Assembly: GCA_963813535.1 (NCBI GenBank)
Contig: CAWEZH010000002.1
Coordinates: 128,001 to 192,000, forward strand
Source of the DNA: an uncultured Chloroflexia bacterium
GTDB lineage: Bacteria > Chloroflexota > Limnocylindria > Limnocylindrales > CSP1-4
Length of the DNA: 64,000 nucleotides
Reading direction: 5' to 3'
This document shows, in pieces, positions 1 to 64,000 of this stretch. The translations under genes and the position numbers were made by a program. The notes beneath the pieces were generated by a model, which saw only the letters and a program-made list of their open reading frames with translations, made no database searches and was not told where the DNA came from. Positions within the stretch are counted from its first letter, which is position 1. Every line of letters starts with the position of its first letter.

Positions 1-182
1 TGTGGCGCGATCCGGTGAACGATTGGGGTGAGGACCTCCTCGCGGCGCACTATCGCGCGGGTCACGCAGGGGGCTGACCACCTTGCGCCGTGGCGGCCGG
101 GCCGTACACTCCGTCGAGCCTGTGTCGCCTGACCGGTGATCGCCGCGTCGGGCGGGCACGAAGCGAGTGAGGGATATCCACC

Positions 183-464
183 ATGATGGCGATCTTCGGA
201 GCACTCCTGCCCAGGTTCGTGCTCCTCGTCGGCTGGTTCAACGATCCGGGCTACTGGAACACCGTGATCCAATCACAGCTGTTCTTCCTGCTCGGCTTCC
301 TGTTCCTGCCCTGGACCACCCTGGTCTACGGCTTGGCGGCACCCAACGGCCTCAGCCTGCTCAACATCATCTTCCTGATCTTCGCGCTGTTGATCGACCT
401 TGCGACCTGGGGCGTCGGCGCCCTCGCGACGCGCAAGCAGGCGTCCTACTACCGCGGCACCTGA
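183..464 (+). CDS. small integral membrane protein (about 3 TM helices)
   Basis: 93 aa hydrophobic ORF with GAGGGA RBS upstream; FLPWTTL motif. Confidence 0.75.
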   Translation: MMAIFGALLPRFVLLVGWFNDPGYWNTVIQSQLFFLLGFLFLPWTTLVYGLAAPNGLSLLNIIFLIFALLIDLATWGVGALATRKQASYYRGT

Positions 465-574
465 CTGCCGCTTCGACGCGAACGAGGTCCTGCCGGGAAC
501 GAATCGACCCACGCCCGACGACTACCATCTGAGCGCGACGAAACCGCCGCGCCGACCTCGTAGTCCGGTGGGCC

Positions 575-1135
575 GTGGACCAGCGAGAACTCGTCGAGCG
601 AGCGCAGCGAGGCGATCATGACGCCTTCGCGACCCTTGCCGGCCTGTTCGTCGCGCGGCTGGATGCTGCCGCCCGCCTGATCCTCCGCGACCACGATCTC
701 GCCCGAGACGCGGTCCAGGACGGGTTCATCCGGGCCTGGCGCAGCCTGCCCTCCCTCCGCGATCCGGATCGCTTCGAGGGATGGTTGCGCAGCCTCGTGG
801 CCCGCTCATGCATCGACATCCTGCGCCGTCGTGGCCGCCGGCCGATCGAGGTCGAACTGATCTCGACGGACGGGCCATCGATCGACGACGTCTCGACCGT
901 GACCGCGGACCGAGACTTGCTCGACTTGATCCTCCGACGATTGCCGCCCGATCAGCGGGCGGTCGTCGTGCTCCGTTACTACTTCGACCTCGAGGTGCCC
1001 GAGATCGCCAGCACGCTGGGGATCCCGCTCGGCACCGCCAAATCCCGACTCCACCGATCGATGGGCCTGATGCGTTCCGCGCTGGCCGACATCGATCCCG
1101 ACCACGCCCCGGTGCCGAAGGGACAGTTCGCATGA
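575..1135 (+). CDS. ECF-type RNA polymerase sigma factor
   Basis: Region 2 (DAVQDGFIRAW...FEGWL) and region 4 (LPPDQRAVVVLRYY...EIASTLGIPLGTAKSRLHR). Confidence 0.93.
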   Translation: MDQRELVERAQRGDHDAFATLAGLFVARLDAAARLILRDHDLARDAVQDGFIRAWRSLPSLRDPDRFEGWLRSLVARSCIDILRRRGRRPIEVELISTDGPSIDDVSTVTADRDLLDLILRRLPPDQRAVVVLRYYFDLEVPEIASTLGIPLGTAKSRLHRSMGLMRSALADIDPDHAPVPKGQFA

Positions 1136-2385
1136 CCACGTTCGAGCGCTTCGAGCATGCGATCCCGGAGCTCATGACCGAGCTCGCGCCGGCGCAGGTC
1201 CCCGACTACTTCGATGACATGCTCCGGCAGACCGCGGCGCATCGGCAGCGGCCGGCCTGGAGCTTCCCCGAAAGGTGGCTTCCCATGGACATCGCGGTCC
1301 AGCCGCTCATGTCGCGGCGCTTCCCGTGGCGACCGCTCCTCGTCGCGGGGCTCATCGGCCTCTTGATCGCCGCGGGTCTCGCCGCGTACATCGGGTCGCA
1401 GCAGCGACTGCCGCCCCCATTCGGCCTCGCACGGAACGGTCAGATCCTGTTCAGCACACCGGAAGGCAAGATCGTGTCCGCCGATCCCGACACAGGCGCG
1501 ATAACCGCGCTCATCACAGGGCCAGACCTGGCCTCGAACCCCTGGTTCTCGAATGACGGCACCCGATTCGCGTTCGACCGGCGAACGGCGGGCAGCCCTG
1601 CTGGCTTGTTCGTCGCGAACGCAGATGGTACGAACGTGCGCCAGGTCGCCGATCCCGCTCCGGAGATCTCATGGTTCGATTGGTCGCCGACGGGAGACCG
1701 CTTCGCCCTCTCCCGTGCCGGTGATCCTCCGGGTCAGATCACGATCATGGACCCGTCCGACGGCTCGACGACGACGTTCCAGCTGGGACTCGAGATCGCG
1801 ACAGCCGCGTGGCGGCCGAACAGCGACCAACTCGTCGTTACCACGAACATGCCTGGCGGCTCCGCCGCGCAGGGCTTCTACCTCGTGGGATCGGATGGAG
1901 CTGGTCTCAAGCCGATCGTCGTCGGTCCCACGATCATCAACACGCCGACCGTCTCGCCCGATGGCGCGAAGCTGGCGTACGCCACATGGGAGGCTGGGGC
2001 AGAGGGGCGCATCCATTTCGCCGACATCGACTCGGGCGCCATCAGCGAAGTCGATTTCGCCCCTGGATTCGAGTACACCGACCTGAGCCCGGTGTTCTCA
2101 CCCGACGGGAAGACATTCGTCGTGCAGCGGTATGCGATCGACGGCTATCGGCTGACCGTGCTGAGCGTCGACGGGCAAGCCCGAGCGGTCCCTATGGGAT
2201 TGGCGCACCCGGACATGACTGACGGTGCGGCCGTGCTCTTCTCGCCCGATGGGACGAAGGTCCTGGCGACGTACAAGAACGACGGGACGACCTGGCTCCT
2301 GGATGTGGTGACCGGCGGTGGCGACCAGATGACCTGGTCCGTCCCGATGACGACAGACGCGACGTGGCAGCGTCTCGCACCGTGA
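1132..2385 (+). CDS. putative anti-sigma factor: cytoplasmic N-terminus, one TM helix, TolB/PD40-like beta-propeller
   Basis: ATGA overlap with the sigma stop codon; TM LLVAGLIGLLIAAGLAAYI; repeated WSPTG/VSPDG/FSPDG motifs. Confidence 0.8.
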   Translation: MTTFERFEHAIPELMTELAPAQVPDYFDDMLRQTAAHRQRPAWSFPERWLPMDIAVQPLMSRRFPWRPLLVAGLIGLLIAAGLAAYIGSQQRLPPPFGLARNGQILFSTPEGKIVSADPDTGAITALITGPDLASNPWFSNDGTRFAFDRRTAGSPAGLFVANADGTNVRQVADPAPEISWFDWSPTGDRFALSRAGDPPGQITIMDPSDGSTTTFQLGLEIATAAWRPNSDQLVVTTNMPGGSAAQGFYLVGSDGAGLKPIVVGPTIINTPTVSPDGAKLAYATWEAGAEGRIHFADIDSGAISEVDFAPGFEYTDLSPVFSPDGKTFVVQRYAIDGYRLTVLSVDGQARAVPMGLAHPDMTDGAAVLFSPDGTKVLATYKNDGTTWLLDVVTGGGDQMTWSVPMTTDATWQRLAP

Positions 2386-2401
2386 TGCGGAGCACCGTCG
2401 G

Positions 2402-2490
2402 TTAGTCGCTCGCGCTCGATTCTGCGGCGTCGATGGCCGCGGCCAAGTCGGCCGCGGCCACGGCGCGCGGCTCCTTGCCCTTCGGCCAGT
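2402..2490 (-). pseudogene. duplicated 3' end of the ferredoxin-NADP reductase gene
   Basis: Minus strand reads WPKGKEPRAVAAADLAAAIDAAESSASD*, versus WPKGKEPRGVAGAADLAAETDAAILNADQ* at 4218-4309; TCCTTGCCCTTCGGCCAGT is identical at 2472-2490 and 4291-4309. Confidence 0.8.
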
Positions 2491-2587
2491 CGCGACGGCA
2501 TGCCGCCGGTAGCCCGCAGCCGCACGCGGCTGAAGCCCCGGCGCGAGGCTGTGGGCGCGGGCCGATCTCGATCGAGAAATGATGAGA

Positions 2588-2641
2588 TTGACAGCGGCGC
2601 CAAAGCTACCTAGGATGCCGCTACATCGGATACAGATGTAG
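2588..2641 (+). promoter_or_regulatory. sigma70 promoter plus palindromic PadR operator
   Basis: TTGACA-17bp-TAGGAT (2588-2616), then CTACATC-N7-GATGTAG (2621-2641) just upstream of padR. Confidence 0.75.
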
Positions 2642-2651
2642 AGGTGGGCGG

Positions 2652-3005
2652 ATGAAGCAGCTGAAGTCGTTTGGCAACCAGCTTGTGAAAGGCACGACGC
2701 CGATGCTCGTACTTTCCGTGATCGGGGAAGGCGAGCTCTACGGCTACGAGATCGCTCAACGCATCCGGGAGGAGAGCGGGGGCGGCTTGGCGCCGTCCGA
2801 GGGGTCGCTCTACCCGACGCTGCATAGGCTCGAGGCGGACGGAGCCCTCGAGGCGGTCTGGCGCGAGAGCGACCGAGGGCCTCGTCGGCGCTACTACAAG
2901 GTGACGGATCACGGGCGGGGCCTGCTCGCCTCCAGCCAGGACGAGTGGTCGACGTTCGCGCGGATGGTCGAGCGCGTCGCCCTTCGAGGTGATCGGAATG
3001 GCTGA
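2652..3005 (+). CDS. PadR family transcriptional regulator
   Basis: YGYEIAQRI...EGSLYPTLHRLEADG...PRRRYYKVT winged HTH. Confidence 0.93.
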   Translation: MKQLKSFGNQLVKGTTPMLVLSVIGEGELYGYEIAQRIREESGGGLAPSEGSLYPTLHRLEADGALEAVWRESDRGPRRRYYKVTDHGRGLLASSQDEWSTFARMVERVALRGDRNG

Positions 3006-4197
3006 CTTTGATCCGACCCGCTGGACGTCGGACCGAGCCGGCTATCTCGCACGCGTCGCGGCGTCCTTGCGCCTCCCGGAAAGCGACGCCCGCGACGTCA
3101 TCGAGGAGCTGGAGGGCCACATCGCAGATTCCACCGCGGCGCTGATGGCGGACGGTCTCTCGCAAGAACAGGCCGAGCGGAATACCCTCGCCCGCCTCGG
3201 CGCACCCGACGTCCTTGCCGGGGATCTCCGGCGCGCTCGCCAGACGTCGCGTCGCATGATCGCGGCCGTCGGCGGAGGCGTGTGGGCCGCCACCCGCAGC
3301 GGGACGTTCGGTCTCCTGGTCGGGGCCGCGACAGCGCTCCCGGCCATGCTCCTCATTGCGGCGATCGTCGGGTTGTTGTTGCCGAGCGTGACGTTCCTGT
3401 TCGAGCCGGTCGGCATGGCAACGGGGATTGCGTGGGCATGGGCGATCGCCGCCTTTCTCGCTGCTGGCGCTGCGACACGCCGCATCGCCGTCACGGCTCG
3501 CCGTCCGATCGCCGATGTCCGCACCCCGGCCGCGCTGCTCGCCGCCCTCGTGATCGGCGCAGCCGTGCTGCTGATCCCGAGCCAGGCCCTCGACGAGCTG
3601 GCCGTCATCGTGTTGCTTGCGATCCCGCTCGGTGGCGTGTTGGGCGCGCTGCTCGCCACCGAACGCGGGCGACCCAGTCGCTGGCTGGCTCCGCTGGCGA
3701 TCCTCGTCATGGTGTTCGGCTTCGTTGCCCTGCCGTTGGCGATCCTCTGGGCGCCGCCAACGGTCACGTGGGGTGCGATCGTGCCGTCCGATCACCCAGC
3801 GTTCGAGGCCGAACCCGCCTTCGAGAGTCCGTTCGCGGATGGGATGGGGATCATCACCCAGAATCAGGACGGTCGATACGAACTGGAGACGACCGTCGGG
3901 CCGTCGATCGCGCAGTGGCGAAATTTGCGACTCGAGGTGTGGGCCTGCGCGCTCCCTTGCAGCGAACCTGATGCCGAGCGGACTGTGCTCATCGGCGATG
4001 CTCCAGCAAGCATCGCCAACGACCGGCTAACGGCTGCCGTGGTCATGAACCACTACCGCTACTCGGGTCCGATCGTCGCGCTCCTGCTGGGGACGGACGA
4101 AGGCGGCGTCCAGCACACGCTGTTCGGTCCCGACATCGGCAAAGCCGCATTCAACGGCCGGGTGATCGACTGGCTGTCGGCGCCAGTACCGTCCTAG
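2998..4197 (+). CDS. HAAS / permease-prefix domain multi-TM membrane protein
   Basis: YLARVAASL...DVIEELEGHI...LARLGAPDVLA HAAS signature; several TM helices; overlaps the padR stop. Confidence 0.8.
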   Translation: MADFDPTRWTSDRAGYLARVAASLRLPESDARDVIEELEGHIADSTAALMADGLSQEQAERNTLARLGAPDVLAGDLRRARQTSRRMIAAVGGGVWAATRSGTFGLLVGAATALPAMLLIAAIVGLLLPSVTFLFEPVGMATGIAWAWAIAAFLAAGAATRRIAVTARRPIADVRTPAALLAALVIGAAVLLIPSQALDELAVIVLLAIPLGGVLGALLATERGRPSRWLAPLAILVMVFGFVALPLAILWAPPTVTWGAIVPSDHPAFEAEPAFESPFADGMGIITQNQDGRYELETTVGPSIAQWRNLRLEVWACALPCSEPDAERTVLIGDAPASIANDRLTAAVVMNHYRYSGPIVALLLGTDEGGVQHTLFGPDIGKAAFNGRVIDWLSAPVPS

Positions 4198-4217
4198 CAG
4201 CGCGACTAACCGGTTTT

Positions 4218-5093
4218 CTACTGATCCGCGTTCAAGATCGCCGCGTCGGTCTCCGCCGCAAGGTCCGCCGCGCCAGCCACGCCGCGCGGTTCCTTGCCCT
4301 TCGGCCAGTACAGCTCCTTCTTGACCGACGCCTCGGGGAGTCCGAGGTCAAGGAGGGTCTGCTCGGCAGCGATGATCATGTCGGGGTTGCCACAGAGGTA
4401 GGCGATCGTGTCGTCCGGCTTGAGTCCGAGTTGCTCGAACACCGGGCCGACCACCGTCTCGGCGCGGCCGGTCCGGCCCTCCCAGGTGGCATTGGACGGG
4501 TCGCCGGGGCGGGAGACGGTGGGTACGAACGTCACCGGGTACTCGCCGCGCGTCTGCCAGCGCTCGAGGACGTCGCGATAGCCGAGGTCGCGCTCGTACG
4601 AGACGCCGTTGATGAACACCGCCCGACGGAGGTCGCCCGCGGCCATCGTCTCGCGCATCATCGACACGAATGGGGCATTGCCCGTGCCCGATGAGATGAA
4701 CAGGTGGACCCGATCGTCGCCGGGCTCGAGCAGGAACTTGCCCTTCGGCCCGATCATCCGCATCCGGTGGCCGACGGGCAGGTCCCACAGCACCGGCGTG
4801 AACGTGCCGCCCTGGACGAGCCGCAGGTAGAACTCGTAGCCGGTCGAGCCGGCCTCGCGCGGGGGTGACGCGACCGAGTACGGCCGCTGGACGATGCGCC
4901 CGTCGATGAACACGCCGATCGTCATGTACTGCCCGGGCTCGAAGGGCGTCGGTTCGCCGTCGAACTTGACCCAGAAGTAGCCCAGGCTCTCGTGCTGGTC
5001 GACGCGCTGGATCAGGGTCGCGTTGTAGCGCTCATCGTCGGTCGCGATGACGCCGCCGGGCTCGGCGGCCGCGGCGGCGGCGAGGTCGGTCAT
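4218..5093 (-). CDS. ferredoxin(flavodoxin)-NADP+ reductase family FAD-binding oxidoreductase
   Basis: FEPGQY, RPYSVAS, SGTGNAPF, YLCGNPDMI and ELYW motifs. Confidence 0.9.
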   Translation of the reverse strand: MTDLAAAAAAEPGGVIATDDERYNATLIQRVDQHESLGYFWVKFDGEPTPFEPGQYMTIGVFIDGRIVQRPYSVASPPREAGSTGYEFYLRLVQGGTFTPVLWDLPVGHRMRMIGPKGKFLLEPGDDRVHLFISSGTGNAPFVSMMRETMAAGDLRRAVFINGVSYERDLGYRDVLERWQTRGEYPVTFVPTVSRPGDPSNATWEGRTGRAETVVGPVFEQLGLKPDDTIAYLCGNPDMIIAAEQTLLDLGLPEASVKKELYWPKGKEPRGVAGAADLAAETDAAILNADQ

Positions 5094-5179
5094 GTGTGGA
5101 CGCATCTCCGGTGCGGTTCCGGAGATGGTACCCGGCGACGCCACTCGACCAGCGAGGGTCGCCGCCGGGCGATGTGGAG

Positions 5180-5764
5180 CTAGGCGGGATCCCCCTGCCC
5201 TCGACAGCTCACCTTCGGGTTCCAGTCGTTGAACAGACCGCGGGGATTGCCCTTCCAGACCCAAGCATGGATCTCGTAGAAGTCCGGAAGCCCGTATCGG
5301 TTGCCCGCCGGAACGAGCGTCAGCCGCCGCCCGAACAGGCGAGGCGCCCTCGACCCGTTGGCCTTGTGCCAGGCATCCTTTAGGACCACGTACTCGACGG
5401 CCACGAGCTGGTAGCCGCCATCGGTGCGGGGCTCGTAGACGAGCACTTCCGGCCGCAGCTTGTCCAGCGCGGGATCCTCGACCAGCGCGCCCTTCACGAA
5501 GTGCTGGCCCATCCCGCCCGTGCCGGTCTTGTCTGTGCAGAGGTAGAACTTGTCGTAGCCCGCCGCCATCGCGATATCCAGGTTGTGGAACGCATCGGTC
5601 GCCGCTCGCACATCCGCGAGCTGACTCGTCGAGCCCTGCGGGCCGCTGCCTGCCACGACGACCGCGGAACCGACGATGGCCATCACCGCGATCGCGCCGA
5701 TGACGGCGGTGCGGGCTGACGTGACTCGCCGGCGCGCGACCCGGGAAAACGCATCTGGTGTCAT
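5180..5764 (-). CDS. exported hypothetical protein
   Basis: N-terminal signal/TM; conserved-looking GMGQHFV...PEVLVYEP...HAWVWKGNPRGLF. Confidence 0.75.
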   Translation of the reverse strand: MTPDAFSRVARRRVTSARTAVIGAIAVMAIVGSAVVVAGSGPQGSTSQLADVRAATDAFHNLDIAMAAGYDKFYLCTDKTGTGGMGQHFVKGALVEDPALDKLRPEVLVYEPRTDGGYQLVAVEYVVLKDAWHKANGSRAPRLFGRRLTLVPAGNRYGLPDFYEIHAWVWKGNPRGLFNDWNPKVSCRGQGDPA

Positions 5765-5773
5765 GCGATCACC

Positions 5774-6022
5774 TCACACCTCGACCGAGACTTCGTAGAC
5801 CTCGGGGGTCGGATGCCCGGCCCGCTCGTGGATCCGCATCACGGCCTCCCTCGATGGTCCGGTCGCCAGGCAGAAGACCTTGCCGGCCTCCGGATCCATC
5901 CAGGCACGCTCGAAATGGACGCTTTCATCGCGCTCGATCGCCAGGTCGCGGTCATGCGCTTCGCGCAGCTGGTCGGCCGTCACGCCGAAGAACCCCGAAT
6001 GCACGTCCATGAACTTCGTCAT
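5774..6022 (-). CDS. DUF4242 / SCO4226-family nickel-binding protein
   Basis: KFMDVH...AHDRDL...GKVFCL...PSREAVMRIHERAGHP; GGAGG RBS. Confidence 0.85.
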   Translation of the reverse strand: MTKFMDVHSGFFGVTADQLREAHDRDLAIERDESVHFERAWMDPEAGKVFCLATGPSREAVMRIHERAGHPTPEVYEVSVEV

Positions 6023-6151
6023 CGACGCCTCCTGTCTCCTGTCCCGGCGAGGCGCCGGGTCCGTGGGCGAGACGGTCGCGCCGAAAACGGGCATCGTCAT
6101 CGGTCGAACGACCGATGACCTGCGACGGACCCGGCCTACACTGCGAGCACG

Positions 6152-9037
6152 ATGGGGACGCTAGCCTCGCTCCAGTGCCCGATCCTGGTCGGTCGAGACG
6201 ATCTGCTGCGGATGGCGGATCAGGCCATCGAGGCCGTCGCCGGAGGCGATGGTCGGACCCTGCTGATCGCCGGTGAGGCGGGCATCGGCAAGACGCGCCT
6301 GGTCGATGCGGTGATCCGTCGCGCGAGCAGCGCCGGCTTCGCGTATGCGGGCGGTGACCTCGCGCCGCAGGATGCCGACGTCCCGTTGGCCGTGCTCGGC
6401 GATCTGTTCCGCTCGATGCGGCACGCAGCCCCCTGGGCGGACCTCGGCGAAGAGCTCCTCGCTCGCTGCGCCCAGGCGGCGCGTGCCGGCGACACCTATA
6501 GCCGTGCGCTGGTCGTCGACATCGTCGACCGCATCCGCCCCTACCTCGATCGGCCGACCCTCCTCAAGTTCGAAGACCTCCAATGGGCGGACGATATGAG
6601 CCTCGAGGCGATCGCCGAGCTGGCCCGGTTCAGTGCCGAGCTGCCACTCCTCGTTCTCGGCGTCTATCGACGGGACGAGACACCGCCCGGCGCACCTCTC
6701 CGGGCGTGGCGATCCCGGCTGCTGACCCAGCGACGAGCGGAGGAGTTCGTCCTCCAGCGCTTGTCAGCCGACGACACCGGCACGATGACGACGTTGCTGC
6801 TCGGCTCGGGCATGCCCGCCCCTCGCGAGGTCGTCCAGGCGGTCTACCAACGGTCGGATGGACTGCCGCTCCATGTCGAGGAGCTGATCGGCGGGGCTCG
6901 GGCGCGGGGCCAGGTGGACGCGGAGGTCATCCACACCACGGACGTCCCGAACACGATCGAGGACGCCGTCCGGGCGCGAGCCGCGGAGCGATCGGCGGAA
7001 GCCCAGGCGGTCGCACGCGCCGGGGCGGTGATCGGGCGGTGCTTCGTCCCTGAGGTGCTTGCCGACGTGATGGACCGACCCGCGGGCGAACTGGAGGATG
7101 CCCTGCAGGAGCTCGTCGACCATGGATTCCTGTTCGAGTTCGGGACGGTCGACGCCGGCTACTACGACTTTCGCCATCAGCTGTTGCGAGAGGCGCTCTA
7201 CCGCGCCACGCCGGAGCGCGATCGACGGCAGTACCACGCTCGAGCGGCGGCGTTCGGGGCGACCCTGGAGGGCGCATCCGAGGTCCACGCTTCCCTGCAC
7301 TACGAGCGTGCGGGGCTCTCCGCGGAGGCATACAGGGCGGCGCGAGTCGGTGGCGAGGAGGCTGCTCGCCTATCTGCCCACCGCGAGGCCTTCGAATTGC
7401 TCCGGCGCGCGGTCCGCAACATGCCCGACGGGACGCCGGATCTGGAACGTGCTGAGCTTCTCGAGCGCTACGCGTCCGAGGCCGCTGCCATCGAGGAGAA
7501 CGAGACATCGGAAGCGATGACGTGGGCCGCGCGGGCGGCATATCAAGGGGCGGGCCGACCCGAACTGGCCGCGCTGATGCTGTCCAGCGTCCACACGTTG
7601 TGGCGACGGATGGGTCGACCGCTCAGCGACCGTCGGGCGCTGATCCAGCAGGCCGAGGCCGAGCTTTCGGGCGTGCCGGACGGCCTCGAACTGGAGGAGG
7701 TCCGCCGCGAGCTGACATACGACCGACTCGTGATCGAGGTCGACGCGAACGAGATCGGTGCGGCGCGCCGGACCGGCAAGCCGTTGCTGTCCGCCTTCCA
7801 GGCGGCCGGTGAGGTGGGGTCGATGGCTGCCGTTGCCGTCCGCCTGGCGATGGTCGACATCCTGGCTGGTGACCCCGATGCCGGGCTTGCGACGATGGTT
7901 CGACTCGCAGAGGAGGCGCGCGAGAACCGGGCCGAGGAGACCGGGGTCACGGCGTTCCGGGACACCGCGGTGATGGCGACACGCGTGATGGACTATGCGC
8001 GAGCCGACGAGAGCCTCTCCGAGGGGCTCGTGTACGCGGACTCGATCCAGCAGTCCCACTGCGCCCACGTCATGTCGGCTTTGACCGCCGAGATCGACTG
8101 GGCCGCCGGGCGATGGGACGCCGCGGTGCCGGCGGGCGAACAGGCGATCGCCGACCGCGGCTGCGCACGAGCCCCGAACATGGCCCGCTGGGCGGTCGGG
8201 TACGTGGCCTTCGGGCGCGGAGAGCTCGATCACGCTCGCGGACTCCTCCATGAGGCCCTGGGCTTCGGCGATCAGAGCGAGATGATCGAGTGGCGCCTCC
8301 CGCCGGCCTGGGGGCTTGCCGAGACCGCGCTGCTCGACCACGACGCAAGCGACGCCATCGACCGCTGCGAGGCGGCGCTGACGCTGTGCATCGCGACGGG
8401 AGAGCGGGCGCTGCTCGCACCCTTCGTCGTCACCGGCGTGCGCGCGTACCTGAGCGCGGGCCGACCGGGCGAGGCGGAGCGCTGGCTGGCCCGCTGCGCT
8501 GCGCATCTCGCGCCGACGCCGGCGTTCGGGCGGGCCGCTCTCGACCACGGGGCGGGCTTGGTGGCGCTCGCGTCCGGGTCGACCGGTACGGCACGCACGT
8601 CGCTCGAGGCAGCGGCAGCCGGCTGGGACCGTCACGGTCGACTGTGGGAATCACGATGGGCGAGCCTCGACCTGGCGAATGCCCATATCCGCTCGAACCG
8701 GTTCGCGGCGGCAGTGGCGATCGCAGCGGACGTCCGCGAGACCGCCGACCGACTGTCCTGCCCGAGCCTGCTCGCCGAAGCTGACCGACTTCTCCGCCAG
8801 GCGCGGGGCCGCGTCGCCGTCGATGAGCCGTGGCGCCCACTCACGGCGCGCGAGTTCGAAGTCGCCCGGCTGATCGGCGAAGGGCTGACCAACGCCGAGA
8901 TCGCCGATTCGCTCGGGATCGCGCCGAAGACGGCAAGCTCCCACGTCGAGCACATCCTGGCCAAGCTCGGTGCGTCCCGCCGCACGGAGATCGCAACCTG
9001 GGCGAGCAACGTCGACAGGAGCGCTGCCGCGCACTGA
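6152..9037 (+). CDS. AAA ATPase (STAND)-TPR-LuxR HTH transcriptional regulator
   Basis: Walker A GEAGIGKT, EDLQWAD, C-terminal LTAREFEVARLIGEGLTNAEIA...HVEHILAKLG. Confidence 0.92.
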   Translation: MGTLASLQCPILVGRDDLLRMADQAIEAVAGGDGRTLLIAGEAGIGKTRLVDAVIRRASSAGFAYAGGDLAPQDADVPLAVLGDLFRSMRHAAPWADLGEELLARCAQAARAGDTYSRALVVDIVDRIRPYLDRPTLLKFEDLQWADDMSLEAIAELARFSAELPLLVLGVYRRDETPPGAPLRAWRSRLLTQRRAEEFVLQRLSADDTGTMTTLLLGSGMPAPREVVQAVYQRSDGLPLHVEELIGGARARGQVDAEVIHTTDVPNTIEDAVRARAAERSAEAQAVARAGAVIGRCFVPEVLADVMDRPAGELEDALQELVDHGFLFEFGTVDAGYYDFRHQLLREALYRATPERDRRQYHARAAAFGATLEGASEVHASLHYERAGLSAEAYRAARVGGEEAARLSAHREAFELLRRAVRNMPDGTPDLERAELLERYASEAAAIEENETSEAMTWAARAAYQGAGRPELAALMLSSVHTLWRRMGRPLSDRRALIQQAEAELSGVPDGLELEEVRRELTYDRLVIEVDANEIGAARRTGKPLLSAFQAAGEVGSMAAVAVRLAMVDILAGDPDAGLATMVRLAEEARENRAEETGVTAFRDTAVMATRVMDYARADESLSEGLVYADSIQQSHCAHVMSALTAEIDWAAGRWDAAVPAGEQAIADRGCARAPNMARWAVGYVAFGRGELDHARGLLHEALGFGDQSEMIEWRLPPAWGLAETALLDHDASDAIDRCEAALTLCIATGERALLAPFVVTGVRAYLSAGRPGEAERWLARCAAHLAPTPAFGRAALDHGAGLVALASGSTGTARTSLEAAAAGWDRHGRLWESRWASLDLANAHIRSNRFAAAVAIAADVRETADRLSCPSLLAEADRLLRQARGRVAVDEPWRPLTAREFEVARLIGEGLTNAEIADSLGIAPKTASSHVEHILAKLGASRRTEIATWASNVDRSAAAH

Positions 9038-9152
9038 CCGAACAGCGGCTACCGACCCGCAACCGAGGGCGTCCGAACGGCGACGGTACAATCTCGGGGC
9101 CCTGATGACCTCGAGCGGGTCGTCCGCCCGCCACCCCCGGAGGCCCGTCCCG

Positions 9153-11945
9153 ATGACCACGACCACGCCCTCTCCGGCTACGGCCGACCGCTCCCACACG
9201 GCGGCCAAGCGCTACATCTATGCCTGGGGTGAGGGCACGGCCGAGGGCAACGCGGGCATGCGCGACCTCCTCGGCGGGAAGGGCGCAGGCCTGGCCGAGA
9301 TGACCATCGCCGGTCTCCCGACCCCGCCCGGTTTCACGATCACGACCGAAGCCTGCAACGACTACTTCGCCAACGGGGAGCGTCTGCCCGACGGCCTGTG
9401 GGACGACGTGCTCGAGGCGGTCAAGGAGGTCGAGCGGCGGACCGGCAAGGGCTTCGGCGACCCCTCGAACCCACTCCTCGTGAGTGTTCGCTCGGGCGCC
9501 AAGTTCTCGATGCCCGGGATGATGGACACGGTCCTGAACCTCGGCTTGAACGAGCAGACGCTGCAGGGCCTCATCGGGCTCACGAACAACGAGCGGTTCG
9601 GCTGGGACGCGTACCGCCGGTTCATCCAGATGTTCGGTCGCATCGTGATGGAGGTCAGCGGCGAGCGCTTCGACCATGCCCTCGACGAAGCCAAGGCGAG
9701 TCACGGTGCGAAGCAGGACACCGACCTCGACGCCGCGGCCCTCAAGGCCCTCGTCGGCGAGTTCAAGTCGATCGTCAAGGCCGACACGGGTCGGGACTTC
9801 CCGGACGACCCCGACGAGCAGCTCGACCTCGCGATCAAGGCGGTGTTCGCGAGCTGGTTCGGCAAGCGCGCCCGCGACTACCGCAAGAACCAGGCCATCC
9901 CCGACGACCTCGGCACCGCCGTCAACGTCGTGACGATGGTGTTCGGGAACATGGGCGACGACTCCGGCACGGGCGTCGCGTTCACGCGCGACCCGAACAC
10001 CGGCGAGAAGGTGCTCTTCGGCGAGTACCTGACCAACGCCCAGGGGGAGGATGTCGTGGCCGGCATCCGGACCGCGCCGAAGATCGCGCAGATGCAGACC
10101 GACATGCCCGAGGTCTACGCCGAGTTCCAGCGCATCGGTCAGCAACTCGAGGCGCACTACCGGGACGTGCAGGACCTCGAGTTCACCATCGAGCGCGGCC
10201 GCCTGTACATGCTCCAGACACGGTCCGCGAAGCGGACGGCGGCCGCGGCTGTGCGCATCGCCGCGGACATGGTCGAGGACGGCACGATCACCAAGGAGGA
10301 AGCGATCGCCCGGATCGAGCCCGGCCACGTCGACCAGCTGCTGCGCGACCAGTTCGACCAGGCCGGGCTGCAGGCCGCGACCCGCATCGCCAAGGGTCTC
10401 AATGCCTCACCGGGCGCGGCGGTCGGTCGCGCCGTGTTCAGTGCCGACACCGCCGTGGAGTGGGTCGAGAAGGGCGAGAAGGTCATCCTCGTCCGTATCG
10501 AGACGTCGCCCGACGACTTCCACGGCATGGCCGTCGCCCAGGGCATCCTCACCGCCCGTGGTGGAGCCACCAGCCACGCCGCCGTGGTGGCACGCCAGAT
10601 CGGCAAGCCGTGCGTCGCCGGTTGCGCCGAGCTCGTCATCGACTACGCCATGAAGACCGCCCGCAGCTCGGACAGCGGCGTCTCGTTCAAGGAAGGCGAC
10701 TCGATCAGCCTCGACGGCGCGACGGGGACGGTCTACGAGGGTGCGATCCCCACGGTCAGTGCACGGTTCGAGGATCAGCCCGAGCTACAGAAGATCCTCG
10801 GCTGGGCCGACGAGATCCGGCGCATGGGCGTCTGGACCAACGCCGACAAGCCCGAGGAGGCGGCCCAGGCGCGCGGCTACGGGGCCGAGGGCATCGGCCT
10901 CTGTCGGACCGAGCACATGTTCCGCGAGGGGGAGCGGCTCGACATCGTCCGGGGCGCGATCCTGGTCGCCAGCCAGGCCACCCGGGCGAAGGCCAAGCTG
11001 ACCGCCGGCGACTCGCTCGATGCGGACGAGCGCGAGGCGATCGCCACGTTCGACGCGGCCATGGCCAAGCTCGAAGTGCTCCAGCAAGGCGACTTCGAGG
11101 GCATCTTCAAGGCGATGGACGGCCTGCCGGTCGTCATCCGCCTGATCGACCCACCCCTCCATGAGTTCCTGCCCAACCTCGAGGACCAGCTCGTCAAGGT
11201 CACCAGAGCGGAGTCGACCGGCGGCGCGAGCCAGGCGGACAAGGAGCTCCTCGCGACCATCAGATCGTTGCACGAGCAGAACCCGATGCTCGGGTTGCGC
11301 GGGGTGCGCCTGGGCCTGACGATCCCGGACTTCGTGAAGGTCCAGACACGGGCGATCCTCAATGCCCAGATCGCGGTCAAGCGCGCCGGTGGCAACCCGA
11401 TCGCCAAGATCATGATCCCGCTGGTCGGTCACCCGAATGAGCTGCGGCGCACCAAGGAGCTGCTCGAAGCCGAGGTCGAAGCGGTCGAAGCCGCCGCGGG
11501 CGGCGTCGATGTCGACTACAAGTTCGGCACGATGATCGAGGTCCCACGTGGTGCGCTCGTCGCGGACGAGATCGCCAAGGATGCCGCGTTCTTCAGCTTC
11601 GGCACGAACGACCTGACCCAGATGACGTTCGGCTACAGTCGGGACGACGCCGAGGGCGGCTTCCTGCTCAAGTACGTCGAAGACGGCATCCTGCCGGTCA
11701 ACCCGTTCCAGACGCTCGACGACGCGGTCGCCGGCCTGATGCAGGTCGCCGTGGACAAGGGTCGGGCGACGCGCCCGGACCTCGAGATCGGCATCTGCGG
11801 GGAGCATGGCGGCGACCCGGCCTCGATCTTCAAGTGCGAGAAGCTCGGCCTCGACTACGTCTCCTGCTCACCGTTCCGTGTCCCCGTCGCGAGGCTTGCC
11901 GCCGCCCAGGCCGCCCTCACCACGGCCGCCGAACGCGACAAATAG
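9153..11945 (+). CDS. ppdK: pyruvate, phosphate dikinase
   Basis: LLGGKGAGL, VSVRSGA..SMPGMMDT, GGATSHAAVVAR phospho-His, GIGLCRTEHMF, FSFGTNDLTQ, GICGEHGGDP. Confidence 0.98.
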   Translation: MTTTTPSPATADRSHTAAKRYIYAWGEGTAEGNAGMRDLLGGKGAGLAEMTIAGLPTPPGFTITTEACNDYFANGERLPDGLWDDVLEAVKEVERRTGKGFGDPSNPLLVSVRSGAKFSMPGMMDTVLNLGLNEQTLQGLIGLTNNERFGWDAYRRFIQMFGRIVMEVSGERFDHALDEAKASHGAKQDTDLDAAALKALVGEFKSIVKADTGRDFPDDPDEQLDLAIKAVFASWFGKRARDYRKNQAIPDDLGTAVNVVTMVFGNMGDDSGTGVAFTRDPNTGEKVLFGEYLTNAQGEDVVAGIRTAPKIAQMQTDMPEVYAEFQRIGQQLEAHYRDVQDLEFTIERGRLYMLQTRSAKRTAAAAVRIAADMVEDGTITKEEAIARIEPGHVDQLLRDQFDQAGLQAATRIAKGLNASPGAAVGRAVFSADTAVEWVEKGEKVILVRIETSPDDFHGMAVAQGILTARGGATSHAAVVARQIGKPCVAGCAELVIDYAMKTARSSDSGVSFKEGDSISLDGATGTVYEGAIPTVSARFEDQPELQKILGWADEIRRMGVWTNADKPEEAAQARGYGAEGIGLCRTEHMFREGERLDIVRGAILVASQATRAKAKLTAGDSLDADEREAIATFDAAMAKLEVLQQGDFEGIFKAMDGLPVVIRLIDPPLHEFLPNLEDQLVKVTRAESTGGASQADKELLATIRSLHEQNPMLGLRGVRLGLTIPDFVKVQTRAILNAQIAVKRAGGNPIAKIMIPLVGHPNELRRTKELLEAEVEAVEAAAGGVDVDYKFGTMIEVPRGALVADEIAKDAAFFSFGTNDLTQMTFGYSRDDAEGGFLLKYVEDGILPVNPFQTLDDAVAGLMQVAVDKGRATRPDLEIGICGEHGGDPASIFKCEKLGLDYVSCSPFRVPVARLAAAQAALTTAAERDK

Positions 11946-12075
11946 CGACAAATAGCGCTGTTCTCGGCCCTGTCGGCCGATTCTCGGAAATGCCTCGATG
12001 CACCAGTGTGGATAGAAAGGGGTTGCAACGGGACTGTCCGGTGTAGTCTAGTGACGCACAGGGGGCGAGAGCAGC

Positions 12076-12702
12076 GTGCAGGTCGACATCGAACAGTACA
12101 TCTACGCACTGCGAGCAGGGATCGGCATGGTGCCGCCGGTCCTGTGGGCCATCGTGTTGCTGGGGGGACCCACTGCGGGATGGCTCCTGTACCAATTCGT
12201 GGTGCAACCCCGCACCGCGCGGATGCGGGGCTCGGACCGCTCCGCGATGTGGGTATGCCATAGCTGCCGGTCGGTCAACGACTTGCGCATGCCGCGCTGC
12301 TATCGCTGCGACGCCGCACCCGACGAGGAAGCCCTCGAAGTCATCAATTCGCGCCCGACCGGTCCGATCCCGCTCTCCCCGGTCGGCCCGGGGCTCGACC
12401 TCGGCGGATCGCCGACCTCCCTGCCGCGGCCGATCTCCCGGATCGAGCGAGCCGAAGAGGTGTGGGTCGAGGACGAGGAGTGGCACGGGGAGGTGGTCCA
12501 GCGCGAAGCTGCGGCACTCCCCGAAGTGGCCGCGATGACCGAGGTCGGCCAGGCATCCAACGGTCGATGGTCCGCCCGACCCCCCGGACCGATCCCCGTC
12601 GGCCCCGGCCGCCCGGCCGTCGCGCGACCCGCTGTGGCACGACCGCGACGCGCCGTCGTCGCGGGTTCCGTACCGGATCCTGACGACTCGCCCGCGGCGT
12701 GA
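12076..12702 (+). CDS. membrane-anchored protein with RanBP2-type zinc finger and Pro-rich tail
   Basis: One TM helix, then WVCHSCRSVNDLRMPRCYRC; GTGA overlap with ndh. Confidence 0.7.
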   Translation: MQVDIEQYIYALRAGIGMVPPVLWAIVLLGGPTAGWLLYQFVVQPRTARMRGSDRSAMWVCHSCRSVNDLRMPRCYRCDAAPDEEALEVINSRPTGPIPLSPVGPGLDLGGSPTSLPRPISRIERAEEVWVEDEEWHGEVVQREAAALPEVAAMTEVGQASNGRWSARPPGPIPVGPGRPAVARPAVARPRRAVVAGSVPDPDDSPAA

Positions 12703-14084
12703 CCGCCGCCCCCGCTGAGCGGACCCGTCACCGGGTCCTGATCGTCGGCGGGGGATTCGCCGGGCTCTACGCGGCCCGAAACCTCAAGAGCGACCCCGAG
12801 GTCGCGGTCACCCTGCTCGACCGGCGCAACTTTCACCTGTTCCAGCCGATGCTCTACCAGGTCGCGACCGGCGCGCTCTCGCCGGCCGACATCGCGCAGC
12901 CCCTGCGCGCGGTCTTGTCGCGGCAGCGGAACGCGACGGTCATCCTCGGCGAGGCGATCGGCATCGACGTCGACAAGCGCGAGGTCCAGGTCTCCGACGG
13001 CGGCCCGATCCGGTACGACACGCTCATCGTGGCGACCGGTGCCCATCACACGTTCTTCGGGCACGACGACTGGGCCCAGCACGCACAGGGGCTCAAGACG
13101 CTCGAGGACGCGATCGAGATCCGGCGACGCATCCTCATCGCCTTCGAGGCCGCGGAACGGGAAGCCGATCCGGAACGGCGTCGCGAGTGGATGACTTTCG
13201 TGCTGGTCGGTGGCGGGCCGACGGGAGTAGAACTCGGGGGCTCGCTCGGCGAGATCGCCCGTGACACGCTCCGACGCGACTTCCGGGCGATCGACCCGTC
13301 GGATGCGCGGATCATCCTCATCGAGGCGATGGATCGCCTACTGCCGACCTTCCCGCCCGGTCGATCCGCCTCGGCGCGGCGCCAGCTCGAGCGACTCGGC
13401 GTCGAGGTGCGCACCGGCATGACCGTGACCCACATCGACGGCAGCAGCGTTCGGGTCCGCCCGACCGCCGACAAGGAGGCGGCCGAGGAGACCATTCCCA
13501 CGCGGACCGTCCTCTGGGGCGCCGGCGTCATCGCCTCGTCGTTCGCCCGCAAGGTGGCCACCGCGGCCGGCGCCGAGACCGACCGCGTGGGCCGTGTCCT
13601 GGTGGAGCCCGACCTGACCCTGCCCGGCCATCCGGAGATCTTCGTGGTCGGCGACGCGGCGGTGCAGCCCTGGAAGGAGGGGCGGCCGACCCCGGGCGTC
13701 GCCCAGGGCGGCATCCAGGGCGGATCGTATGCCGCCAAGGTCATCCGCCGCCGCATCCTCGGCCGCCCGTACGAGCCGTATCGCTACAGCAACCATGGCG
13801 ACGTCGCGGTCATCGGCCGCCTGTCGGGCGTGACCGATATCCCGTGGATGGGACCGTTCGGCCAGCAGGGCGGCTTCACGGCCTGGTTGCTGTGGATCGG
13901 CATCCACATCGCCTATCTGATCGGGTTCGCCAACCGTCTCGTCGTGCTCGTCCGCTGGGCGGGGTCGTTCTTCACGCACGGCCGCGGATCCCGCCTGATC
14001 ACGGCCGGCACGCTGCTACCCCCGATCGAGGAACCCGAACCGCCGATGATGCCGCCGCCGGAAGACGACGGGGCGGCGTCGTAG
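12699..14084 (+). CDS. ndh: type II NADH dehydrogenase (NAD(P)/FAD-dependent oxidoreductase)
   Basis: GGGFAG, FQPMLYQVATG, GGGPTGVE, FVVGD. Confidence 0.9.
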   Translation: MTAAPAERTRHRVLIVGGGFAGLYAARNLKSDPEVAVTLLDRRNFHLFQPMLYQVATGALSPADIAQPLRAVLSRQRNATVILGEAIGIDVDKREVQVSDGGPIRYDTLIVATGAHHTFFGHDDWAQHAQGLKTLEDAIEIRRRILIAFEAAEREADPERRREWMTFVLVGGGPTGVELGGSLGEIARDTLRRDFRAIDPSDARIILIEAMDRLLPTFPPGRSASARRQLERLGVEVRTGMTVTHIDGSSVRVRPTADKEAAEETIPTRTVLWGAGVIASSFARKVATAAGAETDRVGRVLVEPDLTLPGHPEIFVVGDAAVQPWKEGRPTPGVAQGGIQGGSYAAKVIRRRILGRPYEPYRYSNHGDVAVIGRLSGVTDIPWMGPFGQQGGFTAWLLWIGIHIAYLIGFANRLVVLVRWAGSFFTHGRGSRLITAGTLLPPIEEPEPPMMPPPEDDGAAS

Positions 14085-14139
14085 CCAGGTCAAGGCCGGG
14101 CTTGAGCCCGGGTCGACACGGCTCGGGCTCCGTTTCGGG

Positions 14140-14297
14140 TGATGCATATTTCCCGGACTCGGCCGACGGATCCGTCGTTCCGGTGATGACCCCAGGGGCC
14201 GCATCGCTGACGCGTGGCCCCGCGTGGCCCGCGGCGTGATGCGGGCCAGGGTCATCACGACGTCAGGGTCCGGCCGCCCGTCCGGGAATATGCATCA
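14140..14297. repeat. palindromic intergenic repeat, full copy (A-B...B'-A')
   Basis: TGATGCATATTTCCCGG...GATGACCCCAGGGGCCGCATC...GATGCGGGCCAGGGTCATC...CCGGGAATATGCATCA. Confidence 0.8.
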
Positions 14298-15409
14298 GAA
14301 CTCGATCACCTGGCGGACGAACCGGCCCTCGCGCATCGCCGCGAACGCATCCTCGACATCGTCGAGGCCGATGCGGCGGTCGATCAGCGCACCCACCGGT
14401 AGCGTCCCGTCCAGCGTCCAGCCGGCATACCGCGGGAAGTCGATCGCCGGCTCCGCAGAGCCGTAGTTCGAGCCGATGATCCGGCGCGCGCCATCGACGA
14501 ACGGGTAGACCTCGAAGGCGGCTCGCTCGCCGATCGGTGTCATGCCGACGAGCACGGCCGTCCCGCCGACCGGCAGGGCGGCGATGGCGAGCTCCACGGT
14601 CGATGGACGGCCGATCGCTTCGAAGACGAAGTCGGGGCCGCCGTCGGTCAGGTCGCGCAAGGCCTCGGCCGTCGACACCGGGGTCACCGTCGGCGAGCAA
14701 TCCATCGGTCGCGCCGACCGCCCTGGCCGCATCGAGCTTCGCCGCCATCCGGTCGATCGCCACGATCCGAGACGCGCCGGCGACCACGGCACCCATCACG
14801 CACGACAGCCCGACGCCGCCCAGGCCGATCACGGCCACCGATGCGCCCGCTCGGGACCGCGGCCGTCTTCAGCACCGCCCCGACGCCGGTCGTCACGCAG
14901 CATCCGATGAGTGCCGCCGCCCCAGGGTCGACGCCGTCGGGGAGTGGGATCGCCGCCGCGGCCGGCACGACCGATGCCTCGGCCATCGTGGCGATCGCGC
15001 AGTACGACCGGACGCCGCGGAACGCCGTCTCGCCGTCGAGCAGCGCGTGCCGGTACGACGGGGAGTCGGGACATTCCCAGATCCGACCGCGCCGGCACGA
15101 CCGGCAGACCCCGCACGGGATCAGCCATGCCAGCGCGACCAGCTCGCCGACCCGTGGCGACGTCACGCCCGGCCCGACCGCCTCGACCACCCCGGCACCC
15201 TCGTGGCCCATCACGATCGGCGTCGGTCGATCCCACTCGCCGTCGCGGACGTGCAGGTCGGAATGGCACACGCCGGACGCGAGCATCCGCACGCGCACCT
15301 CGCCGACGCGTGGCTCGATGAGCTCGAGCTCGCGGATCTCGACCGGTCGACCGACCTCGGTCAGGACGGCCGCTCGGACGGTCGCTCGGACGCCGGGCAG
15401 GGGTGGCAC
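14295..15409 (-). CDS. zinc-binding alcohol dehydrogenase (class III-like), split by apparent frameshifts near 14690 and 14840
   Basis: GVCHSD, GHEGAG, CGVCRSC, IGCCVTTG and GLGGVG motifs spread over three frames. Confidence 0.88.
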
Positions 15410-15429
15410 ACCGCCAGTATCGTTGCCGG

Positions 15430-16278
15430 ATGGACCCCATGCCCCCCGGTTTCCGGTGGCCCGACGGCTACCGCGCGGCCGCGATGTTCACTTTCGATGT
15501 CGACGCCGAGGCGGTCATGCTGACCGACCACCCCGAGGTCGTCGACTACCTCGACGTCATCGGTCATCAGCGGTACGGGCCACAGGTCGCGGTGCCTCGA
15601 CTGCTCCGGATGCTCGACCGACGCAAACTGCGGACGACGTTCTTCGTCCCGGGCTGGGTCGCGGAAACGTGGCCCGATGTCGCTCGCTCGATCCGCGATG
15701 CCGGTCACGAGATCGGCCATCACGGCTACATGCACGAGAGCGTGCGCGGCAAGGACGAGGCGACCGAGGCGGGCTACCTCACGCGGGGGCTCGAGGCGCT
15801 CGACTCCGTCCTCGGCATCCGGCCGATCGGCTATCGAGCACCCTCCTGCGACATGAACTTCCGGACGCCCGACCTGCTCGCCAAGCACGGATTCACGTAC
15901 AGCTCCGGGATGATGGATTCGGACCATCCGTACAAGTGGGCATCCGGTCTCATCGAGCTGCCGATGCACTGGAGCCTCGACGACTGGAACCGGTACAACT
16001 ACGTCCCGGGCTATGCGGCATCGCCGATCCTGCGGCCGAGCGAGGTCTGCGCCGGGTGGGCGGAGGAGCTCGACGCGATCGTCGAGGTCGGCGGGCTGTT
16101 CGACCTGACGATGCATCCGTTCATCAGCGGTCGACCGGCCCGTGCGGCGGCGCTCGAGCAGCTGATCGAACGCGCGCAGTCGATGGACGGCGTGTGGGTC
16201 GCGGCGGGCGATGAGATCGCCGCCTGGGTCGCCGGCCTGGACCTGCCCGGGGTCACCCACGAGCCGCCGGTCGTCTAG
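15430..16278 (+). CDS. polysaccharide deacetylase family (PuuE/PgdA-like) protein
   Basis: TFDVD, TFFVPG, HEIGHHGYMHE, GYRAPS, LTMHP. Confidence 0.9.
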   Translation: MDPMPPGFRWPDGYRAAAMFTFDVDAEAVMLTDHPEVVDYLDVIGHQRYGPQVAVPRLLRMLDRRKLRTTFFVPGWVAETWPDVARSIRDAGHEIGHHGYMHESVRGKDEATEAGYLTRGLEALDSVLGIRPIGYRAPSCDMNFRTPDLLAKHGFTYSSGMMDSDHPYKWASGLIELPMHWSLDDWNRYNYVPGYAASPILRPSEVCAGWAEELDAIVEVGGLFDLTMHPFISGRPARAAALEQLIERAQSMDGVWVAAGDEIAAWVAGLDLPGVTHEPPVV

Positions 16279-16324
16279 CGGTCGACACGCGGCACGTCGC
16301 GGCCGTCCTGCTGATCGTCCTCGG

Positions 16325-16786
16325 CTAGCCGGCCGGCACGACGCGCATCACGCCGACCATGCCGTACGCCTCGTGGCCAGGCAGGTGGCAGATGAAGAGG
16401 TAGTCCCCGGGCGTATCGAAGACCACGGTCGTCGTCGCGTCGGAGCCGGGAGCCAGCGACACCTCGGTCGGGCGGTCGCCGTGGTGCGGTTCCGTGCCGG
16501 TCCGGTGACGCTCGTGGAACGCGGCATCACCAACGAGCCATTCGTGCTCGATCGGGTCCGCGTTGACCAGCGTGATCGTGATCGGGACGCCGGCCCTGGC
16601 GACCACCTCGGTCGGCGTGTACCTCGAGAAGTGGATCCCGATGGTGGCCGCCGTCGAGCCGCGATCGCCATCCAGACCGGGCGCCCGGACCCATGCCGCG
16701 GCGATCCCCGCGAGGCCGAGCGAAAGGGCGATCCCACCGACCAGGGCAAGGCGCCCCGGTCGGTGGGTCGAAACGCTGCGAGCCAT
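16325..16786 (-). CDS. cupredoxin (plastocyanin/azurin-like) copper-binding protein
   Basis: N-terminal TM; HEW...YLFICHLPGHEAYGMVG type-1 Cu motif. Confidence 0.88.
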   Translation of the reverse strand: MARSVSTHRPGRLALVGGIALSLGLAGIAAAWVRAPGLDGDRGSTAATIGIHFSRYTPTEVVARAGVPITITLVNADPIEHEWLVGDAAFHERHRTGTEPHHGDRPTEVSLAPGSDATTTVVFDTPGDYLFICHLPGHEAYGMVGVMRVVPAG

Positions 16787-17853
16787 CAGGCGGGCCGCAA
16801 CCCCGAAAGCTGATGCCGGGCGATCAGCCAGAGGATCCCGCCGATGCCGAGCGACACGAACGAGATGCCGGCGAACCAGCGGATCGAGGACATCACGGTC
16901 GGATCGCTGGCGCCGGGCATATCGATACCAGCGTCCACGCGGGACGGCGCGTTGGCGCCGGACACGTCGACCGCGAGGTCGTACCCGAACTGTGGGGCCG
17001 TCCCGTCGAGCGCGATCTTCGTCAGCCACGCCTTGTCCGGGACCCACTCCATGCCACGGTCGGACCGCAGATCCGAGAGCAGCAGGTCGCTGGCCGGTGC
17101 CGCGTGCGTGACGGTCATCCCGTTGAACCCGTCGGGGTAGGGGAGCATCGCCGGCGACTGGTCGGTCAGCAGGTACACGTCGGCCTGGACGACCTCGCTT
17201 TCGCTCTTGCCGAGGGCGAGGATCCGGAGCGGGACCCACGGGTTGTGCGTGGGGATCGTGATGTGGACCGGTGTCCCATCACCGACGTTCTGGCCGCGGG
17301 CGGCGGCTGCGTCGCCGTCGAACGCGGCGGCAAGGAAGATCTGGCTGCGCTGCGCGTAGAAATCGAGGACCTCCGGCGCGTCGGGCGGGAGGCGGAAGCC
17401 GTGGTCCGTCGCCCAGGTGCCGACCTCCTGCGCGCCACCGCGCAGGACCGTGATGTCCAGGGCGTCGATGGTCACTTCCATCAGGACTTCCGCGCTCGCC
17501 GCGGCCGATTGGGCTGCACCGAGTCGGAGGAAGTCGCCCTCGGGAACCGGATCGGTCTCGCGGATCAGGCGCTGGAGCGTCCAGTCGCCACCCTTCTCGA
17601 CGCTCGTCGGTATGCCGGGGAGTGGCGTGAGGCTGCCGAAGGCACCTCCGCCGCCGGCGAACTCGAACGAGGTCACGTAGTGCTCGACCCCGTCGTGGTA
17701 TCCCGCGAACGTCGTCGTCCGCAGGAGGTTGACCGCCCCGTTGGGTCCGATGAGCCCGCCGCAGGCTAGAGCGGGGGCCGCGCTGATGGCGACCAGGAGG
17801 AGGCCGGCGGCGAGGGCGATGGTCCGCCTGCCGGCACGAGTGATCGATCGCAT
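16786..17853 (-). CDS. DUF2330 domain exported protein with C-terminal TM
   Basis: Signal peptide ending ALACG; AGGAGG RBS; C-terminal hydrophobic anchor. Confidence 0.75.
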   Translation of the reverse strand: MRSITRAGRRTIALAAGLLLVAISAAPALACGGLIGPNGAVNLLRTTTFAGYHDGVEHYVTSFEFAGGGGAFGSLTPLPGIPTSVEKGGDWTLQRLIRETDPVPEGDFLRLGAAQSAAASAEVLMEVTIDALDITVLRGGAQEVGTWATDHGFRLPPDAPEVLDFYAQRSQIFLAAAFDGDAAAARGQNVGDGTPVHITIPTHNPWVPLRILALGKSESEVVQADVYLLTDQSPAMLPYPDGFNGMTVTHAAPASDLLLSDLRSDRGMEWVPDKAWLTKIALDGTAPQFGYDLAVDVSGANAPSRVDAGIDMPGASDPTVMSSIRWFAGISFVSLGIGGILWLIARHQLSGLRPA

Positions 17854-17978
17854 CGAACGATCCTCCTGTGCAACGGCCGGCCCCAGGGCATTGGGGTCTG
17901 GTCCGTTTCGGGTGAGACTCCAGATCGGCCCGGGATGTTCCGTCCTCGTCGCGCCGACGCGCCACTGGCGACGAGCGC

Positions 17979-18939
17979 CTACCGCCGCGCCAACTCCGCC
18001 GCCTTGCGGAAGCCGTTGATGGCATCCGTCGCCACGATGACCACGACGGTCACGCCGATCACGATGCCGGTCACCTCGAGCCACGTGCCATCGGTAGCGG
18101 TGCCCACCTCCGCGACGAGGGCCGGATTGAACAGCAAGTCGTTCTGAAGCAGCCAGACGGCCGGGATGGCGAACCCCGCGCCGAGGGCGGCGTTGATGAA
18201 GGCGAACGTCCACGTCCAGCGACCGCGCATGTAGAGCACGATCGTGAACACGATCTCGAGCAGCGAGATGACGATGAAGTAGGGGAGCCAGAACGACCAG
18301 AGGGACGGGTCGAACAGCGGGAACGCTTGCCCCTCGATGACGATCGGCGACTGCAGCTGCACCCACAGGATGCCGACGACGACGAAGACGTTGGCGATGA
18401 CGGTGCTGACGGCATCGGCGATGCTGATGCGACCGTCGTCGGGCAGCTCCGGCAGGTCGTCGACCGTCCAAGGCTTGCCCGTGATCGACTCGACGTTCGC
18501 GGCGCGCTCGATGAGGGCGAAGATGAGCGTCACCCAGAACAGGATCTGCAGGCTGACCGTCACGGCCGTCCCGATGCCCGCCGTGATCGCCTGACCGACC
18601 GTGTTGCCGGACAACAGGTTGGCGGTGAGCACGACGGCCGAGACGATCGGGACGATGATCGGCAGCAGCAGCGTCAGGAGACGCTTCCACTCGGCGAACC
18701 AGGTGGGTCCGATCAGGTACTGTGGCTGCTCGGAGTAGCGGGCAGCCAGCACACTCGGATCGCCGAGTTCGGCCAGCGCGGCCCGCTCGACCGCCTCGGC
18801 GCTCGGTGCGCGGCTCCCCGTTCCGTGCCTCGATGGCATCGGCGACGAGCGCTCTGATCTCCGGCTCGAGCTCGGTTCGTTGTGAGCGTGGCACCGCGCG
18901 GAGCACGGCCCACACGTATCGGTCGGTGAGGGCGGTCAT
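17979..18939 (-). CDS. HAAS / permease-prefix domain membrane protein (apparent frameshift near 18810)
   Basis: LTDRYVWAV...ELEPEIRALVADAIE + ERAALAELGDPSVLAARY...YLIGP; WTVDDLPELP; multiple TM. Confidence 0.82.
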
Positions 18940-19277
18940 CTGTCATCTCCTTGGGCAAGGGCGCGGATCGACGCATCGAGCCGCTTCCAGTCATCGAGGA
19001 GCTCCGTGGCGAACTGGTTGCCGGCGGGGCTGGTCCGGTAGAACTTGCGTGGCCGCGACTCCTCGGTGTTCCACTCGCTGGTCAGCACGCCCTGCGACTC
19101 CAGGCGCCGGAGGAGGGGGTAGAGCGTGTTGGCATCGACGCTGAACCCGAGATCGCGCAGCTGGTCGAGCAGCGCGTAGCCGTAGCCCGGTCGCCGAAGC
19201 AGGAGCAGGCACGCCAGCACGACGGTGCCGCGTCGCAGTTCCTGCCGGCCGCCGGCCAGGAGTTCGGTGAGGTCCAT
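18936..19277 (-). CDS. PadR family transcriptional regulator
   Basis: QELRRG...YGYAL...NTLYPLLRRLESQG...RPRKFYRT. Confidence 0.92.
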   Translation of the reverse strand: MDLTELLAGGRQELRRGTVVLACLLLLRRPGYGYALLDQLRDLGFSVDANTLYPLLRRLESQGVLTSEWNTEESRPRKFYRTSPAGNQFATELLDDWKRLDASIRALAQGDDR

Positions 19278-19284
19278 GAGCGGC

Positions 19285-19313
19285 ACTATAGTGTGTGACA
19301 CACACTAATGCAA
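19285..19313 (-). promoter_or_regulatory. sigma70 promoter (probably leaderless) with overlapping perfect palindromic operator
   Basis: Minus strand TTGCAT-17bp-TATAGT, 7 nt from the ATG; TAGTGTGTG-A-CACACACTA at 19289-19307. Confidence 0.8.
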
Positions 19314-19410
19314 GTCCTACATCGATTTGCCCTCGCGAACAGGCGTCCGGTGCACGGCTAGCCCCATCGCGGGGTGACAGCGGCCGGTCCGAGCGGTCAG
19401 ACTTCCCGCC

Positions 19411-21000
19411 ATGCGTGCCCTGCTCGCCGCCCTTGTCGGTCTCCTGCTGCTCGCCCTCGTGGCCCCTGTCGCGACCGTCGCAGCCGCGGACTTCCCCGCG
19501 AAGGACTCTCGCTACCACTCCTACGCCGAGATGGTCGCGGAGCTCAACAAGGCCGTCGCCGACCACCCGGCGATCGTCCAGAAGTTCTCGATCGGTCAGA
19601 GCTACCAGAACCGCCAGATCTGGGCGGCGAAGATCTCGGACAACGTCGCGACCGACGAGAAAGAGCCCGAGGTGCTGTTCGACGCCCTGCACCATGCCCG
19701 CGAGCACCTGACCGTCGAACAGGCACTTGCCGTGCTGCGCTGGCTGAGTGACGGCTACACGACGAATTCGACCGTGAAGCGGCTCGTCGACACGCGCGAG
19801 ATCTTCATCGTCTTCATGGTCAATCCCGACGGCGGCGAATACGACCTCACCGGCTCCCCGTACCGCGGCTGGCGCAAGAACCGACAGCCGAATGCCGGCA
19901 GCTCGTACGTGGGCACCGACCTGAACCGGAACTACGACTACCACTGGGGCTGCTGCGGCGGATCGTCGGGCTCGAAGTCATCGAGCACGTACCGCGGGTC
20001 GCAGGCCTTCTCTGCGCCCGAGACGCGGGCCCTGCGCGACTTCATCAACAGCCGGGTGGTCGGCGGCCGCCAGCAGATCACCACCGCGATCACGTTCCAC
20101 ACGGCGGGCGAGCAGGTGCTGTGGCCGTACGGCTACACGTACGCCGACATCCCAGTCGACATGACCCGTGACGACCACGCCGCGCTGCGCGAGATCGGAG
20201 AGCGCCTGGCCGACAAGAACGGCTATCGACCGATGCAGTCGAGCGGCCTGTACATCACCGACGGCGACGAGATCGACTGGGCGTACGGCCGCCACCGGAT
20301 CTTCATGTACACCTTCGAGATGTATCCCCGTGGCGTGACCTCGCTCAGCCGGTTCTACCCGGCCGATGAGCTGATCTCGCGCGAGACGACGCGCAACAAG
20401 TCCGCGGTCCTGTACCTGATCGACGTCGCGGGCTGCGTCTACACGCCGATCGGCAAGAAGGCCACGCACTGCGGGCCGTTCAACGACGACCTCGAGATCA
20501 CGCGCGGCTGGCAGGTGAACCCGAACAGCGACGACACCGCGACCGGCGGCCGTTGGCAACGGGCCGATCCCGCCGCGACGAATTACCAGGTGAACTCGGT
20601 CACATCCGGTCGCTATGCGCTGGTGACGGGTGGGTCGGCCGGCTCCACCTCGAGTGCCAACGATGTCGACGGTGGGTCGACGTCGGTGCGCTCGGCGGCG
20701 ATCGGCCTGCCAAGCTCGGTCGGCAAGCTGACGTTCCGCTACTACCTTGCGCACGCCTCGAACGCGTCATCCGCCGACAGATTCCAGGCCTTCGTCGAGG
20801 TGGGCGGCGGCGGTGGTCGGACGCTGGTGAAGTCCGAGTCCGGCGCGGCCAACACCGACCGAGCGAGCTGGTCGTCGTTCTCGGTCTCGTTGGCGCCGTG
20901 GGCCGGTCAGACGGTCCGGATCGTGTTCGTGGCCACCGACGGAGGCGGCGACTCGGTGGTCGAGGCCGCGGTCGACGACGTGCGGATCACCCGCCCGTAG
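19411..21000 (+). CDS. secreted M14 zinc carboxypeptidase (carboxypeptidase T-like) with C-terminal beta-sandwich domain
   Basis: Signal peptide; [34 protein letters not shown]. Confidence 0.92.
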
Positions 21001-21018
21001 GAGCCAACGCGCCGCTCG

Positions 21019-21972
21019 TTACCGCATCGGCTCGGTCTTGCCGTAGACGTCGCGACTGATCTGGTAGGCGTGCGCCTCGAGCGCGAGGGCCATGTCGTCG
21101 AACTTCGCCAGTGCCGCGCCGCGAACCACCGCGGTCGACTTCAGTTCGAGCTCCTCGACCGAATCCGACTCCCCCCGCCAGCCGACGCGGATCTCGCCGA
21201 CGCCGCGGGCGTATGACTTGAGTTGGAAGATGCCCTCCTCGTCCAGGCTCGACTCGGCGAACCGGTCGACGTCTGTGTAGCAGCCGGTCAGCACGCAGTC
21301 CGAGATGCCGGCGGCGTCGAGCCGGCTGAAGTCGGACCAGCCGACTTCGGGCCCCAAGCCCTGGAAGTACGTCCCTGGGTGGCTATCCGGGTCGGCGAAC
21401 ATCATCACGCCGGGCTTGGCATCGGCGAGGCCGGCGATCCAGGTCGGTGCGTCGACGACCTCGCCGTCCTCGAGCTCCTCTGGATGCTCCCCGAAGAACC
21501 AGACCGTGCCCTCATCGTCCTCGGCGTAGAACGCGATCTCCTTCTCGACGAGCTCGCCCTCATTGATGTCCTCGATCCAGACGACAGCGGTGGGCACGCC
21601 ATCGATGACCTTGGTGAGGTGGGTGACCGTCACCGTGATCCGATGCGGCGTTCGCTCGCCCTCCTCGATCAGCACGCCGTCGAAGATCCAACGGCGCCCG
21701 GCGAGGAGCGGCAACCACTCGTTGTCGATCGTCACGGGATGCGTGAAATGGGCATGGTCGAAGTCCGCCAGCGACGGCACGAGCGGGTCGATCGACGGTG
21801 TCGGTTCAGCGGTGGCGGTGACGCTCGGGACGGGCGACGGACCGGTCTGCGGCAGCGTCGGTGCTGCTGACGGAGCGGGCGGCGCCGCCGCGGTCGATGG
21901 CTGCGTCGCCGGAGCGCGACTGCATGCTGCAAGCAGGATGATTGACGACACAGCGGCGCCCACGGCGCGCAT
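21019..21972 (-). CDS. lipoprotein of unknown function
   Basis: Lipobox LLAAC; Pro-rich linker; IDNEWLPL...GTVWFFGE. Confidence 0.75.
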   Translation of the reverse strand: MRAVGAAVSSIILLAACSRAPATQPSTAAAPPAPSAAPTLPQTGPSPVPSVTATAEPTPSIDPLVPSLADFDHAHFTHPVTIDNEWLPLLAGRRWIFDGVLIEEGERTPHRITVTVTHLTKVIDGVPTAVVWIEDINEGELVEKEIAFYAEDDEGTVWFFGEHPEELEDGEVVDAPTWIAGLADAKPGVMMFADPDSHPGTYFQGLGPEVGWSDFSRLDAAGISDCVLTGCYTDVDRFAESSLDEEGIFQLKSYARGVGEIRVGWRGESDSVEELELKSTAVVRGAALAKFDDMALALEAHAYQISRDVYGKTEPMR

Positions 21973-22107
21973 GCCCGACCGACCCATCGGAACCCCCACT
22001 TTCCCCTCACGTTCAAGACGGCGAGCGTCTTATCGACATCTTCGTCCTGGATCAACCAATTAGCCCGTCGTCTTCACACGATCGGTGCGAGTACGCACCA
22101 CTGATTT

Positions 22108-23232
22108 TCAGATCGGCAGCGCAGCCCGGAACGTTGTTCCGGCACTCCCCGTTTCCTCCACTTCCAGGGTGCCGCCGTGGGCCATCACGAGATGGCGGGC
22201 GATGGCCAGGCCCAGGCCCGACCCGGTCGAGTCGGCACCCTTCGCGAATCGCTCGAAGACGTGTGGCAGGAGATCGGGATCGATGCCCGGGCCGGTGTCG
22301 ATGACCCGGAGCACGACGCGATCGTCCGTCACCTCGCCACGGACCACGACGGAGCCACCGGACGGCGTGTGCCGGACGCCGTTCGCGACCAGGTTGGAGA
22401 GCACCTCCCGGATCCGGACCGGGTCGACGTCGAGGATCGGGAGATCACTCGGGACATCGGCCGTGACGGTCACTCCGGCCGTGCCTGCGGCGCCCGCGAA
22501 CGACCGGACGACCTCCACGACGAGCAGGTCGAGGTCGGTCGGCTCGCGATGGAGCGGGAGCGTGCCGGCCTCCGACAGGGCCACGGTCCGGAGGTCGTCG
22601 ATGAGCCGCTCCATGACCCTGGTCTCCTCGAGGATCGCGGCCAGGTGCGCCTCGTCGGCCGGGTGGACGCCATCGATCATCGCCTCGAGGTTGCCGGAGA
22701 TGACGCTGAGTGGCGTGCGCAGCTCGTGGCTCACGTCGTTGAGCAGGGTGCGTCGCTGGTCCTCGTTGCCCTGGAGGCGTTCGACCATGGTGTTGAAGCC
22801 GCGCACGAGCTGACGGACCGGGCGCCAGCCACGGGACGGTGACGACACGCGGGTCGTGTAATCGCCCGCTTCGACCCGACGGGTGGCGTCGACGAGTGAA
22901 TCGAGCGTCCCGGCCGACCGCCGGAACCCGCCGCTCACAGCCACGAGGGCGGCGATCACGATGACGATCGCGACGACCACCGGGATCGGTCCGAGAGTCG
23001 AGAAGGCCGTGGCGATGGTCGTGATGACCGCCCAGACGACCACCAGGAACACGATCGCGAACACGCAGCCGAAGAATGGCCGCGGCCGGCCGCGCCACTC
23101 GCCGCCCCATTCGCCGGCGCGTCGACGGCGCCACATCTCGCGGCGATAGGCTCGCCAGTCCTCGGGTTTGCCATCGCCGGGGGCCCAGGGCGGACCGGTG
23201 CCGCTCCCCGGGGAGCTGTCGCGGTCCGTCAT
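22108..23232 (-). CDS. HAMP-domain sensor histidine kinase (BaeS-like)
   Basis: Two TM, HAMP, SHELRTPL, NLVANG, DTGPGI, GSGLGLAI. Confidence 0.95.
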   Translation of the reverse strand: MTDRDSSPGSGTGPPWAPGDGKPEDWRAYRREMWRRRRAGEWGGEWRGRPRPFFGCVFAIVFLVVVWAVITTIATAFSTLGPIPVVVAIVIVIAALVAVSGGFRRSAGTLDSLVDATRRVEAGDYTTRVSSPSRGWRPVRQLVRGFNTMVERLQGNEDQRRTLLNDVSHELRTPLSVISGNLEAMIDGVHPADEAHLAAILEETRVMERLIDDLRTVALSEAGTLPLHREPTDLDLLVVEVVRSFAGAAGTAGVTVTADVPSDLPILDVDPVRIREVLSNLVANGVRHTPSGGSVVVRGEVTDDRVVLRVIDTGPGIDPDLLPHVFERFAKGADSTGSGLGLAIARHLVMAHGGTLEVEETGSAGTTFRAALPI

Positions 23233-23915
23233 CGATCGTCCGCCAGCCGATAGCCGACGCCATACACCGTCAGCACGTAGCGGGGTTGGCGCGGATCCGG
23301 CTCGAGCTTGCGGCGCAGGTTCTTGATGTGCGAGTCGATCGCCCGCTCGTAGCTCTCGAACGCGACTCCGTGGAGCGCGTCGAGCAGCTGGCTGCGCGTG
23401 AAGATGCGACCGGGCTGACGGGCCAGGGTCGCAAGGAGCGTGAACTCGGTCGGGGTGAGGTCGACGGTGGTGCCGGCCACCTCGGTCCGCATCCGCGGGA
23501 CGTCGAGCGTCAGCTCCCCGACGCGGATCTGATCCGACGCATCGACCGGTCGGTCGGTCCGGCGGAGGACTGCCTTGATGCGTGCCACGAGCTCACGCGG
23601 TGAGAACGGCTTGGTGAGGTAGTCGTCGGCCCCGAGCTCGAGGCCGAGCAGCTTGTCGAGCTCGTCGTCGCGCGCGGTGACCATCACGATCGGCATCGAA
23701 CCGTCGCGCCGCAGCTCACGGGTCACGTCGAGGCCGTCGAGCCCAGGCAGACCGAGATCGAGCACGACGAGATCGGGTCGATCGCGCTTCGCCGAAGCGA
23801 GCGCCGCAGGTCCGTCGGCCGCGGTGATCACCCGGAAGCCGGCGTGCTCGAGATAGTCGCGTGCCAGCTCCACGATCCGTGGCTCGTCGTCGACGACGAG
23901 GATGGTTCGACTCAT
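23229..23915 (-). CDS. OmpR/BaeR-family response regulator
   Basis: ILVVDDE, LDLGLP, GADDYLTKPF, YERAIDSHIKNLRRKLE, TVYGVGY. Confidence 0.95.
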   Translation of the reverse strand: MSRTILVVDDEPRIVELARDYLEHAGFRVITAADGPAALASAKRDRPDLVVLDLGLPGLDGLDVTRELRRDGSMPIVMVTARDDELDKLLGLELGADDYLTKPFSPRELVARIKAVLRRTDRPVDASDQIRVGELTLDVPRMRTEVAGTTVDLTPTEFTLLATLARQPGRIFTRSQLLDALHGVAFESYERAIDSHIKNLRRKLEPDPRQPRYVLTVYGVGYRLADDR

Positions 23916-23964
23916 GACTGGCTGCTCACGGTTTGCTCACGGGCTGCATCGTACCGACACGAAT

Positions 23965-23993
23965 GCGCCCTCCCGGACCGACCGGGAGGGCGC
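23965..23993 (-). terminator. GC-rich hairpin downstream of the 24011-24511 gene
   Basis: GCGCCCTCCCGG-ACCGA-CCGGGAGGGCGC perfect 12-bp stem. Confidence 0.6.
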
Positions 23994-24010
23994 GGGGTGT
24001 CGGGACCGAC

Positions 24011-24511
24011 CTAGGCGGGCCTGTCGGTCGGAGGCGTGGTGCCCCCGCTCGAGGTCGATCCTGAGGAGTCCCCGTGTGCCTGGCGATGCCAGTCGTCGAA
24101 GGTCTCCTGGAATCGACCGCGATGGTCGTGGTCGCCCCACTTGCCGGGGCCGCCGGGTCCGCCGGGGCCTCCCGGGCCGCCCCAATAGCCTGGGCCGCCC
24201 CACCGACCGCCGCCCCAGCCGCGACCCCGCCAGAAGACGGCGCGCAGCAGGCCGATGATCAGGAAGATGACGAGCAGGGTGCCGAGGAACCCGAAGATCG
24301 AGAACCCGTGGCCCCAACCCGGGCCGTACCCGTAGCCATACGCGTAGGGATAGGCCGGAGCGACCGGCGTGACGACCGTGCCGTCCGGGGCGTTGGCGGC
24401 CGCCGTGGTGATGGCGGTCGACAGCCCCGCCTGGTAGGCCGCTTGAGCGATGAACCCACCGCCGACGACGATCGCCGCGACGATGAGGAGTCCGATGAAG
24501 AGATTGCGCAT
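24011..24511 (-). CDS. Gly/Tyr-rich two-TM membrane protein
   Basis: AAAGGAG RBS; two TM; YGYGPGW and GGPGGPG repeats; FDDWHRQAH tail. Confidence 0.8.
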   Translation of the reverse strand: MRNLFIGLLIVAAIVVGGGFIAQAAYQAGLSTAITTAAANAPDGTVVTPVAPAYPYAYGYGYGPGWGHGFSIFGFLGTLLVIFLIIGLLRAVFWRGRGWGGGRWGGPGYWGGPGGPGGPGGPGKWGDHDHRGRFQETFDDWHRQAHGDSSGSTSSGGTTPPTDRPA

Positions 24512-24609
24512 GTGTGCGTGAGCTCCTTTCTGTGTCGGATGCTCGCGCCGGAATGTGGAGTGGGCATGGAGTCCATCGGGAGGGCTCGGGTCGTCGCCGA
24601 AGTCGTCCG

Positions 24610-24760
24610 GTGATGCATATTTCTCGGCGCCGGGCGAACCCTTCCTCGGCGATGACTATGGGCCGCATCGCGGCTGCGGTTGGTTATCGTCTGTCTTGAT
24701 GCGGCCCAAGGTCATCAGTCGCCAAGGGTCGCGTTGGCGCCGGCCAGAAACATGCATCAC
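24610..24760. repeat. palindromic intergenic repeat, full copy
   Basis: GTGATGCATATTTC...GATGACTATGGGCCGCATC...GATGCGGCCCAAGGTCATC...GAAACATGCATCAC. Confidence 0.8.
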
Positions 24761-24769
24761 GAGGTAGCC

Positions 24770-24979
24770 GTGACGACACCGACCGACGATCCCGGCGTTC
24801 TCGGTGGGAAGAACCTGCCGATGTGCCCGCTCTGCGGCAACGCCACGTTCCGTCAGGAGGAGGGCAAGTTCGACAGCGCCTGGGGCTTCACCGCGCATCG
24901 GGTCACGATGCTGGTCTGTGAGCGCTGCTCGTACATCCTGACCTTCTACGAAGGCAACACGATCTTCGACTTCGATTGA
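24770..24979 (+). CDS. small zinc-ribbon protein
   Basis: CPLCG...CERC; GAGG RBS; stop overlaps the glpK start. Confidence 0.7.
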
Positions 24980-26493
24980 ACGCGCCGCGGTCGCTCGTCG
25001 CCGCCATCGACCAGGGGACGACCAGCAGTCGATGCCTCCTGTTCGATCACGACGGGCAGCCGGTCGCGAGCCACCAGCTCGAGCACCGGCAGATCACGCC
25101 AAAGCCGGGTTGGGTCGAGCACGACCCCGACGAGATCATCGAGCGCGTCAACGCCTGCGTCCGGATCGCGCTCCGCGAGGCCGACGTCAACGCGACGGCC
25201 CTTGCCGCGGTCGGTATCAGCAACCAGCGCGAGACGACCGTCGTATGGGATCGGCGGACCGGTCGACCGGTCCACCCCGCCGTCGTCTGGCAGGACATGC
25301 GCACGGCCGATGCGGTCGGACGCATCGCCGCCGCGGAACCCAACGGCGTGGATCGCTACCGGGCCACGACCGGGTTGCCGGTGTCGACGTATTCGAGTGC
25401 GCTGAAGCTGCGCTGGATCCTCGATCACGTCGACCGCGACCCGGCCGAGCTGGCCTTCGGCACGATCGACTCGTGGGTCCTGTGGCAGCTCACCGGTGGC
25501 CTCGATGGCGGCGTCCACGCCACCGACGTGACCAATGCCAGCCGCACGATGCTGATGGATCTCGAGTCGCTCGACTGGGACCAGTCGATCCTCGACGAGC
25601 TCGGGATCCCTCGGTCGATGCTGCCGGAGATCCGAGGCTCATCGGAGGTCTACGGCACCGGCGTCGGCGATCTCGACGGTGTGCCGATCGCGGGCATCCT
25701 CGGTGACCAGCACGCGGCGCTGTTCGGCCAGGCCTGTTTCGAGGCCGGGGAGGCGAAGTGCACCTACGGGACCGGCGCGTTCATGTTGATGCACACCGGC
25801 ACCGTGCCGGTCCCCAGCACGCACGGGCTGATCACCACGGTCGCTGCGCGGCTCGGTGGTCCAGGCACGCCGGCCACCTACGCCCTCGAGGGGTCGGTGG
25901 CCGTCGCGGGCTCGCTCGTGCAGTGGCTGCGGGACGACCTCGCGATCATCGATTCGGCCGACGAGATCGAGCCGCTCGCCCGTTCCGTGCCGGATTCGGG
26001 TGATGTCGTGTTCGTACCGGCGTTCTCAGGCCTGTTCGCACCGCACTGGCGGCCCGATGCCCGGGGCGTGATCGCCGGTCTGACCCGGTTCTCGACCAAG
26101 GCCCACATCGCACGGGCCGCGCTCGAGGCGACGGCCTATCAGGTGGCCGATCTGGAGGAGGCGATGGCCGCGGATCTGGGGGCGCCACGGAACGGGGAGC
26201 TGCGGGTCGACGGTGGGATGACCCGGAACGAGCTCCTGATGCAGATCCAGGCGGACATCCTGGGGAGTGTCGTGGTCGCGCCGGCCATCACCGAGATCAC
26301 GGCCCTCGGCGCGGCCTACGCCGCGGGACTCGCGGTCGGCTTCTGGCGGGACCTCGACGAGCTGCGGTCGATGGCCGTTGCGACGCGTCGATGGGAGCCT
26401 CGGATGTCCGAGCGTGACCGCGCCGCCGCTCTGGCTCGATGGCACAAGGGGGTCGAGCGCTCGCTCGGTTGGGCTGAACCCGCTATCGACTGA
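24976..26493 (+). CDS. glpK: glycerol kinase
   Basis: [46 protein letters not shown]. Confidence 0.96.
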
Positions 26494-27386
26494 CCGCGAC
26501 CGGCTGTTGGGCGAGCTGCTGGTCGAGGGCCACGGCCGCATCGACGATCCTGTCCGGCAGTCGTAGGACCGAGGCCGGCAGGTCGGCATGGGCCACTCCG
26601 GCCCCGCCGGCGGCGACCAGCACGCCTCGCAGGTCGCCCACCGCTTCCGCGACGCCCAGCGCTGTCGCCCCGTCGTCGAGGGTGGGGATCCCGACCACCA
26701 CGCCACGTGCCCCGGTCACCTGGGCCGCATCGATCCAGCTCGTCTCGGGCACATCGGCTCCGAGATACACGACGCCGATCCCGCGCCGCCGGGCAGCCGT
26801 CGCGAACGCAAGCGCACCGAGCTCGTGCCGGCTCCCCGGTGGGAGGCCGACAAGGACGGGATATTCGACATCGAGCCGGGCAGCTGCCTCGAACGCGGCC
26901 GACAACCGGCGAAGCGTCGCGTGGCTGGCGGCATGCTCCGCAGCGACCGACACGCTGCCCGCCGCCCAGGCCTCGCCGAGCGCGCGGAGCGCGGGCATGA
27001 CCCGCTCGTCGATGACTCGCTCGAACGAGCCGGCTGCGAAGAGCTCATCAAGGACGGCCTCGACACGGCCCTCGTCCAGGGCAGCCGCCGCGGCCACGAA
27101 TGCCGCAGAAAGCTCGGCCGCGGAGATGTCATAAGGCCTCGCCTGGGTCGGGGCAGGAGAGGCAGGGACGCCGTTCGTCTCGATCTGGTGCGCGGCCTGG
27201 CTCGCTGACCAGCCCGAGTCGATGAGCGAGCGCATGGCCCGCAGGCGGTCGATCGTCGCGTCGTCATACAGGCGATAGCCGGACGGAGGTTCGCTCCGGC
27301 CGGACGATGCCGTAGCGCCGCTCCCAGGCGCGCAGCACCTCGACGCTGACACCCGCGCGTGACGCGGCTTCCCTGATGGTGTACAT
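26483..27386 (-). CDS. CarH/LitR-like MerR regulator with cobalamin-binding domain (apparent frameshift near 27300)
   Basis: MYTIREAA...[12 protein letters not shown]; W-x9-EH ([12 protein letters not shown]); RHELG; YLGADVP. Confidence 0.88.
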
Positions 27387-27416
27387 GGTCTGTCGAGGAT
27401 ATCACGTCGAAAAGCC

Positions 27417-27475
27417 TTGACAAGCCTTACCTGCGCAGGGTAAAGTCTCGACGAACCCTATACACAGGGTAAACA
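27417..27475 (+). promoter_or_regulatory. sigma70 promoter followed by a CarH-type 11-bp direct-repeat operator
   Basis: TTGACA-18bp-TAAAGT; TCGACG/TATACA/TAAACA at 27448/27459/27470 (11-bp period). Confidence 0.6.
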
Positions 27476-27515
27476 GCAGCAGGCCCGGGGTACCGGGCGC
27501 AGCAGGAGTGGAGAC

Positions 27516-27767
27516 ATGCAGTATCTCAAGGCCCTCGCCCTTCTTCTCGTCATCGTCGGCGGTCTGAACTGGCTTCTTGTCGGGATCGCCCAGTTCGATC
27601 TTGTCGCAGCCATCACCGGAGCGACGTTCGGTGAGACCAACGCCATCTCGTCGGTGATCTACGTCCTCGTGGGCATCTCGGCCATCGCCCTGATCCCGAC
27701 CTTGTTCGAGTGGGTGACCGCGGACGCATCGGCGCGTTCGGACGCAACGGTGACCACCGCCCGCTGA
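27516..27767 (+). CDS. DUF378 family small membrane protein
   Basis: LVIVGGLNWLLVGI..FDLVAAI..G...IYVLVGISA. Confidence 0.9.
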   Translation: MQYLKALALLLVIVGGLNWLLVGIAQFDLVAAITGATFGETNAISSVIYVLVGISAIALIPTLFEWVTADASARSDATVTTAR

Positions 27768-27801
27768 ACCATGTTCGCGTCATCCCGACGCGCCTCTTCC
27801 C

Positions 27802-27842
27802 AACGACCCGCGGGTTCGCTCACCCGCGGGTCGTTTCCTTTC
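27802..27842 (+). terminator. intrinsic terminator
   Basis: AACGACCCGCGGGT-TCGCTC-ACCCGCGGGTCGTT followed by TCCTTT. Confidence 0.7.
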
Positions 27843-27914
27843 CAGGTATATGCGGTTGCAACGTCGGCGGGGCTACGGTGGTCGGGCCCGGACACCACGC
27901 ACCGAGGAACCGTC

Positions 27915-28865
27915 ATGACATCGACCCTACGACGCCTCGCCATGCTCGTCGCGCTGGCGATGGGCCTGTCGTTGGCCCTCGCGCCGGCCGTCGCCGCGCA
28001 CGATGGCCACGACACCGACGATCTCCCCGCCCGCATCGACCTGCCCGATGGCTGGCAGCCCGAAGGCATCGAGTCGTGGGGCAAGTGGCTGTACGCCGGG
28101 TCGCTGGCGAACGGCGCCATCTGGCGCGCGAATGCCAGGACCGGGGAGGGGCAGATCCTCGTTCCGGGCCAGACCGGCAAGGTGGCGGTCGGCCTGCACA
28201 TCGACCGCTGGGGTCGGCTGTGGGTCGCCGGCGGCCCGACCGGTGAGGTCCGGGTCTACAACGCCCGGAACGGGAAGCTGCTGCAGACCTACACGTTCAC
28301 CGGCACGGGCTTCCTGAACGATCTCGACATCGCCCGCAACGCTGTCTACGTCACAGACTCGATGAACCGCCACCTGGCGGTCATCCCGTTGCGCAGCCAT
28401 GGTCGACTGCCGGCTCCCTCGAAGGCGCATCTGATGCGGCTGAAGGGCGACTTCAAGCTCGAGCCCGGCTTCAACCTGAACGGCATCGCGAGCCGTGCTG
28501 GCTGGCTCGTCACGGTCCAGTCGGGGACGGGGTTCCTGTTCCGTGTCAACCCGCGCAGCGGTGTCACGAAGCGGATCGACACCGGTGGCTACCTCGTGAC
28601 CAACGGCGACGGCCTCGATTTCCGTGGCCGGACCCTGTACGTCGTCCGCAACTTCTCGAACCTGGTCGCGGTGCTTCGGGTCTCGAAGAACCTGCGGCAC
28701 GCCCGACTCCAGGGTGAGATCAAGCCGGCGACGCCGAGCGTGGTCGACGTGCCGACGACGGCGACGACCACACTGGGCGCCCTATGGGTGGTCAACTCCC
28801 GGTTCGCGACGACGCCCGGCCCGGACGTCGACTACTGGATCACGCGGTTGCCATTGCGTCCGTAG
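27915..28865 (+). CDS. secreted SMP-30/gluconolactonase-like beta-propeller protein
   Basis: Signal peptide; PEGI, FLNDL, YVTDS, NGI, GDGL, VPTT. Confidence 0.82.
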   Translation: MTSTLRRLAMLVALAMGLSLALAPAVAAHDGHDTDDLPARIDLPDGWQPEGIESWGKWLYAGSLANGAIWRANARTGEGQILVPGQTGKVAVGLHIDRWGRLWVAGGPTGEVRVYNARNGKLLQTYTFTGTGFLNDLDIARNAVYVTDSMNRHLAVIPLRSHGRLPAPSKAHLMRLKGDFKLEPGFNLNGIASRAGWLVTVQSGTGFLFRVNPRSGVTKRIDTGGYLVTNGDGLDFRGRTLYVVRNFSNLVAVLRVSKNLRHARLQGEIKPATPSVVDVPTTATTTLGALWVVNSRFATTPGPDVDYWITRLPLRP

Positions 28866-28903
28866 CTGCGCGTCCCTGCCGCGATTAGGCGGGGGCGCCG
28901 GGC

Positions 28904-28963
28904 GATGCACATTTCCCGGCGTCCCCGCGAAAGGTCATCGAGTGATGACCTTGGGCCACATCA
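28904..28963. repeat. half copy (A-B) of the palindromic repeat
   Basis: GATGCACATTTCCCGG, then GATGACCTTGGGCCACATCA starting 40 nt later. Confidence 0.75.
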
Positions 28964-28987
28964 GTGTCCGGGTGGCCGCGACCGGCG

Positions 28988-29893
28988 TCAGACCGGCGTG
29001 GCCTCGACCTCCGCGTCGGGCGCGACGACTCTCGGCCGCGATGCCAGGTGCTCGTGCCCGTAGCGGGCCGCGACGACCAGCGCCACGACCCAGGTCACCA
29101 GCGCGTAGAGGAACGACGCCGCACCGGTCGAGCCGATTGCTGCCGGCACGAACGCGCCGAAGTTCACAGCCGCGTGGAACAGGATGACCACGATGAGGCT
29201 GCCTCGCGTCTCGTTGAACAGCCACGTGCACAGGATCGACAAGCCGATCGTCCAGATGACGAACGCGACGATGGCGAACCCGAGCCCGGCTCCGGCGGCC
29301 GTTTCCTGCTGACCCGTGCCATGGACGAAGTAGAGCGGGATGTGCCACACCCCCCAGATCGATCCGAGGAGAACGCTCGCCTGGAACGCTGATCGCCGGG
29401 CCTGCAGCCGAGGTAGCGCGTAGCCGCGCCACCCGAGCTCCTCTTCGAGCGGTCCGCCCAAAAACACCACGCGAACGAACTCGATCATGAGGCTGCCAAG
29501 CACCGCCAGCGTGATGACAGGCATCGTCGCGCCGAAGGCGCCGACCGAGATCGCGATCGCGATGGCGACCATGCCGATGGGCAGGAGCAGGGCGATCAGC
29601 GTCCAAGTCAACGACACCCGACCGAGCGAGAAGCCGGCCAGCAGTCGCTGGAGTTCCCCTCCGCCGAGCGAGATCGCGAGGATCAGGGCCGCGATGCTGG
29701 GACCCGCGGTCGCGATGACGTTGAGGACGAGGCCCGTCGTGGTGGCGATGCTCACCGAGGTCGCCACCATGGCGGCCCAGATCACCCACGAGAATGCGAA
29801 CGTGAGCGCGAAGAACGCTCCGATCCCTCTGGTGATCAGTCCGACCCTCCCTCCTCGGTTGCGGGTCAGCGTACGCCTCCACGACAAGGCCAC
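28988..29893 (-). CDS. CPBP (Abi/CAAX) intramembrane glutamic endopeptidase; true start may be near 29840
   Basis: EELGWRG, WGVWH, FHAAVN. Confidence 0.9.
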   Translation of the reverse strand: MALSWRRTLTRNRGGRVGLITRGIGAFFALTFAFSWVIWAAMVATSVSIATTTGLVLNVIATAGPSIAALILAISLGGGELQRLLAGFSLGRVSLTWTLIALLLPIGMVAIAIAISVGAFGATMPVITLAVLGSLMIEFVRVVFLGGPLEEELGWRGYALPRLQARRSAFQASVLLGSIWGVWHIPLYFVHGTGQQETAAGAGLGFAIVAFVIWTIGLSILCTWLFNETRGSLIVVILFHAAVNFGAFVPAAIGSTGAASFLYALVTWVVALVVAARYGHEHLASRPRVVAPDAEVEATPV

Positions 29894-29965
29894 AGACGCT
29901 GCAGATCGGTCGGCCTGCTAGCCTCGGCTGGTCGGCAGTGGGGGACTCGAGCGTGGAGGTTGCCC

Positions 29966-30727
29966 ATGGCCGCGATCCGCTCTGCCATCGCCAGGTGGCC
30001 GATCCCGGCCTACATCCTCGTGGCATTCGGCTTCAGCTGGGCGTTCACCTTCCTCGTGGCTCTGTCCGTCTTCTTCGGGCTGATCGCGCTGTTCGGACCC
30101 GCTCTCGCCGCGATCGTCGTGACGCGAGCCGAAGGCACGTTCGACGAGTTGCGGCAACGGATCGTCGACTGGCGGCAGCCGTGGGTCTGGTACGTCGCCG
30201 CGGTCGGCATCCCGTTCGGGGTCGCAGCCGCCGGCCGTGCAGTTCACGTTCTCTCGGGCGGCGCCCCACTCGGGATCGGCACGATCAGCGCGATCGAGAT
30301 CCTGATCTTCGTTCTGGTGATCGGCGAGGAGATCGGCTGGCGAGGGTTCTTGCAGCCCCGATTCCGGCGTCGGCTCAGCATCGCCTCGGCCGGCGCCGCG
30401 ACCGGCGTGATCTGGACGCTCTGGCACCTGCCGATCTATCTGCAACCCGGGGTCGGCTTGACGGCATTTGCCGTCTTCGCCTGGTGGGTGATCCCGCTGG
30501 CGATCGTGATGGGCTTCGTCGCCGAGCGGACTCGCTTCAGCGTCATCGTCGCGACCGTCATGCACGGTTCCGCGAACATCTCGATCCCGATCCTGCTTCC
30601 GGGGGTCGACCCCACGTGGACGCGGATCGTCACTGGGGCGATCTACTTGTTGGTCGCGACAGCGTTCGTCGTCTACGACGTGCGGCATCGACCAGCCGGC
30701 TCGCCGATCGGGGCATCGGCTGGCTGA
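29966..30727 (+). CDS. CPBP (Abi/CAAX) intramembrane glutamic endopeptidase
   Basis: EEIGWRG, WTLWH, MHGSAN. Confidence 0.9.
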   Translation: MAAIRSAIARWPIPAYILVAFGFSWAFTFLVALSVFFGLIALFGPALAAIVVTRAEGTFDELRQRIVDWRQPWVWYVAAVGIPFGVAAAGRAVHVLSGGAPLGIGTISAIEILIFVLVIGEEIGWRGFLQPRFRRRLSIASAGAATGVIWTLWHLPIYLQPGVGLTAFAVFAWWVIPLAIVMGFVAERTRFSVIVATVMHGSANISIPILLPGVDPTWTRIVTGAIYLLVATAFVVYDVRHRPAGSPIGASAG

Positions 30728-30732
30728 CTTCC

Positions 30733-30891
30733 GATGACCTTGGGCCGCATCAGCGGCCAGCCCGGACGTGGCTTACCGCAGGCCTGCCAAGGGTCGTGCT
30801 AATGGGATTCGCCCGGATCCGGGCGTCTACCGATGCGGCCCAAAGTCATCAGCGAACGACCGTCCGCCCGGCGGGGCAGAAATGCGCATCA
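30733..30891. repeat. palindromic repeat copy (B...B'-A')
   Basis: GATGACCTTGGGCCGCATC...GATGCGGCCCAAAGTCATC...GAAATGCGCATCA. Confidence 0.8.
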
Positions 30892-30896
30892 CACGT

Positions 30897-31563
30897 CTAG
30901 CGCCGGCGCTCCAGGCCTTCAAGGATCAGGTCGAGGCTGAACTCGAACTCGGCGTCGTCGTCGCACGGGCCCAGCACGCCGCCGTGACGGACCGACATCG
31001 CCAGATCGGCGATGCGGGGGAAGCGGTCGGCCATCGCGTGCGCGAACGCGGCCGACTCCTCCGGTGATGGGGCGGGATCGGTCGAGTCCTCGAATGGATC
31101 CTGCGTGAACCCCAGGATGCGGCTGCCCAGCACGTGCAGCGCGTGGTGGGCCATCTCGACTGAGAACCCGCCGTCGGCGAGCTTCGCGAGGACCGACTCG
31201 ATGTAGGCGAGCATCGTCGCGCTGGTCGTCGTCCGATCGACGATGGCCCGCGGCGCCCACGTGTGGCGGAGCATGACCTGACGGGCGGCGATCGACTGCG
31301 CGCGGAGCGCAGGCCTCCAGTCGCCGTCCGAGCGCCGGGATGTCGATCTCGGCGATGACCGCGTCGACGATGCCGTCGAGGATGTCGTCCTTGTTCCGGA
31401 CGTGTCGATAGAGCGCCATCGCGTCGACGCTGAGCTCCTGGCCGAGCTTGCGCATGCTGAGGGCATCGATGCCGTCGCGGTCGGCGAGGTCGACGGCAGC
31501 CTGGAGCACGCGCTCCTTGGTCAAAGGCGTGCGGCGATCGGTGCTTGTGCTCGCCTCGGTCAC
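30897..31563 (-). CDS. TetR family regulator with TetR_C domain (apparent frameshift near 31335)
   Basis: LSMRKLGQEL..DAMALYRHVRNKDDIL; FEFSLDLILEGL. Confidence 0.88.
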
Positions 31564-31572
31564 GTTCACCTC

Positions 31573-31626
31573 TTGACGATGCCCCATCGGCCGCCTATTG
31601 TCTACACCGTAGTCTACGCCGTAGAC
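31573..31626 (+). promoter_or_regulatory. promoter with tandem TetR operators
   Basis: TTGACG-17bp-TATTGT; GTCTAC-ACC-GTAGTC overlapping GTCTAC-GCC-GTAGAC. Confidence 0.7.
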
Positions 31627-31653
31627 ACAAGTGTCAGCCCAGGAGGGACCCCG

Positions 31654-32124
31654 ATGTCGGAACAGACGATGCCCCGCCCCAAGATGCCGCCACGCTGGCT
31701 CATCAGGACGATCTGGGCCCTCCATCGAGCAGCCTACTCGCTCACCGGTGGCCGCTTCGGTCTGCGCACGCCACGACCCGACCGCTGGGGCACACTCCGG
31801 CTCAAGACTGTCGGCCGACGGAGTGGCAAGGAGCGCGTCGCGATCCTCGGCTTCATCGAGGTCGGCGGGAACCTCGTCACGCCGGCGATGAACGGCTGGG
31901 CCGACCCCGAGCCCGCCTGGCTACTCAACGTGCAGGCACATCCCGACACGACGGTCGAGCTGCCCGACGGCACCTCCCGCCAGGTGACCGCGCGAACCGC
32001 GGAAGAGGACGAACGCCGCCGCCTGTGGTCGATGCTGGTCGCCCTCGGCTCCTCGGCCTACACCGACGCCAACGCCGCCCTGCGCTCGCGCGAGACACAG
32101 ATCGTCATCCTCGAAGCTCGCTGA
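31654..32124 (+). CDS. deazaflavin (F420)-dependent nitroreductase family (DDN) protein
   Basis: LKTVGRRSGKER...NGW...PAWLLNVQAHP. Confidence 0.88.
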   Translation: MSEQTMPRPKMPPRWLIRTIWALHRAAYSLTGGRFGLRTPRPDRWGTLRLKTVGRRSGKERVAILGFIEVGGNLVTPAMNGWADPEPAWLLNVQAHPDTTVELPDGTSRQVTARTAEEDERRRLWSMLVALGSSAYTDANAALRSRETQIVILEAR

Positions 32125-32184
32125 CACCCGGGCGCGTACCCTAGACCGGACGAGCGCGCGATCGCGGAGAGCGAGGGGATCCCG

Positions 32185-33116
32185 ATGGCTCCGCAACAAC
32201 TCGTCTACGTCCACGGCGCCGGGACCGCAGAAGCCGCGCCGCTGCCCTCAAGCACGAGCTCGACATGTCGCTGTTCGGCAAGGACATGTCGACCACGCGA
32301 GTAGCGCACTACGCGAGTGTCCGCTGGCCACCGACCACCGGCGGCACGGGGGTCGCGCCCACGGCCTCCGGTCGCGCTCGACGCACCAAAGCGATCCGCC
32401 GAGCGACCGATCCGGCGCTCACCACCGGTGCAGCCGCCGACGAGATCGTGAACGCCACGCTGCGCGGCCCGTCCGTCGGCTTCGGCGCTGCCGCGCCGCC
32501 CAGCGCCCAGGAGATCGCGCAGGCTAAGAAGCTCGTGCAACAGCTCTACCGGCGCGCCGACCGTGTCGCCAGTCGCTCCGCGGCCCCGACCCCGGGACTG
32601 GCGCTCGGCGTGTCGTTCCCCGATCCGATCTTTCGATTCATCGTCGGCAAGTTCGCCAGCGACGTCATCGACTACCTCTATGGGCCGTTCAAGCACCAGA
32701 TGCAGGTGCCGGTGTTCGACGCGCTGCGAAAGAGCCCGCGACCAAAGGTCATCGTCGCCCACAGTCTCGGCACGATCATCCTGTACGACGTCCTGTCCGA
32801 TCCGGCACTCACTGGCCTCACCGACAACGTGCTCATCACCGCGGGCTGTCCGCTCGGCATCGGCAACGTCCAGAAGCGCCTGCGTAACGGGGCGGCACAA
32901 CCGCACCCGGTGCCAGTCGCGCTCAAGGCCTGGTCCAACTTCGCTGACCGCTGGGACCCCGTCGCCCTCGAGCAGACGCTTCGCGACGAATTCGAGCCTC
33001 CCAAGAACTTCGCGAAGGACGACCAGGTCAACAACCCGGCGCGGGACAACCACGATCTGCTGGGCTACCTCTCGGTCGCGATCGTGCGCGACGCGATCGT
33101 CGCGGCCGCCGGCTAG
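32185..33116 (+). CDS. alpha/beta hydrolase (apparent frameshift near 32230-32260)
   Basis: LVYVHGAG, IVAHSLGT nucleophile elbow, LITAGCPL, DPVA, NHDLLGYL. Confidence 0.8.
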
Positions 33117-33124
33117 AAATCACG

Positions 33125-34885
33125 ATGCGGATCCGCGCGCCGCTCATGATCCAGGACCCGGACATCGCGGTCACGGATATCGGCCGCCACGTCGAAGAGT
33201 GGCGCGGCATCGACGAGGATCATTACCTTGATGGGCCGGTGACGCCCCGGGTTGCCGTCGTAGACCTGGACCCGGACACGGAGGAGCTGGAGCCCGGCGC
33301 GGTATTCGTCCCGCCTCGGCGAAACCAGACGCTCGGCCGCTACCAGGTTCGCACCGACGATCTCTACGCACCCCATTTCATCCAGGTCAGCGTCTTCGCG
33401 ACGGTCCTTCGGACCATGTACATGTACGAGGAGAGCGACACGCTGGGCCGCAAGATCACCTGGGCGTTCGGCGGTCCGCAGCTCCTCGTCATCCCGCGGG
33501 CGGGTTGGTGGCCGAACGCCTACTACGAACGGCGCTCGCGAAGCCTGCAATTCTTCTCGTTCCGGGCCCGCGGCAAGCTCATCCACACCAGCCTCTCGCG
33601 CGACATCGTCGCCCACGAGACAGCCCACGCCCTGATCGATGGGATCGATCCGGACCTCTACGACGCACTCGATCCCCAGTCGCTCGCGCTGCACGAGGGC
33701 ATCGCCGATCTCACTGCCGTCCTGATCGCCTTCCGCAGCGGCAGGCTTCGAAAGGCGGTCCTCGACCAGACCAACGGCTCGATCGAGAGATCGACCCGAT
33801 TCAGCTCGATCGGCGAGGAGTTCGGGCGCGCCATCGACCCGAGCGGCGCGGTCGGCTATCTCCGCAACCTGCTCGACGACAGCAAGCTCGATCCCGACAG
33901 TGATCCGGGGGACGAGCCCGAGGAGCACGTCCTGAGCCAGGTGGTCACCGGCGCCCTCTACAGGCTCATGGTCGACCTCCACCGCGACTACAAGCAGCGC
34001 CTGGCGCAGCGGCGGGGAGAGTCGCAGTTCTCCGTATCGGGTCGTGCGCTGTTCGGTGCCTCAGAGCAGTTCAAGCGGATGATCCTGCGTGGACTCGACT
34101 ACCTGCCGCCTGGCGAGGTCACCTTCGCCGACTACGGCCGGGCGATCCTGGCAGCCGACCAGGCCTCGTTCCAGGACGACACGTGGCGCCGATACATCCG
34201 GAAGGAGTTCGTGCGGCGGGGCATCGTCAAGCGCGCGCGGCAGCTCGACGTCCAGACGAACGTCCCGAACGCAGCCCTCGCCGACATCGACCTGCAGGGC
34301 CTGGTCGACAGCGCGTGGTTGGCCTACACGTTTGCCGAGAAGAACCGCAAGCTGCTGCGGATCCCGAAGGACGCCCAGTTCGAGGTGATGCCGCGCATCA
34401 TCGTCAACAAGCGGTTCCTGCTCCCGGACCAGAACATCGATCAGGCGGCCGCCGTCCACGAGGACACATCCGCCGACGACGATGCCCGGATCGAACCGGC
34501 TGAGCCCGGCGCGGAGATCCCCCTGCCAGTCAAGGAGCTTCTGTTCAAGGTCCGATGGAGTGTCACGGAGGACAACCCGCCGGACCTCGGCATCGCTCCG
34601 AGGCGGCGCATCCAGACCGGAACGACCCTCGTCATCGACTGGGATCGGCGGCTCGTTCGATCACTCCTCGGCCCGTTGGACCTCGAAGCGAGGAAACCGG
34701 CGCGGGACACGATGCTGCGGCGGCTGATGGATCGCGGCCTCCTCCAAGTGACGAGACCGGACGACCCCGACGCGATCCAACAGACCCTCGGGACCGGTGT
34801 CGAGGCGGTGGTGACCGACCGCGTCCTGCGGGTAAGCAGCACGGCGCGGCTGCTGCATGTGGCGCGGGACGTCAGCTATGAGTGA
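33125..34885 (+). CDS. cytoplasmic gluzincin (M4/M36-like) zinc metalloprotease
   Basis: NAYY, DIVAHETAHA, ALHEGIAD, EEH; no signal peptide. Confidence 0.88.
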   Translation: MRIRAPLMIQDPDIAVTDIGRHVEEWRGIDEDHYLDGPVTPRVAVVDLDPDTEELEPGAVFVPPRRNQTLGRYQVRTDDLYAPHFIQVSVFATVLRTMYMYEESDTLGRKITWAFGGPQLLVIPRAGWWPNAYYERRSRSLQFFSFRARGKLIHTSLSRDIVAHETAHALIDGIDPDLYDALDPQSLALHEGIADLTAVLIAFRSGRLRKAVLDQTNGSIERSTRFSSIGEEFGRAIDPSGAVGYLRNLLDDSKLDPDSDPGDEPEEHVLSQVVTGALYRLMVDLHRDYKQRLAQRRGESQFSVSGRALFGASEQFKRMILRGLDYLPPGEVTFADYGRAILAADQASFQDDTWRRYIRKEFVRRGIVKRARQLDVQTNVPNAALADIDLQGLVDSAWLAYTFAEKNRKLLRIPKDAQFEVMPRIIVNKRFLLPDQNIDQAAAVHEDTSADDDARIEPAEPGAEIPLPVKELLFKVRWSVTEDNPPDLGIAPRRRIQTGTTLVIDWDRRLVRSLLGPLDLEARKPARDTMLRRLMDRGLLQVTRPDDPDAIQQTLGTGVEAVVTDRVLRVSSTARLLHVARDVSYE

Positions 34886-36080
34886 TCTCGTCGTCCGCGT
34901 CTACAACGTTCGCTTCGGTGACGCCATCCTCGTGTCCATCCCGGAGAAAGCGGGCGGGCACGATGTCGAGCGCACGATCCTCTTCGACTTCGGCAACGCG
35001 CTGAAGAAGGCTGGCGGGGTCGATGCGGTCTTCGAGCCCGTCATCGACGACCTCAAGGCCAGGCTCGGCGGGAAGCCCCTCGACCTCTACGTGATGACCC
35101 ACGAGCACCTGGACCACGTTCAGGGCCTCTTCTACGCCAAGGAGGAGCTCAAGAAGTCCATCAAGGCGAAGCAGGTCTGGTTGACCGGGTCGGCGGCGCC
35201 GACCTACTACGACACGCACACCAAGGCGAAGAAGCGGAAGAAGGCGGCGCTCGCGGCGCAGCGGGCGACGACCGCCCGGCTCCGGACGCTCTCGCGGCTT
35301 TCACCGTTCGCTGCGATGCTCCTGGCGAACAACGACGTGCGGACGACGGCGAAGTGCATCGACTTCCTACGGAACGGGCTGGCCAAGCCCGCCGACGTGC
35401 ACTACGTCGACCGGACGACCGATCTGAGCACGCTGCAGCCGGCGAAGGCCGCCAAGGTAACGCTCTGGGCCCCGGAGGAGGACACAGCCGACTACTACGG
35501 CAAGTTCGAGGCCTTGGCCTCAAGCCTGCGGATCGGGGATTCCACCGACTTCGATGACCTCGATCTGGGGCTCCGGGACGTCAAGGAGCTGGAGCTCCCG
35601 CAGCCGCCGCGCGGGGTCGATGCCGGATCGTTCTACAACCTGCTCGACGTCCGCCATTCGAACTCGGCATCGAACCTTCTGAACATCGACCAGGCGTCCA
35701 ACAACACCTCCATCGTGACGCTCATCGAGTGGAAGGGTTGGAAGCTGTTGTTCACCGGTGACGCCGAGAAGCGCAGCTGGCGGCAGATGGACAAGCTCGG
35801 GCTCGTCCAGCCGGTCCACTTCCTGAAGGTCAGCCACCACGGCAGCCATACCGGCATGCCACCGGGCGAGATCCTGGACAAGCTCCTCCCCATGTCGGCG
35901 CCGGCCGGCACTGGGCGGCCACGGGCGGCAGTGTCGACGTTCCCCGGCAACTACGACTCCGTGCCGAACGAGAGGACGCTGATCGAGCTGCGGAAGCGCA
36001 CGGATCTGAAGTCGACGCTCGACCTCACCCAGAACGAAGTGTTCGTGGAGTTCAAGTTCCCGTCGACCGGCCCGCAATAG
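34878..36080 (+). CDS. MBL-fold metallo-hydrolase (ComEC/Rec2-like)
   Basis: YNVRFGDA, DFG, THEHLDH, NNTS, FTGDAE, KVSHHGS; overlaps the gluzincin stop. Confidence 0.9.
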   Translation: MSDLVVRVYNVRFGDAILVSIPEKAGGHDVERTILFDFGNALKKAGGVDAVFEPVIDDLKARLGGKPLDLYVMTHEHLDHVQGLFYAKEELKKSIKAKQVWLTGSAAPTYYDTHTKAKKRKKAALAAQRATTARLRTLSRLSPFAAMLLANNDVRTTAKCIDFLRNGLAKPADVHYVDRTTDLSTLQPAKAAKVTLWAPEEDTADYYGKFEALASSLRIGDSTDFDDLDLGLRDVKELELPQPPRGVDAGSFYNLLDVRHSNSASNLLNIDQASNNTSIVTLIEWKGWKLLFTGDAEKRSWRQMDKLGLVQPVHFLKVSHHGSHTGMPPGEILDKLLPMSAPAGTGRPRAAVSTFPGNYDSVPNERTLIELRKRTDLKSTLDLTQNEVFVEFKFPSTGPQ

Positions 36081-36134
36081 GCGGACGGCGGGATTGATCC
36101 GGTTCGTCCCGGGACCAACGGAGGAGGAGATCGC

Positions 36135-37223
36135 ATGGCCGGGCAGTTTCGACCACGAGCGGTGTTCCAGTTGCAGCGGGATGCGAAACATCCGATCGGG
36201 TCGCGATTGGGCGGCGTCAACTGCAACCCCACCGCGGGTGCCACGCTCGTCGGCTTCGTCACGTGTGGTGCCAAGCGGACGACGGGTGCCGCTGTACGCG
36301 AGCTTACGAACGATACCGAGGGCGGGACCGTCCTCAGCACCGTCGCTGCAGCACTGCGCCGGGGTTTCGGGGTCGAAATCGACGTCGATACCGGGTCGTT
36401 CGATCGGATCATCAAGGCCCTCGACTCGCGTCGTGGCGTGACGCTCAGCGGGTCCAGCATCGCGACCCGCGGGACGCGGTTCCAGGCCAGCGAGACGTTT
36501 GACGGCAACCATCAGTGGGCCCTGACGGACATCCGCAAGGGGGATGGTGGGCGTCTCGAGATCCTCGTGTTCGATCCCTTGGCTGACGGCCGACGCCGGG
36601 GCATCGCTATTTCGCCGATGTGGATCCCGGTGGGCATCGTCCGCGAGTTCGCGGGCAAGCTCGACCTCAGATCGAAGGCGGAAAAGGCGGCGAAGCGGCC
36701 TCGCCGACCGCTGGGCATCGGTCGGGCGACGTACGGCTTGACGGAGGTCGTCGCCTGCGCCAGCAAGAAGGCACCGGTACCGGGTGTCCGGTTGCGCGCG
36801 GGTGCATCACTCGTGAACGGCCAGGCAGGGCGCGACCGAGTGATCGGGGTGGCCGTCGGGCGGATCCGCGAGCGGCCGACCACGACGTCGGACATCGTCG
36901 GCCGCAAACGTGCCGGCGACCCGTTCCGGGCGTGCCAGCGCATCCGCGGTCAGCGTGTCGCGGGCGACCCGATCTGGCTCGGCGACCGCACGGGCGAGCG
37001 ATGGATGCATGCGTCGTTGTTCAGAGCCATCAAGCAGGAAGGCGCGGAACCCGGGCTCGACCAGGTCGGGGAGGACCCTGAGGCCGCTGCTCTTCCGGAT
37101 GCGGCAGGCGATCAGGGCACCGACGACGAGGTGCTCGAAGGGTTCGAGGACGGCGTGGACGAGCAGGTCGTCGACGAGGTTGCGGCCGAGTCGAGCGAGA
37201 CCGTGACTACCGGTCAGGACTGA
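36135..37223 (+). CDS. putative C39-like papain-fold peptidase with SH3b-like domain and acidic tail
   Basis: NC...GNH...VFDP putative Cys-His-Asp; RIRERPTTTSDIVG...W...WMHASL SH3-like; GGAGGAG RBS. Confidence 0.6.
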   Translation: MAGQFRPRAVFQLQRDAKHPIGSRLGGVNCNPTAGATLVGFVTCGAKRTTGAAVRELTNDTEGGTVLSTVAAALRRGFGVEIDVDTGSFDRIIKALDSRRGVTLSGSSIATRGTRFQASETFDGNHQWALTDIRKGDGGRLEILVFDPLADGRRRGIAISPMWIPVGIVREFAGKLDLRSKAEKAAKRPRRPLGIGRATYGLTEVVACASKKAPVPGVRLRAGASLVNGQAGRDRVIGVAVGRIRERPTTTSDIVGRKRAGDPFRACQRIRGQRVAGDPIWLGDRTGERWMHASLFRAIKQEGAEPGLDQVGEDPEAAALPDAAGDQGTDDEVLEGFEDGVDEQVVDEVAAESSETVTTGQD

Positions 37224-37302
37224 CCGTCGATCGGGTTCCACGGTTGTCGGGGTGGGTACCATCGAACGAGAACGGCCTCGACTGACAGACGGGGGAGGAA
37301 CC

Positions 37303-39093
37303 ATGGCAGACGTCCGAGGCAACCCCTGGGAACACGATCCAGGCCCACCCTCGGGGAGCGGCTGGGCGGAGGTCTTCGCCGATACCCCCAACTATCGCGG
37401 ACTCGGCAACGAGGTCGTCGGGCGCGAAGCGTTTCGCTGGCACCACGGTCCGATGTTCTACCGCGGTCGCCTGGACGGTTCCGCCAAGGTCATGGTGGTC
37501 GGGCAGGAGGGTGCCCAGGACGAATCGCTCGCGCACCGTTCCTTCACCGGCGGGACCGGTGCCCGGATGCAGCATCTGCTGCGGTTCCTCGGTCTCGATC
37601 GTTCGTACCTGTTCGTGAACTCGTTCGTCTACCCGATCTTCGGCCAGTACACGCTCGACCTCCGGAAGCTCGCCCAGGATCCTCGATCGCCGATCGTGAG
37701 CCACCGCAACCGGATCTATGACAAGGCGGTCGTCGATGGCGACGTGCGCCTGGTCATCGCGGTCGGTCGTGCGGCGAAGGAGTCCGTATCCACATGGATC
37801 GAGTCGCACGGAGGGACGGCCCAACCCGAGGCCCTGCACACCGCGACGCTGGGCACCTTGCCGAACCGGGTTCGAGTCGTGGGTGTGGTGCATCCGGGAA
37901 GCGCGTCGGGGGGCTCGACCAGCGCTATCAAGGCTGACTTCGTCCGCGCCATCGGCCGAATCCGCGACTGGCTGCAGGCCGACGCGGGCTGGTTGCCCGC
38001 CGATCCCGGCATGACGCGGAACCTCACCGCATCCTTCCCGTATTCCTCGGCCCCGATCCCGTACCGGGACTTCCCGTTCGGGACATGCCCGCGCCTCGGT
38101 CGGGGCGGGACGTCAAGCAACCGCAGCGACGACCAGCGAGCGATCCGCCTGTTCTCGGCAGCCGGCAAGTACAACGCCGCAGGGGCCCACCTGACCGATC
38201 CGTCGTCGGCGACTGGGACCAACCAGGGGTACGACGACGACCCGGGCGACCTGCCGTATGAGCCGCCGCGCGCCAGTCCGCTCGCCTTCGACGCTGGCCC
38301 GCCGACCAACTTGGCGCGCCTGTTGATGGGGGCCGAGGCGGGCTTCGAGTGGCCTGACTTCGCCTCGCTCGGCGTAACGGCGCACCCGTCGTTCGGCGTC
38401 GGACCGATCTATCGCGGCCGGTTCGGAACCCTGAGCCTCGTCATCCTTGCCGATCAGCGGTCCGCGGACGACACATTCAGCGGCCGAGCGCTCACTGGCG
38501 ACGCGGGTCAACGATTCCAGGGCGTCCTGCGTGCGGCCGGGCTGACGAAGCGCTACCTGGTCATCCGCACGCTGCCCGTCGACACCATGGATCTCAGCGC
38601 GGCCAAGCGCTTGTCGTTGGTCGATCACCCCAAGGTGCGGGCGATGCATCGCGAGCTCCTGAGCCGCGTTCGGTCCGCGAACGGCGGGGTCACCGCGCTC
38701 CTCGCGATGGGCCCCGGCGCCCGGCGGCTCGCCCCGAATGTCGTCCCAGCCGGGCTCGACGTGATCGAGCTCGCAGCGCATGGGGAACCGGGATTCCAGG
38801 CGTCCTGGCAAGCGGCACTGGCGCAGCTCGCGGGGCGCACCTACACCAAGGACGTTGCCAATCCGAGCTTCGATGCCCCGACCACCCGCAGTCAGGTCCC
38901 ACGGATCGATCTGCCCTATGGCACGCCCCGGTGGGTCGGGAGCTCGGGGGATCGAGGCGTACGGCCGATGGACACCGACATCGACAAGCCAACGCCGGAC
39001 TATCTCAAGCTGTTCCTGCCAGCCTGGGTCGCGGGTCTCGCGGCGGCGCCGCTGAGCCCGGCGGAGCAGACCGCGGCCGACCAGCTCAGCTGA
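37303..39093 (+). CDS. protein with two tandem uracil-DNA glycosylase-like domains
   Basis: YRGR...VVGQEGAQDE...FTGGTGARMQ...VHP; second copy YRGR...ADQ...LTGDAGQRFQ. Confidence 0.78.
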   Translation: MADVRGNPWEHDPGPPSGSGWAEVFADTPNYRGLGNEVVGREAFRWHHGPMFYRGRLDGSAKVMVVGQEGAQDESLAHRSFTGGTGARMQHLLRFLGLDRSYLFVNSFVYPIFGQYTLDLRKLAQDPRSPIVSHRNRIYDKAVVDGDVRLVIAVGRAAKESVSTWIESHGGTAQPEALHTATLGTLPNRVRVVGVVHPGSASGGSTSAIKADFVRAIGRIRDWLQADAGWLPADPGMTRNLTASFPYSSAPIPYRDFPFGTCPRLGRGGTSSNRSDDQRAIRLFSAAGKYNAAGAHLTDPSSATGTNQGYDDDPGDLPYEPPRASPLAFDAGPPTNLARLLMGAEAGFEWPDFASLGVTAHPSFGVGPIYRGRFGTLSLVILADQRSADDTFSGRALTGDAGQRFQGVLRAAGLTKRYLVIRTLPVDTMDLSAAKRLSLVDHPKVRAMHRELLSRVRSANGGVTALLAMGPGARRLAPNVVPAGLDVIELAAHGEPGFQASWQAALAQLAGRTYTKDVANPSFDAPTTRSQVPRIDLPYGTPRWVGSSGDRGVRPMDTDIDKPTPDYLKLFLPAWVAGLAAAPLSPAEQTAADQLS

Positions 39094-39095
39094 CC

Positions 39096-42000
39096 ATGCC
39101 CGCTGCACCGCTTCCCCGCTATGGACTGCGCGGGCGGGTGGTCACGATGAACGCAGTCCGCGACGTCGTCGCGGACGGCATCGTGTGGGTCGCCGACGGC
39201 TCGATCAGCGACGTGACACCGGCGAACCAGACGCCGGCCGCCCACGCCGGGTCTCCGGTCGTCGCCACGGCCGGCACGATCTACCCGGGCATGATCGAGC
39301 TCCACAACCACCTCGCCTACAACACGCTGCCGTTGTTCAGGATCCCGCGGCTCTACACGAAGCGAGAGGAGTGGCAGGGTACCCGCGGGTACCGACGGTA
39401 TGTCAGCGGCCCCGCCGGGGTCGTCGCGTCGCTGCCGGACTTGATCCGGGCGACGATCCGCTACGTCGAGTGCAAGAGCCTGATCGCGGGCACGACGACA
39501 TCCCAGGGGCTGACCCTGCGCGCGGCCCCGATCAAGCACCTCTACAAGGGCATCGTCCGCAATGCCGAGCAACCGGACGCGGCCGGCCTGGACGCGGCGC
39601 GACCCAAGATCGGCGACGTGACCCCGGAGGGCCGTGAGTCGTTCCGCAAGTCGCTGGCTGGCAAGGGTGCCCGGATCGTCCACCTGGCCGAGGGGCTTCC
39701 GACCTCGAAGGCCCACGACCACTTCACCGACCTCCAGGCGCCCAACGGCACGTGGGCGATCGGGCCGAAGTTCGTCGGCATCCATTCGACGGCTCTCACT
39801 CCGTCCGACCTCGCCATCGTCGACCAGCTGGGCGGATCGATCGTCTGGTCGCCGTTCAGCAATCTCGCCCTGTATGGCGGGACGACCGACGCCAAGACCG
39901 CCATGGATCTCGGGATCAAGGTCGCCCTCGGCTCTGATTGGTCGCCGACCGCGAGCAAGAACCTGCTTCATGAGCTCAAGGTCGCGCGCATCTGGAGTGA
40001 CGATCAGCAGCTCGGCTTCACGGATCGCCAGCTCATCGAGATGGTGACCGTGACGCCCGCGGAGATCCTCGGCTGGCACGGTCGTCTGGGCTCGCTCGAG
40101 CCTGGCAAGCTCGCCGACATCACGGTCGTTTCCGGCAAGACGGGCGAGCCGTATCGCCATCTCGTCGACGCGACCGAGTCGGACATCCGCGTCGTCGTCA
40201 TCGGTGGGATCGCCCGCTACGGGACGCCCGCGATGCTGGCGAGACTCAGCCCTGTCGATGAGCAGGCCGACGTCGCCGGCAAGCCTCGGGCGTTCCATCT
40301 CGACGTGCACGATCCCGATCCGGTCCTGGGTCCCATGGGACTCACCGACGCGACCGCGACCCTAGCCGATGCGCTCGCGCACATGCCCGAGCGCGCCGCG
40401 GCCATCGGGTCCGTCGAGCTCGGTGTCGTTGCCGCCCAGGCCGTGGCCGGCGCGGACGCGGACGAGCGCTGGTTCCTGGAACTCGACCAGCCACCCATCG
40501 CCGGCGTCTCGGCGACCCTCTTCGACGGCATCGCCCCGGCATTGCTGGACGTCGTGATCGGCGCCGAGAGCTTCGCGTCGATCGCCATTGCCCTCAAGCT
40601 CGATCCCCTAGCGACCGAAGGCGACGACGCGTTCTTCGACATGCTGGCCAACCTCGAGAACCTCCCGGCAGTCCTGCGGGACACGCTGCCGGGCCGCTAC
40701 GGCGAGGTGCCGCGGGCTCCCACAGAGGGGGTCGGGCTCGAGGACGATGACCTGGCGATCGCACCTCTACCGCTGTCGGAGTTGCTCGAGCGTGCGGGCG
40801 ATCTGACCCTCGCCGATCGACGGCTCATCGTCCAGCAAGCGATGGTCCTGCTCGACCAGGCCTACGTCCATCTGCCGATGAAACGGGCGAGGTACGCGGC
40901 TGATCCGCTGCAGCGCCTGCGACTGATGGCGCACCGGCTTGAAGCTCTGGCGCCGACCGACGAGCTCGGCCCCGAGAGCCTGTTCCATGAGGAGCTCATC
41001 GAGATCTTCACCGCCCTTCGTGACCTGCACACCCACTACGTCCCGCCCGAGCCGTACCGGTCGCACACGGTGTTCCTGCCGTTCCTCGTCGAAGAATGCA
41101 CGCGGGCGGGTCGGCTGCAGTACCTCGTGTCCAAGGTCGCCCACGGAGCCGAGCTCGACCCGTCATTCGCACCGGGGGTGGAGGTGACCCACTGGAACGG
41201 AACGCCGATCCGACGGGCCATCGAGCGCAATGCCGAGAATCAGAGCGGAGGCAACCGGGCGGCTCGGATGGCACGCGGGCTCGACGCGCTGACGATCCGC
41301 ACGCTCGGCCGCACAGCGCCACCGGATGAGGACTGGGTCGACGTGGCCTACCTGACCCCAGAGGGTGGCGAGGGACTGGTTCGCACCCGCTGGAGCACCT
41401 ATCAGCCGCTCGAGCCGTCGCCCTTCGGGGATCTCGAGCAGGCATTCGCCAGTGCGGTCCCGGTCAGGTCCGGCAATCGGGGCCGGCTCGGCGCGCTCGG
41501 TGTCGACGACCAGACCGCGACCGTCAACCTGGTCCGGCGCGACCTCTACGCTCGAGGCTGGCAGCGGACGGCAGCCTGCCGGGTCCGACGAACTGGTCAC
41601 CGAGCTGCCCGGGATCCTGCGCGCAAGGATCAGGGGGACGAGTGCGGGGGACGTCCTGCACATGCGGATCTTCACGTTCGTGGTCCCGGATCCCGGGGCG
41701 TTCGTCCAGGAGTTCGTGCGCCTCGTGCAACTCAGACCCAGCGTCGGCTTGATCGTCGACGTCAGAGGCAACGGCGGCGGCGACATCCGCGCTGCGGAGC
41801 GCCTGCTGCAGGTCATGACGCCCCATCCGATCGGACCCGAACCGACGCAGTTCATCGTCAGCCCATTGGTCCGTCGCCTGTGCATGGCCAACCAGGGTGG
41901 CCCGATCGACCTCACGTCCTGGGCGCCCTCGGTCGTCGATGCGGTGGAGACCGGTGCCACCTTCTCGACTGGGTTTCCGATCACGTCGGCAGTGGACGTG

Positions 42001-42648
42001 AATGACCTCGGCCAGGGCTACTACGGTCCGGTCGTCCTGATCACGGATGCCCGCTGCTACAGCGCCACGGACATCTTCGCCGCCGGATTCCAGGACCACG
42101 ACATCGGGCGGATCGTCGGGGTCGCCGAGCGTACAGGTGCCGGCGGAGCGAACGTGTGGACGCACCCTCTGCTCCGGGCGCTGCTACCCGACCAGGACAA
42201 TCCGCTCAAGGAGCTTCCGAGACAGGCATCCTTCCGCGTGGCGGTACGCCGCACGACGCGCGTGGGGTCGCATGCCAGCGAGCTCCTCGAGGACCTGGGT
42301 GTCTTCGCTGACACGGTGCATGCCATCACGGACGCCGATCTGCTCGAGGACAATCGGGACCTGATCGAAGCCGCCGTTGCCGCGATGCAGGGGCGCGCGA
42401 CGAGGCGACTGGTGGCCGACGTGTCGCCGGCGGGCGATGGCGTGACGATCGACGTGGCCACGACCAACCTGGACCGGGTCGATGCCTATCTCGACGGTCG
42501 CCCCGTTGCTTCCGAAGACGTGCAGGACGATGAGTGCACGTTCGTCCTTCCGCACGCGATGATCAGCAACGGCGGGGAGGTGCGGCTGGAAGGGTTCCAA
42601 GGTGGCACGCTGAGCGCCGCGCGGCGACTCATGATCCCGATCGGATGA
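39096..42648 (+). CDS. amidohydrolase fused to S41 peptidase (apparent frameshift near 41560)
   Basis: PGMIELHNH, HLAEG, GIHS, WSPFSN, ALGSDW, GKLAD; then LRDLHT, DVRGNGGG, YSATDIF, TGAGGAN. Confidence 0.8.
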
Positions 42649-42683
42649 GGACCGTCGACCACCGCGCCGACCTGATGGGGGCA

Positions 42684-43022
42684 TCAGCCCTCGGGTTCGG
42701 CCTCTTCGTCGCCCCACGATCTTCCCTCGCCGATCCGCGTCCGGCGCGATCGCTGGAATGCCGCGGACTGGCGCAGGTTCCATGCCTGCACGCCCATTCG
42801 GGCGACCTCGTCAAGACCGCCCAGGTCGTCCGGAACGGGGCCTTTGAACATCCGCACCGTCTCGGGCGTTTCGGCCGACCCGGCGGTCCCGCTTTCCGCG
42901 AGCTCGACGACCAGTGCCCGATCGCCGTATGCCTGGACCGGGCGACCGCCAGCGGCGGCGAGCCACGCCCGAACATCGTCGGGAGAAGCGGCGGGGGCCA
43001 GGACCACGAAGTACTCGGCCAT
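42684..43022 (-). CDS. small protein homologous to the N-terminal prodomain of the adjacent metalloprotease
   Basis: VQAYGDRALVVE...GLDE..RMGVQAWNLRQS...R..EGRSW aligns by eye with 43068 VLHRYGSRVLIGE...GLSE..AVGLAAWDLRVS...R..DGQRW. Confidence 0.75.
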   Translation of the reverse strand: MAEYFVVLAPAASPDDVRAWLAAAGGRPVQAYGDRALVVELAESGTAGSAETPETVRMFKGPVPDDLGGLDEVARMGVQAWNLRQSAAFQRSRRTRIGEGRSWGDEEAEPEG

Positions 43023-43067
43023 CGATCACACGTTCTGCCGGACCACGGGACGCTCGGAGGATAGGAC

Positions 43068-44527
43068 ATGGCGAAGCGTGACGAGATCGCCAAGCAGGGA
43101 CTCATCATCCTCGACGCCAAGGGCGTCGCCGACATCCGCGGGACGGCGGGGCGGCTCGAGGACGTCGGTGTGAGCGTCCTCCACCGCTACGGTTCGCGGG
43201 TCCTCATCGGTGAGGTTCCACCAGCGGGTGGCCGGGGCGTGGCTGCCGAGCGGGGCGTGCGCTCGTTCCACGCGGGCGCCGTGCGTGCCAAGCCTCGTGG
43301 CCTGAGCGAGGCGGAGGCCGTCGGGCTGGCGGCGTGGGATCTGCGTGTTTCGCGGCGATACGCAACCGCCAAGGCGAAGCGGCCACTCGACGGTCAGCGC
43401 TGGGACGCCGCGGGCGTCACCCCACTCATCCCGCCAGACGGCCCGCTCATGACCCATGTCGACGATGAGGGGCCGGCCCGCGCGTTCCGCGCGGTGGGCG
43501 ACGAGACCAGCGCCTATCTCATCGGCGCCGTCGCCGTGGGAGCTCATCCTCGTCGAGGGTCCCACAGCGGACCTGCAGTTCAGCGAGGCCGAGCGCACGA
43601 AGGTCGTCGCCGAGGTCCAGGAGGGATTGACCTGGCTCGGCACCCGGGAACCCAAGGCCGGTGTCTCCTTTGCCTACGACATCCGGATCGTGCAGGTGGA
43701 TCGAGCCCCGAACCCGGCGCTGAGCGGCTACGAGCCGCTCGAATCGCACTGGCGCGACCCGGCAATGGCGAAGCTCGGGTTCGCCCCGAACTTCGGGGGC
43801 GTCAAGGAGTACGTCAAGGCCATCCGCGCCAACCTCGCCACGAAGTGGGCCTACGTCGCGTACTTCACGAAGTACCCGGTCCAGCACTTCGCCTATGCCT
43901 CCAAGCCGCGCCTGGTCATGCACTACGCCAACGACGGCTGGGGGCCCGACAACATCGACCGCGTCTTCACGCACGAGACCGGCCACATCTTCGGCTGCCC
44001 GGACGAGTACTCGGCAAGCAACTGCTCGTGCACCACGAAGGCGGGCTATCTGCGTGAGGTCAACGGCAACTGCCAGAACTGTGCGACGTCCTTCACGCCG
44101 TGCCTCATGGCGGGGAACACCTGGGAAATGTGCGCCTTCACGCCTGCCCACCTTGGCTGGCGCGACACCGATGGTGATGGCGCGCTGGACCCGGTCGATC
44201 CGGTCGGGAACCCGAACCCCCTGATCGATCTGGGCGGGTTCTGTTCGCGGTTCCCGTTCATCTGCCGGCTGGTCGGCCTCGGCGCCACAGCCGGCGCTGT
44301 GGCCGGCGACGATCCGGGCTGGCGGTCCGGCGTCACCGGTGCGATCCCCGCCGAGCCGCGGGGCGAGGCGGTCCCGGTCGAGTTGCTCCGCCAGGTCCTG
44401 ACCGCGGATGAGATGGCGCGCGTGGAGGCCGCGGTCCGTGCCGAGGAGGATCTGCTACCTCGAGGCCCTCGAGCGCAAGCTTCGGACCGCAGCGGACCAG
44501 ATCGCCCGCGAACGAGCCAGTCGCTGA
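43068..44527 (+). CDS. metzincin-like zinc metalloprotease with prodomain (apparent frameshifts near 43540 and 44455)
   Basis: HETGHIFGCPDEY zinc motif, Cys-rich segment, CLM Met-turn; no signal peptide; TGATG overlap with the next gene. Confidence 0.8.
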
Positions 44528-45024
44528 TGGATACCGCGGAGATCGAGCAAAAGGTCCTGGCGACGTCGGCGAGTGGTAATGACGCTCAGCTCGGCGGACC
44601 GGTCCGCGTCCTCGACACGGCCGAGGGCGCCGACGGTGGCTCGACGTACCAGGTGTCGGCGTCCCTGCTCGTACCGATCGACGAGGACGATCCGGACCTG
44701 ACCGGGGTGTCCATCGCGGTCCCTGTGACGGCCACCGTCGAGATCGACGACGACGGGGCGATCGTCGGGATCGATGTGCCGGTCGACGCGGCCGCCCAGC
44801 GCGAGGCGAGGTCGTTCACTCGCAACCTGATCGCCCGTGGGGCTGTCAGCGGGCTGGCGGCCAGCGGACCCGTGCGACGCGGTCCTGGGCTCGCCACCCG
44901 CCCGACGCACGAACTGACAGTCGACGAATTCGGTCGGCGGGTGATCCGCCGGACGGGATTTACCGCGACTAGCGCGCCGGCCATGCCGGAAGACACGCGC
45001 GCCCACGATGGAGACAGCCCGTAG
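44527..45024 (+). CDS. small protein homologous to the C-terminal domain of the downstream gluzincin
   Basis: EARSFTRNLIARGAV...PTHELTVDEFGRRVIRRTGF versus QARAFARSLVANGDV...PSHEIRLVGGEPTLVRVGF. Confidence 0.7.
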   Translation: MDTAEIEQKVLATSASGNDAQLGGPVRVLDTAEGADGGSTYQVSASLLVPIDEDDPDLTGVSIAVPVTATVEIDDDGAIVGIDVPVDAAAQREARSFTRNLIARGAVSGLAASGPVRRGPGLATRPTHELTVDEFGRRVIRRTGFTATSAPAMPEDTRAHDGDSP

Positions 45025-45040
45025 CGGCAAGGAGCGTCCC

Positions 45041-46531
45041 ATGGCGACCATCACGTACGTCCCGAACGACCCATTGGCGAGTGGCGGACCACCCACCAGA
45101 TCGACGAGGGCCAGCAACTACCCACGCGGTGACATCGCCAAGTTCGATATCCAGCCGACGGCGGTCGCCGGCAAGTTCGACCCGCACACGCCGGAGTTCC
45201 AGTACTGGCAGGCCAAGCTTGGGCTGATCGCCGGGCTGCGTGCCTGGCGCCAGATCGATGGCCGCTTCATGCGACGCTGGTTCGGGGACCAGAACCAGCT
45301 AGCCGTGCGCACTGACGCCGGCGACGACCTGAACGCGTTCTACGATCGCGACAGCCTGCAGTTCTTCTCGCACACGTTCGGCGGGGTGACAGTCAACTCC
45401 GCCGAGAGCGTGGACGTCGTGACGCATGAAGAAGGTCATGCCTTCCTCGACGCCATCCGGCCGGACTTCTTCGATGTCCCGTTCATCGAAGTCGGAGCGC
45501 TCCACGAGGCGTTCGGCGACTGCATGGCGATCGTCACCGCGCTCGAGGACCGCGCCATCCGGGACGCCGTCCTGGCGTCCACCCCGGACCTCGCGGCCAA
45601 CCACTTCGTGGAAAGCCTGGCCGAGGCGCTCGGCGACGCGATCGCGCGGGAGTTCGGAGCGGGCAGCGTCGACGTCGGAGCGCTCCGCCATGCCCTTAAC
45701 ACGTTCCAGTACGCTGATCCGACCTCACTGCCACCGGATGCCCCCGCGGACCAGCTCTCCGGTGAGGTCCACAGCTTCGCCCGGGTGTTCAGTGGCGCTT
45801 TCTACGACGTCATCCGGAACGTCTACATCGGCGGCACGCGGAAGGATTCGCTCGCGCTGCGGAAAGCCTCCCGGACGGCGGGCAAGCTGCTAGTGGCAGC
45901 CATCCGGATCGTGCCCGCCACGCCGAGCACGTTCCGCGGCGTCGGCCAGCGGATGCTCCAGGTCGACGTGTCGAAGAATCGCGGAGCCAATACGGCCGCG
46001 ATCACAGAAGCGTTCGCGGGTCATGGGATGTCACTGCCCGCCCCGGCCACGTCCCTGCCGGTCCCCCTGCCCAGGCAGACCCGCGCCGGGGCGGCTCCGG
46101 AGCTACGCCGGCGGCTCGCGGTCCCCCCAGGCACCAGGATCGAGATCACACCCGTCGATTCCGACCTGCATGGCGAGATCGCCCACGTCAGCGCGTACCG
46201 GCCGTTGCCCCTCGATGGCGCCGGGCTTCAGGGCGTCCGGATCATGGTGCCGGGCATCGCGCGTGTGGCCACCACCCGCCGCGGCCGGTCGATCACCGGC
46301 GTCCTGGGTGAGGTCACCTCGTCCGAGGGTGATGCGGCGGTGCAGGCCCGTGCCTTCGCGCGCTCGCTGGTCGCGAACGGCGACGTGCGCACCGCCCCAC
46401 GGGCGGCCCGACGGCTCGCCGCCGCTCCGCAGCCGCCGACGGCTCGGGTGCCGCACAAGCCCAGTCACGAGATCCGACTCGTCGGCGGCGAGCCGACGCT
46501 CGTCCGGGTCGGCTTCTCCCACCGGCACTGA
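45041..46531 (+). CDS. cytoplasmic gluzincin (M36/M4-like) zinc metalloprotease
   Basis: LNAFY, DVVTHEEGHA, ALHEAFGD, GEVH; no signal peptide. Confidence 0.88.
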   Translation: MATITYVPNDPLASGGPPTRSTRASNYPRGDIAKFDIQPTAVAGKFDPHTPEFQYWQAKLGLIAGLRAWRQIDGRFMRRWFGDQNQLAVRTDAGDDLNAFYDRDSLQFFSHTFGGVTVNSAESVDVVTHEEGHAFLDAIRPDFFDVPFIEVGALHEAFGDCMAIVTALEDRAIRDAVLASTPDLAANHFVESLAEALGDAIAREFGAGSVDVGALRHALNTFQYADPTSLPPDAPADQLSGEVHSFARVFSGAFYDVIRNVYIGGTRKDSLALRKASRTAGKLLVAAIRIVPATPSTFRGVGQRMLQVDVSKNRGANTAAITEAFAGHGMSLPAPATSLPVPLPRQTRAGAAPELRRRLAVPPGTRIEITPVDSDLHGEIAHVSAYRPLPLDGAGLQGVRIMVPGIARVATTRRGRSITGVLGEVTSSEGDAAVQARAFARSLVANGDVRTAPRAARRLAAAPQPPTARVPHKPSHEIRLVGGEPTLVRVGFSHRH

Positions 46532-46534
46532 CCG

Positions 46535-48902
46535 TCAACCGGCCTCCGGCTCCAGCCGCATGGCCGGGATGGCCGAAGAACTGGTAGGCCATGTAGGTCG
46601 ACGACGTCGTCTCGGGGGTGTCGCGGAATGCGGCGCGCTCCGTGCGCATGATCTCGGCGGGTGCCTCGCCACGCATCGCCCGCTCGTAGAAGCGGATGGC
46701 GATGTCTCGAGCGAGTCGGTCGTCGATCGACCACAGCGGTGCGATGACGCCTGCTGCGCCGGCGAACAGGAAGGCCGCCGCCAGACCGGCATGATCGCCG
46801 AGGAGTTGGCTGCCGCGGCCGACCTGGCATGCGTTCAGGAAGACGAACGGATGGCCGCGCAGCGGGATCCCCTTGACGGCCAGGGGATCGAGGGCAGAGC
46901 CGTCGACGAGGATCAGGCCATCCCTGGCCTCCTCGGCCTCGTAGGTGCCGTGCACGGCGAAGTGGATGACATCGGCGGCCGGACGCCCCCTCAGGAGGTC
47001 GAGGATGCCGCCGATCGTGGCATCCACCGGCATCCCCTCGTAGATGCGCACGATGTCAGCGGCCTCGGCCTCCGCCTCGGCAAGGCGCTGCCAGCCTGGC
47101 AGCTCGTAGACGCCCGATACGGCGGCGACACCCTGGACGGCCACGCTCATGGGCGGCGGGAGGGCGGGCCGCCGCTGGCCGAGGACCCAGCGCCCGACCG
47201 TCGCCTGGGCGGCAAGGAAGGGCGGGAGGTCGGGATCGAGCGGCGGATCCACGACGGCGAGCTCCCACGGGACGTACGGCTCGGCCGAGAGGAACAGGAT
47301 GGACGGCGGCCGGGCGCCATTCCGTGTCGCGATCTTTGACAAGGCGTTCCAGAACTCGATCGGCAGCTGCTCGGCGATGGTCAGCCCGATCCCGCGCAGG
47401 GCGACGAACTGCGTCGGACGACCCTCCACCTCCTGCATCTCGTCGACGATCCGACGGAGGTCCGCCGCAGGATCGCCGCCGATATCGATACGGATGGGGG
47501 CGTCCGGCATGTCGATCGTCGGATCGGCCGCGAGCAACTGGACGAGGAGGCCACCGCTCGCCTCGGATTCCGCACGCTCGATCCGTACGGTCAGGTCGGG
47601 CGCCACCTGGCCAGCCGGCAATGACAGGTCGACGCCGGGGGCAGGTGGCTGGGCCGGAGCCGACGCCAGGAGATCGGCCGACCGGACCAGGGCGACCGAA
47701 CGCACGGCGAGACCGATCGGATTGCCGTCGATCGAGTACATCGCGCGGATCGAGGTCGACATGACCGGTGCAACCTGGGCATCCGGCACGAGCTGGATCG
47801 TCACGGACGGGTAGGGGGCCTCCGCTGTGACCGGCAGGTCGATCCGCCAGGACGCGCCGGCGTCCGCGAGCCGGAGGCCGTCGGCAACGAGTTGGATGGT
47901 CATCGTGTACGCGCCGACGCTCGATGGCGGTCGGTGGAGCGCCTCCCCGACGACGCGTGCGTCCGGGCGGTCGGCGAGCCCCACGACGAGATCGAACGGC
48001 TGCTCGGCGACGACGGCATCCGGACAGGACAGCCGGGCGTAGGTCGTCCGCGGCGGATCAGCCTCGCTCCCGATCGTCGCGCCGCCGGCGCCGATCGTGG
48101 CACCGGGCCCGACGGCTTCGGGCTCAGGCACGGTCGTCGGCCCGGCGGGTCCACCGGGGCTTGGCGGGGGGCTTGGGGGGCGTGCGGCGGGCGGACCGGC
48201 TGCCGCTTACGGCCGCGCTCGGATGCCGCCTGGGTCAGGCCGCCGACGACCTGGTTGAGCACCCCGCTGATCGCCCCCGGGATCGCCGTCCAGAGGACTG
48301 CCGAGGTCGGCGTGATCCCCGTGATGCCGGCCTGCTGGGCGAACAGCAGGAGGCCGATCCCTATCACCACGCCACCCACGACGGCGAGCACACCGTTGCG
48401 GCGCCCCACAGTCAGGAGCGCACGGAGCGCCATGAGGACGCCGACCACGATGATCCCGATCGCCACGAATCCGGCCGGGGTCCCGAGCGGCGAGCGGCCG
48501 GTCACGTTGACCCAGCCGTGGACCTGGCAGACATCGGTCGCCGCGGTGACTTCGTACAGACCCGACCCGAACCGCGCGTAGTCGGAGACGGGAAGCGTCT
48601 CCGGACCATTCGGTGGTGGGGGCGATCGGCTCGTCGGCGATCGTCCAGGTGGTCGGCCAGACGCTGATCGCGATGGTCGCCCGGGTCACCGGTTCGAGGG
48701 ACTGGCCGAACACCCGTGCCACGGCATCGGCGTCGATCGGGATCGCCCGATCCGGACTGTCGGCATCGCCGAGGGAGTGCCGGTCGATGAAGACGACACA
48801 CTGTCCGATCGTCTGGGCACTGACCGGCGCGGAGAGGATCATGACGATGGCCACGCCGAGCAGGAGAGCGGCGGCGGACCGCACGCGGGGACGGGGCCGC
48901 AT
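46535..48902 (-). CDS. probable single membrane-anchored CHAT (caspase-like) protein: signal peptide, ectodomain, 3 TM, Pro linker, beta-sandwich, CHAT (several apparent frameshifts)
   Basis: CHAT motifs VPWEL, IHFAVHG, FLNACQVG, APLWSIDD, AYQFFGHP; upstream ORFs 48902-48207 and 48505-47900 give signal and TM segments running into a Pro-rich linker with no clear intergenic gap. Confidence 0.7.
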
Positions 48903-48918
48903 CAGCTAGGCATCGGCG

Positions 48919-51270
48919 TCATCGCCAGCTCGGGTCGATGCTGTCTCCCCCTAAGGACTTTGTTAGGTCTTCTTCCTTCCCGGTGGCCAGAACACGCACC
49001 AGGATGTGCCACTCGTCTCCGACGCGGCGGTAGAAGGCGATCCGGTCACCTTCGGGCGAATAGACGGGACCGCCCTCGTCGGCCGAATCGTCGGTGATTC
49101 GGCTCTCCTCCCTCGTTTCGACGTCGATCGACCAGATGTCCCGTCTCGCGCGAGGCTCGTTGCGCGTGAACACGAGTCGCCCGCCGTCGGGGTGCCATCT
49201 CGGGTTGCGGTCGACGGTACCGCCGGACGTCAAAGGCTCGGGATCGCGACCTGGTACCCAGATGTAGATCGATAAGACATCGTCATTGCTATCGCGGTTC
49301 GACGTGAACGCCATCCGCGCGCTATCCGGGTCCCAAGCCGGTGAGCTGTCATCGGCGCCTCGTTGCCCCACGACCGGTTTCGGTAGACCAGCCCTGAGCG
49401 AGGAAACGCGCCAGATGTCGTTCAGCTGCTTGTTCGTCTCGTCGCGGTCGCTGTTGAAGTAGATGAACTTGTTCCGTGCGAAGTCCGGGACGCGGTCGTC
49501 CGCAGGGCCACTCGTCATCGGGGTCTGATTCCCACCATCCTTGTCCATGGTGTAGATGTCACCGGTGCCGTTGTTGATCCGCGTGAATGCGATGTGCGTC
49601 CCATCGGGCGACCACCTCGGCCACCGGTCCGGAACGCTGTTATCGGTGAGCCGGTCCGGCTTGAGGGTGTCCGGATCGATGAGGTAGATCTCGGAGTCCT
49701 CGCCGTCGGTACCGTCCGGGTCGAACTCGAACAGGATCCCCGTTCCGCCCGTCGGTGGAGCGATGCTCGCTGACGCGGAAGCGTCGCTTGGGGGACCACC
49801 CGTCGGTTGGGTATCCGATGCCGAGAAGGAGGCGGATGCAGTGCCGGAGCCTGGGCTCGCGCTTGCCCCGCCCCCGCCTCCGAAGATGTTGACGGCCAGG
49901 AGGAGCACAAGCAGGACGGCTCCGCCGCCGGCCGCGAGGATCGCGATCGGCCGCCAGGGCGGCGGCGGCGGTGGCGGCACCGGCGTGGGACGCTCAGGTT
50001 CCGGTGCTTCAGGCTTCGGAGGTTTGAATAGCTCCTCGAGTTCATCCTGGCTGAGCTCGGGGACTGTCTCCGGTGGCTCCGGTTCGGGAGCTTCCGGCTC
50101 GGGCGGCGCCGGTGGTACGGCGGTACCAGTATCGGCGGCGGGGGCGCCTCGACCACTGGGGCCGCCGCGACGTTGAACAGCACGCCATCCGGTGTCTGGA
50201 GGTACAGGACCGGCGTGCCCCATTCCAGCGTGTCCTCGAAGGCGGTGGCGAGACCCTTCCGTGCCTCGGTGAGCGCCGTGTCGACCGGGATGCCCCGCGC
50301 GACCGCGCCATAGAACGATCGGCTCAGTTCGATCGCGGCCTCATCGGTGATCTCGTACTGCATCGCCACGACGGCCGGAGTGCCCTTGCGGACGAGCGTG
50401 CCCGCCGTGCTCGAGAACACGTCCGTGACGTCGCTTCGACCGGTGTCGCACGCGTTGAGGACAGCGAGGCGAAGCGGTTCGTGGTCCCCGAGGATGCGTC
50501 CGAAACTCGTGGCCCGCTTGTAGTCGGCCTTGCCGTCGGGGCGGGCGAAGGCAACGATGCCCTCCTTGCGGTTCTCGTCGAAACCGCCGTGGCCGATGAA
50601 GTGGAGGATGTGCCAGGGGCCCTCCCACAATGCCTCCTGGAAGTCCTGCCACGTCTGCCCTGGGATCCAGGTGAGCTCGATCAGGCCCTTGGCCTGTATC
50701 GACTCCATCGCGGCGGTGAGACGGGTTCGCTCTCGCTCCACATCCAGCCCGTCGAGGTCCGAAGGACTGACCGCGACCGCCAGGATGCGGATCGGCGGCG
50801 TCACGAGGAGCGGCTCCATGCTCGACGGCAATCGGGATGTAGCGGACCAGCGGCGAACCGGTCGAGAGCGTGACGAAATCGCCGCGAACCGGGTCGAAGA
50901 GGTACTCCCACGGGAGCGCCGCGAGTTCCGCGTCGTCGCACCGGAACTTGATCCGCATGCCGGACTGCTGGTGCTTTGCCTCCTGGCGGCTCGCCTCGTA
51001 GCGCGACAGGACGTCGCCAGAGAACAGTGCGGTCCACAGTTCCTGGCCGAACTCCTGGACCGTGCGGCTCTCCGGTGATGAGATCCGGCGGCGCGTCCCG
51101 CTCGAGCGGAGGAGCGCGATCTGGAGGGCCTGCAGCCGGTTGGTGAGCGTCGGCTGGTCGAACGGGAAGCGCATCGATGACGTCGCCTCGCCAGCCGGCG
51201 ACCGCACCTTGACGGTGTACGACCCCGCTTCGCCGCCAGTGACATCGATCTCGAAATCGAGGTACTGCAC
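48919..51270 (-). CDS. CHAT (caspase-like) domain, Pro linker, TM, TolB-like beta-propeller (apparent frameshifts near 50825 and 50140)
   Basis: YLDFEI..., LPWEYL, LHFIGHG, VLNACDTG, VVAMQY, WGTPVLY; then TM and WSPDG/YSPEG PD40 repeats. Confidence 0.82.
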
Positions 51271-51370
51271 TGGTCGCCTTCCCCGCGCGCCCGATGTCAA
51301 GGCTACCCCGGGTCGCAAGCAGATCCGTTACAGGGGCGGTGCTATCGTGGCCACTCAGCGAGGTGGAGGC

Positions 51371-53377
51371 ATGCCTGCGGACGGATCCGGCTCCACGTCC
51401 TTCGTCGTCATCCGGACCGATTGGTCGGTCCTGACGGCCCTCCGGGCGCTCGACGCGACTGACGCGACCCACGTGATCATCGCGCACCACGGCGATCGTG
51501 GCGACGAATACCACCTGTTCACGGCCGACGACATCTTCGCCGAGCTCCAGACTCATCCGACCGAGGCCAACCTCACCTCAGTGCTGCCTTTGGCCGAGTG
51601 GCCGCCGACGCCGACGATCGCGCCGGGCGATGCGATCGGCGATCGGACGATGGCGGTCGTCCTCGATCGTGGCCGCGCGGTCGGTTTCATCGATCGCAAC
51701 GCCCCGAGCGTTCCAGGCCCGACGGCAGAGACCGTCCAGCCGGGTGATGCCGGCGGCCCCGGTGGGTGGACTGGCGAGGAGGTCGTCGAGCCGGTGCGAC
51801 GTGGCGGTGGGCACCGCGCGAAGCCGCCCGCATCGGCCGGCGATGGCGAACCTGTCGCTGCGAATGGCGGACCCGACGCCGAGGATGGCGGGACCGAGCG
51901 ATCGCTCGAGGCGGAATTTCCTGACTCGGTCGTGGTCGACACGGTGGAGTGGCTGCTGGTCTCGATCGTGAACGCGAAGCCGACAGCGTCGGGTCTCGCC
52001 ATCGAGGTCGCGGCGGGCGAATCGATCGACGTCCTGGTCCAACCGCGGCGCGGGTTCAGCGTGGAGGGTGACGCTCAGGGCACGCTCAAGGTGCCGGCCT
52101 CCGGCGAGAGCCTGCCGCTCCAGTTCAAGGTCAAGGCCCTCGACGAGGGAAAGGGCCTGATCCGCGTCCTGGCCTTCCACCTCGGCGAGCCGCTCGGCGT
52201 CATCACCCTCGAGCCGACGGTGAAGGCCGCGTCCAGGAGCCGGGCTCGCGGACGGACGACCTCGGCGCCTGCAGCGAGGAAGGGCCAGGCGCTGACGGCG
52301 CCGAGCCCGCAGGTCCCGGACATGTCGTTGTTCATCGAGGAGCGCGAGGCCGGCGGAGCCCTCGAGTTCGTCATCCGCCTGACCGCCACGGACCCGGCAC
52401 TCGACCTGAACCTTCGTCCGTTCGGGCCGTTCCGTCTCGAGGTCGAACCCGCCGAGTTCTTCGGGACGTTCTTCCAGGAGATCGACGAGCTGCCCCTGGC
52501 CACGAAGGAACAGCGCGAGGTCGCCGAGCGACGGTTGGCGGCCAAGGGTGCGTACCTGACCGAGTCCCTGATGCCCCCGGAACTGCGTGAGGCGCTCTGG
52601 CTGGTTCGCGATCGGATCGCCTCGGTCATCATCCAGTCCGAGGAGCCCTGGATCCCGTGGGAGCTCTGCCGCCTCATGGGCCGTGACGGCGATCGGGTGA
52701 TCGAGGGTCCGTTCCTGTGCGAAGCCTTCGCGGTCACGCGCTGGTTGCCCGGTGAGGGGTTCAAGCGCCCCCTCCGGCTCACCAACATGGCCCTGATCGT
52801 CCCGGCCGATTCCGGCCTGCCGCTCGCGCCCGAGGAACGCGACTTCGTCCTGTCGCTGGCCGGGGACGGTCGTGCCGTCACGGCGATCGATCCGAAGTTC
52901 GCCGACGTACAGGACGCGTTCGCGGCCGGCGTCTACGACGGCTGGCACTTCACCGGGCACGGCGCAGCGCGCGATTCGAACCCGGATCGTTCGTCGATCA
53001 TCCTGAGCGGCGAGGAGTCGTTCACGCCCGAGGACCTCAGTGGCCAAGCCGCGAACCTGGGCATCCCGCATCCGCTGATCTTCATCAACGCCTGCCAGGT
53101 CGGCCGCGGCGGGATGGGCCTGACCGGTATCGGTGGCTGGGCGCGACGCTTCGTGCAGACCGGGGCCGGCGCGTTCATCGGGGCGTACTGGTCGGTCTAT
53201 GACGTGTCGGCCTTCGCCTTCGCCAAGGAGGTCTATGCGCGGCTCCTGGACGGGATGCCGATCGGTGATGCGGTCCGCGAGGCACGCGCCAAGGTCCGTG
53301 AGGATGGTGACCCGACGTGGCTCGCCTACACCGTGTTTGCCGATCCGCTGGCCACCGTCGAGTCCGGACCGAGCTAG
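51371..53377 (+). CDS. soluble CHAT (caspase-like) protease with CBS-like N-terminus and beta-sandwich domain
   Basis: IPWEL, WHFTGHG, FINACQVG, FIGAYW, WLAYTVFADP; GGAGG RBS. Confidence 0.88.
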   Translation: MPADGSGSTSFVVIRTDWSVLTALRALDATDATHVIIAHHGDRGDEYHLFTADDIFAELQTHPTEANLTSVLPLAEWPPTPTIAPGDAIGDRTMAVVLDRGRAVGFIDRNAPSVPGPTAETVQPGDAGGPGGWTGEEVVEPVRRGGGHRAKPPASAGDGEPVAANGGPDAEDGGTERSLEAEFPDSVVVDTVEWLLVSIVNAKPTASGLAIEVAAGESIDVLVQPRRGFSVEGDAQGTLKVPASGESLPLQFKVKALDEGKGLIRVLAFHLGEPLGVITLEPTVKAASRSRARGRTTSAPAARKGQALTAPSPQVPDMSLFIEEREAGGALEFVIRLTATDPALDLNLRPFGPFRLEVEPAEFFGTFFQEIDELPLATKEQREVAERRLAAKGAYLTESLMPPELREALWLVRDRIASVIIQSEEPWIPWELCRLMGRDGDRVIEGPFLCEAFAVTRWLPGEGFKRPLRLTNMALIVPADSGLPLAPEERDFVLSLAGDGRAVTAIDPKFADVQDAFAAGVYDGWHFTGHGAARDSNPDRSSIILSGEESFTPEDLSGQAANLGIPHPLIFINACQVGRGGMGLTGIGGWARRFVQTGAGAFIGAYWSVYDVSAFAFAKEVYARLLDGMPIGDAVREARAKVREDGDPTWLAYTVFADPLATVESGPS

Positions 53378-53398
53378 GTCCGGAGCTGGCCCGACGCG

Positions 53399-54202
53399 TC
53401 AGGCGGGCCGCCGGCGCTCCTGGAGGACGTGGAACGCGGCCATCGCGACCGTGAGGAAGATCAACCCGCCGATGTATGAGCTGACGGTCCGCCCGTTCAG
53501 TTCTCCATAGAAGAGGGCGGCCGTGACCAGAAGGGCGACGCCGTTGACGATGAACAGCCGAGCCGCCGTGCGGATCTCGTCCCAGTCGCGAGCGAAGGCC
53601 ATGGTCCCGCACCAGACCGACCAGCCGAGGAACCACGCGGCGACGATGCGCGCGTCCAATGGGTTGAGCTCCCAAGCCCAACGGTGCGCTGCGAACTCGG
53701 GGTTGATCAGGAGGAGCAGGCCATGCATGAGCAGCAGCCCCGTCACGAGGACGAGGAACCGCTTGAACCACAGGAGGATGGGGCCTCCGCTGACGGGGGC
53801 CTCGGCTCGCATGATCCCGCGCGGGATCAGGTAGATCATCACCACCGGCTCGAAGATGTAGAGGATCACCCAGATGTGGGCCGTCGGCGGCGTGAACTGT
53901 GACCAGGTGAATTCGTCGATGTGCCAGAACGTGGCGAGCAACAGCGTGCCGGTGAAGGCGAGGTTGCCCCACACGATCCAGCGGAGCCGGATCCAGTCCG
54001 CCTGGCGGGCGACATTGAGGAAGAACAGTGTCCGGAAGATGTAGCCCGCGCCGATGAAGGCTTGGGCGTAGCGCGGCTGGACGTCCCACGCAAAGTATTC
54101 GGGCACGAACTGGGGGAACACGAGCATCCACACGGCGAACCACGCGGCCGCGAGCGCGCCGAGAACGCCCCAGAGAACCTGTGAGCGAGGTGGCCAGCTC
54201 AT
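53399..54202 (-). CDS. multi-TM membrane protein with internal duplication
   Basis: About 8 hydrophobic segments; FAWDVQP..AQAFIGAGY repeated as WAWELNP..ARIVAAWF. Confidence 0.75.
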   Translation of the reverse strand: MSWPPRSQVLWGVLGALAAAWFAVWMLVFPQFVPEYFAWDVQPRYAQAFIGAGYIFRTLFFLNVARQADWIRLRWIVWGNLAFTGTLLLATFWHIDEFTWSQFTPPTAHIWVILYIFEPVVMIYLIPRGIMRAEAPVSGGPILLWFKRFLVLVTGLLLMHGLLLLINPEFAAHRWAWELNPLDARIVAAWFLGWSVWCGTMAFARDWDEIRTAARLFIVNGVALLVTAALFYGELNGRTVSSYIGGLIFLTVAMAAFHVLQERRRPA

Positions 54203-54209
54203 CGAGGCT

Positions 54210-55031
54210 TCAACGCTCGACATCGATCGTGAAGCTGGCCGTGTCGAACAGCCATTCCTTCGGGCGACCGAACAGCCCGGCCTCGCGAACCCAGCACGTG
54301 ATGCCGATCCGTAGTTGTTTCGTGGCCTTGGGCACGAGCAGTGTCTGGAGCAAGGCCTGGTGCCCGGCGATCTGCTGGTCCTGGGCGTAGAGGCTCCACT
54401 CGGCGCCGCCATAGCCGTCGCCGGGGCCGGAGATGACCTTGGGCACGGAGACGGTGAAGCTGATCGACAGCTTCGCGTTCTCATTGATGCTCGCGCCGAC
54501 CTTGGCCGCGGTCAGGGTCACGCCGGGCACGGTGCTGATCGCGGCCTGGAATTCCTTCGGCACCTCGAGCGATCCGTCGAGGCCGATGTCGACGCTCGCC
54601 TCGGCCCCGACTTTGGCGATGTCGAGCAGCTCGGTCGACGGTTGGACGTCCACGGTGTCGGCCTGGACGTCGAACAGCTCGACCTTGTAGCCCATCCCCC
54701 AGACCTTCGCTGGCTTGCGGCCGGGAGCCGGCTGCGCGGTCACCCCATGCGACAGCAGCACCGGGAACTTCCGCCCGAGTCCGGCCACGATCATCGGGTC
54801 GGGGGTCTTCTCGGCGAGCTTCCACAGGCGGCGCAGGTCGATCGCCCGCGGCGCCGGCATCGCCAGGCTGAACGGCGCGTTCGACGGTAGAGCACGCGTC
54901 GCCTCGTCACCGCCCCGCCGGACCGGACCCGCCGCCTTCAGGGCGTCGGCGGCCATCTCCTTGAGCACGCCGTCCTCGACGTCTTGTGGGTTGCCTTGCG
55001 CCTCGAGGGTCCGCGTTCCCCGCTCCGCCAT
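54210..55031 (-). CDS. beta-rich hypothetical protein with amphipathic beta-hairpin
   Basis: GGAGGAG RBS; KVGAEASVDIGLDGSLEV...KVGASINENAKLSISFTV; N-terminal GPVRRGG. Confidence 0.72.
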   Translation of the reverse strand: MAERGTRTLEAQGNPQDVEDGVLKEMAADALKAAGPVRRGGDEATRALPSNAPFSLAMPAPRAIDLRRLWKLAEKTPDPMIVAGLGRKFPVLLSHGVTAQPAPGRKPAKVWGMGYKVELFDVQADTVDVQPSTELLDIAKVGAEASVDIGLDGSLEVPKEFQAAISTVPGVTLTAAKVGASINENAKLSISFTVSVPKVISGPGDGYGGAEWSLYAQDQQIAGHQALLQTLLVPKATKQLRIGITCWVREAGLFGRPKEWLFDTASFTIDVER

Positions 55032-55256
55032 CTTGTCTCCTCCCGCTCGGCGCCGCACCGAGACGCTACCAGGCAGACAGTTCGCGCAGGCCCCGACCCC
55101 TCTGACGGCCATGCCGAGACCGCCCAGTCTAAGCCTGCATGTCGAGTGTTCCCGAGTCGCTGCGAGTAGGGCGTGCGCACTTGCGACGTCGAACTACGCT
55201 GGCAACTACTGCGGAAGCTGCACCACCGGGCCGCCGCCGCAAGAAGGGACGCGACC

Positions 55257-55928
55257 ATGTCGACGCCGACCAGACTCTCCCCACGCATCCTGACCCTCGC
55301 CGCGATCGTCGCTCTGGCCGTGGTATCGGGTGCCTGCGACATCGGTGGCACGCGCGGCGAAGGTGCGGTGACGAGCGAAACGCGCGAGGTCGACGCGTTT
55401 TCCAAGGTCGAAACCGGTAACGGCATCAACGTGACGATCGTGATCGGCACTCCTGCCGACGTCGAGGTCAGTGCCCAGGGCAACATCCTCCCGATCATCG
55501 AGACGGGTGTCGCGTCCGACACCCTGCGCATCCGCAGCACGAAGGGATTCTCGACGTCCGAAGGCGTCGAGGTCGTGATCACGACGCCGCAGGTCGATGG
55601 GATCGTCCTCAGCGGTGGCTCGCACGGTACGGTCGATGGGCTCGCAGCCGACGCGTTCGATGCCGAGCTCAGCGGCGGATCGGTGCTGACGGCCAATGGG
55701 ACGGCCGGGACGGTGTCCCTGGCGACCAGCGGCGGGGCGATCGCCGAGCTGGAGGGTCTCACCGCCGGGACGGTCACGGTCGACGTCTCGGGCGGCAGCC
55801 GCGCCGAGGTCCGCGCGACCGACGCCGTCAGCGGGTCGGCGAGCGGCGGCAGCAACGTGACCGTGTTCGGCGACGCGGACACCCAGGTGGACGCGACGGG
55901 CGGCGCTTCGGTCGAACACCAGTCATAG
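55257..55928 (+). CDS. DUF2807 (GIN domain) lipoprotein
   Basis: Lipobox VSGAC; SETREVDAFSKV; repeated SGGS beta-helix motifs. Confidence 0.85.
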   Translation: MSTPTRLSPRILTLAAIVALAVVSGACDIGGTRGEGAVTSETREVDAFSKVETGNGINVTIVIGTPADVEVSAQGNILPIIETGVASDTLRIRSTKGFSTSEGVEVVITTPQVDGIVLSGGSHGTVDGLAADAFDAELSGGSVLTANGTAGTVSLATSGGAIAELEGLTAGTVTVDVSGGSRAEVRATDAVSGSASGGSNVTVFGDADTQVDATGGASVEHQS

Positions 55929-55958
55929 GGCGTCTGCCTGGCGGGTAGCCTGTCGGGC

Positions 55959-56419
55959 GTGAAGCGCGTCACGGCGAGCATCGACATCGACGCCCCGGCC
56001 CAGCGAGGTGTGGGACCTGTATGCCGACGTGCAGGGCTCGGTCGACTGGGTGCCGTTCGCCGAGGAGATCCTGTACGTGAGCGGGCCGCCCGGTGTCGGG
56101 CAGGTCTACCGCGAGCGGACGAAGCTCGGCGGCATCAGCGATGTCGCCGAGTGGCAGGTCATCGAGTGGGACCCGCCGCGCCGCCAGGTGCAGCTGTCGA
56201 CCGACAAGGGCATGGACTCGAGGTTGGTGATCGAGATCGAGCCTCTTGAGCCGCTCGATGCGCGGCCGGTCGCGGGTCCGCCAGGAGGCGATCCTGGAGT
56301 CGCGACTACCTGTGGTCGTTCGTTGGCTGCACGAGGCGGTGTTCGCGGTCGTGGCCGGCCGTGGTGTCCGCGGCGCGGTCGAGGCGGCGAAGCGCCACCT
56401 CGAGTCGGATCCGGCCTAG
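55959..56419 (+). CDS. SRPBCC (START-like) family protein (apparent frameshifts)
   Basis: VTASIDIDAP..VWDLYAD...GVGQVYRER...WDPPRR. Confidence 0.75.
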
Positions 56420-56440
56420 ACGAACGGCCCAGGAATCGAT

Positions 56441-56466
56441 GAAGCCCGGCGGGATCGCCGGGCTTC
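56441..56466. terminator. hairpin between convergent genes
   Basis: GAAGCCCGGCG-GGAT-CGCCGGGCTTC. Confidence 0.65.
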
Positions 56467-56486
56467 GATGCTGGCTGGTGCTTCGG

Positions 56487-56825
56487 TTAGTAGCTTCGGC
56501 GCTGCGTCTGGAAGCAATCGCTGCAGTACACGGGCTTGCTGCCGGTGGGCTGGAACGGGACCTGGGCCTCGCGGCCACAGCTCGAGCACGTGGCGCTGAA
56601 CATCTCGCGCGGGCCGCGGTCGTAGCCGCCGCCGCCACCGCTCGAGTAGCCGCCACCGGAGCCACCACCCGAGTCGCCGCGAGCAGCCTTGCGGCTTGCG
56701 CGACAGCTGGCGCAGCGACGTGGTTCGGTGAACTGCCGGTCGGCGTAGAACTGCTGCTCACTCGCCGTGAACACGAACTCCTGGCCGCAGTCGGCGCAGG
56801 TCAGGTTCTTGTCTGATCCGTACAA
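56487..56825 (-). CDS. zinc-ribbon (zf-trcl) / CxxC-x17-CxxC domain protein
   Basis: DKNLTCADCG.EFVFTASEQQFY...PRRCASCR; Gly linker; ATCSSCG...VPFQP...PVYCSDCF; TTG start after GAAGGAG. Confidence 0.9.
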   Translation of the reverse strand: MYGSDKNLTCADCGQEFVFTASEQQFYADRQFTEPRRCASCRASRKAARGDSGGGSGGGYSSGGGGGYDRGPREMFSATCSSCGREAQVPFQPTGSKPVYCSDCFQTQRRSY

Positions 56826-56954
56826 AGAAAACACTCCTTCTCGTGCGACTTCAGCGAACCTATCTCGCCGAAACCGTTGAGAGGGAGTGATCGTGTTGTC
56901 GCGTTGGGCGGCGCACGTATCGGCGCCGGCCCACACAGTAACAGGTCTCGCGCG

Positions 56955-57476
56955 TCAGGTCGACGGGTATTTCTGGCAATTCGCTGAGCCAGATGCTGCG
57001 TCAGTCGTCATCCCAACGGACGACGATTCCGAACGAAGCTCGAACACAGGTCGCGTGGACGCCGCGCGCTCGGGATCGCTGCGGACCTCCGGGGCCGCGG
57101 CGGAGAACAGCACACGGGCGAAGAGCCGCCCGAACCACGGCAGGCGACCGACGTACGTAGGCAGGATCCGGGCGTAGAAGTCGGTCGCCTCGACGCTGTC
57201 GAGCTCCCGCGCGACCACCGGCTCGTTCGTGCCGCGAACGCGGATCTCGGCCGAGCCGGCCGCGCGCAGGTTGCGGACCCACTGGACGTCGCCGTACGCC
57301 CCGATGACCCAGCGCCGGCCATCGAGCTCCACGATGGCCACCGCCGCCGAGCGCGGCAGGCCGCTCGTTCGACCGCGGACGGTCAGGAGCACGTTCGGGC
57401 CCATCGGCGTGCCCAGGCGGAGCAGCCGGCGGGTGAGGGGATTCGAGGCGCGGACGAAGGCGGGAGCAGTGGTCAT
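56955..57476 (-). CDS. deazaflavin (F420)-dependent nitroreductase family protein
   Basis: LLTVRGRTSGLPR...YGDVQWVRNLRAAG...PVFEL; exact 3' end uncertain. Confidence 0.85.
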   Translation of the reverse strand: MTTAPAFVRASNPLTRRLLRLGTPMGPNVLLTVRGRTSGLPRSAAVAIVELDGRRWVIGAYGDVQWVRNLRAAGSAEIRVRGTNEPVVARELDSVEATDFYARILPTYVGRLPWFGRLFARVLFSAAAPEVRSDPERAASTRPVFELRSESSSVGMTTDAASGSANCQKYPST

Positions 57477-57487
57477 GGGAGAGTCCT

Positions 57488-57551
57488 CGGTCACGTTCTG
57501 GTGGTTGCGGTCGTCACTCGGTTGACGGACCCTCACCGGAGAACGTGACCG
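57488..57551. promoter_or_regulatory. two overlapping, oppositely oriented ECF41-type promoters
   Basis: GGTCACG-N16-CGTC on + (57489-57515) and on - (57550-57524). Confidence 0.72.
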
Positions 57552-57552
57552 G

Positions 57553-58458
57553 ATGACCGACTCGGACTGGCTGGCCGCTCGATTCGAGGACCATCGCCCG
57601 CATCTGCGGTCGGTGGCGTATCGCATGCTCGGCTCGCTGTCCGAGGCCGAGGACACGGTCCAGGACGCCTGGCTACGAGCGAGTCGAGCCGACAGTGCCG
57701 CCGTCGAGAACCTCGGCGGCTGGCTGACGACGATCGTCGCGCGTCTGAGCCTCGACCGGCTGCGGGCACGCTCCACCCGCCGAGAGGACCTCGTCGGTGT
57801 CCAGATCCCGGACCCGATCATCTCGAGCATCCAGGGCGGCTCGGCGTCCGCCATGGGTGACCCGGAACACCTGACGGTGCTGGCGGATTCGATCGGTCTC
57901 GCGATGCTCATCGTCCTCGACCGGCTGCCGCCCGCCGAGCGGCTGGCGTTCGTCCTCCACGACACGTTCGGCCTGCCGTTCGATGAGATCGCGCCGATCG
58001 TCGAGCGGACGCCGACCGCGACCCGCCAGCTCGCGAGTCGTGCCCGACGCCGCGTCCGGGGCGCCGGCCCGACGTCGTCGGACGTGCCGCTCGCCCGCCA
58101 GCGGGAGATCGTCGATGCCTTCATCGCCGCGTCCCAGGCCGGCGACTTCGAGGCGCTCCTGCGCATCCTCGATCCCGACGTCGTGGTCCGTGCCGACACC
58201 GCCGCGGACCGCGGCCCGTTCGCGGGCGTGACCGAGGTGCGGGGGGCGCACGCCGTCGCTGCGCAGGCGACCGCCTTCGGGCGATTCGCGGCGGGCGCCC
58301 GCCGCGCGATCGTGAACGGCGGCGCCGGTGCCGTGGTCTATTCGGCGGGTCGGCCGTTCGGTGTCGTGGCGGTCACGATCCGCGGCGATGCCATCGTCGA
58401 GATGGACTTCATCCTGCGGCCCGAGCGGCTGCGGGCGCTGGGCCTCGCCGCCGACTGA
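57553..58458 (+). CDS. ECF41/SigJ-family sigma factor with SnoaL-like C-terminal extension
   Basis: AYRMLGSLSEAEDTVQDAW, ERLAFVLHD, RQLASRARRRV, GDFEALL..LDPDVV. Confidence 0.92.
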   Translation: MTDSDWLAARFEDHRPHLRSVAYRMLGSLSEAEDTVQDAWLRASRADSAAVENLGGWLTTIVARLSLDRLRARSTRREDLVGVQIPDPIISSIQGGSASAMGDPEHLTVLADSIGLAMLIVLDRLPPAERLAFVLHDTFGLPFDEIAPIVERTPTATRQLASRARRRVRGAGPTSSDVPLARQREIVDAFIAASQAGDFEALLRILDPDVVVRADTAADRGPFAGVTEVRGAHAVAAQATAFGRFAAGARRAIVNGGAGAVVYSAGRPFGVVAVTIRGDAIVEMDFILRPERLRALGLAAD

Positions 58459-58459
58459 G

Positions 58460-59068
58460 TCAGCTGGCCGGTCGGCGGAGCCCGTCGATCGCGACGGACA
58501 GGAGCCGCCCGGAGAGGTCGGAGCCCTCGCCGCTCAGCTCGCCCGCATGGGCGATCGCGCTCGCCAGCATCAGGACGTCGGTGACCTCGACGTCGTCGCG
58601 GATGGTGCCCGCCTCCTGGGCGCGCTCGACGAGCCGCCCACCGGTCGTCATGACCATGGCCTTGCAGGTCGCGAACAGGTCCGAGTCCCGGCCGAGCGCC
58701 GTCGTGAGCGGACCCATCAGGCCGCGCTTGACCGCCCCGAACGAGACGTACCCCCGGAGCCACTCGGAGAGCGCCTCGCCGGGCTCCGTATCGGAGTCCA
58801 GGAGTCGGTCGCCCTCCGCGCAGAGCCGTTGGACCTCGTCGCGGTAGACGGCCTCGAGCAGCGCCACGCGGGTGGGGAAGTGGCGGTACAACGTTCCGCT
58901 GCCGACACCGGCGTCGCGGGCGATGTCGTCGAGGGACGCGTCGGGGCCGTCTCGCGCGATGGCGATCCGGGCGGCCTCGAGGAGGCGCTCGACGTTGCGC
59001 TTGGCGTCGGCGCGTTGGGCGCGAGGCGGTTCGGTGTTCGGCTTGGTCGGCGCGTTCTGCGCGTTCAT
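58460..59068 (-). CDS. TetR family transcriptional regulator
   Basis: RADAKRN..RLLEAA...SLDDIARDAGVGSGTLYRHFPTR. Confidence 0.92.
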   Translation of the reverse strand: MNAQNAPTKPNTEPPRAQRADAKRNVERLLEAARIAIARDGPDASLDDIARDAGVGSGTLYRHFPTRVALLEAVYRDEVQRLCAEGDRLLDSDTEPGEALSEWLRGYVSFGAVKRGLMGPLTTALGRDSDLFATCKAMVMTTGGRLVERAQEAGTIRDDVEVTDVLMLASAIAHAGELSGEGSDLSGRLLSVAIDGLRRPAS

Positions 59069-59104
59069 GAAGGTTTCGTGCCTTTCGTCGTCTCGATCCT
59101 CTAA

Positions 59105-59179
59105 GCGGGGAAACTCCCCACTTGTCAAACGGAGACTGTCCCCGTATAGTACCACCATCGAAACGGAGACGGTCCCCGG
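59105..59179 (+). promoter_or_regulatory. sigma70 promoter with three TetR-type operators
   Basis: TTGTCA-17bp-TATAGT (59122-59150); CGGGGAAACTCCCC, CGGAGACTGTCCCCG, CGGAGACGGTCCCCG. Confidence 0.72.
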
Positions 59180-59218
59180 TTTCCGACCAACGACCTCACA
59201 TCACCCCAGGAGGACGAC

Positions 59219-59464
59219 ATGGCCCGCAAGCGAACCGCACGAACCAGTACCGACGCGGCGCGTCGTCGCACGAACGGCGGCGTGACCTCGATCCCCATGG
59301 CGACGCGCACGCCAAGCGTGTCGGCCGCACCGTACGTGCGCGACACGCGCTGGGCGACCCCGGTCGCTCGACGCCGCACGGATGTCGTCGTGGTCGAGGT
59401 CGCTCGACCGATGTCCGCGGCGTCGCGCTCGTCGGACGAGGACCCGCTGCTCCTGACCGCCTAG
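59219..59464 (+). CDS. small basic hypothetical protein
   Basis: AGGAGG RBS downstream of a consensus-like promoter; 81 aa Arg/Thr-rich. Confidence 0.55.
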   Translation: MARKRTARTSTDAARRRTNGGVTSIPMATRTPSVSAAPYVRDTRWATPVARRRTDVVVVEVARPMSAASRSSDEDPLLLTA

Positions 59465-59483
59465 GCTCGGTGGCGCTCGAGGA

Positions 59484-59865
59484 TCAGTTGCCTGAGCCCA
59501 TCGACGCTTCATCGAACGGCGACATCAGCTGGAAGTAGTTGTCGTCGGGGTCGGCGAAGGTCGCGATCCACGTCCCCGGTGCTTGCTCGAAGTCGTACGG
59601 CTCGCGGATGACGATGGCGCCGGCGGCCCGGAATCGATCGAAGTCGCCCTTGACGTCGTCGCTCTCGATGTTCCAGATGATCCGGCCGGGCGCCGCGTTC
59701 TTGCCGTGGACCTGGTCATGGGGGCCGATCGACACCGAACCCGAGCCCATCACCCAGGTGGTGTAGCCGCCGTCGTCGTACGCGGGCTCGCCGAGGAGCT
59801 TGCGGTAGTAGTCGGCTGAGCGCCTTGGGGTCCTCGGACCCGATCAGGATGCCGTTGAAGTTCAT
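59484..59865 (-). CDS. VOC / glyoxalase family protein (apparent frameshift near 59828)
   Basis: MNFNGILIGSEDP...YYRKLLG...ATFADPDDNYFQL. Confidence 0.85.
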
Positions 59866-59913
59866 GTCGCCTCCTCTTTCACGACCATTGTCGCTCAGCA
59901 GCAGGCCGTCACC

Positions 59914-60451
59914 TCACGTCGGATCGCGCCGCAACAGGATCCCGAGGTAGGCCTTCCACGGGCCGACCGCCGACTCCTGGCTGCCGGCCAGCGCCGAGTA
60001 GATCTGGGCGACGTGGTCGAGGTCGTGGACGGCCCACGTCGCGAGGAGCTGGCGCATCGTCACCTTGCCGAGCTCGGGGTGGCGACCGACCTTGTCGAGG
60101 TCGTCCTCGCCGACGAGCTCGCGCAGCCGGACGAGGCTGCGCGCGCCGAAGCTGCTCGAACCGGTCGATCAGCGTGCTGAGCGACATGCCCCGGTCGCGG
60201 TCCTTGTGGGCGAAGCGGTCGAACGGCTCGAACGACTTCTTGGCGCCGTGCTCGAGGATCATCTCGGCGCGCGGGATCCAGTCGTCGAGCTCGGCCGAGA
60301 TGAGGTGGCCGACGACGTCACGCGGCGTCCAGCCGTCGGCCGTGTCGGGCGTGTCGAGCCAGGTGGCCGGCAGGCCGTCGAGCAGCCCGCGGACGACGCG
60401 TGGCGTGCGCTCGAGCAGCGCGGTCGTGTCGGCGAGGAAGGTGTCGGTCAT
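59914..60451 (-). CDS. DinB family protein (apparent frameshift near 60140)
   Basis: LERTP, WTPRDVVGHL...WIPR...HPELG.VT..QLLATWAVHDLDH. Confidence 0.85.
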
Positions 60452-60871
60452 CGACCGGAGCCTTTCGACGCGGCGGCCTGGAGCTTGCGCCAGCCGCCGG
60501 CCCGGTTGTTCGCGATGATCGCCTTGAACATCGCCAGGAGCGCCCGCTCGTTGATCGGCTCGCCCTGGCGGTAGCTGATCTGCCGGCCGGTCTTGTTGTC
60601 GTGACCGGCGGTGATGATGCCCTCCGGGTCGGGCGCGATCGGGTCGTACAGGAAGACGTTGACGTGGTCCTTCGCGGCGAGGAACGCGCAGATGTTGCCG
60701 TCCAGGACGAAGTACGGCTGGACCGTGCGCTTGATCGTCTCCTCGACCTCGGGGTCGGCCTCGTGCACGAGATCGCGGACCCGGCTGAAGATCTCGCGCT
60801 GCCAGTCGGGCAGGGGAGCCAGGTAGGCGTCGACCCGGGGATCCTTCGATGTACGGCGACGCGGCAGTCAT
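60448..60871 (-). CDS. DUF1801 (YdhG-like) protein (apparent frameshifts near the 5' end; start approximate)
   Basis: DPRVDAYL..LPDWQ...VRDLVHEADPEVEETIKR. Confidence 0.8.
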
Positions 60872-60986
60872 CGGGTCGAGCATACGACTCGGGCGTGAGC
60901 ACATGATCGCGCGGGGCGCGGCGCTCCCATAATGTCGCCATGGTCGGTGTCAGCGTCACCGCTGCAGTCCTCGACCGATAGCCGTC

Positions 60987-62681
60987 GTGACTTCCGCTAG
61001 TGGTCTCGCCGATCAGAGTGCCTCCGGGTCCCTGCGCGCGGTCCTGACGAACGCCGGCCTGCTGCGGATCGTCGCCGGCTGGAGCTGCGGGATCGCGGGT
61101 GATACCGCGCTATTGGTTGCGATCCTGATCATCGCCTTCCAGCAGGGCGGACCGCTGGCCGTGGGAGTGTTCGGTGCCGTCCGGATCGCTCCGTCGATCA
61201 TCGCGGGGCCGCTGCTCGCCGGGCCGGCCAGCCGCCTGCACCCGACACGGCTGCTCCTGAGCGTTCAACTGATCCGGGCGATCGCGGCAGTCGCCGCGGT
61301 CGGTGTCATCGTGGCCGGCGGCTCGTTGCCGGCACTGTTCCTCGCGAACGCCGTCGGGGCGACGGCAGGCGCCCTGGTTCGACCCTCCCAGTCCGCGGCT
61401 TTGCCATCACTGGCGCGGACGCCAGGCGAGCTGGTCGCCGCCAACGTCGCCTTGTCTACGGGCGAGGGACTGGGCGCCTTTGCCGGTCCACTCCTCGCGG
61501 GAATCCTCGTGGCCGTATCCGGTCCACTGGCCGCGGCGGTCGCCGGCACGGTCCTGTTCGGCCTCGCGACGTTGTCGATGGTCGGTCTCGGGTCATCCGC
61601 CGACGACGAGGCCGAAGCGGCCGCGGAGCAGCGGGCGCGGGAGGCCCTCGCCGAGAGTCGGGCGGCGGGCGGTCCCCTCGGGGAGGTGACTGATGGCATT
61701 CGCGTCGTTCGGCGTCGACCGGGCGCGACCGCGCTGTTCGTCGGCCTCGGGAGCCAGGTCGCGACGCGCGGGCTGATGATCGCGCTGATTCCCGCCGCAT
61801 CGTTCAACCTTCTTGGGCTTGGCGAGCCGGGGGTCGGAACGTTGAACGCTGCCTGGGGTCTCGGCGGGCTGCTCGGTGGCCTGGCGGCGGTCGGCCTCGC
61901 GAGTCGGCAGAGGCTAGGCCCCGCCTTTGCGCTATCGCTTGTGCTGTGGGGGCTCCCGTTGGCGGTCATCGGCGCCGTACCACTGCCGGTCGTCGCGTTC
62001 GCTGCGATGTTCGCCTCCGGCACAGGTAACGCGACGATCGACATTTCCGGCTTCACCCTGCTGCAACGAACGATCCCGTCGGCCGATCGGATGGTCGCTT
62101 TCGTCCTTGTCGAGGCGATCGCCGGACTTGGCATGGCTCTGGGGTCGATCCTCGCTCCGGTCCTCCTCGCCGCCGTCGGCGACCGCGGAGCGTTGCTCCT
62201 GGCCGGTGCGATCCTGCCGATCGTCTCAGTCGCGACGTGGGGCCGGATCAAGCGCGTCGACGAGGAGGCGGTCGTTCCGACCGAGCAGCTCGCGATCCTG
62301 CGTAGTGCGCCGATGTTTGAACGGTTGCCGATGACCGCGCTCGAGCGACTGGCGGAGGGCATGCGGTCGGTCGCGTTCGAGCCCGCCAGCGACATCGTGC
62401 GTGAAGGCGAGAGGGGCGACGCCTACCTGATCGTGGGCGCCGGGCGTGTCGAGGTCAGCGTGGCCGGACAGCCGGTCGCCAAGCTCGGACCTGGGCAAGC
62501 GTTTGGCGAGATCGCGCTGCTACGCGGCGTACCTCGCACGGCTACCGTTCGAGCGATCGTCCCGACGACGATCTACACGATCGCCTGCAGCGATTTCCAC
62601 GAGGCGATCTCTGGTCCGACCAGCGCGGCGATCGCCAATCGGGTTGCCACCGAGCACCTCGCTAGGGAGGCTCGCGCGTAG
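60987..62681 (+). CDS. MFS transporter with C-terminal cyclic-nucleotide-binding domain
   Basis: About 12 TM, then IVREGERGD...GQAFGEIALLRGVPRTATV. Confidence 0.88.
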   Translation: MTSASGLADQSASGSLRAVLTNAGLLRIVAGWSCGIAGDTALLVAILIIAFQQGGPLAVGVFGAVRIAPSIIAGPLLAGPASRLHPTRLLLSVQLIRAIAAVAAVGVIVAGGSLPALFLANAVGATAGALVRPSQSAALPSLARTPGELVAANVALSTGEGLGAFAGPLLAGILVAVSGPLAAAVAGTVLFGLATLSMVGLGSSADDEAEAAAEQRAREALAESRAAGGPLGEVTDGIRVVRRRPGATALFVGLGSQVATRGLMIALIPAASFNLLGLGEPGVGTLNAAWGLGGLLGGLAAVGLASRQRLGPAFALSLVLWGLPLAVIGAVPLPVVAFAAMFASGTGNATIDISGFTLLQRTIPSADRMVAFVLVEAIAGLGMALGSILAPVLLAAVGDRGALLLAGAILPIVSVATWGRIKRVDEEAVVPTEQLAILRSAPMFERLPMTALERLAEGMRSVAFEPASDIVREGERGDAYLIVGAGRVEVSVAGQPVAKLGPGQAFGEIALLRGVPRTATVRAIVPTTIYTIACSDFHEAISGPTSAAIANRVATEHLAREARA

Positions 62682-62792
62682 GCGAACGGGTGACCGGGAT
62701 GCGATCGCCGGCGTTCCCACTGAAGATCAGGCCGGCCGGACCAGGGCTCCGCACCGGGGCTGCTCGACCCCGGGATGTAGATCAGGCTCCGC

Positions 62793-62812
62793 TGATGACC
62801 TTGGACCGCATC
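62793..62812. repeat. isolated B box of the palindromic repeat family
   Basis: TGATGACCTTGGACCGCATC. Confidence 0.6.
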
Positions 62813-62822
62813 GGGAGGCTGT

Positions 62823-62955
62823 TGTAAGGGTCTCCGGTCGCCAGCGTCAGAGAAACATCGACCTTGGATGATCGGGTGAGGTTATGTCGACCACCGCGAC
62901 ACGAAACAAGCCATCTCTCGGCCCGCTCCTCGCCGCGAGCCTGTGCTCTGCTGTG
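62823..62955 (+). repeat. ~130-bp imperfect direct repeat, copy 1 (promoter + RBS + signal-peptide start)
   Basis: Matches 63512-63645: CTCCGGTCGCC.GCGTCAGAGA.ACATC...TGGATGATCGGGTGAGGT.ATGTCGAC...CGAAACAAGC.ATCTCTC...CTCCTCGCCGCGAGC. Confidence 0.85.
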
Positions 62956-63559
62956 GTTCCGGGCCGGCGGTTGTCGTTGATGGCAGCATCACTCGTCGCC
63001 CTCGGCGCAGTCGTGCTCGCCTCGCCGGCGCCAGCCGCTGCCGTGGACGTCACATTCGAGCCGAGCCAGGGTCGACCGGGGAGCAAGATCGCCATCCCGG
63101 AGACGATCTGTGCGTATCAACAGTCTGGCCTTGACCAGGTCTGGTTCAGCGACCGGTTCGTGCCCCCGAGCCCCGACGGGATCACAGACTTCCGCCCGGT
63201 GGCGACCGCGATCCTCACGCCCGTCGGAGGCACGGAAACCGAGTTCGGCATCATCGATGCCGCCGCGAGGTTCGTTGTCCCCCGGCTGCCCGCCGGCCGG
63301 TACTACCTGTATGTGGCGTGTTGGGACGCTGACGCCTGCTGCGTGCCACTCGAGCCGACGTTCCGCGTCCTCGGGGCACCCGATACGTCGACCGAGGAGG
63401 TGCTCACGAGCGGAAACGGGCACTCCGTGGTGGGTACTCGGTCTTGCATTCGGGCTCGGGTTCGCAGTGACCGCGATCCGCTTGCGTGACCGTCGGGGAG
63501 CCGCGATCGCCCGCAAGCCGCTCCGGTCGCCGGCGTCAGAGACACATCTACCTGGATGA
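62884..63559 (+). CDS. exported protein with C-terminal PDTST motif and TM anchor (apparent frameshift near 63420)
   Basis: Hydrophobic N-terminus; Ig-like-looking core; APDTST followed in an alternative frame by WWVLGLAFGLGFAV and a basic tail. Confidence 0.6.
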
Positions 63560-63645
63560 TCGGGTGAGGTCATGTCGACAAGCACGATCCGAAACAAGCG
63601 ATCTCTCAGTCCCACTCCTCGCCGCGAGCTGGTGCTCAGCTGCGG
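63512..63645 (+). repeat. ~130-bp imperfect direct repeat, copy 2
   Basis: See 62823-62955. Confidence 0.85.
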
Positions 63646-64000
63646 TGGCAGCGCTCCGCCATCACCCTCCGCTGAGGCACCGACCCTCCCGGCGAGCCCG
63701 GCGGCATCGACTCCATCGGTCGCATCCCCGGCAGCCTCGCCGACGGAATTCACGTCCGAGCGGTACGGGTATTCCCTGCGGCTGCCGACGGGCTGGTACA
63801 TGCGCTCGGAGGGTCCGGGCAAGTGGACGCCGTTCGAGATCAGCTACTTCGGCGCTGGGACCGACTCGTTCGAAGAGGACTACGAAGGGCGCGGCGAGAT
63901 CCTCGACTTCCCGGGTATCACGTACGGGTTCTACGTCTCCGCGTCCGAGCTCTCGAAGCCGACGACCCTCGACGCGTGGACGGATCTGCTGGCATCGACG
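63572..64000 (+). CDS. probable lipoprotein, runs off the window end
   Basis: Open frame to the window end: LVLSCGG, Pro/Ser linker, FTSERYGYSLRLPTGW. Confidence 0.65.
   Translation, partial: MSTSTIRNKRSLSPTPRRELVLSCGGSAPPSPSAEAPTLPASPAASTPSVASPAASPTEFTSERYGYSLRLPTGWYMRSEGPGKWTPFEISYFGAGTDSFEEDYEGRGEILDFPGITYGFYVSASELSKPTTLDAWTDLLAST

Follow-up and report, generated by a model that had tools for sequence, protein, structure and literature searches.

The question raised by this locus is whether a dense group of putative protease genes in a soil Chloroflexota genome (Limnocylindria-type) constitutes one proteolytic system or several. The window, the 64,000-nucleotide stretch of DNA that was analysed, carries 14 genes of this group between positions 32185 and 55034. 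A preceding sequence-only reading had listed about 15 contiguous genes and joined them into a single sensor, cascade and effector system; the listed content was real, although the count was 14, and the single system was contradicted by cassettes that are present or absent independently of each other and by modules that recur alone. Our best reading is that the genes are modules of the "protease plus latent partner" type, of a conflict or cell-suicide kind, rather than one cascade. Recent work has connected such modules with self-destruction of bacteria and with defence against viruses.

Gene content and integrity of the cluster

All three CHAT matches of the 3.28-Mb genome are situated inside the cluster, which also holds its only X-domain matches (X HMM). 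A search of the genome with the profile of the j family returned three matches, all in the cluster, namely j, d, and the i/x open frame, the latter through its X domain only; both thermolysin-like genes of the genome are therefore located here. At least seven apparent frameshifts were identified in the window. One base was absent relative to the window at 41575, 44455, 48600, and 50833 in short-read contigs from other soil runs, and the apparent frameshifts are probably assembly indels or errors rather than pseudogenes. The rpoC gene is likewise broken across two frames. Pfam-type domain searches of the window revealed no NTPase or other classical sensor. Of the DefenseFinder/PADLOC check proposed earlier, PADLOC was run and matched no complete system, giving domain-level matches only. 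Since neither mobile-element genes nor a tRNA were found beside the region and the flanking genes resemble ordinary metabolism, the status of "defence island" is not established. Upstream of the cluster, genes for an M14 carboxypeptidase and Rce1-like proteases are located.

The first gene, c (32185..33116, + strand), encodes a lipase-like alpha/beta-hydrolase of about 308 aa that begins MAPQQLVYVHGAG, a candidate protease-gated zymogen. A frameshift near 32225 was recognised by comparing the three frames with the homologues of G024, G341, and G005. The hydrolase assignment stands on the triad HSLG ... D ... H, invariant in the family alignment, while the Pfam Abhydrolase_6 match (8.5e-4) is below the cut-off; two variable loops flank a conserved helix in this family, and basic residues at about position 65 are invariant. 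Next, d (33125..34885, +) encodes a thermolysin-like gluzincin (HETAH ... EGIAD) without a signal peptide or X domain, situated upstream of and overlapping e (34857..36080, +), which encodes an MBL-fold hydrolase with the motif HEHLDH (HxHxDH present; Pfam Lactamase_B 8e-07) and long inserts separating the MBL motifs. The best PADLOC match of e was a model named LmuA (PDLC03854, 6.5e-18), accompanied by local Avs1a/RTasMBL matches, and its NCBIfam matches to Avs1a (5.7e-10) and ComEC (2.6e-07) were both far under the cut-off. By analogy with described systems, e is a candidate gated pro-nuclease.

Downstream, f (36135..37223, +) encodes a 362-aa protein, possibly a C39/C47/C70-like papain-fold peptidase. 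The earlier C39-like call is kept as a lead only, given by language-model atlas neighbours (Peptidase_C39_2, C47, and C70 clusters, 0.94, about 145 features in common), with no match in Pfam, NCBIfam, or PADLOC. The gene g (37252..39093, +) encodes a UDG-superfamily protein (family 4/UdgX-like; Pfam UDG 8.9e-09; TIGR03914 9.6e-09, under the cut-off) that is tandem, as a single-domain homologue in G005 aligns to each half. Adjacent to it, h (39096..42648, +) encodes a nucleobase-deaminase-like amidohydrolase fused to an S41 peptidase (Pfam Amidohydro_1 2e-20, S41 7.3e-14). The S41, MBL, amidohydrolase, and tandem UDG assignments of the sequence-only reading were thus borne out by Pfam, but its separation of the amidohydrolase and S41 genes was not: the homologue is one uninterrupted frame of about 1431 aa in L015 and L031, and h is broken near 41575 by one base that is missing in a short-read contig. 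In G005, the amidohydrolase and the S41 peptidase are distinct genes.

In a correction to the sequence-only reading, the metzincin-like peptidase and the X-domain protein are products of two genes, with the start of x overlapping the stop of i. The gene i (43068..44527, +) encodes an N-domain and a snapalysin/metzincin-like zinc peptidase; the motif HETGHIFGCPDEY agrees with this call, while M12, M7, and snapalysin matches were sub-threshold only. Its frame is shifted near 43500-43540 and at 44455, after which the stop at 44525-44527 is in another frame, and i is unbroken in one frame in L015-L017 and L028. The 165-aa X-domain protein x (44527..45024, +; X HMM 1e-26) has no Pfam match. It is followed by j (45041..46531, +), a gluzincin (HEEGH ... 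HEAFGD) of thermolysin/fungalysin fold that has an X domain of its own at the C-terminus (...RVGFSHRH; X HMM 2e-5). The two gluzincins reported previously are d and j, which are paralogues, 31% identical (d against the j-family HMM, 5e-28), each with HExxH and a downstream E. The AF2 model of j (pLDDT 89, pTM 0.91) matched M4 and M36 structures in Foldseek (E 3e-7 to 4e-6), including the protealysin precursor 2vqx (E 4e-6).

The three CHAT domains exceeded the Pfam gathering threshold, and the motifs of the His-Cys dyad (HFxxHG ... NAC) are legible in all three, as had been claimed. CHAT1 (46314..48902, −; 1.3e-23) comprises a signal or anchor segment, an outside domain of about 110 aa, TM segments, and CHAT, in a TM scan that took in the L019, G005, and G022 homologues. 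Its homologues finish near 46540; it is interrupted at about 48150-48220 and at 48600, where the base is missing in four of four runs, and is a single 718-aa ORF in G024. CHAT2 (48919..51354, −; CHAT 5.9e-22, PD40 6.2e-26) consists of an N-domain, CHAT, a Pro-rich linker, a TM segment (483-515), and a PD40 beta-propeller. Despite frameshifts at 50833 and about 50090-50115, it is one protein, a correction to the earlier reading, the intact 815-aa homologue in L019 having both CHAT and PD40. CHAT3 (51368..53377, +; CHAT 6.3e-18) is cytosolic, with a TCAD7-like region (8.7e-05, 23.1 bits against a cut-off of 24) and DUF7363 (2.2e-09); its frame is open from 51062, and the start was inferred from L017. 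CHAT1 and CHAT2 are membrane proteins bearing outward-facing domains. A crude hydropathy scan rather than SignalP revealed no N-terminal hydrophobic segments in the metalloproteases (d, i, and j), S41, f, or p, in agreement with the leaderless metalloproteases and S41 noted before; given the signal/anchor and TM segments of CHAT1 and the TM segment of CHAT2, "intracellular" is not valid for all proteases.

The cluster closes with p (54210..55034, −), a 274-aa beta-sandwich protein and CHAT-associated candidate effector, and, downstream of it, o (53399..54202, −), a multi-pass membrane protein of unassigned family with five TM-like segments and no Pfam match. In the p model, a beta-sandwich core carries a low-confidence insert of alternating polarity.

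Recurrent pairs among relatives

The c-d-e triad is shared by G024, G087, G127, and G341, covering three genera, and G087 has an extra d'-e' pair. In all nine genomes whose neighbourhoods were examined (homologues of at least 44% identity), the neighbour of c is a peptidase gene, namely d in five, S8 in two (3e-45, 5e-43), f in one, and S41 in one; f also stands immediately after c in L031 and L091. By analogy with the caspase- and trypsin-type proteases that act on described zymogens, d would cut both c and e and thereby switch them on.

The x-j pair is widely conserved, with the X domain C-terminal in the protease and its neighbour alike. Among 258 j homologues found, 80 loci were considered, and 71 of these, from many phyla, carry a second X-domain ORF within 2.5 kb, convergent to j in 59; most of these partners are HAD-X fusions. 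The X domain was detected at E<=1e-3 in 539 representative clusters and forms the extreme C-terminus in the 150 matches listed. Models of the x-j complex reached ipSAE values of 0.92, 0.93, and 0.89 (partner pLDDT 77-78; at least 69% of contacts in common between runs), against 0.01 for the best of three controls. In the calibration of the complex tool, 58 of 80 solved complexes attained its mark, as did 2 of 110 mismatched pairs; these counts hold only roughly for x-j because its model was built from custom alignments. The conserved tail of x is predicted to lie on the j zinc site: in the complex model, Phe124 (fragment numbering) is placed against H140, E141, H144, and E167, and residues 123-127 run along the N109-D113 edge strand. 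The protein x, a predicted plug or substrate, and the tail of j itself would occupy the active site as inhibitor or first substrate, with the conserved aromatic (Gly-Phe) of X falling at the cleavage position. This prediction is in keeping with the dedicated inhibitors suggested by the sequence-only reading. MBL genes also adjoin the x-j pair in L019, L021, L022, L027, and L029.

Related Limnocylindria-type loci also carry the i/x-j-CHAT1-CHAT2-CHAT3 block: CHAT1 was found close to j in 12 of 19 such loci, and the genes on either side differ in L017 and L019. Conserved linkage of the three CHAT genes with x-j is limited to one bacterial class and may partly reflect shared descent. With their outer domains, CHAT1 and CHAT2 would detect some signal at the envelope. 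The CHAT domain of CHAT3 is the window paralogue nearest to hydrolase-CHAT fusions (34-40%), such as the c-CHAT fusions of G318 and G235, and p is the constant downstream neighbour of such fusion genes: outside the source genus it lies directly behind one in 10 of 10 loci, at 40-150 bp (eight of eight metagenome loci plus G318 and G235). The gene o accompanies p only in close relatives. CHAT3 or its fusion relatives would cut p, and cut p would then damage the membrane. Candidate triggers of the modules are phage, stress, and kin conflict.

Independent cassettes or a single system

Cassettes of the region are gained and lost independently. G024 is syntenic with the cluster at 80-95% identity, uneven along the region, and cleanly lacks window positions 37229-42665 (g and h); positions 55155-56440 are missing from it too. 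Across relatives, the gene orders are c-d-e-f-i-x-j, c-f-g-h-i-x-j, and c-f-i-x-j, while c-d-e, x-j, UDG-amidohydrolase, and hydrolase-CHAT plus p are each found alone in other genomes. Parts of the cluster do recur together elsewhere, which supports the earlier reading in this respect. We consider it moderately probable that the region is a strain-variable chromosomal array of separable conflict modules gated by proteolysis, of the kind treated in Kaur 2020 and Evans 2025, and that its protease-effector pairings are new.

One integrated multi-tier cascade, in which membrane CHAT sensors would act on the metallo- and serine proteases and these on the effectors c, e, g/h, and p, draws on the packing of every CHAT and thermolysin-like gene of the genome into the cluster, the retention of the i/x-j-CHAT block in L017, L019, and L026 despite differing flanks, and the c-CHAT fusions of other genera that tie both ends of the cluster together. 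The UDG-amidohydrolase pair turns up again near CHAT genes in other arrangements, beside CHAT3 in L020 and at a distance of 12 kb from CHAT1 in G005. This cascade is nevertheless improbable, considering that close relatives can do without d-e and g-h, that every module occurs solo elsewhere, and that p and c, present in 7 and 16, respectively, of the 401 genomes of the class, are distributed differently.

The predicted position of x in the j active site would also suit interbacterial toxin-immunity cargo, with j (and d) as toxic proteases for competitors, x as immunity, and possible delivery by contractile injection. Protealysin, an intracellular M4 protease bound 1:1 at its active site by the neighbouring inhibitor emfourin, offers a precedent (the portions considered of PMC9505478 and its reference 13), the two being proposed as toxic protease and immunity protein, and genes for Baseplate_J and tail-sheath proteins occur no more than 10 kb away in L019 and L103. 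We find this quite improbable, since contractile-system or secretion genes were not found in the window, the X domain that j bears in cis fits latency better than immunity, and HAD-X fusions, the majority of partners, would be unexpected in an immunity protein.

Envelope remodelling, developmental or nutritional proteolysis, with the hydrolases as ordinary metabolic enzymes, deserves a comparable degree of doubt. The signal or anchor segment of CHAT1, the outward PD40 propeller of CHAT2, the upstream M14 and Rce1-like genes, and the metabolic flanks agree with it, but no N-terminal hydrophobic segment was seen in d, i, j, S41, or f, e resembles defence-type and ComEC-type nucleases, and the patchy presence across species of one genus, together with the fusion and neighbourhood logic, favours conflict modules. 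Highly improbable is a recombination hot spot that has gathered unrelated accessory genes, linked by CHAT paralogy only: the clean cassette indels, the uneven 80-95% identity, and the neighbouring 1.9-kb stretch swapped between G000 and G024 suit it, but the gluzincin plus MBL, c plus peptidase, and CHAT plus p pairings recur in independent arrangements.

Comparison with described systems

Like the leukocidin/alpha-hemolysin beta-pore-forming toxins, p has a beta-sandwich core, and leukocidin-family chains head its Foldseek list, so that a leukocidin-like fold and pore formation are possible from the model; unlike these secreted toxins, p lacks a signal peptide, and its scores are weak (TM 0.25-0.31, with Z level with generic beta-sandwiches). 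Bacterial gasdermins are encoded next to a caspase-like protease, as p is. No gasdermin match to p or the cluster was found with PADLOC.

The following comparisons refer to the portions of the cited publications considered here. The earlier statement that no named system applied is out of date: publications of 2020-2025 describe pairs of an alpha/beta-hydrolase with a caspase, pairs of a protease with an MBL pro-nuclease, and caspase modules of the membrane (PMC7159879; bioRxiv 10.1101/2025.11.14.688446; PMC12799240). The placement of the genes among protease-plus-latent-effector conflict modules agrees with this work, and two module types in the region are not yet described.

Similar to protealysin-emfourin, j is a leaderless thermolysin-fold protease with an adjacent small protein predicted to bind its active site; x, in contrast, matches no Pfam family, shows homology to the C-terminal domain of the protease itself, and is mostly encoded convergently to j instead of being co-transcribed with it, often as a HAD-like fusion. 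The systems of Kaur, Burroughs, Iyer, and Aravind (eLife 2020, PMC7159879), which cover the alpha/beta-hydrolase-caspase pairing, an EACC1-caspase membrane system, and TCAD domains, share with the cluster caspase-superfamily proteases with alpha/beta-hydrolase neighbours, some TM-bearing caspase proteins, a TCAD7-like region (just under the cut-off in CHAT3), and multi-protease clusters in soil bacteria; MoxR, vWA, VMAP, iSTAND, and EACC1 genes, however, are absent from the window. As in the nuclease-protease pairs/canu (Science 2025, PMC12799240), an MBL protein is in an operon with a protease, and e shows local ComEC/Avs1a similarity, long inserts between MBL motifs, and a model named LmuA as best PADLOC match; here, the protease is a zinc gluzincin rather than a trypsin or caspase, and it is situated upstream of the MBL gene, overlapping it.

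Further parallels concern the modules of Evans et al. (bioRxiv 10.1101/2025.11.14.688446), namely LcHydrolase/LcCaspase, MBL, Pepco, and EACC1. In both cases, the genes for a lipase-like alpha/beta-hydrolase and for an MBL hydrolase each have a protease gene as neighbour, the alpha/beta-hydrolase is adjacent or fused to a caspase-like (CHAT) protease (here in relatives of the cluster), and a small non-enzymatic partner, in our case p, follows the CHAT protease, although p is a 274-aa beta-sandwich, unlike Pepco (117 aa) and EACC1. LcHydrolase has a two-cut layout with an R-then-G cleavage motif; c, likened by layout and not by alignment, is of similar size and compatible with two cuts, and the motif is not conserved in it. 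A fused sensor, present there, is absent from the cluster. Described alpha/beta-hydrolase and MBL zymogens are switched on by caspase- or trypsin-type proteases, and "metalloprotease" and "thermolysin" are absent from the main text of Evans et al.; in the present case, the neighbouring protease belongs to the thermolysin-like metalloproteases, with S8, S41, and C39-like peptidases also beside c, and d is flanked by two candidate zymogens.

Gene content and assembly quality

The genome under study (G000) comprises 3.28 Mb in 3 contigs with a GC content of 69%; the window spans positions 128001-192000 of its contig C2. Gene models based on third-position GC, on Pfam, NCBIfam, and PADLOC scans, and on comparison with relatives place 14 genes within positions 32185-55034 of the window. 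In order, these encode an alpha/beta-hydrolase (c), a gluzincin (d), an MBL hydrolase (e), a protein without an assigned family, possibly C39-like (f), a tandem UDG-like protein (g), an amidohydrolase-S41 fusion (h), a snapalysin/metzincin-like peptidase (i), a 165-aa protein bearing what we call the X domain (x), a gluzincin with an X domain (j), three CHAT proteins (CHAT1, CHAT2, CHAT3), a membrane protein (o), and a beta-sandwich protein (p). The family assignments of the sequence-only reading were mostly borne out by Pfam and NCBIfam, and the boundaries it had drawn were accurate at either end.

Apparent frameshifts were observed in c, h, i (two), CHAT1 (two), and CHAT2 (two). Since several lines of evidence mark them as assembly errors, the cluster genes are treated, with that caveat, as intact in the organism. 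The same genes are frameshifted in the sister genome G024, but elsewhere in their sequences, and relatives that seem better assembled carry single open frames, namely CHAT1 (847 aa) and CHAT2 (815 aa) in locus L019, the S41 peptidase (683 aa) in genome G005, and the amidohydrolase-S41 protein (about 1431 aa) in loci L015 and L031. Additionally, short-read contigs from four soil or permafrost runs, compared at an identity of at least 88%, have one base fewer than the window at 41575, 44455, 48600, and 50833, the missing base at 48600 being seen in 4/4 runs. The sequencing runs listed for 41400-51300 included no RNA run, and the DNA runs had shares of 0.15 or less. Outside the window (G000:C2:72566-76733), rpoC is split into two frames meeting at about C2:73752-73762, likely a single-base assembly error in an essential gene, while rpoB forms one frame; given limited coverage, these two genes are a rough error gauge only. 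The inferred starts of the divergent CHAT2 and CHAT3 genes (51354/51368) are approximately 14 bp apart, or overlapping, which leaves no room for an intergenic promoter region; both starts are provisional.

Protease families and the x-j pair

Protease j bears an HExxH motif and a downstream Glu (H140, E141, H144, E167), corresponding to the ligands of M4/M36 peptidases. Its AF2 model (pLDDT 89, pTM 0.91) matched vibriolysin, LasB, thermolysin, the M36 fungalysins, and the protealysin precursor, with Foldseek E values of 3e-7 to 4e-6 and TMt of 0.5-0.66 against M4/M36 structures. The assignment of d as a gluzincin comes from its motifs and its paralogy with j. Among the curated M4/M36 profiles, Peptidase_M36 gave 16.9 bits for j (cut-off 23.3), and none matched d. 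Together, d and j form a distinct, unnamed family among thermolysin-like gluzincins; the 258 homologues of j, of about 490-515 aa, are likewise all unnamed. The S41 peptidase scored 52.1 bits against its profile (cut-off 24), and its top NCBIfam match was CPAF, far under the cut-off of that model. The C39-like candidate f had no HMM match in Pfam, NCBIfam, or PADLOC and is linked to that class by Atlas feature neighbours only.

The X domain corresponds to the last ~110 residues of j, ending in a conserved tail (...TH-E...G-R-R...R-x-G-F/Y), and neither the domain nor x matches a Pfam family. Within the genome, an X-domain profile matched x and j only, while the j-family profile matched only j, d, and the i/x open frame, the last solely via the X domain. 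An X domain suspected by eye in d gave no match to the X HMM. Against 1.84 billion representative proteins, the X profile returned 539 matches at E<=1e-3, and in the best 150 of these the domain lies at the extreme C-terminus. The region encoding i and x was first read as a metzincin-X fusion, a reading dropped in favor of two separate genes. The frame changes at the same point in five close relatives, among them L028, taken from its contig name as a short-read assembly; the short-read contigs lack one base at 44455; and the best 150 of the 539 X-domain proteins are all at most 326 aa long. Counter to separate genes, locus L017 alone shows a single 642-aa frame across i/x.

When 80 loci fetched around j homologues were surveyed, X was located at the C-terminus of the protease in 64, and a second X-domain ORF was found within 2.5 kb of the j homologue in 71. 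This partner was convergent right after the stop codon in 59 loci, upstream in 10, and downstream in 2, and it was X by itself (100-200 aa) or X preceded by a HAD-like domain (about 300 aa). Three of the nine partnerless loci end at a contig edge. The surveyed loci include members of Acidobacteriota, Planctomycetota, Proteobacteria, Streptomyces, and Gemmatimonadales, as well as one Sphingobacteriaceae MAG.

A complex of j residues 1-352 and the X domain of x was modelled with ipSAE values of 0.92, 0.93, and 0.89 (best control 0.01), a partner pLDDT of 77-78, and at least 69% of contacts common to the runs. Of 80 solved complexes, 58 reach the mark set for this tool, as do 2 of 110 mismatched pairs; these counts are valid only roughly for j and x because our own alignments were used. 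In the predicted interface, Phe124 of the x fragment, within RRTGF, lies against j H140, E141, H144, and E167, and x residues 123-127 run along the N109-D113 strand of the GDDLNAFY motif in j. Thermolysin-type enzymes favor cleavage ahead of a bulky hydrophobic residue. From this preference and the modelled position of the Phe at the zinc site, we infer that x and the ...RVGFSHRH tail of j itself may act as a plug or first substrate of the protease.

Hydrolases, CHAT proteins, and candidate effectors

The CHAT profile (PF12770, clan CD) matched CHAT1, CHAT2, and CHAT3 at 84.3, 78.9, and 65.7 bits against a cut-off of 24, and these are the only three matches in the genome. Their motifs are readable as HFAVHG...LNACQ, HFIGHG...LNACD, and HFTGHG...INACQ, in which we take the His and Cys to be the CHAT catalytic dyad. 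Homologues of CHAT1 have a basic N-terminus, then a hydrophobic segment that ends in A-x-A, followed by a domain of about 110 aa, two further hydrophobic segments, and the CHAT domain. CHAT2 is composed of an N-domain, CHAT, a TM segment, and a PD40 propeller, and CHAT3 is cytosolic, with a DUF7363 region and a TCAD7 match just under the cut-off. According to counts that rest on tblastn, the 19 Limnocylindria-type loci around j contained CHAT1 in 12 cases, CHAT3 in 9, and CHAT2 in 8, with short contigs making up several of the others, while the remaining 61 j loci yielded a CHAT1 match in L038 only. The block is kept in L017 and L019 with different flanks. Other 'CHAT' ORFs beside j, suggested by BLAST clustering, were dropped, as those in L021, L024, L055, and L062 were antisense ORFs overlapping j and that in L044 had no Pfam match.

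In two other genomes, a CHAT1 homologue (808-854 aa) is directly followed by a Peptidase_C14 caspase-domain gene of 246-274 aa (5e-19 and 2e-20; L011:16084-19270 in G005 and L013:6800-10084 in G022), a CHAT and caspase pair that does not occur in the window. In two relatives, the x-j/CHAT block and the pair formed by a hydrolase-CHAT fusion and p have phage-tail-like genes no more than 10 kb away (L019:225-4659 and L103:15529-17067; Baseplate_J 1.3e-12, tail sheath 1e-11), which may represent contractile injection system loci.

A survey of 401 genomes of the class placed the c family in 16, which all belong to a single family. In all nine examined genomes whose c homologues have at least 44% identity, c lies beside a peptidase gene, namely d in five, Peptidase_S8 in two, f in one, and S41 in one; four distant c-like genes (35-39% identity) had no obvious peptidase neighbour in ORF lists made without a Pfam scan. 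In the window, c adjoins the gluzincin d, and CHAT3 is 18 kb away, while a c-like domain is fused to CHAT in G318, G235, and L138. The family alignment (A5) showed an intact Ser-Asp-His set, two variable Gly/Ala-rich loops flanking a conserved helix, and invariant R65/R66; no conserved R-G cleavage motif was found in it. The c-d-e triad recurs in a second genus at 54-60% identity, with an additional d'-e' pair in G087 and a truncated e in G127, and again in G341, where c is divergent. The d-e pair, in which e overlaps the end of d, recurs in five genomes, and MBL genes directly adjoin the x-j pair in L019, L021, L022, L027, and L029. The product of e carries the metal motif HEHLDH, scores above the Lactamase_B cut-off, and has the protease neighbour of a gated MBL; its best PADLOC match was the model named LmuA (PDLC03854; 6.5e-18), and it gave 38.5 bits against Avs1a (cut-off 420), its local similarity being ComEC- and Avs1a-like.

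Near c homologues, an adenylate cyclase-NB-ARC protein is encoded 3 kb from the triad of G087 (L127:13773-16892), and a MoxR-type AAA gene (bpMoxR 3.8e-16) is situated about 4 kb downstream of the c-S8 pair of G217 (L134:9744-10859). Elsewhere in the genome under study, an open frame of ~690 aa at G000:C2:1073990-1076062 weakly matched the c-family profile (1.4e-06) and may be a second, fused c-like gene.

The p family (about 270 aa, 52 homologues, no Pfam family) is present in 7 of 401 genomes of the class, p being single-copy in this one. Outside this genus, p was located 40-150 bp downstream of a gene encoding a c-like hydrolase-CHAT fusion in 10/10 loci, comprising G318, G235, and all 8 metagenome loci recovered. 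Within this genus, represented by five genomes, p-o and CHAT3 are convergent, and the CHAT domain of CHAT3 is the nearest window paralogue of those fusions (34-40% identity). As modelled by AF2 (pLDDT 71), p is a beta-sandwich with a low-confidence insert of alternating polarity at residues 143-192. Foldseek ranked leukocidin-family pore formers first, weakly; VIA tied that family with cohesin-type sandwiches; the VIA wide search returned no clear fold; Atlas returned leukocidin at 0.86; and no PADLOC or Pfam family, gasdermin included, matched at E<=0.01. Given the consistent CHAT-fusion neighbourhood and the weak fold matches, p can be regarded as a solid partner of CHAT, but as a pore former it is no more than a candidate. 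Directly after p in G235 come two papain-family (Peptidase_C1) genes, of which one has DUF346 repeats (L103:4231-8031).

Modularity and comparison with known systems

G024 is syntenic with the window at 80-95% identity and lacks 37229-42665, comprising g and h, as a clean 5.4-kb indel, along with 55155-56440. The co-directional array c-d-e-f-g-h-i-x-j of the window reads c-d-e-f-i-x-j in one relative and c-f-g-h-i-x-j or c-f-i-x-j in others, and in G005 the parts are scattered, with UDG paired with the amidohydrolase, c with S41 and then a TIR-NB-ARC-TPR gene, and CHAT1 with the Peptidase_C14 gene. Because gene orders vary among relatives and the G005 parts are dispersed, d-e and g-h behave as separate cassettes. 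The second G005 pairing lies at L012:5719-11722, where a c-like hydrolase and an S41 peptidase precede the TIR-NB-ARC-TPR (STAND) gene. The surroundings of the cluster are variable too, since a DUF2807 gene (q, 55173-55928) sits within a 1.3-kb stretch missing from G024 and a 1.9-kb stretch with Rce1-like genes (28963-30891) is swapped there for unrelated sequence. The flanks otherwise encode ordinary functions, such as TetR, PPDK, NDH2, M14, a histidine kinase, glycerol kinase, Rce1-like proteases, an ECF sigma factor, and MFS. The window contains no tRNA genes, and its scanned ORFs include no integrase, transposase, or mobile-element genes. A 961-aa AAA_16-TPR-LuxR (MalT-like) regulator with a weak BrxC/D-like N-terminus is encoded 23 kb upstream of the cluster (6152-9037).

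A stack of proteolysis-gated modules is the best reading of the region, and its candidate novelties are a gluzincin with two candidate zymogens, the predicted x-j plug pair, and the CHAT-p pair. The sequence-only reading had proposed a single sensor, cascade, and effector system with dedicated inhibitors; its observations were largely right, but one cascade is not supported, as cassettes d-e and g-h are separable in relatives and the parts are dispersed in G005. It is improbable that the conserved core (c, f, i-x-j, CHAT1-3, o-p) forms one layered proteolytic network. In such a network, envelope-sensing CHAT proteases would act on leaderless metalloproteases held shut by X-domain plugs, and the freed metalloproteases would unlock three unrelated executioners, namely a lipase-like hydrolase, an MBL nuclease, and p as a new intracellular leukocidin-like pore former. 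If true, this would give bacteria a counterpart of initiator and executioner tiers, assembled from five protease classes. On the stacked-module reading, a multi-protease 'island' in a soil MAG can consist of several small modules stacked together, which bears on how such islands are annotated.

Among described systems, PADLOC reported only domain-level matches and no complete system over 18 ORFs, and the scanned window ORFs contain no MoxR, vWA, or VMAP gene of the vWA-MoxR-VMAP ternary system. According to Kaur et al. (2020, PMC7159879), alpha/beta-hydrolases always accompany caspase domains, and the LcHydrolase zymogen is described as cut twice by LcCaspase in Evans et al. (2025, 10.1101/2025.11.14.688446); c resembles LcHydrolase, as described there, in its two-loop layout. 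The product of e resembles the gated MBL pro-nucleases (Evans et al. 2025; Science 2025, PMC12799240). The HamM/CanC/VcMBL type has a partner of the trypsin, caspase, or S8 class, whereas d is a zinc gluzincin. The main texts of both papers do not mention a metalloprotease partner, although the supplementary tables of the 2020 and 2025 papers may already list thermolysin-like ones, and a literature word search found no paper on a thermolysin-like protease and MBL pair in an anti-phage context. Similarly, p is nominated as a new CHAT-associated effector family, which those tables may already list. Recent work established proteolysis-gated death effectors as a major logic of immunity in prokaryotes, with proteases of the serine and caspase types only; the present locus and its relatives suggest that this gating logic reaches thermolysin-like zinc proteases, one of which is flanked by two candidate zymogens. 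For j and x, the nearest described analogue is protealysin-emfourin, as outlined in PMC9505478; x, which has no Pfam family, is set beside emfourin as described there, and j with x points to an undescribed, phylum-spanning protease-plug pair in which a conserved Gly-Phe tail is predicted to lie on the zinc site.

Follow-up and report, generated by a model that had tools for sequence, protein, structure and literature searches.

The stretch of DNA analyzed here (the window) is 64,000 nt from an uncultured Chloroflexia bacterium. It contains an island with three CHAT protease genes and at least four genes for non-CHAT proteases, M36-like, M12-like, S41, and papain-like enzymes among them. The relevant features are listed below by position in the window; P1 and P1' are the residues on either side of a candidate bond, which is written with a slash.

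32241..33116, + strand: alpha/beta hydrolase; TLRG at 32451-32474, kept in 2 of 3 orthologues
34878..36080, + strand: MBL-fold protein, resembling models of the defense MBLs LmuA/Avs1a, below the cutoff where one is given
41460-41474, + strand: PVRSG in an amidohydrolase-S41 protein, kept in 1 of 3 orthologues
41472-41492, + strand: GNRGRL, adjoining this PVRSG, kept in 3 of 3 orthologues
44527..45024, + strand: SAD (stand-alone domain), 165 aa, a separately encoded paralogue of the C-terminal domain found in the next protease
44866-44886, + strand: GPVRRGP in the SAD loop (coil in the model, pLDDT 56); candidate P1, R118
45041..46531, + strand: M36/M4-like metalloprotease with a SAD-like C-terminal domain
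46073-46096 and 46400-46423, + strand: QTRAG and AARRL, weaker candidate sites in this protease; RTRG in more distant islands
46560..48869, − strand: CHAT1, membrane segments and CHAT, in frameshifted pieces; dyad FAVHG/LNACQ
48922..51273, − strand: CHAT2, CHAT, membrane segment, and PD40/TolB-like propeller, in frameshifted pieces; dyad FIGHG/LNACD
51371..53377, + strand: CHAT3, TCAD7-like domain, linker, DUF7363, and CHAT protease
51788-51811, + strand: EPVRRGGG in the N-terminal linker of CHAT3; R143-G144, numbered from 51374
52238..52261, + strand: SRARGRTT, a second, weaker candidate site in the DUF7363-CHAT linker of CHAT3
52949-52963 and 53084-53098, + strand: FTGHG and INACQ, the CHAT3 dyad
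54210..55031, − strand: beta-hairpin protein (BH), 273 aa, modeled with an alpha-hemolysin/leukocidin-like fold; candidate pro-pore effector
54885..54905, − strand: EATRA, a degenerate copy of an older BH xxRG site; ATRG in close relatives
54909-54929, − strand: GPVRRGG in the BH loop that follows the N-terminal helix; R39 as candidate P1

Copies of the motif in the genome

The three PVRRG copies and the PVRSG of the S41 protein lay where a preliminary description of this DNA had placed them, all in frames called as coding by a dicodon gene caller. A further PVRRG at 15050 is in a frame that was not called as coding. The codons of the three copies are CCC GTG CGA CGC GGT, CCG GTG CGA CGT GGC, and CCG GTC CGG CGG GGC. 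Because third positions vary both between copies and among orthologues, including AGG for CGN, a DNA-level repeat was ruled out as the source of the motif. Together with the retention of R-G in homologues, these differences bear out the earlier claim that conservation is at the level of protein.

The called proteome (3,248 segments, 996,217 aa) has five copies of PVRRG, three in the island (7,364 aa) and two elsewhere, ~200-fold over background. The expected enrichment is thus present, but the single-genome count is weak and only borderline, not being significant after correction for looking elsewhere. With the criterion of some 5-mer in at least three non-paralogous genes and no more than two copies elsewhere, an equally rare 5-mer was shared in 135 of 2000 random gene sets, and such a 5-mer was found by hand count in 14 of 129 other genome windows. 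The case that the motif is not due to chance is therefore based on the conservation of R-G in homologues and not on the in-genome count.

Conservation of the loops

In all three families the number of loops with R-G exceeded that in every shuffle. R-G was present in 93 of 104 distinct CHAT3 linkers (shuffle mean, 47; maximum, 61), 54 of 59 distinct BH loops (mean, 17; maximum, 26), and 48 of 53 distinct SAD loops (mean, 23; maximum, 35), versus 18, 2, and 2, respectively, for the reversed dipeptide GR. Linker-like segments of the same proteome, used as a control, had no excess of RG (56 of 268; shuffle mean, 63). R143 and G144 of the CHAT3 linker are each 90% conserved, and the remaining linker is 11% identical. 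RG was also found in 52 of 113 distinct DUF7363-CHAT linkers (shuffle mean, 16.7; GR in 37). The candidate sites are conserved at the protein level, they lie in coil or in loops of variable length, and R-G outlasts its flanks.

The full pentapeptide was rarer, occurring in 8 of 59 BH, 21 of 104 CHAT3, and 30 of 53 SAD distinct loops, and PVRRG was dropped as the conserved unit in favor of R-G. Judged from these alignments, what is conserved is x-R-G, which lies in exposed loops of three families unrelated to one another, and PVR appears to be a lineage-specific local prefix that BH gained once. In a tree, the BH proteins with PVRRG formed one supported clade (7 rows) nested among xxRG relatives. 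Since the PVRRG orthologues are close kin, the sharing of the pentapeptide rests on about one gain and one contrast with the ERG clade. What had been described as a PVRRG motif common to flexible linkers therefore stands for R-G in the exposed loops of three families but mostly not for the pentapeptide, the PVR part being local. The PVRSG of the S41 protein, proposed as a related copy, is real but was excluded as a fourth site because only one of three orthologues keeps it.

Among 99 BH relatives from a 50%-cluster search, MG (17 versus 2.8 expected) and FG (21 versus 6.3) were enriched in the loop, and RG (18 versus 12.6) was not significantly so. Fifty of these relatives carried RG, MG, or FG, 44 of them a single type, and 49 carried none. 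This pattern fits a switch of the P1 residue with a fixed P1' Gly. No enrichment of RG was seen in the 70 remotest relatives of BH (7 versus 7.9).

The proteins and their neighbors

The BH model matched the alpha-hemolysin/leukocidin family with a Foldseek E value of 1.5e-5, and all 32 matches listed were to this family; no gasdermin was among them, and the candidate site of BH is N-terminal. VIA-align gave a Z score of 9.8 (rmsd, 5.2 over 170 residues), with generic beta-sandwich adhesins scoring within 1 Z unit; identities to the family were 7 to 14% and TM-scores ~0.3. The nearest named Atlas cluster was PF07968 (0.88). The stem region of the BH model has a pLDDT of <50. Unlike the alpha-hemolysin/leukocidin family, BH has no Pfam match (the PF07968 profile matched neither BH nor 29 relatives) and no hydrophobic signal stretch, and it is encoded beside CHATs. 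Its family has 204 representatives at an E value of ≤0.001. A cluster look-up gave "hypothetical protein" as the sole annotation. A plasmid search for BH relatives gave no match, and 400 genomes of the phylum yielded one, in G515, directly upstream of a CHAT gene and with no clear loop site. A match in G030 (E value, 9.8e-4) was spurious in its gene context and was discarded.

SAD had no Pfam match and no Foldseek match at an E value of ≤0.001. It was modeled as a cystatin-like N-terminal part, a helix, the RRG loop, and a beta-hairpin; the best alignment of residues 1 to 88 with cystatin (Z score, 7.0; rmsd, 2.5 to 2.9 over ~70 residues) is within the range expected of a common arrangement.

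The three island CHATs exceed the Pfam cutoff with their HG and NAC motifs intact, and they are the only caspase-fold matches in the genome. No C14 caspase (PF00656) was found in this genome, which is 93% complete, or in five relatives. CHAT1 is a single ORF in genome G098, and CHAT2 is a candidate sensor or initiator. No SAVED domain had a Pfam match among 20 island-region proteins, the PADLOC SAVED_CHAT match spanning the CHAT part alone, and the island showed no CRISPR or CBASS gene. The P1 preference of the CHATs could not be read from sequence. The predicted complex of CHAT3 (residues 310 to 664) with SAD scored 0.12 versus a mark of 0.32 and counts neither way.

We compared the type of site with the neighboring genes across genomes. 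Close relatives in the BH PVRRG clade that were placed in genomes sit in CHAT3/SAD islands; the sister BH (P0007, locus L027) has neither CHAT3 nor SAD within 10 kb and no PVRRG. In the hydrolase-DUF7363-CHAT islands (L021, L017/L018, and L051), acidic ERG or DRG is present in both the CHAT protein and BH; the portion of the G292 hydrolase-CHAT that was read has no ERG. CHAT3 adjoins SADs of the RR[GS] type in the clade of this genome and in G174 and G1022, and the five genomes with YG-type SADs, just 59 to 88% complete, have no CHAT3 orthologue. There are mismatches: in G174, CHAT3 has PVTRG versus PARRG in SAD; in G910, 54% complete, the SAD is of the RRS type but CHAT3 was not found; and the L028 BH keeps TRG though no CHAT is within 10 kb. 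At L057 a distant BH adjoins a trypsin-like protease.

Interpretation of the candidate sites

Cleavage at such sites has published precedents. A caspase-like protease, LcCaspase (not termed a CHAT in the paper), cuts a defense hydrolase, LcHydrolase, at putative Arg/Gly sites conserved in 161 hydrolase homologues (Evans et al., PMC12642450). The island likewise pairs a caspase-fold protease with conserved Arg-Gly loop sites in its partners; cutting is predicted here, as is the activation of a latent partner that was reported there. The island also encodes two of the four effector classes of that study, an MBL protein and an alpha/beta hydrolase, the latter probably of the class of the R/G-cleaved hydrolase. 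However, LcCaspase-LcHydrolase has one protease and one effector, whereas in the island three CHATs accompany three or more motif proteins, one of them a protease itself, and its hemolysin-fold and cystatin-like partners are outside the published modules.

A Runella CHAT cuts gasdermin at L/G, with the P1' Gly required and P4 to P2 contributing in vitro (10.1101/2021.06.07.447441). That system shares with the island an X/Gly in an exposed loop, a CHAT, and a pore former (cutting and pore being predictions here), but its P1 is Leu and its inhibitory piece is C-terminal, whereas BH has an N-terminal piece and an alpha-hemolysin-like model. In the Haliangium type III-B CRISPR system, SAVED-CHAT activates PCaspase, which cuts several neighbors, including the small inhibitor PCi (10.1101/2023.06.23.546230). 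We propose a similar order for the island, from an initiator CHAT to a second caspase-fold protease to several neighbors including a small inhibitor, but neither SAVED nor CRISPR was seen in the island, the CHAT put forward as its initiator is membrane-bound and has a propeller, and its conserved short site suggests selectivity where PCaspase is broad. The type IV Thoeris caspase has a strict P1 Arg (10.1101/2024.10.24.620036), the residue that is the P1 candidate in the island; unlike what we propose for the island proteases, it is activated by a TIR signal and is promiscuous on host proteins, with no dedicated substrates. Our literature search, which took in few subscription papers and no supplements, found nothing on this island, on motifs in TCAD7/DUF7363-CHAT linkers, or on hemolysin-fold partners of CHATs.

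We consider it probable (roughly 0.7) that the PVRRG copies are this lineage's form of an x-R/G site recognized and cleaved by the island CHATs in a defense-like cascade. The preliminary description had suggested caspase-fold cleavage at R/G, and both the published R/G precedent and the conserved loops favor this, with the amendment that the unit is x-R-G. CHAT3 is the best candidate for reading the PVRRG form; we put cleavage of all three proteins by one and the same protease at slightly less than an even chance.

The loops might instead bind a CHAT active site or exosite uncut, as docking tags or pseudosubstrate brakes, with the CHAT3 linker restraining its own enzyme and SAD acting as a cystatin-like inhibitor. 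Conservation alone does not distinguish binding from cutting, and the N-terminal part of SAD does model as cystatin-like. We nevertheless think this account, details included, unlikely: BH is laid out like a pro-protein in its model, with a self-contained N-terminal piece before the site; the tandem sites of some homologues (four VTRGG in P0082 and four ERG in P0055) suit redundant cut sites; and the published X/G sites are cut. Improbable as well is cutting by other or several proteases, whether M36-like, M12-like, S41, or papain-like, or by one CHAT per protein, the shared PVR then being in part convergence or luck. The non-CHAT proteases of the island speak for it, as does the location of SAD, which adjoins the M36-like gene in every case, whether among the 13 genomes that gave a match or at the loci that were read. 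Thermolysin-like enzymes cut before hydrophobic residues, and the Val of P-V would suit them. In G104, genes for a C14-like caspase and for papain-like proteases lie beside BH. Yet the invariant part in CHAT3 and BH is R-G and not Val, the recognized proteases encoded next to BH at L017/L018, L019/L020, and L049-L056 are CHATs, and the RR[GS] form of SAD mostly tracks the presence of CHAT3.

To chance, GC-rich composition, and shared ancestry, by which loops rich in Pro, Arg, and Gly would repeat a pentapeptide with no common function, we give very little weight. The look-elsewhere result speaks for it, and the PVRSG of the S41 protein probably arose in this way. Against it are the family-wide retention of R-G compared with randomized flanks, the great excess of RG over GR, the turnover of synonymous codons, and the control linkers. 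Chance is largely refuted for R-G and possible for the PVR prefix.

If the sites are cleaved by CHATs, the membrane-bound CHAT2, with its propeller, may sense a signal and cut the linker of cytosolic CHAT3, or CHAT3 may cut itself, either of which would release the TCAD7-like domain. An active CHAT would then cut 39 residues from the N terminus of the hemolysin-fold BH, licensing a pore, and would cut, or be held by, the exposed SAD loop, as bait or brake. R-G (P1-P1') would be the core of the site and P4 to P2 would be tuned to the local protease, as PVR here and DEE or DDE in the hydrolase-CHAT islands. More tentatively, and with odds well below even, this may be a multistep caspase-like cascade whose wiring is readable from sequence, in which one CHAT reads P-V-R-R/G, converts its own zymogen to the active form, inactivates a cystatin-like bait, and allows intracellular alpha-hemolysin-fold pores to form. 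In that cascade the pores, an undescribed family if the whole of it holds, could be rewired, the P1' Gly being kept while P1 (Arg, Met, or Phe) and P4 to P2 are swapped to match whichever protease island they join.

For most CHATs neither substrate nor specificity has been assigned, and the island offers exact candidate bonds, at R39 of BH, R118 of SAD, and R143 of CHAT3. If they are what we propose, the published logic of one protease and one effector cut at R/G would extend to a cascade with several substrates, the hemolysin-fold family would be a protease-gated counterpart of the bacterial gasdermins, and loop motifs could serve to match orphan effectors to their proteases.

Distribution of the motif in the island and the genome

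The protease island spans 32.2-55.1 kb of the window (GC content, 68.7%) in a host genome of 3.28 Mb in 3 contigs. By Pfam, its genes encode an alpha/beta hydrolase, two M36-like proteases, an MBL, a UDG-like protein, an amidohydrolase-S41, and an M12-like protease. They also encode three CHAT proteins, of which one has DUF7363 and a TCAD7-like domain (the TCAD7-like score was below the cut-off). Several of these genes have apparent frameshifts (at about 41570, 43510, 44452, 48200, 50140, and 50835). Because the orthologue in genome G098 is unbroken at most of these positions, the frameshifts are probably assembly errors.

The preliminary description proposed PVRRG as a common cleavage site in the island. 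All four of its motif copies are present, and all are in coding frames:

41460-41474 (+), PVRSG in the S41 linker
44866-44886 (+), GPVRRGP in the stand-alone domain (SAD; 44527..45024)
51788-51811 (+), EPVRRGGG in the linker of CHAT3 (51371..53377)
54909-54929 (-), GPVRRGG in the beta-hairpin protein (BH; 54210..55031)

Using our own dicodon caller (3,248 segments, 996,217 aa), we found three copies of PVRRG in the island (7,364 aa) and two in the remaining called proteome. Because the motif was picked after the fact, we applied a look-elsewhere control that accepted any 5-mer with the same pattern; one was present in 135 of the 2000 gene sets drawn at random and in 14 of 129 other windows. 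The claim therefore cannot rest on the single-genome count.

Other features of the island are recorded here. The amidohydrolase is fused to the S41 protease (39093-42648, +), with a weak match to a CPAF model (E 3e-7); the linker that precedes the catalytic part may act as an inhibitory segment subject to self-processing, as in CPAF. At 42687-43025 (-) and 43068-43505 (+), another small stand-alone gene resembles a free copy of the pro-domain found at the N terminus of the M12-like protease; the gene product and the pro-domain each end in AWxLR...R.GxxW, and the pairing recurs in other genomes at loci L059 and L102-L104. The protein at 36135-37223 (+) has no Pfam match, but a Cys...His...Asp pattern, seen by eye, is suggestive of a papain-like fold; it has several RG dipeptides, ATRG among them.

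Conservation of Arg-Gly in homologues

Of 218 CHAT3 matches, 120 were used, and the N-terminal domain was present in 105 rows, including the query. Among the matches listed, RG occurred in 93 of 104 distinct linkers (shuffle mean, 47; maximum, 61) and GR in 18, and the motif context was P-[V/T/A]-[R/T/K/E]-R-G-G. In a 64-row subset of the matches listed, R143 and G144 (numbered from 51374) were 90% conserved, whereas the remaining linker was 11% identical. The 62 BH matches gave 59 distinct loops. RG was present in 54 of these (shuffle, 17; maximum, 26), whereas the full PVRRG was limited to 8, the loop site of most relatives being DEERG, ERG, or ATRG. For SAD (59 matches), the numbers were 48 of 53 for RG (shuffle, 23; maximum, 35) and 30 for PVRRG. 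In a control set of 268 linker-like segments from the rest of the proteome, there was no RG excess (56 versus 63).

Across five orthologous islands, which are close kin and hence non-independent, PVRRG was retained in BH (5/5), CHAT3 (5/5), and SAD (4/5, the fifth being unreadable because of a frameshift), with varying Arg codons. PVRSG was retained in only one of three S41 orthologues and was dropped as a further shared site.

In the SAD model (pLDDT 81), the motif is in a coil of pLDDT 56 that is flanked by a helix and the terminal hairpin. SAD is a paralogue of the C-terminal domain of the adjoining M36-like protease, and its residues 1-88 have a weak cystatin likeness (Z 7.0). The CHAT3 linker is predicted to be flexible from its composition and length range (19-145 residues). 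The copies listed in the preliminary description are confirmed, and its reading of them is supported in part. We take Arg-Gly, kept family-wide in exposed loops, as the functional unit instead of PVRRG. We put the probability that these loops are CHAT cleavage sites, with PVR as a local prefix, at about 70%.

Variation of the site among islands

In a BH tree built from the core without the loop (58 rows, after removal of 5 partial or aberrant rows), PVRRG was restricted to a single supported clade with 7 rows, in which it is a second site preceding the older xxRG. The sister protein of this clade, P0007 (locus L027), lacks PVRRG, and neither CHAT3 nor SAD was within 10 kb. At three loci with hydrolase-DUF7363-CHAT islands, acidic ERG or DRG sites occur in BH as well as in the CHAT protein; this match was not seen in genome G292. 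SADs of the RR[GS] type adjoin CHAT3 in the island's own clade and in genomes G174 and G1022, the match in G174 being imperfect (PVTRG versus PARRG); G910 (54% complete) is an exception. In five genomes (59-88% complete) with YG in SAD, no CHAT3 orthologue was found, and the M36-like protease has RTRG in its linker and in its loop.

More distant islands (L102, L103, L104, L105, and L106) have RTRG in the linker and C-terminal loop of the M36-like protease and YG in the free SAD copy; the G205 M36-like protease has GGRTRG twice. The G104 island (L021/L032) encodes a C14-like caspase (FADCC), a hydrolase-DUF7363-CHAT protein with many ERG sites, a BH with four ERG repeats, and two papain-like proteases, with a phage-tail-sheath-like gene nearby.

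From the 150 matches listed in a 50%-cluster search, 99 full-length BH relatives were taken. Their loops were enriched in MG (17 versus 2.8) and FG (21 versus 6.3) but not significantly in RG (18 versus 12.6; P 0.06); 44 of 50 carriers had a single type, and 49 had none. One distant BH relative (L057, 3409-9596) lies upstream not of a CHAT but of a trypsin-like protease that has apparent TIR/SLOG domains (by eye) fused to it.

Candidate proteases and the beta-hairpin protein

No C14 caspase was matched in the genome. The only CHAT matches are the three in the island, each with His-Gly and Asn-Ala-Cys motifs. CHAT2 combines a TolB-like propeller with a membrane segment and is plausibly the sensor; CHAT3, which lacks a membrane segment, bears the motif site itself. 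By analogy with known systems, the cascade would run from CHAT2 to CHAT3 and then to BH and SAD. The CHAT2-type N-terminal domain has a basic loop, SSGTRRRIS without RG in the window (51079-51105, -) and GRTRRG in hydrolase-CHAT islands (L018, 10379-13273; L019, 2561-4348; L053; L058), which is possibly a self-processing site.

The cleavage logic is already known. A caspase-like protease cleaves an alpha/beta hydrolase twice, putatively at Arg73 and Arg117, and Arg/Gly is conserved in 161 homologues (Evans et al., PMC12642450); a CHAT cleaves gasdermin at Leu/Gly and requires Gly at P1' (Johnson et al., 10.1101/2021.06.07.447441); a CHAT-to-caspase cascade includes a cleaved inhibitor (Steens et al., 10.1101/2023.06.23.546230); and an Arg-specific caspase is promiscuous (Rousset et al., 10.1101/2024.10.24.620036). 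Proteolytic conflict systems provide the general frame (Kaur et al. 2020 and 2021, PMC7159879 and PMC8195603), and neither of those two papers contains the word hemolysin. Our literature searches found no multi-substrate island of this kind and no hemolysin-fold partner with a switchable site.

BH (273 aa) matched no Pfam family. Its model (pLDDT 77) begins with a strand and a helix, followed by a coil (34-53) with the motif and by a beta-sandwich bearing a long hairpin of low confidence. All 32 Foldseek matches listed were pores of the alpha-hemolysin/leukocidin family (best E, 1.5e-5; TM about 0.3). In VIA-align, gamma-hemolysin and NetF were at the top (Z 9.8 and 9.6), with adhesin sandwiches less than 1 Z behind; in the Atlas, leukocidin was the nearest named cluster (0.88), which is a lead only. 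BH is a putative pore. Its undescribed hemolysin-fold family (relatives P0242-P0385; 204 representatives) usually adjoins CHAT proteases and has RG, MG, or FG in the same N-terminal loop. The family merits its own study as a candidate protease-gated pore.
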